From NCBI RefSeq assembly GCF_964355755.1, contig NC_092675.1, forward strand, positions 29,422,912 to 29,486,911: 64,000 nt of DNA, in the 5' to 3' direction. Positions 1-64,000 of this stretch are shown piece after piece. Every line of letters starts with the position of its first letter. Within the stretch, counting starts at the first letter, position 1. This DNA comes from Antedon mediterranea (lineage: Eukaryota; Animalia; Echinodermata). Made by a program: the position numbers and the translations under genes. The notes under the pieces were generated by a model. The model was given only the letters and a program-made list of their open reading frames with translations. It was not told where the DNA came from and did not search any database.

Positions 1-22
1 AATAATTAGAGTTGTATCTAAC

Positions 23-550
23 CTTCTGTTTCTGGTTTAAACAGTATAATATTGGAGTTGGCTGGGATACTGAACTCATTACCTTCTCTATCGTCAGCTA
101 AAAATCTTGACTGGTTCTTAACACTATGTATGTATAAAATCTATAGTAGTAGCAAATATATAAAAACAATATTATAAACTAATTTAAATGTCATTAAGAA
201 AAATAACAATGGTGAAATATAAATACTTGAACATCAGAAATAGGCAAAATTAAAGTGCAATTGAAAAAAACACCTTTTGGTTTGAGATTGCAACATCTTT
301 ATATAGATCAAAATAGACTATGAATGAAAATGGTTATATTGCTTGGAAGCAAAATAAAATAAAATAGTAAAAAAAAAAAATTTGTCTTCAAACTTACTTG
401 ATCTTTTTTGTATCCTTCATAAAAATTAGGACCTCGCTTACAACTTACAACTTTAACAATCTTGGGAAAAGATTCTGTTCTGGCCAAATCGCCTGCTGTA
501 AAACTTTGATAGGACCAGGAAGTCTCCGCAAGTTTATCAAACTCTGCCAT
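23..550 (-). CDS. GAREM-like CABIT-SAM adaptor paralog A (partial; exons 1-2, continues off left edge)
   Basis: Exon 1 398-550 (MAEFDKLAETSWSYQSFTAGDLARTESFPKIVKVV...DQ), exon 2 23-140 (ILYIHSVKNQSRFLADDREGNEFSIPANS...), GT-AG sites; homologous to exons 1-2 of paralogs B-I but the most divergent copy. Confidence 0.8.
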
Positions 551-2049
551 GTTTCTACTGTGATATGATATGCATGAGGAAACTAGTAGTAGTGCTTTAT
601 ATAATGTAGTTTATGCTTGTGTAGATAAATACAATCAATTCATTGCTATTTATAGTCACTCTGGAAACACATTTTGTTATTGGTATTTTTAGTGTTCATG
701 GATAATTTTGACCACACAAAATGTATAAGGACTGTGCATATTTTTTTTACATTTATCTTGTGATATAATTTCCCGAAGGATAGTAAAATCAAACCAATAC
801 TTGCTGTCAACTACTGAGACCATTCATTCATAGAAGCATTGATGATGAAAGTTTATATTGTCCTAAGGCATGACTCAACTTCAATAAAATTTGTTTGAAA
901 TTTTAAAATGTTTTGATCAAATCTTTTTGATTTCAAAAAGTCAAGATGAAGTAAAACGATAATACTGTATACATTGTTTAATGAGCTATTATTTTATTTT
1001 ATTGTAGTTAATATTATCATCATGCATTCTGCATTCATGTTACAGTTTATTTCAATACTAATAATCATCCTTAATAGTTATGAAAATGAATATTTGATAT
1101 CAATATTATTTATTTTTCTCGTGGTGCAAACACCAATTTTATTCACATTCATATTATTTCATGTCATTACATAAAATCATATTATTTAACACATTTTTGT
1201 TAATTCTAAATGTCGTTAAAATTCATCAGTAACATTTTTACATTTATGAATTCCGTATTACCTCCTTTTTTCATTAATTTTCTTATATTTTTCTATACAC
1301 TTGACAATGAGCACCATTGTCATCTATCTCGTTTTAAAATATTTCACACATAAGGAATTTGTGAGTTTTTCATTTGTTTGTTTTCATTTTACAACCCGGA
1401 TCAATATTTGTTATTTTATCATCCTTCAAAAACAGTTACAGAAGTAATGTATTATTTTTCGAAAGCTACAAGTATACAATCAAATGAACAAATACAAAAA
1501 AAGCAATGGTATTATGGAAAGTAAGTCAACACGACGTCCAACGCACCATTAAATCTGGATTGGATGTATTTTGCAAATTTTTGGTGTTTCTATTTTGTCT
1601 ATTTTGTAAGTTTTGTATAAGACTTAATATGGTAATTATAAAAAGTACAAAATGATAGAACACAGCTTAAAACAGTTTTTATGAAAAGAAAAAAAATTCA
1701 AACATCTATAAAAATACAACTATATTACAAAACAACTTTAAAAATACAATTACAATGTTAAATTAATAACTCCTTTAAATCCTTGTTATTCTTGTATGAG
1801 TATGTTTCTTATTTATTGCTTAAATGCTTTTTTTGTTTTCATTATATTTGTTTATTGTATGTAAATCAAATGAAAACCAACCAACCAAATTTCAGTTGTA
1901 CCTACAGTAGTTGTAAACATGACAATAATATTTTATAATAAAATTCTCTATAGCGCCCTCTATTTTTGTATATTTAAATTTTGGCACAGTAGTAAATTGT
2001 TACAAAGACTACATGAACACAAAAACAGCTAAAATGGTAATCATAATTT

Positions 2050-5000
2050 TTAACAATTAGGTAACCATTTTTCCTTGATAAACATTTCTAATTTGAGTAT
2101 TTCTAACTCTTTTAAATTAAGTTCTGTCTTCATTATGTTCTGGTCAAGATTCATAAGCAAGTTTCCATCAATCCCAATTTCCTGAAAATCTTGCACATGT
2201 TTGTCTAACTTTAGAAGTTTTAGGCAGTCTTGGACCTGATTACATGTCATGTCAGAGAGATTGTCTGGAAGATCCTCATTAGTTCTGATTCTGTGTTCTT
2301 CTTGAAGCATGATTTCTTTTGCTACAGTGGCTTTTGATTCCTTGTTCCTTGGAGGAGGTTGATGAGACTGACATTGCTTAGTTCTTTGAACATTGCCATT
2401 AACATAAAATGGATCAGGTTTGTTAATTTTCTCAAGATATAGAAATTTATTTGTTGATGTCACGTTCCTTGGAGAAAGCTGAGGAGACTGGCATTGCTTT
2501 GTCTGTTTAACATTTACATTAACATATGGATCATATTTCTTACTTTCCTCAACATATAAACATTTCGATTTCTCAATTTTTAAAAGTAACATTGGAGACT
2601 TAGGTGTTATTTCAACGTTTATACGATATGTCATATCATCATCATGTTTCTTACTTTTTTCATGTACTTTTGTTGTCTTATTTCTTGGAGGTAGCTTTGG
2701 AGAATCATTTGGCTTTTTATGACAATGTACAATTTTAGACATGTATATGTATTCTTCTTCTTTCTTTTCTTGTATGTCTTTAGGTTTGTTTACATGTTCT
2801 GTTTCATCAGATTGAACGGTGTTTTCTTCAGAGGGATGATTCTTAAAGTCATGTATAGATTCATAACTACCATCACTATCAATATCACTATCAATATTGA
2901 TTCCCTCTATTGGTTTAGTAAACAGCTCCTTCTGAAGATATATATTTTGTCCAATTTCAGTTGTTCTTTCTTCATAACTAGTAGAAGCTTCTATTTTGGG
3001 TTTACATTTTCTTTTGTATGATTTCTTTGATGAATTCATAGAGTAAGCATTTACCTCCTTAAATGAACTACTCCTAGCCAAATTCTGATCATCTACCTTT
3101 ATAGAGGTGTAGAATTTTGATCGGATACTTCCTTTATTCTTATCTTTTATTTTTTTAGAAGCGTTACTTTTCTCAGGTCTACATGAGCTATTTTCTTCAA
3201 ACTGGAGTAGTTTTGGCGGACCATTTATAATCATATCTGAAAATGGATTTTATGTGTAATTTCCTATATACTTAAAATAACAAGTTTTTTTTTCAACTAT
3301 TGTAGCTAACTATTACTGACCTAAAATAAACAAGGAAGTAAATATGTTAGACAGTTATGAATCAATACATAAATGATATGAAAGATCTCAACCAACTATT
3401 ACATTTCATGCAAGTTAAAGAAACAAGATTTTTAAAACTTTAAAGATATATTGTTGACCAAAAAACTTGTTTTTTTTTTTCAATTTTGTTGTTGAATATG
3501 CCATTTTAATGTCACATAATAATGGCACTTTGACCAAAAACTGGATCGAAAAAACTTGAAAAAAATTTAATTTTAAACAAAAAATACTTAAATTAAGTTT
3601 TTTTTTTTGTCTTTTTATGAGTGAAATCATTATTATTATTTTTTTTGAGGACAATACATCTTTAAATACACATTAATACATTTACCATAATATATAGACT
3701 TTAGAAAATAAGAAAGTAATTTACCAGGGTTTCCTTGATAACTATTAAATGTACTTTCATTGATGACACCGTGAACAACATCTTGGACATGTTCCTCAAA
3801 TAAAGTTAAACGATCGTCGATACCATCTCCTATCATAAGTGGAACTTGCAGACTTAAGTTACTGCACTCAGTTGGAATACACTCAATTAACTTTTCAGAA
3901 ACACCAGCTAAATTAGAAACATTTTTATCATTTCTATTTTAATGTTGATATAACTTAATTTAGTTTAAATCTAAAGTTATTAATTAGTACAACTTTTGCT
4001 TGAATCACCCTTCCTTTGATTCTAACAAAACAAGTAACAAATGTTTATAAGTTGAATTGGGAGCTTATTTTCATTGTTCTATTTAAAAAGGCAGAAGTGA
4101 CTTCAATAAAAAATGAAATATTCTCTCCATTCAATGAATACAAACATTCATATTACGGTACACACAATAACACATTTTAGATTGGTTTTCCAATGTACAT
4201 CATTGACAAAGAAAATGTATAAAACCTAAGTGTTAAGTAGAAATATAAAGTAGAAGATAATGTTACCTTCTGAAATACATGTTCCTATTATATATTTCAT
4301 CAAGCCCTTTTGTTTGATTGTCAGAACAACCTTGTCGTTCAGTAAATTCGGCAATTTTACGCATTGGAGCGAATGCAACTTTACTTGAAGTGGAAGTTCC
4401 AGATCTTCATGTAAAAACACAACTGAATCTATTTTCAAAATTTAGTGTTATTACTTTAAATAGATAGTTTAAATCAAAGAGTACAGTTTACAAGCATGTG
4501 AAATCAAACAAAAGTGCATATATCCAGGAGAAAAGCAGCCCTGTGTACATCCCCAAGGAAAAGCAGCCAGGACATTAATGATAATGGGAAAAGCAGCCGG
4601 GGTACATCTCCAGGAAAAAATCAACCTAAGGACAAGCATCCCAAGAACAAGCAACCAGGGGACATCTTCAGGAAAATCAGCCAGGGGACATCCCCGGCAA
4701 AAGCAGCCAGGGGACATCCCCGGCAAAAGCAACTCTGGGTAATTGTTTTCGGCCTTCATTGATTTTTCAAGATTACAAAAAAGGGTTTCTTATTAAATAT
4801 GATATTTAATTAGAAATCAACAAAAGTACCTTCTTGCATTTCTACAGTTATTAATCTAATTTCCGAGTTGATAGGGATACTGAACTCGTTGCCGCCTTCA
4901 TCATAAGCCAAAAATCTTAGCTGCTCTTTAATGCTATGTAAATATAATACCTATAGTAGTAAAAATGAATACATTTGTTTTAATATATAACAAATTTCAA

Positions 5001-5277
5001 ATAAATATTTTGATCACCAGCTATGATGATAAGTAAACTATCTTATTATTTTTGACCAGGATTAGTATTTAGTACAATTAAAAAAAGAAATAATGTTTGT
5101 AATTATTGTGTTTAATACCTGATCCGAACAGTAATCCTCGTAGAATCTATCCCCCAATATACTGCTTGATATTTTGACAACAATTGGAAAAGATTTCTCC
5201 TTCTTAGCCAACTCACTTGGTGTATAGTACTTGCTTGACCAGATAACATTTGGAAGCTCCTTGCTTATAATCTCCAT
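2050..5277 (-). CDS. GAREM-like CABIT + Tyr/Pro-rich linker + SAM adaptor, paralog B
   Basis: Exons 5119-5277, 4830-4950, 4267-~4428, 3725-3907, 2050-3236, GT-AG with consistent phases (0,1,1,1). C-terminus LPDNLSDMTCNQVQDCLKLLKLDKHVQDFQEIGIDGNLL...KWLP resembles the GAREM SAM (DLSGLS..EV...L...IDGNLL...GWRP). Linker has PKLPPRN, PYVNV, FYVNG. Confidence 0.88.
4500..4750. repeat. Short GC-richer tandem-repeat insert in intron 2 of paralog B
   Basis: Repeated unit like AAAAGCAGCCAGGGGACATCCCCGG; absent from the equivalent intron of the other paralogs. Confidence 0.6.
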
Positions 5278-6286
5278 TTGGTTGTTATATTTCTATGACC
5301 ACATTTTATGTTCTTAAAATAGGTCACAAGCGTGCAGAGTAAAACTCTTAGAGTTCAACAAAACATCTCTCCCATATAATTCCATGACTAGCTGATGTCA
5401 TAAAAAAAGGTAAATGATAATGTAGGCCATTTCCTAGATATTGCTTTGCAAACCCAATTATAATAATAGCATATGTGTATCTAAATTAACACGGAACTAC
5501 TATATGCAACCTTTATCAGATATTTCAAAGTACTGTAGACACAGTTTAAATAAGCAAACTGTTTATTTTTTTTAAATTACGAGAAATACTGTAGTGTCAA
5601 ATAATTAAATAATTGTACTTCCTTATCAACATTTCGTGTTAATAATAATTTTTATTGACATACACCATTTACATCTGTGGCATCCAATCTATGAAAGATG
5701 CACCAAAACATCAAGATATTAAACAACCAATTTACAATAATGTTCAGAAACTGTAACAATAACAAATAGTCCAAAGAATCTATTTCCTCAAAGGTACAAC
5801 CCACACATCTAACCTTCAAAAATCGGTTTTTAACAGTGTATTATACCATGGTTGAAATTGGTTAACAATAACTTAAATATTAACAGTAACTTAAATTAGC
5901 AATACCAGTACAACATCAATCTGTTTGTTTATTTGGTTTCCCCACACTTAATGCAAACATTGAATACAGATTAATAATGATTTTAAATGAAAATGAGTGT
6001 GGATGGAGATCAAAAAAAGCTATATTGAAACATATTAATCTAAATTGAAATTTATTTCACTTGAATATTGGTATTTCATATTAATGTATTAATTATTATT
6101 AAATATTGTTTAAAAAACATTCAAGAGATAAAAATGTACAGTAATTTGTTTGTAATATGCTATTGTAATCAATGCTATAAGGAAATGGCACTTGGAAGTC
6201 ATCTGGGGATGTTATGACACGTAACAAGTTACTTAATGTAAAAAGGAAACTAATAAGCTTCACATCGTCTTCCTATTCAGGCTTAT

Positions 6287-9200
6287 TTAAACACGAGGTA
6301 ACCATTTATTCTGGATAAACATTTCTAATTTAAGTATTTCAAAATCTGTGAAATGAAGTTCTGACCTCATTATGTTGTGGTCAAGAGACATAAGCAATGT
6401 TCCATCAATTCTATCTTTCTGGAAAACTTTGATATGTTTGTCCAACATTAGTAATTTTAAGCATTCTTGAACCTGCTGGCATGTCATTTCAGAAAGATTT
6501 TCTGGAACATCCTCAATACATCTGATTCTGTGTTCATCTTGAGGTGCCTTCCTTGCAAGAAGTTTTGGATTAATGTCTTGCTTTGAACTTTTGATAGTTT
6601 TATCAAATTCTTGGTATTTAATCCTATCATAATCATCATATCTGTAACAACTGGCTCCACTGTCATAGTTTATTTCTGTAGTGGCATCCTTTTCAAGGTC
6701 AACAACCTCTAATGAATCGTCTTCTTTCCAAAAGGTATTTGCAATAGACTCTTTCTGTTGGTCAATTACCTCTAAATACTCATTCTCTTTCTCCACTGTT
6801 GACTCTTTCTGTTGGTCAATTACCTCCAAATACTCATTCTCTTTCTCCAATGTTGACTCTTTCTGTTGGTCAATTACCTCTAAATATTCATTCTGTTTCT
6901 CCACTGTTGACTCAGTCTGTTGATCAATTACCTCTAAATACTCATTCTCTTTCTCCACTGTTGACTCCTGTTGGTCAATTATCTCTAGATAGTCATTGTC
7001 TTCCACTGTGGACTTCTGTTGGTCAATTATCTCGAGATAGTCATGGTCTTCTTCCACTGTGGACTTCTGTTGGTCAATTATCTCAAGATAGTCATGGTCT
7101 TCTTCCACTGTGGACTTCTGTTGGTCAATTATCTCGAGATAGTCATGGTCTTCTTCCACTTTGGACTTCTGTGGGTCAATTGTCTCTAGATAGTCATTTT
7201 CTTCTTCCACTGTGGACTTTTGTTGGTCAATTGTCTCTAGATAGTCATCGTCTTTCTCTACCATTTTTGCAGTGAACTCTTTCTGTTGGTGAAGTAAATA
7301 ATTCTTTCCCATTCTTACAATGGACTTTAAATAACCGTCTTCATCATCCGACTCTTTCTCCATTATTTCAGAATAAACATCATCATCCTCAGTGGATTCC
7401 TTCTGTGGGTCAATTATCTCTGTATAATCATCTTTGTCTGTGACTTTTCCAGTGAATTTCTGCATGTAAGTTATGTTTTCATAAACGTCATCACTAGTAT
7501 CACTTAGGGGTTCATCTGTAATGTTTTCATAATTGTCATTGTTTCGATGAAGATTTCCTTTATCAACATTCAATAGCTTTTTATCAATTTTTGTAGATTC
7601 ATTTATTTCATCTACTACAGAGTAGTAGTCATCTTGACCACTACTAACGTTGGAGGTATCCTCTGTTTGATGGATGGCCTTTTTCATGTTCATTATTCGA
7701 AACCCCTTTTTCTTTGCTTTTCCTACATCTTCAATTTTAATTAGGTTTGGCAGAGCATTCGCAATAATATCTGAAAGTTAAAATAAATTGTTCTTCATTT
7801 GCATGTAAATGTGAGAAAATAAAACTCAATTTCCAAATCTTTATATAATTAACTTTATTTACCTGAGTTTCCTTGGTAACTGCTAAAAGTTTTCTCATCG
7901 ATGACACTGTGAACATATTGTTCAAATAAAATCAACCGATCATCGGTACCATCTCCTATCATAAGTGCAACCTTTAGACGTAAGCTACTGCACTTGGTTG
8001 GAATACACTCAATAAAGTTTTCAACAGCATCTGATAAAAAGAAACATAATATAATATTTTTCAAAAACTTGGAGACATTCTTTAAAGATTTTTTATTATA
8101 TTTTAACATCCTAAAAATTATATGAATTTGAAGTATATGGCAAGCATGCAAAAAAGTAAAAGAGGTCTTTATTTATAGCCTTGGTACAGAATTTAAACTA
8201 CTGTACTACAAATATATAGTCAATGACATCAATGATAGATTTTAGAAATTACAAATTGTTATTACCTTCTGAGATACATGTTCCCATTAAGTATTTCATC
8301 AAGCCCTTTTGTTTGATTGTCAAAACAGTGTTTTTTTTCTTCACCAGTATTTCTGGTAGTCTTTCGATTGGCCAGCAATTATTTTTCGCTTTAACTTTAA
8401 GAGGAAGTACCATGTCTATATGTAGATATACTGTTTCTATTTTTAGAATAATAAATCAAATTAATATGTAAAACATGTTTGATTTTGGTATCAGGTCTTA
8501 AAACTTGTAATGCAATACAGTGATATATCCACCTAGTACAAGTTGAGAACTTATAATCAATAAAATATGGTTTTTGTTGAACATCAACTAACCTTGTTTG
8601 TCTGCAGTCACAAATGCAATATCAGAGTTGATAGGGATACTGAACTCATTGCCTTCTTCATCGTAAGCCAAAAATCTCAGCTGCTCTTTGATGCTATGTA
8701 TATATAACACCTGTAGTAACAATGACGTTTTACATATCTTTTTATTGCCAGAATAATAATATAATTACATAATTAAGTTTTGACTAAAATAAAATGTATT
8801 TATGAGTCAATCCTATTATAGAATTTTTGCAGAATTTTTTTTTAAAAATCAAAATCAAATAACTTTATTTTGTCCTCAATAGGAAAATATTTTGAGTGTA
8901 TTTCATAGTAATACATACAAATATTTAAAACATTTGGTTAAAAGTATTAAAATATGTAAAAACACTATATATAAGCACTTGCTTTAAAATATAAAAAACA
9001 TCATAATAGTATACGGGTAACAAGGGAAGTCACAAATATACATCATTTTATAGTCTGATGGATTACGGTACAAATGAATTAAAATATCTTTTCGTCTGAC
9101 TATTGCACAATCTCAGCTAATCTAACAATGCTATAAATTTAGTATTTTTAGATATCAAATTATGAACGTTAATTACAAAATGTATCCCTTACTTGATCTG

Positions 9201-9351
9201 TACTATAGTCCTCATAGAATCTATCACCAAGTGTACTGTCAGCTATTTTGACAACAATGGGAAAAGATTTCTTCTTCTTAGCCAACTCACTTGGTGTATA
9301 CCACTTTCGTGACCAGGTAACATTTGTAAGTTTGTCACTTATCATCTCCAT
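6287..9351 (-). CDS. GAREM-like CABIT-SAM adaptor, paralog C (10x YLE[I/V/T] repeat linker)
   Basis: Exons 9193-9351, 8593-8710, 8266-8436, 7863-8030, 6287-7770; last exon checked in frame from its acceptor; 17-18 aa repeats (e.g. QKSTVEEDHDYLEIIDQ); C-terminal SAM. Confidence 0.88.
6740..7260 (-). repeat. Coding minisatellite (51-54 bp unit, ~10 copies) encoding D/E-YLE-I/V/T motifs
   Basis: Visible tandem units such as CTTCTGTTGGTCAATTATCTCGAGATAGTCATGGTCTTCTTCCACTGTGGA. Confidence 0.9.
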
Positions 9352-10507
9352 GATACTTAATGACAAAACTTAATACTTTTTATCAGGAAATAAGAATATG
9401 TTTGAATACCTATTAAAAATCTCAATTAATAGGTAAATATGTACAAGTTTTTCTTAGTACTCTATTATGTCCAATCTTTTTGTTATGGAATCAAGAAAGT
9501 ATTATGCCTATTTTTGTATCAAACAATTCGAATGAAAGAGTATGTTCATTCTGATAGATCCTGGTTTAGGTCCAGTGGCAAAGTCAAAATAATTGTAGTC
9601 AATAGATTTGTTTGTTTGTTTGTCTGTCTATTTGTTTTTTAGAAACATAATCCAAGTTCAAACTTGAACTATCTTTAAGTTCTATTCATATCAAGTAAGT
9701 CAAAGTTTGCATACTCAAGTTAATCAAAGCATTTGATACCTGGTAAACAAAGACTAACTACAATTGTAGACCAATTTTAGAGGCAGACACAATATTATGA
9801 TATCACCTTTATTGAAGCTATAAAAAGGATATTCAAAAGATTAGTTTTTTCCATTTATTTAAGCCGTTTATGCTGTTAGAAAATCATAATATTCATTAAT
9901 AATAATATTCATAAAAAAATGGTTCCATCAAAGAAACACATACCGACATATTCTAAGTTTAAAAAAACTTTGTTATCATAATGAACAATCGATAAAAATA
10001 TTGAAAAAATGTCAATGTACATTTAAAACATAATAGAAAAAATTAAATGTCATTCCTGGCCATATATGCAAGTTCTTTTTGTCCTTTACAACAACTAATC
10101 AATATATTATACAAAATGTACTATAAGATAATTTTTAGTCGCAAACGCAACTGTGCAGCTTACTGTTCTGGTCGGTCGGTAAACACATGTAATGGCCTTG
10201 TTTTACTCCAATACTGTCTCTGATAATAGTTAAAATATACATAAATTAAAGATGAAATGGTTCCACAGAACCATGTAAAGTTTTATAAAGTTGTGGAAAC
10301 CATAATAATAACCATAATAGATTCAAGATTTAAGATTATTTATTTGTCGTCCATAAACTGGAAATCTGACTTTGGCGATTAAACATTAGAAATACATTAA
10401 AACATCAAAATACCAAAAAATGGAAGTAATAAAATAGATAAAAAGTAATCTTAAAAACAAGAGTGTTGAAAATAAGTAATTACCAAAGTGAATAATCAAA
10501 TGTTATA

Positions 10508-13480
10508 TTATGAAACAAGGGGTAACCATTTTTTCTTAATAAACATTTCTAATTTTAACGCTTCAAACTCTGTCAATTTAAGTTTTGTCTTCATTGTGTT
10601 CCGGTCAAGATCCAGAAGTAAGTCTCCATTAATCCCAATTTTCTGAAAGTCATCAATGTGTTTGTCCAACTTTAGTAGTTTTAAGCAGTCTTGTACCTGA
10701 TTACATGACATATCAGAGAGATTATCTGGAAGATCCTCTTTAACTCTGATCCTGTGTTCTTCTGGTGTATTCCTTGGTTGAAGCATTGGAAGAATATTCT
10801 GGATGTCAGTTAGTTTTAAATATCCATCATAATCTATGTAAGTGTCCTTTGAAATGTCATTTATATCTTCATATCCATCACTTTCACTGTTTGTGTCTGC
10901 AGTCATTTTCCTTCTGCTTTTTTGTATGTCAGTTGGCTCTAAATATCCATCATCTATGCAAGTGTCATTATCATCTTCTTCATGTGTATTTCCTTCTCTT
11001 GGATCTTTTTGGATGTCAATGTCTTCATATTCACTATCGTCGCCTCCAACATTTGTAGTTGTACCAGTGAGGTCTTTCTGAATGTAAATCTTGTTCTCAT
11101 AATCTTCATCATTATAACTGTCACCCTCTTCTTCCTCATGTTGGATTACAAGCACATCTTCATAATCATCATCTTCTCTGTAATTGTCATTATTGCCTTC
11201 TTCATTTGCAGTCATTTTCCTTTTGCCTTTGTGGATGTCAGTTACCTCTAAATATCCATCATCATCTATGCAAGTGTCCTTGTTACCTTCTTCATGGGTA
11301 TTACTTTCTCTTGGATCTTTTTGGATGTCAATGTCTTCATATTCACTATCATCACCTACATCTGTAATTGTACCAGTGAGGTCTTTCTGAATGTAAATCT
11401 TATTCTCATAATCTTCATCATTATAACTGTCACCCTCTTCTTCCTCATGTTGGACTACAAGCACATCTTCATAATCATCATCCTCACCCTTGCCCTCATA
11501 TACCTCTTCATAATCATCAGTATCACCAGTTGGGTCAATGACCTCCTCATAATCTGAATTGCTATCATCATTTCCGTCTTCATCTGCCGTAAGGTTTTTT
11601 TTAAGGTAGATTTCCTTTTCATAACTATGGCCACTGTCACATAGGTTTTGACTTTTTTCACCAATGATATTAGAAGCTTTGTCTATATTACGTGTGTATT
11701 TCTTGACATTTTTTCTTTTCCCCTTTGGACGACCATCTATCTTTTCAACTTTACTACAAGCATCATCCTGTGGTTGGCTGGTGCATTTTTTGGGATTCGT
11801 TTGGATGTTCTTTTTCTTTTTATACTTAATAAATCGAAACTTTTTTTTCTTGCCTTTATTTTTTGTATCAGGTTTATTGACATGTGGTTCATTTGAGCTT
11901 TCTTCTATCTCAATTGGCTTAGTAACAATAGTATCTGAAAATTAATTAAATTGATAGATTAGAAAATGATTTGACTTATATCGTCTTGGGTTTGGAGTGT
12001 CTTAAATGAGAAACTAACTATATTAAATTTAGTTCAAATAACAAAACTCATTTGTTGTCATAACTTTTATATGGATGATTAAAAATTTAATTTACCAGGG
12101 TTTCCTTGATAACTGTTAAATGTACTTTCATCGATGACACTGTGAACAACATCTTGGACATGTTCCTCAAATAAAGTTAAACGATCATCGGTACCATCTC
12201 CTATCATAAGTGGAACTTGTAGACTTAAGTTACTGCACTCAGTTGGAATATACTCAATAGTCTTTTTTATACCAGCATCTGATTTAAAAAAACTTAGTTG
12301 TTTTCACAATGTTTAAAGACATTTGATACTGATAGAGTAGTTACAAAGTAATTAAAATATGAGAAACAAAGAGAACTGAAATTGATCTTATGAAATGGAA
12401 ATTGAAATATCCAGGACACATCCTCAGAGACAATGTTTCTAAGCTCCCCATACAGTTTTGGAAGAACTAATAATAATATTGAGTTTGAGATCAAGGGATG
12501 GTGAGAGGTAATGGAGTGATGATGTCAAAATCTGGTGAAATATAAATGCTTCAGCGAAAAATAGAGGTAAATGGAGAATATGGTCTACAATCTTTGATAC
12601 AAAGATGGCATGTCATAATATATAACTATTACCATATTTGATTCCGGCACCATTTTGTGAAAACTATAATATAAATTGGTTTCTTTTATTTTTAAGTCAC
12701 CTAAATATTGTGGGCATCATTCACTGCTGACTTGTTTGAATTGAACTAGAAACTGATTTACCTTCTGAAATGCATGTTCCCATTAAGTATTTCATCAAGT
12801 CTTTTTGTTTGATTGTAAGATTTTTTTCCTCTAACACTAAATCAGGCAATCTGGTATGTTGGTTGCTGTTAACTTTCACTTTAAGTGGAAGTTCCAAATC
12901 TTCATGTAGCAAGACACTTGACTCTGTTTTCAAAATACAAATACAAGTATCGGTTGTATTGATATTTTGGTATCAAATATTACATATGATAGTATAGTAA
13001 TTACTAATAGAAAGTTGACCAACCTTCTTGAATATCTGCAGTTTCCAAGCCAATATCAGAGTTGATTGGGATACTGAACTCATTGCCTTCTTCATCATAA
13101 GCAAAAAATCTCAACTGCTCTTTGACGCTATGTAAATATAATACCTGTAATAATAATGAAAAATGTGATAAATTTATACAATATAAAAGGTAATTATATA
13201 AAGTTTACCATGGGATTACAAATAAAAGGACTGTAACAACTACCACTTAAACTTTTATTTTGAAGTCCTGCATTACAGTAAATAATGAAGTATAATGTTG
13301 TTCATTGAAATTATGTCTTACTTGGCCTGTACTATAGTCCTCATTCAATCCATTGCCTTGTGCGCCCTCTGCGATTTTAACAATTATGGGAAAAGATTTT
13401 CTCTTCTCAGCCAACTCACTTGGTGTATAGTACTTTCTTGACCATTTAACAGTTGTAAGTTCGTCACTTATCATCTCCAT
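10508..13480 (-). CDS. GAREM-like CABIT-SAM adaptor, paralog D
   Basis: Exons 13322-13480, 13024-13144, 12762-12923, 12096-12278, 10508-11934; last exon manually translated open from acceptor; contains ~309-bp internal duplication; DYEEV/DYEDV/EYEDI/DYENK motifs; SAM. Confidence 0.88.
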
Positions 13481-14147
13481 ACTTTCTATCAGGCTTCTAT
13501 TAACTATTGTACCAAAAAAATTTCAATGATTACATTTTATAGCTCAAAGTCTGTAAAGTAAGTCCCTGCCGAATACAAATGTTTTGAATCAGCATTTGTT
13601 GTCAGCAGTTCAGTATGAATAAAAATGCATACACCAAAAGAAAATAAAACGTTTTTATTGTATACTACACAAAGGATTTCAAATTTGAGGTATTCGAATA
13701 TGAATAGTCTATACAACGTAAGTACTAAGAATCAGTACATTATAAACGAGGCACGTGTTGTTTCAACTGTTAAACTATGTGCTTCTTGACTGTACAAGTA
13801 GCTGCATACAAATGCTGCCATAAAATCTTTTGTAATACTGTTTTATAGCATATTATAGGCAATGATTCTGTAATTATATATTAAAGTATGTCAAGGTTTG
13901 TACTTTTAAAAAGTCAATAAAAAAAACTAGTACTTTGATCTATTGTTATATATTGTGGATGAGGAAATCTAACAATAAGTTCCACTGGAATTCCTGTGAT
14001 GTTAATCATTTATTCAAGTCAAACATACAATACTGTTCAAGTTAGTTTGTATAGAATATAAATTTACAATACACGAAAATCCTTTCAGGTTAAAAATTGC
14101 TTGAATTTAATTACCACCACCAGTATCTTCATTTACATATTTTAGAT

Positions 14148-16292
14148 TTAAATATTTGGCAACCATTTTTTTGTAATAAGCATTTCTAATTTGAGTATTT
14201 CAATATTTGTTAAATTAAGTTCTGTCTTCATTATGTTCTGGTCAAGACTCATAAGTAGGTTTCCGTCAATCCCAATTTCCTGAAAATCTTTAACATGTTT
14301 GTCCAACTTCAGAAGTTTTAAGCAGTCTTGGACCTGATTACATGTCATGTCAGAGAGATTATCTGGAAGATCCTGCTTTCCTTTGATTCTGTGTTCTTCT
14401 GGTGTTGTATTCTCTTTTTTTGAAATCTCAGTTTCTTTATCAAACTGTTGATAATCAAACTTATCATAATCATCATCAGCATCTTTGTAACTATCTTCAA
14501 TTATTTCTGTCTGAAGGTAAATTCTCTTTTCATAATCATTACCAACCTTGTAACTGTTTATGTTACCTTCTTCATCGGCAGTTATTCCACTGACATCTTT
14601 TGAGATGTAAGTGACCTCTTCATAATAATCATTATCTTTGAAAGTGTCCTCATCAAATTCTTCATAATCATAATCATTATCTTTTAAACTACCTTCATTG
14701 ACCACTTCATAATCATCATTAATGTCTTTAAAACTGCACTCATCAGCCTCTTCGTAACTATCAACATCATTTCTGTCATATGTTATGCTTCCAGGGCGGT
14801 CTTTTTTAAGATAGATTTCTTTTTCATAAGTATGATCAGTGTCACCAGTGATATTACTAGCTTGAGGTGTGCATTTCTTTGCATATCTTTTCCCTGGTGA
14901 GTTTGAAGAGTGACCATCAGGCTTCTTCTTGATGATCTTTACCCGTTTATTCTTCAACGGTAAACCTTTTTTTTTTACCTTTGCTTGGTTTGTTTTAACT
15001 GTAGAAACATGTGGTCCATGTGTGATTTCTTCAATCTTTAAGTTTTGCTGAGAGTTGATAATAATATCTGAAAGTCAATTTAAGAGATTTTATTTCTTGA
15101 TAGCAAGATAATTAATTTAAGATCTTTGATTATTACTGTATAAGTATACAAATATTCATAATAAAAACACTTCTGCTATATATCAAATGAAAAACTATAT
15201 TTTTGGTCATTTTATTTTACTTAATAAAAAAACTAATTGTATTAGATATTGATGGATTTAAACAATGTAATAATATTAACCTTGGTTTCCTTGGTAACTA
15301 TTAAATATCTTTTCATCGATGACACTGTGAACAACATCTTGAACATGTTCCTCAAATAAAGTTAAACGATCATCGGTACCATCTCCTATCATAAGTGGAA
15401 CCTGCAGACTTAAGTTACTGCACTCAGTTGGAATACACTCAATTAACTTTTTTTTAACGGCATCTGAAAAAGTAAGATAACATTGGAAACAAAAATTGCT
15501 CTAATTGTCAATAATATTACAGTAGTTTTTAATATTAATCTAATACAGAACATGTTTACAGTATACAGAAGTCTATTTCATGCCTAGCTGGATAAATCAA
15601 ATTTTAAAAATATCTATTAATAGTATCTTTATTCATTCATCAAATGTATGTTACCGCCAAATAGAATTGATTTTTTGATCAAGTTGAACTAGAAACTATT
15701 TTACCTTCTGAAATGCATGTTCCAATTAAGTATTTCATCAAGATTTTTTGTTTGATTGTAAGATTTTTTCCCTCTAACATTAAATCAGGCAATCTGGCAT
15801 GCTGGTTGCTGTTAACTTTCACTTTAAGTGGGAGTTCCAAATCTTTATGAAGTAAGACACTTGGCTTGACATATAAAGTTGACGAACCTTCTTCAATATC
15901 TGCAGTTTCAAAGCCAATTTCAGAGTTGATTGGGATACTGAACTCATTGTCTTCTTCATCGTAAGCGAAAAATCTCAGCTGCTCTTTGACGCTATGTAAA
16001 TATAATACCTTAGGAAACATAAATATTGTAATTTTAGTAAAAATAAAGAATATTGTGTTTGAAATGTGATGACGGTCTACCTACTACATTTTAATATGTC
16101 CATTGCTAAAGCACATAAGTCGAAAAGTCTTACTTGGCCTCTACTATAGTCTTCATAGAATCTTTCACCCAATACACTGTTGGCGATTTTTACAACAATC
16201 GGAAAAGATTTTTTCTTCTCAGCTAATTCATGTGGTGTATAGCACTTGCTTGACCACTTAACAGTTCTTAGCTCTTTACTTATAATCTCCAT
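14148..16292 (-). CDS. GAREM-like CABIT-SAM adaptor, paralog E (exons 2 and 3 fused)
   Basis: Exons 16134-16292, 15705-16008 (fused), 15281-15463, 14148-15067; open frame; SAM C-terminus. Confidence 0.87.
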
Positions 16293-16831
16293 ACTTTCTA
16301 TCAGGAAATTAAAATAATGGCTAGCTATTGTACCCCCAACAACTTCAATGAGAGATCAATTGAATTTATAAGTATTTGTAAGTAAATATCAAAGACCATT
16401 GAACCCAAATCAAAACATTTTGGATCAGCATTTGGTATCAGCAGTTTAATAAGAATGAAAATACATGCATGAACAGAAATAAAGCATTTTATTTTACACT
16501 TCAAAAGACTTTAGTTATTACAATAACAACTGTCTGACAAGAAAGTACGAAAGTTTTGTAATTTATTCTTTATTGTATACAAATTATTTAAAAAAAAAAA
16601 GAAGTTGGAAATGTTTATTATTCTCAAAAAGTAAATTTTCAATTTATGTTGAAAAATTAAGATTTTGAGTTAAGTTTGCCAAACACATACATTGTTGCTA
16701 ACAACTCATATTATTATTACCATAATATGTCTAAAGTATCTGAACATTGTAAGTTAATGTAACCTTTTGGTTTAAAACAAAACAATTATAACGACCATTT
16801 TGAATGTAGATATCACTGATTGATTTACATG

Positions 16832-19567
16832 TTAAACACGTGGCAACCATTTTTCTGTAACAAACATTTTTAATTTGAGTATTTCAAACTTTGTCAAATT
16901 AAGTTCTGTCTTCATTATGTCCGGGTCAAGATCCATAAGTAATTCTCCATCAACTCTAATTCTCTGAAATTTTTCCAAGTGTTTGTCTAACTTTAATAGT
17001 TTTAAGCAGTCTTGAACCTGATTACATGACATTTCAGAGAGATTATCTGGAAGATCCTCTTTGACTCTGATCCTGTGTTCTTCTGGTGTATTCCTTGGTG
17101 GAAGCTTTGGAAGAATATCTTTCTTTGAACACTTATTTGTTGTATTCAATTGTTGATAATCAATCTTATCATAATCATAAGCATCATCATCATCTTCCTC
17201 AGTGACCTCTAAATATTCATCATCTTTATTACTGTCCTCTGAAAAGTCAGTGACCTCTAAATATTCATCATCTTTTTTACTGTCCTCTAAAAAGTCAGTG
17301 ACCTCTAAATATTCATCATCTTTATTACTGTCACTGCCTTCTTCATCTGCAGTTATTCCAATGGGAACCACTGGAATGTCAATAACATCTTCATATTCAT
17401 CATCTTCTCTGTAAGTGCCGTTATTGCCCTCTACATCAACATCTTCATATCCATCATCATCTGTGCAAGTGTCATTATTGCCCTCTTCATCAACATCTTC
17501 ATATCCATCATCTTCTCTGTAAGTGTCATTATTGCCTTTTTCATCATCTCCTCCTTCAACATCTTCATATTCATCATCGTCTCTGTAACTAATATTGTCT
17601 TCTTCATCTGTAGTTATTCCACTGGTGTCCTTTGAAATGTCATTTATATCTTCATATCCATCACTTTCACTGTTCGTGTCTGCAGTCATTTTCCTTCTGC
17701 CTTTGTGGATGTCAGTTGGCTCTAAATATCCATCATCATCTATGCAAGTGTCATTATCATCTTTTTCATGTGTATTTCTTTCTCTTGGATCTTTTTGGAT
17801 GTCAATGTCTTCATATTCACTATCGTCACCTCCAACATTTGTAGTTGTACCAGTGATCTCTTTCTGAATGTAAATCTTGTTCTCATAATCTTCATCATTA
17901 TAACTGCCACTCTCTTCTTCCTCATGTTGGATTTCGAGCACATCTTCATATTCATCACCACCTTTGTAACTGCCCAAATAAACCTTTTCATAATCAACAT
18001 AATGTTTTTCATCTGCAAGTATTTTTTTAAGGTAGATTTCCTTTTCATAACTATCGCCAGTGTCACATGTTAGGTTTTGACTTTTTTCACCAATGATATT
18101 AGAAGCTTTGTCTATATTACGTGTGTATTTCTTGATATTTTTTCTTTTCCCTTTTGGACGACCATCTACCTTTTCAACTTGATTACATTCATCATCCTGT
18201 TGTTGGCTGGTGCATTTTTTGGGATTCTTTTGAATGTTTATTATCTTTTTATACTTAAATCGAAACCTTTTTTTCTTGCCTTTTGCCTGATTATTTTTTG
18301 TATCAGGTGCATTTGAGTTTTCTTCAATCTCGATTGGCTTAACATTAACAATAGTATCTGAAAAATAAGTTTATATTGATAGATTAAAAAATTTGACTTA
18401 TATCTTCTTGAATTTGGAGTGTCTTAAATGAAAAACTAAGTATAATAAATTTTTGTTCATATAACAAAACTTGTTTATTTTTAAAAACTTTATATGGATG
18501 ATTAAAAATTAATTTAATTTACCAGGGTTTCCTTGGTAACTATTAAATGTCTTTTCATCGATGACACTGTGAACAACATCTTGGACATGTTCCTCAAATA
18601 AAGTTAACCGATCATCCGAACCATCTCCTATCATAAGTGCAACCTGCAGACTTAAGTTACTGCACTCAGTTGGAATACACTCAAATATCTTTTTTATACC
18701 ACTATCTGAAAAATATTAAAGATTGAAACCACATTTTCGTGTTTATTCATGTCACACATGTTGTAGGCATTAGTTGTTTAGGAGCATTTCAAAAACTAGT
18801 GAAACTAATCCATGGTTGACCACCCATTGAACTAGAAAACTATGTTACCTTCTGAAATACACGTTCCCATTAAGTATTTCATCAAGTCTTTTTGTTTGAT
18901 TGTAAGATTTCTGTTCTGTGACATTAAATCAGGCAATCTGGTATGTTGGTTGCTGTTAACTTTCACTTTAAGTGGAAGTTCCAAATCTTCATGTAGCAAG
19001 ACATTTGACTCTGTTTTCAAAATACAAATACAAGTATTAACATCCTGGTATCTTTTTTAAAGAAATTATATAATACATGATGATTTCAATAGAATGTTGA
19101 CTAACCTTCTTGTATGTCGTCTGCAGTCAAAAAGTTAATTTCAGAGTTGATTGGGATACTGAACTCATTTCCGCCTTCATCGTAAGCCAAAAATCTCAAC
19201 TGCTCTTTGACGTTATGTAAATATAATACCTGTAGTAAATTTAAAAACATATGATGTAAATATGGATTTGTAATATGAATGTAATTGTTCTTAATGTCTG
19301 AGATATGAGAATGGCAGCCATCATCTACATTTCATTTTGAAGTCTATATTACTTTAGAAATTTGATAATAAAGTCATACTGGAGTAAAATTATAAATACT
19401 GCAGTTTTAAAATTATATCTTACTTGGCCTGTACTGTAGTACCCTTGTATGCTGTCTGCAATTTTAACAATTATAGGAAAAGATTTCTTCTTCTTAGCCA
19501 ACTCACTTGGTGTATACCACTTGATTGACCACTTTACAGTTGTAAGTTCTTTCTTAATCTTCTCCAT
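16832..19567 (-). CDS. GAREM-like CABIT-SAM adaptor, paralog F
   Basis: Exons 19424-19567, 19106-19229, 18849-19010, 18523-18705, 16832-18357; open frame checked; many YEDV/YEDI/YLEV motifs, PKLPPRN, SAM. Confidence 0.88.
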
Positions 19568-20476
19568 AATTTCAAATTGCCATTTCCCCATCAATTGTCA
19601 CATAGTAAATTTACTGGTTTGTATGGTATGACTTGACTACAGCCAAATCAAAATGTTTGCAATCAGCATTTGGCGGATATGAATGCATGCATGAAACTAT
19701 CATACTTAAACTTAAACTGAATTTAACAGGATAAAAACAATGTGCTATAAGGAAGTATTAACATCTGATCTTGGAGACAAAAATAGGTTTGTTGGAAGTG
19801 GAAGTATAAAACAAGTACACATACGTACGTATATATATAGTGTATCTGTGGTTTGATGTATGATATGATTCCTTGTACTACGTTTTTTCATTATATAAGC
19901 AAAAATATATTTGACGTACAGAACTAGGAAATGTTTGTTTTTATTAGGACATTTTACTTTTGTATCATACACAAAAACATTCTAAAATAATAAATAAAAT
20001 CATAACCAAAAAAATATAATAACAAAAAATACAGACTCGGACTTCATACAAATGTTGATAGTCTATGTAGACACTTTAATCTTTTCTGAAGCACATTTTT
20101 GAAGTAATATTATATTCTATTCTTTGTTCAAAAAGAATCATTGAGTTTTTCATACTAATGTTTAAGACTATACGATAGAACCATTTTTCAATATATAGAA
20201 ATATATCAAAGAGGATCGGGGAAAATAAGTCAGATTAATCATTAATAACAATGTATATAACAATACTGTACATTTATAAGGCATTCTACTTAACCTAAAA
20301 ATATGTGGCAACAATTTGTCCTTGACCAATTTAGAATATATAGAACAGTATTTTGTAGAAGATATATTTGTTCTTTATAAATTTAAACAATATGCCAATA
20401 AATTATTACTTAATTTTATAAATGTTTAAAGTTACAATAAGATACAATCTTGAATTAACATCATCATTTATACATA

Positions 20477-23319
20477 TTAAACTTGTGGCAACCATTTATT
20501 CTTAATAAACAATTCTAATTTGACAATTTCAAACTTTGTCAAATTAAGTTCTGTCTTCATTATGTGCTCGTCAAGACTCATAAGTAATTCTCCGTCAATC
20601 CCAACTTCCTGAAAATCTTTAACATGTTTGTCCAACTTTAGAAGTTTTAGGCAGTCTTGGACCTGATTACATGTCATTTGAGAGAGATTATCTGGAAGAT
20701 CCTGCTCTCCTCTGATTCTGTGTTCTTCTTGAAGCATACTTTCTTTTGCTACAGTGGCTTTTGATGCCTTGTTCCTTGGAGGAGGGTGAGGAGACTGACA
20801 TTGCTTAGTTCTTTGAACATTGCCATTAACATAAAATGGATCAGGTTTGTTAATTTCCTGCTCTCTTCTGATTCTGTGTTCTTCTTGAAGAATACTTTCT
20901 TTTGCTACAGCGGCTTTTGATTCCTTGTTCCGTGGAGGAGGTTGAGGAAACTGACATTGCTTACTTCTTTGAACATTGCCATTAACATAAAATGATCCTG
21001 TGTTCTTCTGATGTATTCCTTGGTGGAAGCTTTGGAAGAATGTCTTTCTTTGAACACTTATTTTTTTTATTCAGTTGTTGATAATCAATCTTATCATAAT
21101 CATAAGCATCATCATCTTCATCAGTGACCTCTAAATATTCATCATCTTTATTACTGTCATTGCTTTCTTCATCTGCAGTTATTCCAATGGGAACCACTGG
21201 AATGTCAATAACATCTTCATATTCATCATCTTCTCTGTAAGTGTCATTATTGGCTTCTTCATCTGCAGTTATTTCTCTGGGGTCCTCTGAATTGTCAATT
21301 ACATCTTCATATCCACCATCTTCTCTGTAAGTGTCATTATTGCCTTCTTCATCAACATCTTCATATCCATCATCTTCTCTGTAAGTGTCATTATTGCCTT
21401 CTTCATCTGCATCTGTCATTTCCATTGGGCCTTTTTTGATGTCAGTTACTTCTAAATATCCATCACCATCTTCTATGTGAGTATTACCTTCTTCATCTGT
21501 CATTATTTCTCTTGGATCTTTTTGGATGTCAACATCTTCATTTTCAGTATCGTCTTTGTAACTATCTACATCTTTAGTTATACTACTACTAGTGATGTCC
21601 TTCCGAAGGTAAATTTTGTTCTCATAATCTCCATCATTATAACTGTTACCCTCTTCTTCCTTACTAGAGTCATGTTGGATTTCAAGTACATCTTCATAAT
21701 CATGACCATTGTAACTGCCCACATAAACATCTTCATAATCAACATAATGTTTTCTGTTTGCAAGCTTTTTTGTTTCATATGTTAGGTTTTGACTTTTTTC
21801 CCCAATGATATTAGAACCTTTGTCTATATTAGGTGTGTATTTCTTGACATGTCTTTTCCCTTTTGGACGACCATCTATCTTTTCAACTTTACTACAAACA
21901 TCATCCTGTTGTTGGCTGGTGCATTTTTGGGGATTCTTTTGGATGTTCATTATCTTTTTATACTTTAATCGAAACCTTTTTTTCTTGCCTTTTGCCTGAT
22001 TATTTTTTGTATCGGGTTTACTGACCTGTGGTGCATTTGAGCTTTCTTCAATCTCGATTGACTTAAAATTAACAATAGTATCTGAAAATGAATTAAATTA
22101 TATTGATAGGTTAGAAAATGACTTGACATATATCTTCTTGGATTTGAAGTGTCTTAAATGAAAAACTAATTAAATTTTGTTCAAATAACAAAACTTGCTT
22201 ATTTTTATAAACTTTATATGGATGATTAAAAATTAATTTACTTTGATTTCCTGGATAACTGTTATATGTACTTTCATCGATGAGACTGTGAACAACATCT
22301 TGAACATGTTCCTCAAATAAAATTAACTGATCATCCGTACCATCTCTTATCATAAGTACAACCTGCAGACTTAAGTTACTGCACTCAGTTGGAAAAGACT
22401 CAATTAACCTTTTTTTACCACTATCTGAAAAAAAATTCAATATTTGAATTGATTCAATATCTTGAATTAACATTTTTAAACAGTCAGTAGAACATTGTTT
22501 CCTACTCATACCCCATTAGGAATAATCAAATATGTAAAATTATGTTATATAGTATTTCATTTACTATTTTAAGTTGTGGATCTGTATTGATTTAAGTTTT
22601 TGGTATCATCAGGCAAAGAAATGATGAACCAACTAATAGTAACTCACTTGAGTTGAACTGGAAAACTACTTTACCTTCTGAAATGCATGTTCCAATTAAG
22701 TATTTCATCACATCTTTTTGTTTGATTGTAAGATTTCTGTTCTGTGACATTAAATCAGGTAATCTGGCATGTTGGTTGCTGTTAACTTTCACTTTAAGTG
22801 GGAGTTCCAAATCTTCATGTAGCAAGACACTTGACTCTGTTTTTTTTATAGAAAGGTTATTTGTTATCTTGGTTTAGTTATCTTGGTTTAGTTTTAAAAA
22901 ATTATGTAATATGACGATTTCCATAGAATGTTGACTAACCTTCTTGTATGTCTGCAGTCACCAAGTTAATATCAGAGTTGATTGGGATACTGAACTCATT
23001 ACATTCTTCATCGTAAGCCAAAAACCTCAGCTGCTCTTTGACGCTATGTAAATATACTACCTGTAGTAAATTTAAAAACATGTGCTGTAGATATGGATTT
23101 TAAAATGTAATGGTTCTTAATGTCTGAACTAGAGTGAAATAATAACTACTGCAGTTATTTTAAATTATATCTTACTTGGCCTGTGTTGTAGTCCTCTTGT
23201 AAACTGTCTGCGATTTTAACAATTATAGGAAAAGATTTCTTCTTCTTAGCCAACTCACTTGGTGTATACCACTTGATTGACCACTTTACAGTTGTAAGTT
23301 CTTTCTTAATCTTCTCCAT
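20477..23319 (-). pseudogene. GAREM-like paralog G, chimeric, frameshifted before the SAM domain (truncated protein or pseudogene)
   Basis: Exons 23176-23319, 22940-23060, 22675-22836, 22242-22424, 20477-22081. Frame ends ...PKLPPRNTSEEHRIILC* at 20982; the downstream YVN modules and SAM (to 20477) are intact in another frame. Confidence 0.75.
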
Positions 23320-24187
23320 AATTTCAAATTGCCATTTTCCCATCAATTGTCAAATAGTAAATTTACTGGTTTGTATGGTATGACTTGACTACAGCCAAAT
23401 CAAAATGTTTGCAATCAGCATTTGCATGAAACTATCATACTTAAACTTAAACTGAATTTAACAGGATAAAACAATGTGATGTAAGGAAGTCTGTTTATTT
23501 GGAAATGGAAGTATAAAATAAATACAAAATATATTTGACGTAGAAAAATAGGAAATGTTTGTTTTTTTTAGTACATTTTACGTTTGTATCATACACAAAG
23601 CATGCAAAATAATAAATATAATAATAACAATTATAAGTATTATTATAATCTACTCTTTATTGTTCAACAAGCATCATTGAATTGAGTTGTTGATACAGTT
23701 CTCATGTTTAGGATTATACGATAGAACAATTTTTCAATATAGAAATATATCAAAGAGGATGGGGAAAATAAGTCAGAAGACTTATATAAATATTAATCAT
23801 TAATAACAATGTATATAACAATACTGTACATTTGTAAGGCATTCTACTTAACCTAAAAATATGTTTTTTTTTGTATTAATATTTGTCCTCAGTGAGGAAA
23901 TTCGGATTAGGCCCTCCACGGACCCACGGCAGCCAGCAGTGCAGCGCCTACCAGAATTAGCGCCTACATTTATAAGGCATTCTATTTTAAAAATAGGTGA
24001 AAACTATTTTTTCTTGACCTATTTAGAATATATAGAACAGTATTTTGTAGAAGATATATTTGTTCTTTATAAATTTAAACAATATGCCAATAAATTATTA
24101 CTTAATTTTATAAATGTTTAATTTTAAAAAGATTTTACAAAGTTACAATAATATACAATCTTGAATTAACATCATCATTTATACATA

Positions 24188-27100
24188 TTAAACTTGTGGC
24201 AACCATTTATTCTTCATAAACAATTCTAATTTGACAATTTCAAACTTTGTCAAATTAAGTTCTGTTTTCATTATGTGCTCGTCAAGACTCATAAGTAATT
24301 CTCCGTCAATCCCAACTTCCTGAAAATCTTTAACATGTTTGTCCAACTTTAGAAGTTTTAAGCAGTCTTGGACCTGATTACATGTCATGTCAGAGAGATT
24401 ATCTGGAAGATCCTCATTAGTTCTGATTCTGTGTTCTTCTGGTGTATTTCTTGGTGGAAGCTTTGGAAGAATTTGATGCATTAAACTAGTTGGTTTATCA
24501 ATCTTATCATCATGGACATCTTTGTCTCCATTGGGTTGTTCCAGAACTTCATTACCTCTGTCATGTGCAGTTTCTTCACTGGGGATGTCAATTATTTCTT
24601 CATAATAATCATTATAACTGCCTTCACCAACCTCTTCATAATCTGCATCATCAATGGTTCTTTCTTTATTTTTTGTTCTTGTGTGTTTTTTTTGGTCCTG
24701 CCGGTATATTTTCATTTCATAACTATGATTATTGTCATATTTTAGGCATTGGCTGCTCTCACCAATGATATTACAAGATTTGTCTATATTAGCTGAGCAT
24801 TTCTTGACATGTCTTTTCCCTTTTCTTTTTGATCGAAAACTTGTTTTCTTTACTTTTGCTCGATTTGTTACCATTGTCGAAGCTTTATTGTCATCATGTG
24901 GTTCATTTGTGCTATCTTCAATCTTCAGTAAGTTTTGCTGAGCATTGATAATAATATCTGAAGATTATTTAAAAACATATCTTTAATTTGTGATTATTAC
25001 TGTAAACTAAAAACATATATTTCTTGTATTTATACAGTGCACATATTCATTCATGAAATTTAATTTTATCAAAATAATATCTACTTATATTAGATATATT
25101 GATGTATAATATTTTTACCAGGGTTTCCATGATAACTGTTAAATGTACTTTCTTCGATGACACTGTGAACAACATCTTGAACATGTTCCTCAAATAAAGT
25201 TAAACAACCATCTCCTATCATAAGTGGAACTTGTAGACTTAAGCTACTGCACTCAGTTGGAATACACTCAATAAATTGTTCAGCATCTGTAATAAAAACA
25301 AGATTCAAAATCTTGAATTAAATTTTGTTGAACTTTTATGTTATTTGTGCGAAACTGACTCATCAAAGCATTAGTTGTTTTAGCAATTTTGGTATTATCT
25401 GGCAAAGTAATGGACCAGTGACTAATTAAACTAGAAATTTGGTACCTTCTGAAATGCATGTTCCTATTAAGTATTTCATCAAGCCTTTTTGTTTGATCTC
25501 AAGACTTGTTTTCGGTGACATTAAATCAGGTAATCTGGCATGTTGGTTGCTGTTAACTTTCACTCTAAGTGGAAGTTTCAAATCTTCATGTAGCAAAACA
25601 CTTGACTCTGTTTTCAAAATAAAAAAAGTTGTAAAATCGGTTGTATAACTGTATCTTATTGTTAGTATAAGTTTTGCAATTTTTTTGTGTTCATGGATGG
25701 ATTGATTATTATATTTCATATAAATTTATTTGAATTTTTTTGTATTTGAACTAACCTTCTTGTATGTCTCGATTTACAAAGTTAATTTCAGAGTTGATTG
25801 GGATACTGAACTCATTTCCTTTTTTATCGTAGGCCAAAAATCTCAACTGCTCTTTGACACTGTGTAAATACAATACCTACAGTAACCAGGAAAACTAGAA
25901 TTTAATTTGTCACTTTGACGAATTATAGGTGATCATTTTTATCAATTTAATGAAATTAACATTTTTTAAACATGCACGTACGTTAACATACCATCGTAAA
26001 AAGTTGATGTACGCCATCCTATGACATGATGCATATACACTTATAGCGCTGAGTTGTGCCTATTATGTGTCATATACAATATGTACAGTATATACTGTAT
26101 ATCTATATACAGTGTAGCATAGGTAAAATTATGGGACCCACATCATGTTCTAATTTTTTGGTATAATGGAATTATCAAAATAAATTCGAAGATGACAATT
26201 TCGAAAGATGTGTGCTCTTTGAAATTTGTATAACTTCGACTAAAGAAATTTAAAAACTACGTTTTAACTTCAACTGGCCATATGATAACATCACATCATC
26301 CGATAGGCTTAATTTTTATATGAATTCATATCTACATTTCATCAGCTTTCATAATAAGTTATAATCTTGAAGGTCACCTTTAATTCTGAAGAGCTATAAG
26401 ATATTCAAATATATGGTGTAGCTGAAATTACACGACCTAGTTTATTCAAGTTTTCACGCGTGATGACGTCATCAAAATAAAAATGTTGACAACTCATGAG
26501 AAAGATAATTAATTGAGCAAGCACATACTAAAATTTGTGCGAAAATTGGGTTCAAATAACGGAGATTCCCTCTATTGAATGTGATAACCCACACAAAAAG
26601 ATAAAAATTACTATTTTTTTAATGGAAGTGGCCATTTGATGACGTCATACCATTTTGTACGTCTAATGTGTATATACATTTATATCTACAACTTATTGGC
26701 TTCCATATTAAGTTAAAAAAATTAGGGGTCATCTTCCATTCTGAAGAGTTATATTCATTTTAAAAAGGCCCTACTTTTTACAATTTTTAGCACTTTTGTA
26801 CAATTAATGTGCGCATTTTGTCATTTTTAACGTGCTCGTATAGCGTTATTTTAAGTCGGAACTGACTCAAATTTGGTGAATGTACTAAGGATGGTGAGTA
26901 GAATGAGATTTGTAAAAAAAATTCACATTTTTTACGCTTTTTAAGTATCGCGCGCGCAAATTTTTTTTTTGCGCAGTAATTTTTTGAAACACGCAAATGG
27001 CCTCTAAATTCATGCTCTAAATTGATCAAAACTTAATTTTGAGCATTTTAAATTTTTAACGCGCGATTTCACGTGCATGACCCTACGTGCGCGTGAGTTT

Positions 27101-27721
27101 TTATTTGCTAATATTTTTACCCTTGACCTGAAGTTTACGTGTAGTGAATTTCATTAATATGTGATAATGAATTATGGAGATATGATTGATAATGTGATTT
27201 CGCAAAATGGCGTATAAATGACGTCACGGACGAGTGATGACGCTGGAAAGCTTATTAGGATTAAGTTATATTATTTGAAAGATATTCTGAAATTTTGGTA
27301 ATCATTGACATTAAACTTTTTGAGATAATTGTTACACAAAATAGTGTACAGAAACAATAAAAAGAAAAAAAATAATAAAGATTTTATACAATAACAATAG
27401 GTGATCATTTTATTCTAAATGATCACCTAAATATTTATGTTTAGCTTAAAAATAACTATATAGCTTCCTTAAGTCTTCGCATTATGTATTAACTTCAGCA
27501 AAATATTGAAGTTGTAATCAGTAAAATGACAAAATAGTTACTGTATTTAAAGAAAGTCTTACTTGGCCTCTACTATAGTCTTCATAGAATCTGTCACTCA
27601 GTACACTGTTGGCGATTTTTACAACAATCGGAAAAGATTTTTTCTTCTCAGCTAACTCGCTTGGTATATAGCACTTTCTTGACCATTTAACAGTTCTTAG
27701 CTCTTTACTTATAATCTCCAT
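24188..27721 (-). CDS. GAREM-like CABIT-SAM adaptor, paralog H (short linker)
   Basis: Exons 27563-27721, 25756-25876, 25446-25607, 25119-25286, 24188-24957; intron 1 enlarged by a 1.5-kb transposon; PKLPPRN, DYEEV, YYEEI; SAM. Confidence 0.86.
25895..27431 (-). mobile_element. Non-autonomous Helentron-associated element (HINE/DINE-1-like) in intron 1 of paralog H
   Basis: One end has hairpin TAGGTGATCATTT-TATTCT-AAATGATCACCTA (27398-27429) next to a simple A/T-rich tract; the other has the subTIR TAGGTGATCATTTT (25926) plus a short stem-loop AATTTGTCA-CTT-TGACGAATT (25904-25924). This subTIR + IR + terminal stem-loop layout is typical of HINEs. Confidence 0.72.
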
Positions 27722-28015
27722 ACTTTCTATCAGGAAATTGAAATGAGAAATCATTGAATTTAAAAGTGTTTGTTTTAGTTATCATTTGATATTTTATAAC
27801 CCTTGAAAACTATTTATTTTCATACTTTCTTTTCTTTCATAAAGTTTAAATAGGCTATCAGTAACTATCAGTGTCAAAGTTTACACCGCATGCGTCTATT
27901 ACATGTGTAAATTGTAAAGTCCAAACGCCCTATGTGATAGAAGGAAGTAATTGGTTTAAATGTTCTTAAATTTTCTTAGTGCAAAATACAACATGTGCTT
28001 TCATCTTGAATCTTG

Positions 28016-28340
28016 AGTGAGTGAGTGAGTGGCCGAGCGGTTAAGACAGTTGAACCGTAATTACATAGTCATAACATCGGCAAGGGTTCGAGGCTCACTC
28101 ACTCCATGGTTCTGGTGATAGAACGAGTCTTCTCGGATAAGGACTATAAACCGTAGGTCCAGTTTACACAACTAGCTCGTGTGCACTTTAAAGAACCTAG
28201 TACATCTTTCAAGATTAGTAGGGGGTTACCCCGGTGTATTAGTACATCACAGCCACTGATCACCAACTGGGCCCTCTGGGAGACCAGTCTTTGACTGAAG
28301 AGGTCACCCAGTATAAAGATAAACTAACAAAAAACTAATA
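28016..28340 (+). mobile_element. tRNA-derived SINE with Deu/Nin-like central domain
   Basis: A box TGGCCGAGCGG, B box GGTTCGAGGC, core ...AAACCGTAGGTCC...GTGCACTTTAAAGAACC...AGTAGGGGGTTACCCCGGTGT resembling the DeuSINE/Nin domain, A-rich tail; partial copies at ~61296-61440 (+) and ~39160-39260 (-). Confidence 0.75.
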
Positions 28341-28532
28341 ATTTTGTAAAATTCTGAAAGTAATTGCCAACGTTGAGTTGCATTTAGATATCAAGTTGAA
28401 TCAGACACTGAGTCATGTTGTAGCACCTGAACTGGCAAATTTAGGTTTGGACCAAGAGCCAGCTCCTAAGTGTAAAAGGACTTTATAAAAAGCATAAAAG
28501 GAACACAAAATAATTTTTTTATTTGATACTAA

Positions 28533-31500
28533 CGCCCGTATTCTTAAACCGGACTTTAGTCGTAGTTCGAGCTAAAACTTTAAAAATGACGTCATTTTAA
28601 TTCATAAACCGAACTTCAACTAAATCACCGACTAATTCAGGCCAACCTTGACTAAATTGAGATGGATTTTGATTGATTGTTTTAGTCCTGGAGGGGGCAG
28701 ACTAAATGGTTTTTTAACGATGTTTATGAAAAACGTAACAGTCATTGAGTTGTTATATTGGCCAGATATTGAAGAATGAAATATCTATTTTTATATTAGC
28801 TTAATTACATATACATTGGTATAAGTTATAATAATGAAAATCATATTTATTTACAACCGTATACAAATTACATTTTCTTCGCAAGTCCGACTTGAACTAC
28901 GTCACGCCATAGCGACTGGCAGAGGCGGAAATTCACCACGCACGCGATGGAATGTTTAGGGGACCTAGCGCTTTCTTGTCACATTATGAAGTGCGTGGTT
29001 CGTCGCGATCATACTTTGTTGGTGGCCTAGAAAATATAAAAGTTACCGTACCGCCATGGTTCCTAATTATATTTTGAAGGTTTTGTTTGTTGTTAATCAA
29101 AAGTACTTCACTGTTAAATTAATACTGATCTTGTTCTAATAATTAATGATTAACATTATTAATATAGTCCTGATGCGTAAAAAGTTTTGTAAGAAAATGG
29201 AAAGTAATATCAATGCGCAAAATTTCGTCTGCTCCTCAAATACTCTTTTGTCATTGGCCAATTTATAGCCTTTGTTACCCAGACGTGTGCAACTCCCTTT
29301 GCAAAAAAACCGTATACGAACGTATACGATTTACATACGTTTCGTATATGTTTCGTATAGGAAGTCCACTTCGTATACGAAACGTATACGTCAATTCGGA
29401 AGTTCCTGCCCGCATAATAAACACATACGAACCGTATACGATCATTTATAAACAATTTCCTAATTATACGCTCCGTATACGATCCGTATATGATCCGTAT
29501 ACGACGACGCGTGTATACAAACTGCATCGTATTACCAAGCGAAAAGGGACTGTCCCTCTTTTTACAAGACGACGATAGCATACGTTTACGATCGCAGGAG
29601 CATCTTGACTTCAATAATTAATGTACAATTTGGGTTTTTTTTCAGTCGGTATATGTACATTAAATTCCCTATGATGATTTAGTTCATAGTTTTCGCGAAT
29701 GAAAATTTGGTGCTGTATTTTACTAGACGTTGTTTTTCTAGCAAGCATAAAAACCCACCCAGGCTGTTCTGTCTTGTTTATCCCCTCTGCTATTTCTTTA
29801 CCTTTTGTATGTTCCATTAATAAGTGAATCACACAAAATGTGCTGTTATTAATTTGAAAGTGCTTTAAATAATATTAATGTACTTGGAAATAAATAAGTA
29901 AATATTAAATTGGGCCCGCAGTATATTAAATTTAAAACGAGTAAGTAAAATCCATAAATTACGATTTAATAAAAATGTAGAATACATGTGGCTCCCTATT
30001 ATATATATGGAATGATCCAAATAAATTCGCCCAAAACGTGCCTGTGTTATGTGCGCTGCATGCATGCATCACATGGATGGATCAGATTTCATTCATTTTC
30101 AATCATCATTGATTTTTTGGCTACGGGTTTTGACTCACCATAAAAAAAAAAAAATGGGATGTAGGCCTAGTTAAAGTAGGCCCAGGTATATAGTAAATTC
30201 GATGACTTCTAGCTAGCTAGGCTATAGGCATATTGTAATTGTATATATCGAATATGCAGTATATAGCTACTGCAGCAGCGCTAGTAAACTAAGAGTTAAC
30301 TAGGCCTGGGGAAAATACGCGAAGGAAAAGAGTCTGTGGTACACTCATTGTGAAAATAAGCTAGCTAGCTTTCCCCCATATATTAGATTTGGTTATATTG
30401 TATTATTTTAATAACCTACTCTAGCTAGTAGTATATCAACAACGGTGAAATGGAAATACGATGCATTATGGATATCATCGTTGCAGAGTTAGGGGGTGCC
30501 AACAAAACATTCAACAGCCAGAAATACAAAAAAGAAGCTCCGACGTTTTTATTTAGAGCATTTTACTATTTTAGGCATACAGAACTAATTGCTGTAAATT
30601 TCCTAGAGTTGTCACTGATAAATACAATAACCTACATATAACTTAAAAAATCCAAATGATAAATTGTACGCGAACGCAGTAAAACCAACCAGTTAAATGT
30701 TTGTTAAATAATTATTTTACATCTCCCTCGTAAAATGGTACCCTACGCCCCCATTTTTATGCCTCCATCATTGATAAGCCCCCTCTGTACACACGCCTGC
30801 CGGCTATTTGTTTATCATTTTAATGAATGTAAGTACGAGTCTAACTCCAAATAAAGATATAGAACACATTTTAAGAATTCAAAGTGTTGATCTTTTTTAA
30901 GAATCTGATATATACCATGAATCATCTTTTTACATAATATACAGCATAAGCATGTACAATCTAATTTAATTGTCACACAATTGAATTAACAAAGGACAAG
31001 GATTTCAAATAAACTGTTACAAATAAACAATTATTAATGAAATAGTTGGGGTATTGTTGGGTCCATGGGAAATCAACAATGTTTAGTAGACTTATTTAAT
31101 TTGTTATTTAAAGTTGAGGGTAGTTATTTTTTAAACAATTATTGGAATACAGTACCATGAAAATAAAGAAAGATATGTTTTATGATTTATTTATCACCAA
31201 GCAGAAATAATGAAAGCAATTCAATCTCTGTTCGCTACTGGGAATAAATTGAGATTCGATATAATTGTATTTACTATCACCACTAATTAATTGTGTTTTT
31301 TTTTATTCATATATAATTCATAATTCATACAATTTATATATATTCAAAATCCGAATGTATTCATCGTTAAATAATAATTATTATAATGACCTTACTTCTG
31401 TTTTGGGTCATGGTTTTCCTCTTCGGCATTATTTGCCGAATTATTGTTACTCCATCTCCATTGCTACGACACACGTCGCGGAATAATATCGCTTAACATA

Positions 31501-32408
31501 ACGATGTAATTTGACCACCCAAAGCTCGCACGTGGCGTGACGAATTGAGAACGACGAACCCGATGATTCACCCGATGATATGCATGATTGGCCACCAGGG
31601 AGCCGAGTCGACCACGAGTTGGAACTGTAGGCAACCGAGCGACGCTCGGTCGTCGTCGGCGGCTGCACTTACTGACCTCTGTCATTTTTTATAAAGGAAA
31701 ACTGCAAACAACATCGTCGATTTGTGAAAATGGCCCCTTGTTTTTTCTAGGCCTACCTAATAGTATACCTGTTTAGCGTACTTTATTTACTTGCGAAAAA
31801 CGTTGCTTGAATTTTATCGGTAGCCTAGGCTATCTAATAAATATAGAAATAAATATGATCTTATGTTCTAGCTCCTACTACTTATTAATACTACTAGAGG
31901 CCTATCTAATGGCTGGTGCTCGCTAGAGGCCTAGCCTAGCCCTAGCTAGCTAGGCCAGAGCCTACGTACGTATTTGTTGTAATGACAATTTAAATGTTTT
32001 ATTTAGCTCTATTCTACTCATTACTGCTATTATAATTTATAAAATGGCCTAGTTTGTTCGTATATGATTCGTATACGTCCCGTATACGATATTCTTATCA
32101 TGAATAAACAACGTATACGTTACGTATGCTAAACGTATACGACGCCAACTCTTTGTGGAGCAACAGAGTGGAAATAATGTAAACAGTGAAATCGTATACG
32201 ATCCGTATACGTCGTATACGTTTTCAGCGTATACGGATCGTATACGGCTTTTTTGCAAAGGGCTCGACTAAAAGCTTGACTTCATTAAGTCGAACTGCAA
32301 ACTTCGACTACTTCGTTTATGAATCGAATTTGAAGTAATAGCTCGAACTACGACTTTTTCAAGTCGAACTTTGAACTACGACTAAAGTCCGGTTGAAGAA
32401 TGCGGGCG
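28533..32408. mobile_element. Non-autonomous PIF/Harbinger-like DNA transposon (outer element)
   Basis: TIRs CGCCCGTATTCTTAAACCGGACTTTAGTCGTAGTTC / GAACTACGACTAAAGTCCGGTTGAAGAATGCGGGCG, flanked by TAA on both sides (3-bp TSD). Confidence 0.8.
29295..32262. mobile_element. EnSpm/CACTA-like element nested in the Harbinger-like element
   Basis: TIRs CCCTTTGCAAAAAAACCGTATACGA / TCGTATACGGCTTTTTTGCAAAGGG, 2-bp TSD (CT), dense subterminal CGTATACG repeats at both ends; no transposase ORF recognised. Confidence 0.75.
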
Positions 32409-32736
32409 TAAGTAATGAATGGTCAAGCGATAAAAGTTTAAAGTTAAATGTTGTGTTTTATTTTTTATTGTTTTAAAATAATCATTGAATCGGGTTGAAC
32501 AATAGTATTTACACTAATAAGTTGGACACTTTTTCAATTGTCATTAAAAATATCTTGACTTTCGTCTATTTCCTTCTGGAGATTATTGATGTAATTTTAC
32601 TTTTTGAGTTAATGTTGTTTACCTAAAAGCTAATTATGCAATAAATTGCTATTACTGAGTTGTTATTTTCATAAATTGATTAAAAGTTATTAATAACTGT
32701 TTTGTTAATGAAGAATTATCAAAATTAATGATTTAT

Positions 32737-34991
32737 TTATTCAACTTGAGGTAACCATTTTTTGTTAATTAACATTTCTAATTTGAGTATTTCTAACTCT
32801 TTCAAATTAAGTTCTGTCTTCATGATGTTCTGGTCAAGACTCATAAGTAGGTTTCCGTCAATTCCAATTTCCTGAAAATCTTGCACATGTTTGTCCAACT
32901 TCATAAGTTTTAAGCAGTCTTGGACCTGATTACATGTCATGTCAGAGAGATTATCTGGAAGATCCTGCTTTCCTTTGATTCTGTGTTCTCCTTGAGGTGT
33001 ATTTACTTGTATTACTTTAGATTTGGTTGTAGATTTTGTATTTGTTGATGTCATATTTCTTGGTGGAAGCTTTGGACGAATGTCTTGGTGTGTAGTTTGA
33101 ACACTATCAAGACCTAGTGATGTATTGCCTATACCTTCCTTATTTTGAGATGAGCTTGATGTAGTTTGGTCATATTTACTAGGATTTACCGTGCAATAAC
33201 CATCTAGCAATTTAATTTTGTTATTATTTGTAACTTCATAATAATTTTCATTATCGCTGTTATTGGTTCTGGTGTCCTCCTGAGTGTGAATTCTTCTTTC
33301 ATAAGAATTGTCATCGTCACATCTATCTCTATTTGTCAGTTTTAAATCATCAGTGTAATTTTCATCATCTTCATCTTGAAGTCTTTCATACTGGTTCCCC
33401 TGGAGGTATATGCTATTTTCATAATTAGCATCAATGCTTTCATTTTGAACCTCAAGTAGGCATTTATGATGATATCTGAAAGTTTTAAAATAAATATTTA
33501 TTGCCAACACATGAAACAACAGTACAATCTGACAATGAACATAATAAATAAATATTCAATTAGTTCTGTTTTAGTAAAACAATAAATTTTTGTTTCCATT
33601 TGAAACATGATTAATTTACCTGGGTTGCCTTGATAACTGTTAAATGTACTTTCATCGATGACACGTTGAACAACATTTTGGACATGTTTCTCAAATAAGG
33701 TTAAACGATCATCCATACCATCTCCTATGTTCAGTGCAACACTTAAACCTAAGTTACTGCTTTCAGCTGGGATACACTCGATGGCCTTTACAAAGACATC
33801 TATAAACCAAAATAGTTGAACAAATTTTGTAAAACTAGTTCATATACAGTATTATTCAATTTATATTTGAAATAAAACATTGTTATTTTACCTTCTGACA
33901 TACATACAGCCATTAGGTATTTCATCAAGCCCTTTTGTTTTATTGTCAAAACTGTATTGTTCTTTCTCCGCAACAAATCAGGTAATCTTTCACATTGATC
34001 AGAATCAAATTTGAATTTTATTTCAACTGGAAGCTGTAGGTGTTCATGTAGAATCAAGTCTGTTTTTCAAAATAAAATTGATTTTTATTTATTTTTATTA
34101 TTAAGTCCTTGCAATTTTTTCTGTTTGTTTACCACCTCTTACTAATACATAGATTGGTATTTCCAATACAAATTTAATTGTTTCAATCTTTATTTTATTT
34201 ATTTTATTTCCAAACCCAACCAACAGCAAAATAAATTTGCCAATAACAGGAGGGAGGGAGCTCAATAATTTGTGCCATACATATACATACACTATTTATA
34301 ATGCACCTTATCAACACATTTCAAGGAGCATTACAGATAACTAAAACTATAAAATGTTCTGAAAAAAGTGAGATTTTAACTGAATATGATATTATATGCC
34401 TCACAAAAATGCTGTGGAAGTATCTTTCACATATGGGGGCCATCAACATGAAAGGATCCCTGTGGCACTGATTTGTCAAATGAAGGAGGAGTTGGGTATA
34501 TATAAAGAGAGGATCGGAGCAAGTACTTTTAGTGTGTATAAAGTGCTGACAGCCTAATGATAATTCTAACCTTCTTGAGTATCTGCAGTTTCCAAGCCAA
34601 TATCAGAGTTGATTGGGATACTGAACTCATTGCCTTCTTCATCGTAAGCCAAAAATCTCAACTGCTCTTTGATGCTATGTAAATATAACGCCTGTACAAA
34701 AAGAACAATTTATAATTGTTATTAGCTGTAGAGCTATATGCAGTTAGGTACTGGCCTATAGTAAATGCAATTAAAAAGTCAAGCGTCAGTTGATTGTTTT
34801 GATAGTATTCAGTGCAAACTATAATGTCTTACTTGTCCTGAACTGTAATCCTCGTAAAATCTGTCCCCAAGTTTACTGCTTGAGATTTTGACAATTATGG
34901 GAAAAGAGTTCTTCATCTTGGCCAAATCACTTGGTGTATACAACTTGCTTGACCAGGTAATGGTCTTAAATTCTTCAATTAATTTCTCCAT
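32737..34991 (-). CDS. GAREM-like CABIT-SAM adaptor, paralog I (apparent 1-nt frameshift at start of last exon)
   Basis: Exons 34833-34991, 34571-34691, 33892-34059, 33620-33799, 32737-33475. Phase-1 splice reads DIIINA like paralogs but is then out of frame with the NYENS...PKLPPRN...SAM ORF; one extra base near 33459 restores it. Confidence 0.75.
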
Positions 34992-35764
34992 ACCTTTTAA
35001 AGTAATTGTAGTAGTTAGTTCAACAAAAATATACAGTACATTGTGTGCACCATTATATACCTTATCATTGTCGTGGCGATTTGTTTATTAAAACAACCAA
35101 GAATAAAAATGATCGGTTTTAGAGGTATGCATGTGAGTAAAACTCTTTGATTTGTTCACTAGAGCAAACAAGTTTATAATAAAAGATTATTATTATATTA
35201 GTTTAAACACAAAAGCATAATGTAAACAAGTATAAATACTGTATTCTTTATGCTGAGTTTCTGTTGATTGATTAAGGTGCTTGCCTACTGATTCCAGGGT
35301 CATGGTTCAAATCCTGTCAGATGTCAGGACTTTCATGAAAAACAAAAACAACTGAAAGACCTACAATAAGACTCTGTGTCTGTGTATATATTTGTTGCCA
35401 TCTTTTAGGTTATCCTTTGCAATATTCCTAAATTGAAAATAAAACAAGAAATATTTCTTTAAACAGCACTCAACATTTTGACTAATATTTGTAATTATTG
35501 TTCTTTCTTCAGATATACTGATTTATTATATCAATTTTTTTTGTTTAACAATCATATCAGTAGTAAATATTTTGTGTAAATATAGTCTGATCTACTGTAC
35601 AGAACAAAAACATAATCATAAACTAAACTACAGTAGGCCTATATTTCATTTCATTATTTATTTGGTCTATTTGAGTATACATAACAAAAAAAAAATGAAA
35701 TTGGGGAGACCAGGGTCAACCTAAGTGAACTATATGAACTATATGTACATATTCCAGGGTAGAA

Positions 35765-38136
35765 ACAAACTCCCTAGACCCAGCCACATACTATAGGTCT
35801 ACAGGCCTAGGCCTATTACCTAGGGATAACGATGCAACATTAATAGCATACATTAACAAACTCCCTAGACCCAGCCACATACTATAGATCTACAGGCCTA
35901 GGCCTATTACCTAGGGATAACGATGCAACATTAATAGCATACATTAACAAACTCCCTAGACCCAGCCACATACTATAGATCTACAGGCCTAGGCCTATTA
36001 CCTAGGGATAACGATGCAACATTAATAGCATACATTGACAAACTCCCTAGACCCAGCCACATACTATAGATCTACAGGCCTAGGCCTATTACCTAGGGAT
36101 AACGATGCAACATTAATAGCATACATTAACAAACTCCCTAGACCCAGCCACATACTATAGATCTACAGGCCTAGGCCTATTACCTAGGGATAACGATGCA
36201 ACATTAATAGCATACATTGACAAACTCCCTAGACCCGGCCACATACTATAGATCTACAGGCCTAGGCCTATTACCTAGGGATAACGATGCAACATTAATA
36301 GCATACATTAACAAACTCCCTAGACCCAGCCACATACTATAGATCTACAGGCCTAGGCCTATTACCTAGGGATAACGATGCAACATTAATAGCATACATT
36401 GACAAACTCCCTAGACCCGGCCACATACTATAGATCTACAGGCCTAGGCCTATTACCTAGGGATAACGATGCAACATTAATAGCATACATTAACAAACTC
36501 CCTAGACCCAGCCACATACTATAGATCTACAGGCCTAGGCCTATTACCTAGGGATAACGATGCAACATTAATAGCATACATTGACAAACTCCCTAGACCC
36601 GGCCACATACTATAGGTCTACAGGCCTAGGCCTATTACCTAGGGATAACGATGAAACATTAATAGCATACATTGACAAACTCCCTAGACCCAGCCACATA
36701 CTATAGATCTACAGGCCTAGGCCTATTACCTAGGGATAACGATGCAACATTAATAGCATACATTAACAAACTCCCTAGACCCAGCCACATACTATAGATC
36801 TACAGGCCTAGGCCTATTACCTAGGGATAACGATGCAACATTAATAGCATACATTGACAAACTCCCTAGACCCAGCCACATACTATAGATCTACAGGCCT
36901 AGGCCTATTACCTAGGGATAACGATGCAACATTAATAGCATACATTGACAAACTCCCTAGACCCAGCCACATACTATAGATCTACAGGCCTAGGCCTATT
37001 ACCTAGGGATAACGATGCAACATTAATAGCATACATTGACAAACTCCCTAGACCCAGCCACATACTATAGATCTACAGGCCTAGGCCTATTACCTAGGGA
37101 TAACGATGCAACATTAATAGCATACATTGACAAACTCCCTAGACCCAGCCACATACTATAGATCTACAGGCCTAGGCCTATTACCTAGGGATAACGATGC
37201 AACATTAATAGCATACATTAACAAACTCCCTAGACCCAGCCACATACTATAGATCTACAGGCCTAGGCCTATTACCTAGGGATAACGATGAAACATTAAT
37301 AGCATACATTGACAAACTCCCTAGACCCGGCCACATACTATAGGTCTACAGGCCTAGGCCTATTACCTAGGGATAACGATGCAACATTAATAGCATACAT
37401 TAACAAACTCCCTAGACCCAGCCACATACTATAGATCTACAGGCCTAGGCCTATTACCTAGGGATAACGATGAAACATTAATAGCATACATTGACAAACT
37501 CCCTAGACCCGGCCACATACTATAGATCTACAGGCCTAGGCCTATTACCTAGGGATAACGATGCAACATTAATAGCATACATTGACAAACTCCCTAGACC
37601 CAGCCACATACTATAGATCTACAGGCCTAGGCCTATTACATAGGGATAACGATGAAACATTAATAGCATACATTGACAAACTCCCTAGACCCGGCCACAT
37701 ACTATAGGTCTACAGGCCTAGGCCTATTACCTAGGGATAACGATGCAACATTAATAGCATACATTGACAAACTCCCTAGACCCGGCCACATACTATAGAT
37801 CTACAGGCCTAGGCCTATTACCTAGGGATAACGATGAAACATTAATAGCATACATTGACAAACTCCCTAGACCCGGCCACATACTATAGATCTACAGGCC
37901 TAGGCCTATTACCTAGGGATAACGATGAAACATTAATAGCATACATTAACAAACTCCCTAGACCCAGCCACATACTATAGGTCTACAGGCCTAGGCCTAT
38001 TACCTAGGGATAACGATGCAACATTAATAGCATACATTGACAAACTCCCTAGACCCAGCCACATACTATAGGTCTACAGGCCTAGGCCTATTACCTAGGG
38101 ATAACGATGCAACATCAGAAATTAATAGCATACATT
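35765..38136. repeat. 91-bp tandem satellite, ~26 near-identical copies
   Basis: Unit ACAAACTCCCTAGACCCAGCCACATACTATAGATCTACAGGCCTAGGCCTATTACCTAGGGATAACGATGCAACATTAATAGCATACATT(A/G); starts at 35765, 35856 ... 38040 (period 91). Confidence 0.97.
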
Positions 38137-38613
38137 GCCTGTTAATATTTTGTATCAATATTAAAATAAAGAAAGAATTATGAAAATCTGACTTGTAGTT
38201 TTCGGAATATTGGGTCCAAAACATTGCCGAACGTTTTTAGCCACGAACGAAGTAAATAAATTAGCCGCGTGAAAACAAAACATCGATATACATTGATTTG
38301 CCGGTCTGGAACCATGCTGGAAAAGGTGTGAAAGACTATTATATCTAGGTCTGTCAATCCAAAAGTTGAAGTCATCCTGATTCAAATCCATACGTGATCC
38401 TCCATCAAGCTTTTTAACATGTTCTTCATATTTTCATATAGTCTTGTTTACTTTCATGACTACAAACCAACTATAATGTAGGTAAATATTCAATGTCAGA
38501 AGTTAATTCAAAGTGTACTAAACCATTTCTTTTTTTTCAGATTATCCCTAGCATTATTATGAACATTTGTTTGCATTTTATTTTTAACCACATTTTTTGT
38601 TTATATCTTACAG

Positions 38614-41600
38614 TTCGTCTACATTACAGTATCCGTGTTGGTAACTTTCACTACTTCATTTTTGATCTGTGAGTAAATTCCATAATTTCTTTATGAACAT
38701 TTTGAATACAGTAGTATAAAAGACTTTGTTTTGTTTATTTATTTCATCAGCATAATTTACAATACGATGATACACAGCACAATACTGATTAAACAACAAA
38801 TTACATTTTCAATAAAAAAAAACCAAACAAAAACATTTTTTTTTTACCTGAGATTAATTTTATTGAGTTTAGTTTATTGGTAACGAACCACATGATTATT
38901 AAATTGCAATAAATAATACAGGTCAAGTTGAAATGTTAGATTTTTGGCCAAGTAGGATTTAGTAATAAAGTAACCTTTTAAGAGGAAATTTTAAATGTAA
39001 ATATGAGAATAACCTGCGACTTGCAGCTTACTGGGCTGAATTGCGCACAGTTGTGTACGACACACACACATTTTCTACTCACCTAAGTGTCCCTTCATGT
39101 CGAGTGCTGCCACCACACAACGCCTGTTTGTCTATCCACAATGACAGGGACTGAATGAACCAGTACACTGGAGTAACCCCCTACTCTGCCGAAAGATGCA
39201 CTGGATTATTTAAAGTGCACACGAGCCAAATGTGTACATTGACCCCCAGTTTTAAGCTGACACTTATCTGATTTTCAAACTTAAGTCGGCTTACACTTTT
39301 AGTTAAATGCGACATGTTTTTGTAGAGTTACCGGTGGAGAACTTTTTGATGACATTGTTGCAAGAGAGTACTATAGTGAGGCTGATGCAAGCCACTGTAT
39401 TCAGCAGATCATGGAGAGTGTTGAACATTGCCACAAGGCTAGTGTTATACATCGCGACTTGAAGGTATGATCTATTTATTTTTCAGCATCAGTATAAAGA
39501 TCACAAACACAAGGAATGGCAAATATATAGGAATAAACATAAAGAAACAACAAACATTTAAAGATATGAAAATAAAAACAGGTTTACATTTTTGTCTTCT
39601 TGTGCTTGTAGAGGAAAGCCTGTTAGTTACATTTTAGGAACCGATATATACATGTAGTAGGCACAAATGAATAACCCTGAAACAACAAACTTTGACAGGC
39701 CTAGCAAGCCAGGAGTGGATTACCATTGCTTGTAAAACAGACTCATGTACTAGGTGTATATTTTAAATATAGTAATAATGTTTTATACTGTTTTAATTAT
39801 AATCATCATTGTTGTTTGTTGTCTTTAAACAAAATATAATATACATATATAAATATTGTATACAACCTCATGAAAACCCTTTCTTGTGAACAAGTTGTTT
39901 CTGTTTTTTTAACAACAAAAAATTAAAATGAACAAAATTTATTTGTATTTTTACTGTTTATAGCCAGAGAATCTTCTGCTGGCAAGCAAAGCAAAGGGGG
40001 CCGCCGTTAAGTTGGCCGACTTTGGACTTGCTATCGAGGCTGAGAATGATAAACCTAGCTGGTATGGTGAGTACTAGCGGCCATTAGTCAATTTGAGAAA
40101 TAAAAACAGGTTAAATGAAGTTATGAGAATTTACTGATCGAGATAGAATATCAAATCTTTATAAATTGTATAAACTAAACAAATGAAAATGATGTTTATT
40201 TCAGGATTTGCTGGAACCCCAGGATACCTCTCCCCAGAAGTGTTGAGAAAAGAAGCATATGGCAAGCCAGTTGACATGTGGGCTTGCGGTAAGCCAACAT
40301 ATTTTAGATGGATTTAAATTTTTATACTGGAACTGAACTTCCTGAAATACCAAACCCCCTTAAACCTTTTCAAATTCATTCATTTATATATGACCAGTTT
40401 TGGGACACTGTGTGTCTGTTTTTATTTTTGTAACTTTTTAATTAAAATTTAAAATGCATATTATGTATTTTTTTTGGTTGTTATTTTACTCATCACCATT
40501 ATTGTTTGTTCTCCACACACAATCAAATGTATTATTATTTATAAGCACAAATGTATATATAGTGTATTATAAATCATATTGTCAAATTATTGAAACAGTG
40601 CTCATATTCAGAACATGATCTCATAATTGCGTCGAGTATAGCTCATTGGTGTAAGTTTCAAATAAGACTGAAACTTTTTCCAGAGTGTTGAATGTTTTGT
40701 AACTTATTTTCTTGTTTTTTAGGAGTTATCTTGTACATCCTTCTTGTCGGATATCCACCATTTTGGGATGAAGATCAACAGAAACTCTACAACATTATCA
40801 AACATGGCAAATATGATGTACTTTTGATTACTTTCTGTATTAATTATAATTCTAAATTGTTGTGATCAATGCATCATTTTTAAAATTACTTCAAATAAAT
40901 TGTGTATAAATTTATACCCTAATGATGATACATGACCAACATGTATAAAAATAAGTTAATGTACAAGGTTCTCATATCTTAGTTCTCATAATCTTACCAT
41001 TTTAATTTAAAACGTTTATACATCCAATTGTTATTCCTAAAATTGTTTTTTTTATGTTGACATACTATTTACAGAATTTCATAATATTTTGTTTTTATTA
41101 GTATCCGTCACCCGAGTGGGACACGGTTACACAAGAAGCCAAAGATCTTATAAACAGAATGCTTACTATAGAACCTAGTCGTAGAATTACTGCTTCCGAA
41201 GCGCTGAAGCATGCCTGGATTGCGGTAAGCAGTTTTGATATTATTTTATTTCCAAACCCAACCAACAGCAAAAAAAATTCGCCAATAACAATTAACATAT
41301 TATGTTTGGACCTCTATAATATATTCATTTAATTCATTCATCTTTTTATTTCGGAATACCATGGTGACATTCATAGCAAAAGAGAGACAAAAAAAAATCA
41401 TAAGAGCTCATACAACAAAAACAAAAATATATATATAAAGTCAATGCAACAAGGCATTTCATTGTATGTGCATTCTTGACACATTAAGAACTAATTCTTG
41501 ATTAGTAATGTTTTACTTGAGGTCAATGTATATAAAAAACAACAGATCACAATAGTTCTATAAATCACAAGTTTTTTTTTGTTCCTTTAAATCTATTACC

Positions 41601-44600
41601 AATGTAGGTATAAAATATAATACATGATATAGTAGGTAGTTAACTATTATAATGTCAACTTAGATTCTCAATTTTAACTGGTTAGAGGTGGCCTACATAC
41701 AGTAAGTAAGTTGAGTCTTCAATACAAATGATGCATAATTGTTGGCTACTACCTCTTTTTGAAATGGTACCTAAAATCTATGCAAATGTTACTTACACAG
41801 CACAGCCTAACTATAGGATACACACAATTGACAACTCAACGAACAAATTATAAAAATGACAATATTTTAAAAAGAAATTGAGCTCACCAAATTCTGTAAA
41901 CTTTCACTGGCTTATGGTTCAGTAATGTATACAATACATTTCTAAATTTTTGGAAATTTATCTCAATTTTTTTCAACTTCCTTATATCCTCTTTACGTCA
42001 AAACTGTTGTTGCTAGGCAACTTCTTATGCCCCCATGTATTCATCATGATCACATTACAATAAGGTTGGCACATGGAACTTAAATTGTGCACCCGATTTT
42101 GCTCTTAAGCTCTGTCTACACTATCAAACTTTATGTGACAAAAAAGTGTGATGTGCCCAAATATGGTAGTGACATGCTTAAATATGGTGGTGATATGACA
42201 TCATCATGTCCATATATAGGCACATCACATGTTTTTTTCACATAAAGTTTGATAGTGTAGACAGAGCTTAAGAAACCTAACCTACACTATACTCACATAA
42301 TGCCTTTATGACCTTTATGACCTTTATGACCTTTATGACCTATAACCTGACTGAATTACTAAAACAAACATTGTTACCAATAATTGACAATTGTCTAAAT
42401 TGGCTGTGTCTCAGTTTGCAGCACTTTGATTAATTGAAATGGTCATCCAAAGCACTTATGTACCAGCCAAATTAATTAAACATGCTTGAGCTTTATAACG
42501 TGTTTGAAGTTATCAAAATTAGGAGAATGTGTTCTTGAAACGCATGCCGTAGCATACCATTTACTTTAGCGATGATGATAGAATTTCTGGCTGTGATAAT
42601 TTTTAAATGTGATGTAATTAATTTGGCAAATAATGCTCTCCCACAGATTCTCAGAGAGAATAAATTAGAAGAAATATTTGGTGTTGTCTAAGTATTGCTC
42701 TTGAAAAAGCATGTTGTACTCGGATCATACAGAAAGAATGTGTTGATTGGATTCAAATTAATGTTAATATTTTAATTATTGAATGTTACTTATCTATATT
42801 TCAGAATCGTGAGCGTGTCGCCTCCTCTGTTCACAGACAGCAAACCGTGGACAGTTTGAAGAAGTTCAATGCCCGGCGCAAATTAAAGGTAAGATCATAT
42901 AATTGTCATCAACAAAATATTAAGTTTACTTGCAAAGGGTGTATTAAAATGGAATGGTCACCTTTATTTTTTTTTCTACAAGCATCCAAAAGCTTCCATT
43001 CAACAGGCTTTAAACTAACTAAATATTATTATGGATTTTATGTACTGGCACTATCAGACCCAGAGTAGCCTTTTTTCAAGCTTGAGGACAAATTTAAATA
43101 CCTTTATTTAAACCCACCTTATATTGGAAGAAGATGAACAAATACAAATTGAAAAGAGAATTGTATTGGAAGTATGTTAAAGACCTAAAAATGTTTTTTT
43201 TTCTTTTAACTTAGGGAGCCATTCTTACTACCATGTTGGTGTCCAAGAACTTCTCTAGTGAGTATACCTAAGTTACTTATTAATTATTGTCTGAATTCAT
43301 AGCAAATACATGATTGTTAAATGTGATTTGTGCATGTTGACAATGTTGTATTGACCCCTCTGATTATCAATAAATGCATGTACTATCAGACTATAATGAC
43401 TATGTCATCCATGCCTGTTATGTGATCGATTGCATTCAAGTGTTTTACCCTGCCATTGCAAAAAGTAATGTCACCACCAAAAACTATGCATTTCTGTTTA
43501 GACTAGCTTAGCAGTTTTATTTTTGAAAAATGTCTTGTTTTCAACGATATTAGAGAGTTACATTTAAAATTAAATGATATATCTAGAGATATATAATTAA
43601 AATAAATGTATTTCTCTTCAGTTTTATTTTATTTTTAAATACAAAAAGTGCACATTATTTTTTATTTTATTACATTGATTACCAATAGTCTGCATTTATA
43701 GAATCTTTTAAAATTCTCTTAACTATTTTTTAACTGATTAAATATTGTTAATAATTTTTAAAACTTGGACCAATTCTTATAAGAATTTTTTGTTTGTAAT
43801 TAATGCGATTGGATAGGAGGTGAGTTGGAATCGTCTAAACCATTATTTACATTTTTTCTCTCGCTCCGGCTTTTTAATCTTTGTACTGTTTGTATTAAAA
43901 TTTTTTGCCATAACCAAATTTTTGGGCAATTCTCTCCTGACTTTTTTTATTTATTTACATTCAAAGATTAGTTGAAAGAATGTGTAAATAAAAATTATTT
44001 TATTGGATTGAAAACAGTGTAACTTGTGTTCTTTTATTTAAAAAATGGATATAAAAATCATAGATAATTACCAATTTATTAATGATACTATAATCATAAA
44101 ACAAAACAAAAAACAAAAAGTTGTTTTTAATCCAATAATATTTTTTATTTATTTCCTGATTTCAATGTGTGTGTGCACTGTTAGTATTATGCATGGCTAA
44201 ATGAATCTTCAATTTTATGGTAAGGTCGGTCTAGCGGTTTTCTGATGAACTTTGTCAGATAGTAATAAACAAACAAATCTTTTTACTTGTTTATTTTTTA
44301 AAGTAAATATTATCAAATATAATCTATTAATTTTGGTTAATTTGAATTTTTTTTTAAATACTATTACAAAATTTGATTTCTAAGAAAGAAGAAGTATTAA
44401 AAGAAAACTCAAAAGTATTACTATTAAAAGAAAAAATATATTATATATGCAAAATGAATAAGCGGCATAACCTGCTATATTATTTCAACATTAATTAACC
44501 CATTTGATGTTTTTTTTTCTATCAACTGGTATTGGAATTTTTGGTTTTGGTAGATTTACATAAATTGGAAATTAAATAGCAAAATAAGCAGATAAACGTA

Positions 44601-47600
44601 TTTTATGACTAAATTAAAAATAAATATCATTGAGATTTGGATCAAACTTTCAAAAAGTACAGATTTTTTTTATAGATAAAATTCAATTAAGGTTTCATAC
44701 ACTTTTAACATGTTTATAGTAACCATGGTAACCTGGTATGTTCCCAGTATCCCAACATTTAGGTTTTGATCCAATATATTATCTTTGTTTACACAACTTA
44801 TAATTTTTGCACCTTTTCTTGTGGTAAATAGTTTGTGTTTTTTTTATATTTTTATTTTCAATATATAACATCATATCTTCATATTTTACAGCCTATAATA
44901 AGCTCTGTCTACACTATCAAACTTTATGCGGCAAAAAAATGTGATGTGCCCATATATGTACATGATGATATCATATCACTACCATATTTTAGCATATTAC
45001 TACCATATTTGGGTACATCACACTTTTTTGTCAAACTAGTTTGATAGTGTAAACAGAGCTTTATGAATGGTTTTTATTGCAGAATTTTTAAATTTGTCTT
45101 GATTTATATAATTTAGAATCGCATTTGAACTAAATATAGAACAAAATTGAACTTTAATTATGCACATTATTTTTTGCCATCTAAAACTGCAATATTCTTT
45201 TATTGTTTAATGCGGTTTTTAAAAATTTCAATTAAATTTCTGCATTTTTCTATGCCATCTATTTGTTTATACTTTTATTTTTATTATAATTTTTTTTTAA
45301 ATACAATACAGTATATATTTAATAGTAATTCCAAATGGCTAAAAATAGTCATTTTTGTCAAGAATAATATTTGTATTAAAATAGTCTTACATAATAGAAT
45401 TTATAAAATAATTGTGTAATGTGTTCTTAGTTAAATTGCACATTTAATTGAATGTGTCTTAATTTCAATGTTTTAAACATTTTTAATTTTGTATATATCT
45501 TATAATATACTGTATACATATATATCTAGTAGGTGTAACATTGTTCTTTTGTTACAATACCATGTTGTCAACAAAAAAGTACATTTCCTTTTTTTCTTAT
45601 TTCTCCTAAATTTAAACATTCTAAATAATGATTTATCATACTTATTGTTTCTGTACACACGCCTAAAGCTTGGTTCCAATTTGGATGCAATGACATTTAA
45701 GATAACCCATGTTGTGATTGGTCAACTTACTTACAGTGGGCTTACGTCCTTGCATTCCGTCCAAGTGGGAATCAAGCTAACGCTAAATATTAATTATTTA
45801 AACATTTTAAGGATCCGTTTTTTTACACATACCAACAAATATTTTTGGAATAGAATTTTCATGAAAATGAAATGTACTGATTTAGACAAATAAGACTATT
45901 TAAACATGGTGTTGTAATAATAGTAACAATATTAAAATAACTTTGATCAAGCTTATAGACAGACCTTACTGATAAATGGCACTGTATGTATACACGTTTG
46001 CTTTGTTATGACTACTTGCCTGATTCATTCGTTTTCATGTTTGTCGAAACATTCACTCATTTTTTCACAGCTTTCCGGGAGAAGAGTCAGAGCCAAGGTA
46101 TTTTGTTTTTTCATCGACTGATTTAATTTCTTTATTTTTCTTTCACATGTTTTGCTATTTTGGTCTTGGTTATCTCATTGTCACTTAGACAACATTGTTT
46201 GGTACATTGGATGCTAATACCGGTACTTGCTGTTACTGTAATAACCAATGAGAAATGCCCATATTAATAACCAATGAGAAATTCCCATATTAATAACCAA
46301 TGAGAAATGCCCATATTAATAACCAATGAGAAATTCCCATATTAATAACCAATGAGAAATTCCCATATTAATAACCAATGGGAAATTCCCATATTTATTT
46401 CCCATGCGAAGGAGATTATTACACAGTATTGAAAAAATCAACACTATGTACTGCCCTCTATCCTCCCTTACGCTGGTTCACACAACGCAAGGATGTAAAT
46501 ACACCGTAAGTAATTTGACCAATAATGATGCGATGGATCACCTGAACTGTCTCTAGCGTTTGGCCAACTCACTTGAGTTGCACCCACGTCGTCATGTTGC
46601 GTCCAAGTGAGAACTAATCTTTACATAATATTGGTGGTAGTAGTCTCGTGCTGAATTATTTTTCATTAACAAACAGTGCTTCAAAATCAATATTGTTGAT
46701 TGATAATTAGCATACAGTACCAGGTGTAGCATCTATATGTTTCAAATGATATTGTTCACATGGGTTTGTTTCAGCTTCTTATTATTATTTAGCATTAAAA
46801 CATCTGCTTGAAATGCCACCTTGCTTTTAGTTTCTCCATTTTAGCTTTATCATTTACATCATAAAGACTCTATAGCAGCTCTTCTATCTTAGCAACCCTA
46901 CGTTGAAAATAAACTGTTGACTTATTTTTATTTTCTAATTAAAATATTGGATTCAATTAATTCTATGATTTGGAAAGTGATTTCATTTTAATAGAAAATA
47001 CATTCTTCTCAACAGTTTATTTTCTTTTAATGATAAAATTTATATAATTATTGATATGGTATCTTTGGTATGTTAATAGTCATTTTTTACATATAATTAG
47101 AATTGTTTATTTTTCTATCTGTGCACTTCCCAATGAAAACATGAGAAATATGCATTTCCAGTGATCTTGCAAAAACCTATTGATTGACCTTGTTTAGTAG
47201 CAAACTTGATGACCTATGACATGACCTATGTGAATATAGGTATATTAGGCTGGGCTCAAAGCACACGATAACAACTAATAAATTCTATTCTAAAGTTTAT
47301 TTTTATTTTTTTGTCATTTTCTGCGTAGAATAGTTGTATATTTATTTCCTTTTGGTTATTTGGACCAACAAAATCAATAGTCATAATATATATTTTTAAA
47401 AGTTGTTGAGCTGGAAAACTGGAAAACAATACTATGATATTTTATATATTATTCTTTGTATATCATTTACAGTTCTATTTACTATACCTTTGAGCCTAGC
47501 CTAGTATTAGGTTTATATTTCATTATAGATATGTATGTAATATACATAAGTAACATAAATCATATGCAATTATTATGTTTGTGTATATGTTCATGTTTGT

Positions 47601-50600
47601 AGAGATGTACATTATAGTAGTTGTACTTCTACACATTTTTCTTTCCTTTATCAATACCTTTTTAACATTCTTCAATGTTGTTTTCCAATATTTAAACCAT
47701 AGTATAAACATACAAACCTCGTCATATCATTTTGCTGTTTTAAAACAACTTTTTGAGTAAATTCTTGCAAGCCCTAAAAGCAGTTTTGTTTTTCCAATAT
47801 TATACTTTGCAAGTATTGAGCCTTTCTTTTGTAAACTCTTCCAAGACCAAATGTCATACAATATGTACTTTTTATAATTTACATACATTTTAGATTTTAC
47901 CTACAGTTTCTACTATATGTGCTTGTTTTGTATAGATATATATTCTGGTGTTTGTTTTTTATTTCTGCTAAATATTATTTGCTATAGAAATTAGATCAGT
48001 GTCATCATCATGATCACCATCATCATGATCACCATCATCATCATGATCACCATCATCATCATGATTACCATCATAATCATGATCATCACCATCATCATGA
48101 TCACATTAATCATGATCACCATCATCATGATCACCATCATCATGATTACCATCGTCATCATGATCATCTTGATCACTATCATCATCATGATAATCATCAT
48201 CATCATCATCACCATCATGATCGCCATCATATTAAATAAAATCAATCCATTATTAGTTGCACCATAGTTTAGATTAGTTGACTAGAAACATGCAACAATT
48301 TTTCATTTATTACTATATTTACTGACAGTTAGCTATCTAGTTTCAAATAGAAAATAAATGATACTGTACATAAAATGACGGAAGTCCTATTATTACCCAA
48401 TATGGATCTTTTATCAATAAATCAACAAATAAATGTGACTAATTATGCTCGTTTTATTTACCTTTTCCTGTTGGAATTAGCATAACCGCCAAGAATACTA
48501 TTTATATTACAAAACCAATGCTGTTACAATTTTTCTTTCTTCATTTTTATCAGCTGGAGCCCTAAATTCAAAAGGTCTGAATGTCGAAATGTAGTATTTC
48601 CTCTTCCTAATAATCATAGGCTCTTATTACAAACAATGCTATATATTTACATATATTTAGATTGTATTATTACATAATAAGCTAGTTCTTTGTGTACTTT
48701 CCTTTTGCACAATTGTATATAGAACCTTTTACTCAATTTATTCAATAGTAGTTTTTTTCCTGTCCTCCTCCTATTGATGTATTTGTATATTTCCCAAATG
48801 ATTGTTTAAGCTCGGTTCCCACTTGGATGCTAGGACTAAGTCCAATGCAAGTAATTTGACCAATCACAATGCAATTGATCAAATTACTTGCGTTATGCTT
48901 ATATCCTTGCGTCCTACAGTAGTGGCAACCAAGCTTTAGAGAAAACACATTTGTGTAGTTCCTAGTCAGGTGACCCTATGCATTTGTTTGTGATTTTTTT
49001 TTCTGATTTTTTCTTTCTTATTTAAATTGTCCAGGTGCTGTTCAAGCTAAGTCAGGTTAGGAAATTCCTAAAAGATGCATGCGTTTTATTATTATTTAAA
49101 TAAAACTTTTGACATCTGTTACATTATGCAAATTTTATTTTATGCATCAGGAAACTAAGTTAATTGGTCAGATGTTTTTCTCTACTCTTATGTAACTTGT
49201 ACATGATCAGCCCCAATGAAACTACTCAGCGTTGGAGGTCTCCTTAGGAGTGCTAAACCAGGGGGACTATTCCCCTGTTTTACGCCACTGAACCCATCAC
49301 TCCAGCTGGTCATGTTCACATTCATACCACCAAATGCACTGATGACTATAGGCCTAGATTTAAACCCACCCAAGAATGACTTACTTATAGCAATTGTTCT
49401 CAAATGTACTCGGTTGTAAAGTACAATTTATGTCTGAGTAGACATCTCACCAACAAGCTGGTCACTACTGTATGTTAAATTTTAAAAAATTCTTATTTTT
49501 AATGTTTACAAATTAAAGTTGACATTAAATAAGTTGCATGTATACCAGTTGTCAAAGGTTTGTGGTTTTGCAGTTAGTTTTCTAAAAATTGTTTTTAATC
49601 TTTTAAACTTTCAGTTAAAATACTACTTACTGAGAAACTTGAGTTCTAATTTGACATTTTTAGATAATAAATATCCAACATATAATAGTAATTGCCTGCA
49701 TGGATTGTTTAATTAGTACCTATAGTTACAAAGCACTTTGTTTGCAATACGATTTTTCACAAAAACAATCTTTTAGTTCACATTTCCTAAATTAATATAA
49801 TACTTTGTATAATAGTTGATCTGTATAACATTATTCTCGTACCAAAGTGATTGTGTCAAATTCATCATATCAGCAGTGTTATTCTATACCTATCTACAAA
49901 TTTATGAAAGTTTAGGAATTGTTTTGAAGTGCTTTAGTTTAGACTGATTGATTAATAACTGATTGATCAATTTATTGATGTAATTATTGATTTATTGATT
50001 GATTGATTTTTTGATTGGTTAATTGATTGGTTAATTTATGGATTAATTGATTTAGTGATTGATTAATTCATTGATAGATTAATTTATTGATTAATTTATT
50101 GATTTATTGATTGATTAATTCATTGATAGATTAATTTATTTATTGATTTATTTATTGATTGATTGATTTTTAATTTATTGTTATTATTTTGAAGTTTCCA
50201 CTGATACCTTCATTGTAATTCATTATATTCTAATTAAATGAACCCTTTTTAAGTCTTTTATTCTAAATATTGCTAATACTATATTTTAATTTTCTGAATG
50301 TAAGTGAAGGTGCTGTGGTTTCAAGTACTGTTTTTTTGGTTTTGTTGAGCATTGATTTATACTAGGTGGCAGCTTAGTTTTATGTTTTAATACATTTTAT
50401 ATTTAACTTTAACTTTTTTTGGTTTTGTTGAGCATTGATTTATACTAGGTGGCAGCTTAGTTTTATGTTTTAATACATTTTATATTTAACTTTAACTTTT
50501 TTTGGTTTTGTTGAGCATTGATTTATACTAGGTGGCAGCTTAGTTTTATGTTTTAATACATTTTATATTTAACTTTAACATTAGGCAGATTAAATAAGAA

Positions 50601-53600
50601 ACATACTAGCTAGTATACACCAACATTTTAGTTTTCATCACCACATAAATTATTAATTTTGATAATGAGAAGAAACGATTTAAATTATTATTGATAATTT
50701 TTGTAATCAGGATCGAATGGGTCGTCAACGGCGCCGAAAGCAACGCGATCTCAATCGCTATCTTTGGTGTCATCGGTCCTTGCAGAACAAGGTATACATG
50801 TGTACAATGTCCCGTCTTGTCTTTTGCAATCAGTCTATCAAACTCCTTCTCTCCTCTTTTATTCTGATTGGTTATACTTTTCATTGATTTTTTACTTCCT
50901 AACAGTTCTTATGTAACAATTATTCCTGTTTGCCGTAATATCCTCTTGTTAACTTATTTATTGTAATTAAACTATTATTTTATTATATAATATATTTACT
51001 ATTATATATATTGCCAACAAAAACCCATGTGATTGTAGCGTAATTTAAATATAAATTCTTAAATGTTTTATTTTTAAGAATATTTTGAAATATACGTCAA
51101 AATTTCAGCACATTAAACAACCAGAGAACCAATGTATAGTTTTTTATAAAAGTAACCCAATCATCCTTTAAACATTCTAAAAATATCTTTGCTATTTTTA
51201 AAATAAATTTAGAATCAATACAAAATGTTTCAATAACAGTTCATTTATAATAATCAGAATTAATTGTGAATAAATAAAGTATGTTAATCAACATCTTTAA
51301 TCCAAAGGGCGCAATCTGATTTGCATACAGGAGCGATTGTAACCTCCACAATTAATTAATTTGCATAAGTTAGTTTTAAAAATTCCTTTTCATTGAACTG
51401 CCTATTAAAAAAAGAATTAAGCAAAGGTGTATATATTTTATAAATCTTAAACACTGTATGTTTAGTTGTTGAATCTTCAGATATAACTGCATAAGTTGCA
51501 TGAAATATTTATTTATTTGCTTGCCATTATAAACTATGTTTTGCATATTCATAAAACAGTTTTACAAATAATTTTTTATTTTTTTTGGCATATCATTTAA
51601 ATTTTTCTGAATTCAGCCAAAAAAGTATCCAGTAAGTTTATATTTGATTTCAGTTTGAATGTTAATCTGTGTTGTTACTGTTTTTTCTATACTTAAAGAT
51701 ATTATACGCAATGCTTTTATTTTGATTTAAATGTTGTTTTTTTTTATTTAAGATGCTTTTTTTTATTGTTTTAGTCATAGTATAGCAAATTATTTCAATT
51801 AAAAATTAAAAAGGAGAGGTTCTTGTCGCAACAGTCTCAGACTGTTCTGTCCATACAGTTAATGTTTATCCCAGCTTTTGTGTTTTCTCTTTATTTTAGA
51901 AAACAACTTCCCTGGATCTTTTTTTGGGGATTTATTTACTAATCTTTATTTTGTAATTGTTTTTTTTTCTTTTTTTTTTTTGGTAAATACTTGCTTCTGG
52001 TGGGCAGGTTTACCAAGTGTATGATGTCATCCTAACCAAGTAGTATTAGAATACAAAGTATTGTTGTGCTCAACGTTCCAATAATGCGTAGTGTGTCAAA
52101 CTTTATGTTGCTGAATAAATGTTTCTATTAAATGTTTCCAGCAACATGTTCAGAGTATACTGTTTTAAATTGTGTAAACCCTTTTTTGGTATTTCTGTTA
52201 TTTCTGTCAAAAGCTAAACCTCAGGTAGAACAAACTTCTCAGAAGCCACCGAAGAACTCGGTCGCTATGGCTATCCCCGACCCACAAGTGCTACGTGCTC
52301 TTAATTTAGCAGCCCAAGGTAAACCGTGCTAGCTAGATTTGCTGTGAACACCTAATTTTAAGGGTCTGAGTTATATACAATTATGAATAAATGAATACAG
52401 CAGAAACATCATCATTTATATGGCATGATATATCAGATGATAAACACCATCTCATAAAGATATTTATAGTTGTTTTAATAGTATGACTGTATCTACATAT
52501 TCCTTGGTGCAGAAGTACAGTTTTAAGATCTAGTCTAGGTGCTCTATTCAATGTTATAAATGAAGGTTAAAATAAATAATTAAATTAATAGTTAGAAATA
52601 GTCACTAATGTATGTAAATATTTATCTCATTTTTGACCTACCAACATTTTGAATGTTTTTGTCAAAAGCAAAACCTCAAGAACAACAAAATTCTCAGGCC
52701 AAAAAGCCGTCATCAAAGACGGCGCTGCCAGTCGGTGTCGCAGATCCTGAAGTATTACGCGCTTTTACCCATTTAGCAGCGCAAGGTAAACATTTTACTC
52801 ACCAGGTTTGCAGTGGATAATTTAGATTTGTTTGCGTTTTTGTTAATATGATGCGTACAGCTGGGTAATGTAATGGAAAATGTTGTATGACATTAAGCCA
52901 GTACATGTATTTTTATCACATATATCATATTTATAACATTAATGTTCTTATTTTAGTAGTTTTAGGAACATGATTAACTACCCTCAAAAAGTTTGTTGAA
53001 ATAAAACAATATGACAAATTTGAAACGTACAGTATCTCAATTGATAAGGATAGTAGCACTTTTCACTGGTAGTATTAGAATAGCCTTACATTCAGTGTTA
53101 ATTCTTGCAGCTTTGCCAATTCTACATGCTTTTCTACAAGGAATTTCTCTTTTTATGTTTTCATCTTTTTATCAAGTAGTCTTAAAACTAACAGTTTTGT
53201 GTGGGCATTAACATTATTTTTCTATTTTTAGGGGAAATAGATGGTAAGTATAAAAGTGCAGTCGGGTTATTGAAATTGAACAGAGGCTTTGCTGTACTTC
53301 AAACCTTTATTTCAACACAATATTGCAGCAGCATTTAGTATTCGATCTAAATTTACCAATATCAATATTTCAATGTTATTCACAAAGTAGTGTTTCTCAA
53401 ATAATTTTCCTTCCAATTGTTTTACTCTGGAATTTAAGACAAAACTGAAGAAATTTGATAATATGAGAATAGTTCAACTGTCCTTTAAAAATTCTTATCC
53501 AAATTTTTCATCAACATTTCTAGCATTTATAAAACAAAATGTTTTTTTATTTTACTAGCTGGACGTTCATCAAAGAAAGAAGATGGTACGATTAAAGAGT

Positions 53601-55505
53601 CGTCCGATGGTAGCACTATTGAAGATGATGATGTTAGAGGTTTGAACCATTCAATTCTGAAATAACGACAATGACGACGACGATTAGTAAACACTTTCTA
53701 GGCTCCATTATCAGTGGTGTACACAAAGGCCTGAGGCCTTGTTAAACCAAGTGGCACTCCAACATTGGAGGCCTCTGGCGTTTTTAGCCTTTTTCGAGAT
53801 ATTTTAATGCCTGTTTTTTTTCCTCTGGGCACTGCTCAGGGGCCCATATAAGCTCCGGAGCCCCTGGGTTAAGCTGTGAGCGCTCACAGCCGTTACGTCA
53901 CTGTCCATTATTCTCCAAAAATGCCCATAAGACAAATAGTAATAAAAAATACAAAACAAATTGAGATGTAAAATAATGGACGAAGGCAGAATCCTAAAAA
54001 GATAAAAATATTACAGCTGGATTGCCTAAGACAAGACTTTCTTTAATTAGAAATAATTTAAGTTGTATACTGACTGAATTCTGAGTTGAGTTGTTCATTA
54101 GGGTCACAGAAAATGATGGGGCTACAGTATATTTCTAATCGAATGGTTTATTTTAATGTTTTTTGTTTAATTTTTAGCACGCAAACAAGAAATTATTAAG
54201 CTTACTGAACAAATTTTAGAAGCAATCCAAAAAGGGGATTATGAAACTTACACGTAAGTATGACCTTAGTATGACCTTAGTGACCTTAAGTAAGGTCAAC
54301 CGTGCTAGCTATGAACAGTGGTAATAACCCACTCACTAAATATTTACCTTCATAAATCCTAAAGCTCATGGTTACGACATGAATCTTTAAATAATTTAAA
54401 TCAACATTTGCTCATTTAGGAAAATGGGTCTACTGATTTTATATGTTTTGTTTTGTAGCAAAATTTGTGACCCTCATTTGACCTGCTTTGAGCCAGAGGC
54501 ATTTGGGAACTTGATTCATGGAATGGATTTCCATAAATTCTACTTTGACAATGGTTTGTAATCATTTTAAGTTTTTTATTCTTTAGTTTTTAGATATTTT
54601 GATTAATTCTGATTACTTTTGAGAAAATTGTATTCCAAGACAGTTTGCATTGGAATACAAATGTTGCAGTAACATTAAAAGGTCTGGTTCTGCTGCATAG
54701 CGCCAAATAAACCGTTTTTTTTTTTTTCAAAATAAATAAATTAATTAATAGTATAATTTTAATATTTGCTCTCTAAATTACCATTTAATTTAAATAAGTG
54801 GGTGGTCATCGACAGAAACAGTACCTAAAATGCAATGGGCACTGGTGGTCAATTCGAACGTTACTGCAGTGTAGTTGACTCAAGGTCAGCGACTGTCAAT
54901 CAAATACAGTAACCGTTATTTTGCGTTGCAGCCAAAAGTTGCACAGCAGTAATCGGTTAAATGGCGTTCTAACACCGAATTGTTCTCATCAATATTTATT
55001 TTTTTATTCAGTAGCAAGAAATAACAAAGCCCGTTTTACAATTGTGAATCCATATGTTCACCTTATTGGAGATGATACCGCTGTCATTGCTTATGTTAGA
55101 CTTACACAACACATTAACAGGTACGTTGCTCTCAAATTGTCTTATTTACTTCGGTCATTCGTTATTCAATGTGTATACCATATCAAATTGATAGAAATAA
55201 TAATAATAATATCCTGGATTAATATAGCACCTAATGTTGTGAAACCTCTAAGCGCTGTATATGCTTTAAATTGCTTATTCATGCATTGCATAATGAGGAG
55301 AAAAAAAGTATATTCTAAAAATATTTTCCTGACATTGTCATTAATTAATTTACATATCGTCAATATATTGATTGTTTATACTTTTAGTGCTGGTCTACCT
55401 GTTTCAACACAGTCCGAAGAAACCAGGGTTTACCAACGAAAGGACTCTAAATGGCAGCATATTCACTTTCATCGTTCTGGTTCACCGAGCATGCCCAACA
55501 AATAG
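38614..55505 (+). CDS. CaMKII: Calcium/calmodulin-dependent protein kinase II (5' exons not in window)
   Basis: Exons 38614-38668 ([19 protein letters not shown]), 39326-39464 ([27 protein letters not shown]...HRDLK), 39964-40066 ([25 protein letters not shown]), 40205-40288 ([11 protein letters not shown]), 40723-40817, 41102-41224, 42805-42888 ([19 protein letters not shown]), 43215-43257 (GAILTTML), variable linker exons, 53559-53639, hub exons 54178-54253, 54459-54553, 55012-55120, 55388-55505 ([10 protein letters not shown]...*). All GT-AG and in phase. Confidence 0.96.
42108..42268. mobile_element. MITE family 1, copy 1 (Tourist/Harbinger-like)
   Basis: Long TIR AGCTCTGTCTACACTATCAAACTTTATGTGA ... 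TCACATAAAGTTTGATAGTGTAGACAGAGCT in a TTA/TAA context; three copies in window. Confidence 0.85.
44901..45060. mobile_element. MITE family 1, copy 2
   Basis: Same TIRs and internal sequence as 42108-42268. Confidence 0.85.
45666..45779. mobile_element. MITE family 2 (degenerate; relatives at ~46470-46620 and ~48808-48936)
   Basis: Imperfect TIR AGCTTGGTTCC...CCAAGTGGGAATCAAGCT and shared internal GTAATTTGACCAAT-like motif in three places. Confidence 0.6.
46071..53243 (+). CDS. CaMKII: Candidate alternatively spliced CaMKII linker cassette exons
   Basis: 46071-46097 (27 nt), 48554-48574 (21), 49035-49055 (21), 50711-50791 (81), 51617-51631 (15), 52214-52318 (105), 52669-52785 (117), 53232-53243 (12): each follows a pyrimidine tract + AG, ends at GT, is a multiple of 3, phase 1-1 and stop-free. 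The smallest are the least certain. Confidence 0.65.
46239..46394. repeat. 26-bp minisatellite x6
   Basis: Unit TAATAACCAATGAGAAAT(G/T)CCCATAT. Confidence 0.9.
47998..48229. repeat. Degenerate (ATC)n microsatellite
   Basis: CATCATGATCACCATCATCATG iterations. Confidence 0.92.
49944..50180. repeat. Degenerate (ATTG)n microsatellite
   Basis: ATTG/ATTA/ATTT iterations. Confidence 0.85.
50331..50579. repeat. 83-bp tandem triplication
   Basis: GGTTTTGTTGAGCATTGATTTATACTAGGTGGCAGC... starts at 50338, 50421, 50504. Confidence 0.92.
53712..53903. mobile_element. hAT-type MITE
   Basis: Imperfect TIRs CAGTGGTGTAC / GTTACGTCACTG flanked by a perfect 8-bp TSD TCCATTAT. Confidence 0.82.
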
Positions 55506-58500
55506 ACAGAATGGACAAGAATTGGTGCGTCCTATTCACTTCGGAAGGATATTTTAATCCTGTTTTTCCCAAGCTTAGGGAGTCTCTAGTAGAGACCAGG
55601 ATGTAAAAAATGTTCACATTTAACATTTTTAAGAGATATTTTGAATCTTTAAACTGTGTAATTGTACAGTTTTTGAAAATTTTGTCCGACCATGAATAAT
55701 GAAAATAAAATAGTATAAACAAGAAAATTGATTAGAAAGGTATTTTGTAAAGGTTTGACGAGTGACGTTATCGTCATGGTTTGGAGAAAAGTTAAAGGTT
55801 AAACAATTACAAACAAATTTAACCAGAAAAAAAAGTTTGAAAACAAATAAAGAAAAATAACTATATCACAATTTTTTCACATTACATTATGAGGTGGAAT
55901 TTTTTATTTGAAGAAGTGAGTTTATGTACCACTTTTTTTTCAATGGTTATTTAACCGTAGTGCAATTTTTATATGGCTATGGAATTTAGCATCTTGTGAA
56001 TTCATAACAAACTCATGTTCTCAAACATACTTCTAGCTGCTTGTTCTGATGGTAGATATTGTTAAATAGTTTGTTGTATAGGGTGAACGCTTGCAAAGAA
56101 TTTTATTGTTATCTCAGTATGTCATTGTTATTCAAACATTGTAATTTTTTAATTGGAAAAATTGATTATATGAAATTTAAAAAATTATGAAATGCGTTAA
56201 TTTTATGTTTATTATATTCTATATTATACATAAAATTTAAATATTTTTTAATTTTATGTTTATTATTTTACGTATTATATTTAAAATTAAATTTATAGAA
56301 GATTGGTTTTGATATTCTAGTTTTTAGGTTGTTTATTATATATAACTAATTTTCATGGTAAAAAGCACAAAATATTTCTATAATTTTAATTTCTGTCCAT
56401 GTCTGTGCAAGATGTTGTTTTAAATGAATGATATGATTCATAAAATTAGAATTATCTTATTCTATTAAACACATCATTTCTTTAAAATTGCATATGGTAG
56501 TCATGGCATTGTATCCTAATTCTAATATTAAAAAAAAGTATTAATACAAAATATATTTATGCAGACATTTGAGCTTATTTGATATTGTAAGTAACTATGT
56601 GTTTGAAACTGCTGGACATAATTACATTTTTGTACTAATCAATTTTTTTTAACAGCATAAGTTATTCTATTATGATATTATAATAAATCATTGTATTTTG
56701 TTTATTTTGTTAAAAACATAATCTAATATAAATTTATGTTACTTAGATATCCTGATTTGAACAGGAACATAGTTTGGTGTTTATTCGGTACCTAATATTA
56801 TATCCATTACATATTTTGCTTGTACAGTATTGCCTAAAGGTTACTCATGCGATCGGACATTTAGACTTTTAAAAAAGGGGAAAATATTATATGATGTTAA
56901 TACCATCTATGCACACAAACTACACATATCCTTTTATGCACGTCAGGGTTGGATTTAAACCATGTAAATCTTTTTCCTAATATTTTGTCTTCACAATATA
57001 CAGTGTTGTCAGCCAATTAGCCTTTTAAAAATGATTGTAATTTTTCAAGATCTAGTCCCTTACATTTGGTGTACTTCCATTCATCATGAGTTTTAAGACA
57101 GTACCCAGGGGAAGGGAGGTTTTTAATGGTTTGAACAAACCCTTCTTTTCCTGAAATTCTCTTTTCGAATGTGAGGCCACTAGCACAAGTGATGATAGGC
57201 TTAACTAGTCTAGGTCATGTTTGGTTGTGGAAAAAAACTCCTGCCTGCTGGATTGAGCTTAAATGCTAGCTCCGGGTTTATATTTTTTTAAATATAAACC
57301 TTTACAACAACACTTAAAATGACTCTATGCTAGAAATCATTTGTACTGTGAAGAATCATGTCTTAGACTGTATGTAATCTTGATTGGATTTGGTATAGAC
57401 AATGTTGTCACACATGGACATGTAGGTGCACCAACTATTTGGGACTTTTTAGAAAGTTGTGTGATTACCTAAACTCTAGGAAATACTAAGTGTTGTTTTT
57501 ATTTGTTAAGTTTCATCTAAAAAAGTACTATAGCATAGTTGTTTGTCTTGTATACATTTTTAAAACATTTTTGGATATTTTCCAGCTTTGAAATTGTCAA
57601 AATATAAACATATCAAAGAGATTATATTAATGATCAAACATCATTTTATTTACTCATTGTTTAAATGAGGATTTTTAATTGCTAAATTTGTCTCATTTGA
57701 TTTATTTGTTATTGTAAACAAACAATTGAGGCACATTTTGCTAAATAAATGATTATCCAACTGCCGTGACATAGCGACGTAGAATTGTATGTGACGTGTC
57801 TAGAAAGGGGCTTAATTATCATGCATCAGACTGTGTTGTTACGGTATACACACTTAAATATGAGGGCGCTATACTAAGCATTCACATTAGTCAACGGATA
57901 ACTTTGTATTAGTTGCTGCTCACAATGTCTCTTACGTAGCCATTTTGTTGTGCCTTATCTGTTGGTATGTCAGTATTTTTAGATTATCTTAGCAGTATTG
58001 TAATCTGTTTCATGAAATGTGTTAATAACTATAAATTATCAAGTGTCATCTCTTGTTAAAATAATCATAAATTTCTCGATTTGGTTCTTGAGTCCCTAAA
58101 AGCTTTTAACTTTGCGTCTACATCATAAAATTAACTTCCATTTCTTTTCAATCGGAAACCATTTTGAAAAAAAACTTTCAACCAATCAAATGTTAACTTT
58201 TATATATCCAATCGGATCCAATCTAATTTGCATGTTACATGGTACAAATAGTCTACCTCACTTGTCAGTAACATTGGTATCCACTTTGCGTTTCATCAAA
58301 TGTTTACAACATTTCAGTCCTTGATTTATGTTAATACTTTGATTCAGGAAATTAAACAATAATATGCTTAATTCAAAGCTATGCACTTAAAAATAAATAG
58401 TATATATAATACCATTATCCATCATATATTATAACCATATCACTGACTTATAAAAAGGCTTAATATATTTTTTTCTGATAGAAAAAACAATTTCTCTGTT

Positions 58501-58747
58501 CTCTCTGCACCTTTTTTATACCATAGGTTATAAAAGAACAAATTGAAATCAATGAATTTAGTTATTAGTGTGTGAATTGGTCTCTTTAGGATGTGGAACT
58601 ATGTGCTGACATTTAAATATGAACTCCCTGTTTTATGCATTTCTTATGTTTCCAATTTAAAATATTATATTATTATATTTAAAATAGAAGATTGTCTATA
58701 TTCCTCATGTTCAAATGATGTGTTAATTGGTTGTATGGATCTTAAAG

Positions 58748-59140
58748 AGCCACCTATGTATAATCAGGGTGATATGAGACACATTTGAAAATCCAGAGAC
58801 ACATGTTTGGGATGAATATTGATAAGGTCAAGTATGTGTGATCAGGTTGTATGGGACACCTGTGAATACTGATAACCACCTGTATATGATCAGGGTGATA
58901 TGGGACACATTCAAATATCCACCTGTATGTGATCAAGGTGGTGGTATGGAACACCTGTGGATATTGATAAGAGCCACCTGTATATGATCGGGGCGATATG
59001 GGACACATTCAAATGTCCACCTGTATATAATCGGGTGATATGGGACACATTCAAATGTCCACCTGTATATAATCGGGTGATATGGGACACATTAAAATAT
59101 CCACCTGTATGTGATCAAGGTGGTGGTATGGGATACCTGG
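58748..59140. repeat. ~42-bp degenerate minisatellite
   Basis: CCACCTGTATATAATCGGGTGATATGGGACACATTCAAATGT at 59017, 59059, 59101 with more diverged copies upstream. Confidence 0.85.
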
Positions 59141-60329
59141 TGTACCTGTCTATTTCATACAAGTTTTATGGTGTGAGAATTTTCAGTTTATAAACAGATC
59201 ATTAGTTGTTTTTACAATTGTGCAATTAGTGTAACAAATTATAATTATCTTTTTTTAAATGGATTCATAACAATTGTATCCAAATAACTATTCCTCAGCA
59301 TGCATTAATGCTAAGTTAACACAAGTCTAGTATAGATTTTATATCAGTAATACTAATCAGTGGACATATTATCAAAAGCTACTTATAATATAATGTTCTT
59401 TCCAACAAAGTTTCATGAAATGTAAAAGCAACATTAATGATGCTAATCATGTTAAATCATTAAGATAATATGTCTACAACTTCTTTTTTAAAGTTGGAAA
59501 TATAAAACAATGCAACTGTCAATTGTGAAGTATATTAATATTTGCTTTGTATAAAATGCAAAACCTATATTTCAATGATAGGTATTGAGACTATTGTTTC
59601 ATATTGTTCAAATATGGTGGGCTTTTATTATAACTATTGTATGTCGATGTTTAAGATTTTTGAAATCTTAGCTATAATACCCAGGTGGTTTTTATAGTTT
59701 TCATTTCATAAGAATTCATAATCAGGGTGGATTTTTTCTTTTATCCATAACTGAACAAGTGATGTTAATTCCCTTTTAATACTCTATTATTATCATAATC
59801 ATGAATATTTATACCCCATTATTAGCATAATCATGAATAATTATTTTTCATGTAAAAGACATGCTGTAAAGTGAACTGCTATGATGGGCTAGTACTTATT
59901 ATTTCATATACATTCAACTTTGAATACCTGGATGGGTTTCTGTTTTTTATCTTGTGAATTTAGTAGATTAAATTGTACCCGTGATTGTTGACGTTTGTTT
60001 ATTGGCCAAGAACATCTTTTTCGCAGTTAACCAATAGCTATTGATGAAAACTTGTATTCTGACCCATAGGAATAAAGGTTGGGTACAATTGAATATGAAA
60101 TATGTAGTCTGGTCTTTTGTGCATTTTGTTTTTTTTATAATACATTTAATTGTCTAATCTAAAAGATGAAATTGATGATGATGATGACGATGATGGTGAT
60201 ATCAACAGAACATTGACGGTGATGGTCAAGCATTTATTACATTATTAATTTACGCAAAAACATTATAACAACATTTTTGTCACTGGAACTATTCTCTGGG
60301 TACCACCTGGATTTTTCTTATTCCTAAAA

Positions 60330-60930
60330 ACTGAACAGCGCCACCTACATGTTAATGTTCCGATGGACTCTCCGCCGAATCTATCCCGAAAAAGAAAGTC
60401 AGGAGGAACCTCTGTGTTTTTAGTCCTCTTTTAACCTCTTTTTCGATGGAATTTATATTAAAATAAATTTTACACGACGTAGGAAAGATTACTTAGTCCG
60501 TGGATGGTACAGGTAGTGTAGTATTGGGTTGTATTATTATAATATCGTTTATGTGTTTTGACTTACCTTGACCTTTATTTTTCTGTGTCGGCTAGGCTAG
60601 CTAGGCAAGAAAGTGGAATACGTTGTTGATAGGTGGCTATATGAGGCGAGAGAGATTACTTTATAGGCGGCCTATGTCTATGATCCTCTAGCAAGGCCTA
60701 GGTTCGACACATTTATTGAGGGCTATACTAGGCTGCCTGGCCTAGTTGGCTTAGTTAGTTAGGCCTATGCCCAGGCTAGTGTATTTAATTAGTAATTCAT
60801 AATCCTAGTTAGGCCTATATATTCTGACTGAGTGCTGCCCTACAGTACAGTACATAACTATAAAAAGTGACCGAAACAAAAAAGATTTTATAGCCTAAGC
60901 AGGCGACCTAGCATAGCCTAGCTAGGCTAG
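60330..60930 (+). promoter_or_regulatory. Probable promoter / non-coding first exon of the kelch-like gene
   Basis: Local rise in CpG, possible donor CAG|GTAGTG at ~60512, followed by TAGGCCTA/CTAG-rich tract; next acceptor at 61655 precedes the ATG. Confidence 0.4.
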
Positions 60931-61295
60931 ATCACAAACTCCAATGTTATCGCAGTTTAAAAAGTGATTTTTCATGAAGAGGGAACCAACAAGATGGTGC
61001 ATGCAATCGACAAATGGGATACACAGTCACGCACTACTACAACGTCTGAACTCTTTACATTTTCCCTTTGATATACACACGCAGCGTGTTGAGCGTATAT
61101 ATGAACCAATCAGGAGTACGCCAAAATTATGATCTGTTAACCCATGTGGGTAGGCCTGGGTAGGCCCTTAAAGTTTAGACTACGTATTCCTCATTGGCAT
61201 ATTTATTTATAAAAAACCAAAATATATTTTTATTTTAACTTGGCCTTTCTGACCTAGAAAATTATGTCATGTTTCTATGTCAGAAAAAAGCAAAA

Positions 61296-61440
61296 CTCCA
61301 TGGTTCTGGCGGTCCAGTTTGCACATCTAGTACATCTTTCGAGACGAGTAGGAAGTTACCCCGATGTACTAGTAACTGGGCCCTCTACCTGAGAGACCAC
61401 TTTTTGATTGAAGAGGTCACCCAAAGACTAGATAAATAAA
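61296..61440 (+). mobile_element. Internally deleted copy of the Deu/Nin-like SINE
   Basis: ACTCCATGGTTCTGG...CTAGTACATCTTTC...AACTGGGCCCTCT...GAAGAGGTCACCCA shared with 28016-28340. Confidence 0.75.
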
Positions 61441-61691
61441 ATCCATGCTGTCACTTGTGAAATTATAATATGAAGTGTAAATTGCATACGCACGCTGAAA
61501 ACTGATACTAAGCACAAAAGCTTTTCATTGTCTCTTTTTGTTATTGTTATATATACAATCATCTCTGCCTTAATCTTCACATAATAATAAATATACTATA
61601 TAGATATTTATAGAAATCTCAAATATTAATTTGCATCATGTGTTCTTTATAACAGTTGAGTAAATTGGGAATTCTTCAAAGTGCAGCTGTG

Positions 61692-63640
61692 ATGGAAGCA
61701 CCAGAAGACATGGAGGTTGTGTCATCTGTTGATCCTCCTCCCTACCACAATCCAGATCACACACTCAAGGCTTTTGAGCTACTCAATCAATTCAGAAAGT
61801 AAGTGAGAAATAAAGTAAAGCACAAACAAATTTTAGGATTCAGGTTATATGAAGGTAGGTTTTTGTGTCGTAAAGTAAGGTCACATTATAATTAGTGTTG
61901 TAATGATGTGTTGATTTACTAACACTTTCAGTTCTAACTGAAATTAGGGTAGAACTCCCTATACTGTTCGCTCTTAGCTCTTCTAGATCTTCCCCTGATT
62001 AGTGTTAAACAACCATGATGAATTAAAACTTTTTTAAACTTTGTATAACTATTAATATCTATAAATATTGGTGTTTTTTTTTTATGACTCGACATAAAAG
62101 AACATATATAACAATTTAAATCTCGCCTTTTAAATGTTATTCTTGACTGGCAATCATAGAACATAGAGGATATAATCAGATTTTTAGCTAAATGAGTGAT
62201 TCATATTAACTGCCCATGGTTTTAATTAACTTACCTGCTGAAGGATCTTACTTTCTGTACATTTATATCATATTATAGTCTTACAAATTTGATTAATCAT
62301 TGTATTGCTGTAGTGTACATAATATAGCAACATTTGTGTGTAAATTATTTTGACTTTTTATTAAGCCTTGTCTACACTATCAAACTTTATGTGACAAAAA
62401 AATGTGACGTGCCCATATATGGACATGATGATGTCATATCACTACCATATTTAAGCATATCACTACTATATTTGGGCACATCACACTTTTTTTGTCAAAC
62501 TAGTTTGATAGTGTAGACAGAGCATTAATTACTGTATTATAATACAGAAATATACAAATTGAGGTGATTTCTATGAGTACAGTAAGTCAACAGCTTACAT
62601 ACAGTATTTCAACAGAAATATCACAGTGTAACACTATGTGCTGACATATCAATGTATTTAAACATAAATTATTATTAAACATTTTAACTATTCTAGCTCT
62701 TTCTGTCATTAATTATAAAAACAAATACAGTAGATAACAAAAAATAATAGATACATTAATTAAATATTAATCACTAACCATACTGTATGTATGTTTTATT
62801 TATACTGTGACAGGCCTTGTCTTTTAAGGCGAGCGAGTGCGATCACTCACCTAACACACTCCTAAACTGTCCTTGAGGAGTGCGATTTACAACACGCTTA
62901 AATTTGGTAAACAGGACCCCTGAATGTATTGAGTGCAATTTGTAGCAGGCCTGCTGTGATGCAGTAATACAATGCATTACTTTTTAAACACATTTTTATA
63001 TAATTACTAAACATTTTATTAATCTTGTTGTTTTGTTATTTTTTGGTATTTTTCATCTTAAAAACAATTTTGTAGAATAGATGATCAATTATTATAAATA
63101 CTATGAACCATTTTGAAAGTGAAAATAAAATGTTTATTACTAGGCCTAATCCTATTGTGTTGAATTATTAGTGACATGCTATTTTTGATTATTTTATATA
63201 CTATGGTATACTGTAAGGTTATCAAAATATAACTAATAACTTGTTGACAATGAATTGAAAAAACTGTTTTAAATCTAAGCTTATATCATTAATGGTAGAT
63301 TACTAGAGAATGATGATTGATACTCACTTTGGTGCCAAAATAACGGGTACTACTGGGTGAAATTAGATCAGAACATTGGCTAACCTCCCCCTTTGTCTTT
63401 TTCACACTCAGACAGAATATGTTATGTGATGTTATTCTGGTGGCTGAGGGCATTGAAGTGCCGGCGCATCGTGTCATACTTGCAGCGTGCAGTCCTTATT
63501 TCTCAGCGATGTTTAATGGTGAACTGGCTGAAAGTAGAGCTCAAAAGATTACTCTCCAGGAAGTGGACGCAAAAGCATTGTCACTACTTCTTGACTTTGT
63601 TTACACATCAGAGGTACAAGTTACCGAAGAAAATGTCCAG
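61692..63640 (+). CDS. Kelch-like BTB protein (KLHL2/KLHL3/kelch-like), 5' part
   Basis: Exon 61692-61798 (MEAPEDM...HTLKAFELLNQFRK) spliced in phase to 63412-63640 (QNMLCDVILVAEGIEVPAHRVILAACSPYFSAMFNGELAESRAQKITLQEVD...VTEENVQ), a typical KLHL BTB domain; continues beyond window. Confidence 0.9.
62364..62524. mobile_element. MITE family 1, copy 3
   Basis: Same TIRs and internal sequence as 42108-42268. Confidence 0.85.
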
Positions 63641-64000
63641 GTACTGTAGGCAGCAAAAGTTATTTTGTAATGTGCCTAGCTTAAAAGTTCTGTAATGCAT
63701 TTGCCCAGGTAGGCAGGTTAAGTTATACATTTTGTGCCTAGCTTAACTGGCGTAGAGTACTGTAAGCCATTTAAACTCAAACATAATTTCTTAGTTAATT
63801 GGATTTCATTTTTCCTTAATCCATTGATAATTTAACAGATTTTTAACATAAAAAATAGTCATTCTCATCTACTATTTAAATTAAAAGTCTTTTGAGAAAT
63901 ATCTGTACACCGTAACTAAAATATATGTTTGTCAAAAGTTAGGTATTATATGTATCACTGAATTAATAATGTATCTCAAAAATAGATAACAATAAAGAAC

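Follow-up and report, generated by a model that had tools for sequence, protein, structure and literature searches.

A tandem array of putative GAREM-type adaptor genes with tyrosine-rich, repeat-built linkers in the crinoid Antedon mediterranea

Nine Paralogs Lie in Tandem on the Minus Strand

The window, i.e., the whole stretch of 64,000 nucleotides analyzed here from contig NC_092675.1 of Antedon mediterranea, contains nine paralogous genes that run from position 34991 to 23, all on the minus strand; eight are complete and the ninth is cut by the window edge, in agreement with the nine same-strand paralogs of the preliminary description. All 31 introns in the models of the eight complete copies have GT-AG borders, and the five exons that had been assigned to each gene were found in most complete copies, copy E having four coding exons. 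An assembly artefact was ruled out, given that the copies are 63–85% identical in protein (pairwise comparison of the N-terminal domains) and that DNA-like runs cover 30 of 30 bins. The full architecture, consisting of an N-terminal domain (N-domain), a linker and a SAM domain, is encoded by six of the eight complete copies because copies A and C are frameshifted.

Copy A (32737..34991; exons 34991-34833, 34691-34571, 34059-33892, 33799-33620 and 33475-32737) carries a frameshift early in exon 5 with a stop at codon 254, leaving a product of 253 aa that comprises the N-domain only, with linker and SAM still present in another reading frame; the NCBI model P0005 adds a small upstream coding exon (35401-35363) and ends at the same C-terminal stop as ours. 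Copy B (24188..27721; exons 27721-27563, 25876-25756, 25607-25446, 25286-25119 and 24957-24188) is intact, encodes 459 aa identical to NCBI P0004, with PKLPPR and SAM, and has the shortest linker (155 aa, 7 Tyr). In copy C (20477..23319; exons 23319-23176, 23060-22940, 22836-22675, 22424-22242 and 22081-20477) a frameshift just ahead of the SAM leads to a stop at codon 570, where NCBI P0003 also stops, and to a product of 569 aa. This copy is a mosaic, its 5′ part and linker being D-like, its YVN/PPR repeat H-like and its SAM and 3′ flank B-like.

The next three copies are intact. Copy D (16832..19567; exons 19567-19424, 19229-19106, 19010-18849, 18705-18523 and 18357-16832) encodes 712 aa, with NCBI P0010 as a 5′-shortened model, and its linker of 407 aa and 28 Tyr contains PKLPPR and YEDV/YLEV repeats in 48- and 54-nt units. 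Copy E (14148..16292; coding exons 16292-16134, 16008-15705, 15463-15281 and 15067-14148; 521 aa) owes its count of four coding exons to the collapse of intron 2, whose in-frame remainder contributes 7 aa and has identical letters in contigs from two samples. Copy F (10508..13480; exons 13480-13322, 13144-13024, 12923-12762, 12278-12096 and 11934-10508) encodes 683 aa identical to NCBI P0002, and its linker (373 aa, 24 Tyr) harbors an internal duplication of 309 nt.

Copies G and H are intact as well. The linker of copy G (6287..9351; exons 9351-9193, 8710-8593, 8436-8266, 8030-7863 and 7770-6287; 699 aa) spans 393 aa with 24 Tyr, and a 51-nt unit repeated 9.8 times produces ten YLE[IVT] motifs. 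That of copy H (2050..5277; exons 5277-5119, 4950-4830, 4428-4267, 3907-3725 and 3236-2050; 603 aa) is less acidic, with 294 aa, 14 Tyr, two YVN motifs and PKLPPR. Copy I (23..550) is represented by exons 1 and 2 only (550-398 and 140-23) and is the most divergent, having 38–46 of 85 residues in common with the other copies; since its remainder lies past the left edge of the window, the array may comprise further copies.

Nested high-copy elements with terminal inverted repeats occupy 28527..32414 (inner element 29295-32262; no strand assigned) between copies A and B, outside the genes, and transposon-like and satellite DNA occurs within and beside the array. CaMKII and a BTB-domain gene are neighbors in the window.

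Spliced Contigs Point to Expression of at Least Two Copies

Of the 19 predicted introns between 2000 and 21999, three showed exact CT..AC joints in run X1, namely the last intron of copy E and introns 2 and 3 of copy F, and none did in runs X2–X4; run X1 is RNA by guess only and also covers introns and intergenic DNA, and in two of the three joints the short side measures just 28–30 letters. These spliced contigs support that copies E and F, at least, are expressed, which partly answers the expression check proposed at the outset. No joints were seen for copies D, G and H in runs X1–X4 (2000-21999), nor for copies A, B and C among the 15 listed of 84, and neither result is proof of silence. 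In a contig of run X1, copy C skips 20869-20992 and its reading continues to the SAM; copy C, frameshifted here, is thus intact in another individual.

The C-Terminal SAM Domain Is of GAREM Type

The C-terminal SAM of the preliminary description was recovered in all eight last exons, under the Pfam cut-off (E from 9e-4 to 0.04), and the SAM of the Anneissia homologs P0006 and P0009 scored above it. When a profile of the eight SAM sequences was compared with the PDB, 2dkz (human LOC64762) was the best of 23 matches with an E of 1.7e-6, the next reaching 2.2e-4, and the SAM of copy B alone matched 2dkz with an E of 2.9e-4. LOC64762 is, we assume, GAREM1; on this sequence similarity the SAM is assigned to the GAREM type.

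The N-Terminal Domain Is Likely Related to CABIT and Probably Headless

The N-domain had been described as a CABIT domain, and the proposed HMM check did not confirm it: Pfam CABIT (PF12736) had no match in any protein or exon scanned, with E up to 1–10, a profile search found no CABIT chain among the PDB sequences, and no direct alignment with the CABIT of THEMIS or GAREM resulted. The assignment gained support from the ESM Atlas, where CABIT clusters made up 24 of 30 hits of the feature search (score 0.92, 195 of 256 shared) and the structure search gave a TM of 0.77 over 200 aligned residues to a mollusc SAM/CABIT cluster, followed by 0.69 and 0.66 to CABIT clusters and then by 0.28. According to these model-based predictions, the N-domain likely belongs with CABIT proteins.

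A CABIT domain comprises about 260–280 aa, divided into a core of paired beta-barrels, to which both the N- and the C-terminal segments contribute, and an SH3-like head of 88–113 aa. In THEMIS, CABIT1 has its core at 1–89 and 178–260 with the head at 90–177, and CABIT2 has its core at 267–344 and 458–544 with the head at 345–457; the Cys motif of both starts about 145–150 residues in. The N-domain, at about 205–215 aa, falls 50–70 residues below either THEMIS domain. PMC9250082 gives the Cys motif as wXC-X7-26-wXLPw-X3-GXF, and its strict form occurred in none of 11 N-domain sequences. A relaxed version with Ala was present in all 11, starting at residue 61–66, and the LP motif that follows this Ala motif (IP) is only 25–34 residues away. 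The IP-LP junction is where intron 2 and the insertions of copy E and Anneissia P0006 sit.

Two AlphaFold models of the N-domain were weak (pLDDT 52.7 and 48.6, with the middle 60–70 residues below 50), and Foldseek found no match for either in the PDB at E 0.001. The top fold matches by VIA were ScaR, IdeR and FeoA (3e19), with Z of 7.0–7.4 and rmsd of 2.4–2.7 over about 70 aligned residues scattered over 28..185, a Z of 7.4 lying inside the stated background of the tool and the second model giving only 4.5. Folds of the ScaR/IdeR/FeoA type are those published for the CABIT core. Interdigitated double-Tudor (hybrid-Tudor) domains aligned end to end at a low Z of 3.0–3.5. THEMIS chains were not among the VIA matches listed, which does not weigh against the CABIT reading. 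Taking together the length, the missing Cys motif and the core-type fold matches, the N-domain is probably a headless CABIT, the loss of the head being deduced from lengths rather than from superposition.

It seems to us unlikely that the N-domain is a full CABIT in compact, divergent form, which retains the head, has Ala instead of Cys and belongs to ordinary GAREM-like proteins that Pfam misses. Residues 66–86 do fit the published motif apart from the Ala in place of Cys, the Ile that most copies have for Leu, and the loss of Gly, the ESM Atlas aligned 161–200 N-domain residues to CABIT-cluster models (target ranges not given), and the poorly defined middle of the AlphaFold models would leave room for such a domain. 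It would nevertheless place about 65 residues before the motif, compared with about 145–150 in both THEMIS domains, and the 50–70 residues by which the N-domain is short correspond to one barrel's worth under either mapping of the motif.

The Linkers Are Acidic, Tyrosine-Rich and Built From Repeats

Conserved ends around a variable middle, as first described, were borne out: the linkers of the seven Antedon copies measured range from 155 to 407 aa and from 7 to 28 Tyr. A Pro-rich character could not be upheld, a single PKLPPR being found in four of seven linkers and none in E, F, and G, so that three of seven lack PxxPxR, while Anneissia P0006 has three PxxPx[RK]; the linkers are acidic and Tyr-rich instead. 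Asp and Glu account for 27–30% of linkers C, D, F, and G, and in most copies a Lys/Arg-rich stretch follows the N-domain. Repeat units in the last exons have lengths divisible by three.

The pattern acid-Y-x-x-hydrophobic occurred 10 times in D, 7 in F, 13 in G and 13 in Anneissia P0007, against about one in shuffled sequences (p 0.0005 each), and three times in copy C (p 0.049), the significant enrichment being inflated by tandem copies of one unit; the other four of the nine linkers, those of B, E, H and Anneissia P0006, showed no significant enrichment. Such tracts could instead serve through their charge, in a nuclear, chaperone-like or ion-binding capacity, with the basic stretch as a nuclear signal. 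The Asp/Glu content and the Lys/Arg-rich stretch are compatible with this, as is the reported nuclear pool of THEMIS, yet the preference of Tyr for an acidic residue before and a hydrophobic one at +3 in five of nine linkers, and the amplification of other Tyr motifs (YLVP, YEYP) in Anneissia P0007, make it very improbable.

Folded Domains Are Conserved While Copies Exchange Segments

The dN/dS, determined per domain as had been proposed, is below one for both folded domains: 0.31 (0.24–0.40) for the N-domain and 0.43 (0.24–0.71) for the SAM as whole-domain values, and 0.22–0.45 across all 28 N-domain pairs. Both are therefore under purifying selection, which rules out fast evolution of the folded domains, contrary to the fast diversification claimed earlier. 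In AU tests, the N-domain and the SAM each reject the tree of the other (p 3e-5 and 0.003). The copies owe their diversity to repeats in the linker and to mosaic exchange with one another. Antedon and Anneissia copies separate in the tree (97/100), as expected for the lineage-specific duplication originally proposed, and the two frameshifted copies and mosaic trees conform to the birth-death dynamics suggested with it.

The frameshifts in two of eight complete copies, the splicing seen for E and F only, and the transposon-like and satellite DNA in and beside the array could also mean that the tandem locus is unstable and has generated most copies as neutral by-products, with one or two genes functional and the linker differences due to drift. 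We give this little credence, the least of the readings considered, given that six of eight frames were kept open at a mean dS of 0.35–0.52, that every one of the 28 N-domain pairs has a low dN/dS and that the last-exon repeats keep to multiples of three.

Homologs Were Found in Crinoids and Similar Architectures in Molluscs

Against 1.84 billion representatives, phmmer matched five proteins, all crinoid; in Anneissia the homologs were duplicated independently. Among metagenome contigs, 416 pattern matches yielded no confirmed homolog, and none of the searches brought up a GAREM, THEMIS or Serrano sequence with which a tree could be built. In the ESM Atlas, the top three matches of full-length copy B were clusters of mollusc proteins that have both CABIT and SAM (score 0.93). 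As regards the architecture, the suggestion that the system had not been described needs correction: the combination of CABIT, proline motif and SAM is already reported in PMC9250082, and the ESM Atlas has invertebrate clusters of 86–150 members.

Discussion

The explanation that we favor, with moderate confidence, is that the copies encode GAREM-type cytoplasmic scaffolds, formed by a headless CABIT core, an acidic Tyr-rich docking linker and a SAM, and diversified by exchange. Once a receptor is activated, linker Tyr that follow an acidic residue would be phosphorylated by a Src/Syk-type kinase, so that pYEDV, pYEEV, pYLEV, pYENK and pYVN sites could be bound by SH2 proteins, YxN sites by Grb2-like adaptors and PKLPPR by SH3 domains, while the CABIT core, like THEMIS, would associate with an SHP-type phosphatase. 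Unequal crossing-over and conversion would reshuffle N-domain, linker and SAM among neighbors, and internal repeats would alter how many docking sites a linker has and of which type; as a consequence, the copies are proposed to vary in the strength of the signal and in their choice of partners, with the folded ends conserved. The co-assembly through the SAM that had been proposed at the outset would be a further conjecture.

A narrower form of this explanation is that the array constitutes an immune-specific adaptor repertoire of coelomocytes, acting downstream of variable pathogen receptors and turned over under pathogen pressure. This is a tentative possibility, which would agree with the birth-and-death pattern, the mosaic copies, the difference in copy C between individuals and the role of THEMIS in vertebrate antigen-receptor signaling. 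Purifying selection on both domains argues against it, and so do the visible neighbors, CaMKII and the BTB-domain gene, which are non-immune, and GAREM1 itself, whose expression is broad.

More speculative still, and in our opinion rather doubtful, is an undescribed invertebrate subfamily of headless CABIT-SAM proteins, separately expanded into recombining arrays in crinoids and molluscs, that would supply innate immune cells with a repertoire of copy-specific, repeat-encoded phosphotyrosine codes that vary between individuals. If this were true, the CABIT core alone would be the working module and the head with its namesake cysteine dispensable. How CABIT acts on SHP phosphatases is still debated, in a literature centered on mammalian THEMIS and GAREM, and a natural core-only protein would allow a direct test of which CABIT subdomain works. 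The array would also be a compact case of intracellular diversification at the level of adaptors, invertebrate immune variation being usually sought in receptors. Should the head be present and the genes be non-immune, the array would be an ordinary case of a GAREM-like gene, unannotated so far, that expanded within one lineage.

Comparison With Known Adaptor Systems

GAREM1 and GAREM2 (FAM59A/B) combine a single CABIT, a proline-rich sequence and a SAM. GAREM-type adaptors bind Grb2 and an SHP phosphatase and are tyrosine-phosphorylated upon receptor activation. The Antedon proteins share with them the domain order, the SAM nearest to 2dkz and, in some copies, the SH3-binding-type proline motif and YxN motifs; they differ in the N-domain of about 205–215 aa that has no Cys motif and probably no head, in the acidic linker, which is made of repeats and has as many as 28 Tyr, and in the presence of at least nine tandem copies as opposed to two vertebrate genes.

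THEMIS and THEMIS2 are tandem CABIT adaptors that bind Grb2 and SHP-1. The Antedon N-domain resembles THEMIS in its CABIT-core-type fold matches and in a conserved Tyr-bearing loop within its first 50 residues, this Tyr being presumably the equivalent of THEMIS Y34. In contrast to the two full modules of THEMIS, the Antedon protein has one short module plus a SAM, and its PKLPPR is distant from the domain, whereas the THEMIS PxRPxK comes right after CABIT2.

The unnamed invertebrate CABIT-SAM clusters of the ESM Atlas, mostly from Mollusca (86–150 members), are similar to the Antedon proteins in make-up, length and structure (CABIT and SAM, 430–570 aa, TM 0.77 over 200 residues), with no sequence-level match by phmmer. 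Pfam detects CABIT in only 19–55% of the cluster members, which would fit a shortened domain.

The p130Cas substrate domain, the acidic region of SLP-76/BLNK and LAT are multisite phosphotyrosine scaffolds. The disordered acidic tract and the repeated kinase sites recruiting SH2 proteins, as proposed for Antedon, would be common to all of them, but the folded domains are unrelated, and in Antedon the number and type of sites vary among tandem paralogs.

An array of minus-strand paralogs

The preliminary description had claimed nine paralogs on one strand, and a six-frame motif scan indeed recovered the shared motif set nine times on the minus strand, from 34991 to 23. Exon building yielded complete models for eight of them, lettered A to H from the right; the ninth, copy I, is cut by the window edge after exon 2, and the array may continue leftward past this edge. 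The A–H introns are GT-AG in 31 of 31 cases. The five exons proposed per copy were found, as coding exons, in seven models but not in E, which has four because its intron 2 is reduced to an in-frame remnant, identical letter by letter in contigs from two samples. Six models keep an open frame throughout (459–712 aa), and the premature stops of A (codon 254) and C (codon 570) result from frameshifts, each in the last exon. A tblastn search of 35–64 kb returned no additional copy, only a small upstream exon of A. In copy H, a short, very high-copy repeat lies in the last intron (3480–3525), and the second intron holds a tandem repeat with 26-nt units (4469–4789).

The exon 2–3 stretch of E is 100% identical to an Antedon mediterranea NCBI protein, and NCBI models were matched for six of the eight complete copies (A–F), all named uncharacterized protein; the proteins returned included no model for G or H. 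P0002 and P0004 are the same as our F and B models, and the truncations of C and A are also present in P0003 and P0005, respectively. Searching 1.84 billion representatives, phmmer matched five proteins; Antedon accounts for three and Anneissia japonica for two. The Anneissia record LOC117101259 has 1340 aa and no SAM match; a second Anneissia gene (662 aa, SAM present) has two alternative first exons. The Anneissia proteins P0006 and P0009 are identical outside the first exon, a hint that this species, too, has a tandem duplicate; the name under which the database lists them, eisosome protein SEG2-like, seems to be a mislabel caused by low complexity. In the Anneissia protein P0007, a tail of 1089 aa contains 50 Tyr, and no SAM was matched.

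Head to head with the array lies a CaMKII gene (38400–55600, plus strand), with kinase exons at about 39.3, 40.7 and 41.1 kb and the association domain at about 55 kb. Its variable region contains two similar exon-like blocks (52214–52318, 105 nt; 52669–52785, 117 nt; plus strand) with a common acceptor/donor context and an LAAQ end in both, possibly duplicated, mutually exclusive exons. A CAT/GAT-rich microsatellite within the CaMKII span (48002–48230), which reads on the plus strand as a His/Asp repeat, is probably non-coding. A 91-bp satellite (35765–38115; 25.8 copies, 97% matches) separates array and CaMKII, and a plus-strand BTB/POZ exon (63344–63649; Pfam E 2e-25) probably belongs to the beginning of a kelch-like gene. 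An element with 60-nt terminal inverted repeats (28527–32414) encloses a second one (29295–32262) with 25-nt inverted repeats and CGTATACG-rich subterminal repeats; the nested elements have high depth in both runs compared, and no long ORF was found in them.

The N-domain as a probable CABIT core

Pfam CABIT matched none of the proteins and exons scanned. In the ESM Atlas, whose feature and structure searches count as one source, CABIT clusters made up 24 of 30 feature matches of the N-domain (0.92; 195/256 shared), its model reached TM 0.77, 0.69 and 0.66 to three CABIT or CABIT-SAM clusters (next ≤0.28), and full-length B matched three mollusc clusters with CABIT and SAM (105, 86 and 150 members). 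In two weak AlphaFold models (pLDDT 52.7 and 48.6), the N- and C-terminal segments together form one beta-barrel and the middle is poorly modelled; neither model gave significant Foldseek matches. The top VIA ranks were ScaR, IdeR and FeoA (3e19), at Z 7.0–7.4 (4.1–4.5 with the second model), and interdigitated double-Tudor domains aligned over 96–107 residues at Z 3.0–3.5; as these values lie within background, they are compatible with a CABIT core and do not prove it. ScaR, IdeR and FeoA are named as weak structural neighbours of the THEMIS CABIT core in bioRxiv 2024.10.01.616165.

In THEMIS, CABIT1 consists of a core (1–89 and 178–260) and a head (90–177; bioRxiv 2026.06.24.734275), CABIT2 of a core (267–344 and 458–544) and a head (345–457; bioRxiv 2024.10.01.616165), and the Cys motif lies within the head, at 150–174 and 411–434 (PMC3931654). 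The crinoid N-domain measures only about 205–215 aa, terminal helices included. The strict Cys motif of PMC9250082 occurs in 0 of 11 N-domain sequences; a relaxed motif with Ala occurs in all 11, starting at residue 61–66, and the next LP motif follows after only 25–34 residues, a gap that holds intron 2, a 7-residue insertion in E and a short one in P0006. From this length and these motif positions, about one barrel of sequence would be absent, and we consider it quite probable that the N-domain lacks the Cys-bearing SH3-like CABIT head.

SAM domain and tyrosine-rich linkers

All eight last exons score slightly below the Pfam SAM cut-off, which Anneissia P0006 and P0009 pass. Among PDB sequences the SAM matched 2dkz best (hypothetical protein LOC64762; E 1.7e-6), followed by TIR-1 (2.2e-4), then neurabin and SARM1. 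We take LOC64762 to be human GAREM1, for which a literature search gave no confirmation.

The variability described for the middle region was borne out in the seven copies measured (A, out of frame, was excluded), whose linkers span 155–407 aa with 7–28 Tyr. The last exons contain tandem repeats that vary from copy to copy, with units of 12 to 309 nt, every one a multiple of three; at 6–8% Tyr, chance alone would put a Tyr in most units. YLE[IVT] occurs ten times in G, YEDV/YEDI/YLEV motifs in D and F, YVN in H and C, and PKLPPR once each in B, C, D and H. Against 2000 shuffles, Tyr after at least two acidic residues with a hydrophobic residue at +3 was enriched in the D, F, G and P0007 linkers (p 0.0005), marginally in C (0.049) and not in B, E, H and P0006, counts being inflated by tandem copies. 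The motif classes resemble Src/Syk substrates and SH2 ligands.

Exchange between copies and transcription

Per-domain dN/dS averaged 0.31 pairwise for the N-domain (bootstrap 0.24–0.40) and 0.43 for the SAM (0.24–0.71). In the unrooted N-domain tree one branch (97/100) splits nine Antedon from three Anneissia sequences, a pattern consistent with each lineage having duplicated or homogenised its copies separately. For the N-domain, the tree joins C to D and B to E; for the SAM, it joins B to C and D to F; each data set rejects the other's tree (AU p 3e-5 and 0.003). Along copy C the nearest relative changes from D to H to B, the 3′ flank counted with B, as expected of a hybrid from unequal crossing-over.

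In run X1, whose sample differs from that of X2–X5, one contig omits 124 nt of copy C lying between a pair of short direct repeats; the omitted stretch lacks GT-AG ends, and once joined the sequence is open through the SAM. Because of this form, copy C is likely polymorphic, or else X1 carries another paralog.

X1 was taken as RNA by guess, since none of the runs is recorded as RNA. Its contigs, which also span intronic and intergenic DNA, contain exact joints at F intron 2, F intron 3 and the last intron of E (CT..AC on the plus strand), that is 3 of the 19 predicted introns of the stretch compared, two of them with 28–30 letters on the short side; X2–X4 have none at these 19. These joints support the view that at least E and F, or very close relatives of them, are transcribed; they do not address the tissue.

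Possible function and relation to known CABIT proteins

The array proteins are most likely non-enzymatic scaffolds. By analogy with THEMIS (PMC13381594), a kinase would phosphorylate the linker tyrosines, which would recruit SH2 proteins; the partner of PKLPPR would be an SH3 adaptor, and that of the CABIT core an SHP-type phosphatase. An immune role is possible, with indirect support from two transcripts labelled GAREM-like that may or may not be of this subfamily: an oyster one belongs to an immune-enriched module (PMC9892467), and a mussel one was up 24 h into exposure to noise (PMC12488463).

The literature covered, with subscription journals, one supplement and the 2009 original outside its scope, contained neither a crinoid array nor a CABIT without a head. 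The 2009 paper may already have discussed invertebrate expansions; according to a review, it pointed out hundreds of uncharacterised metazoan members, and a single CABIT with a proline motif and a SAM is an architecture already described (PMC9250082). Compared with it, the probably headless N-domain and the Tyr linkers, built from repeats and recombining, are new.
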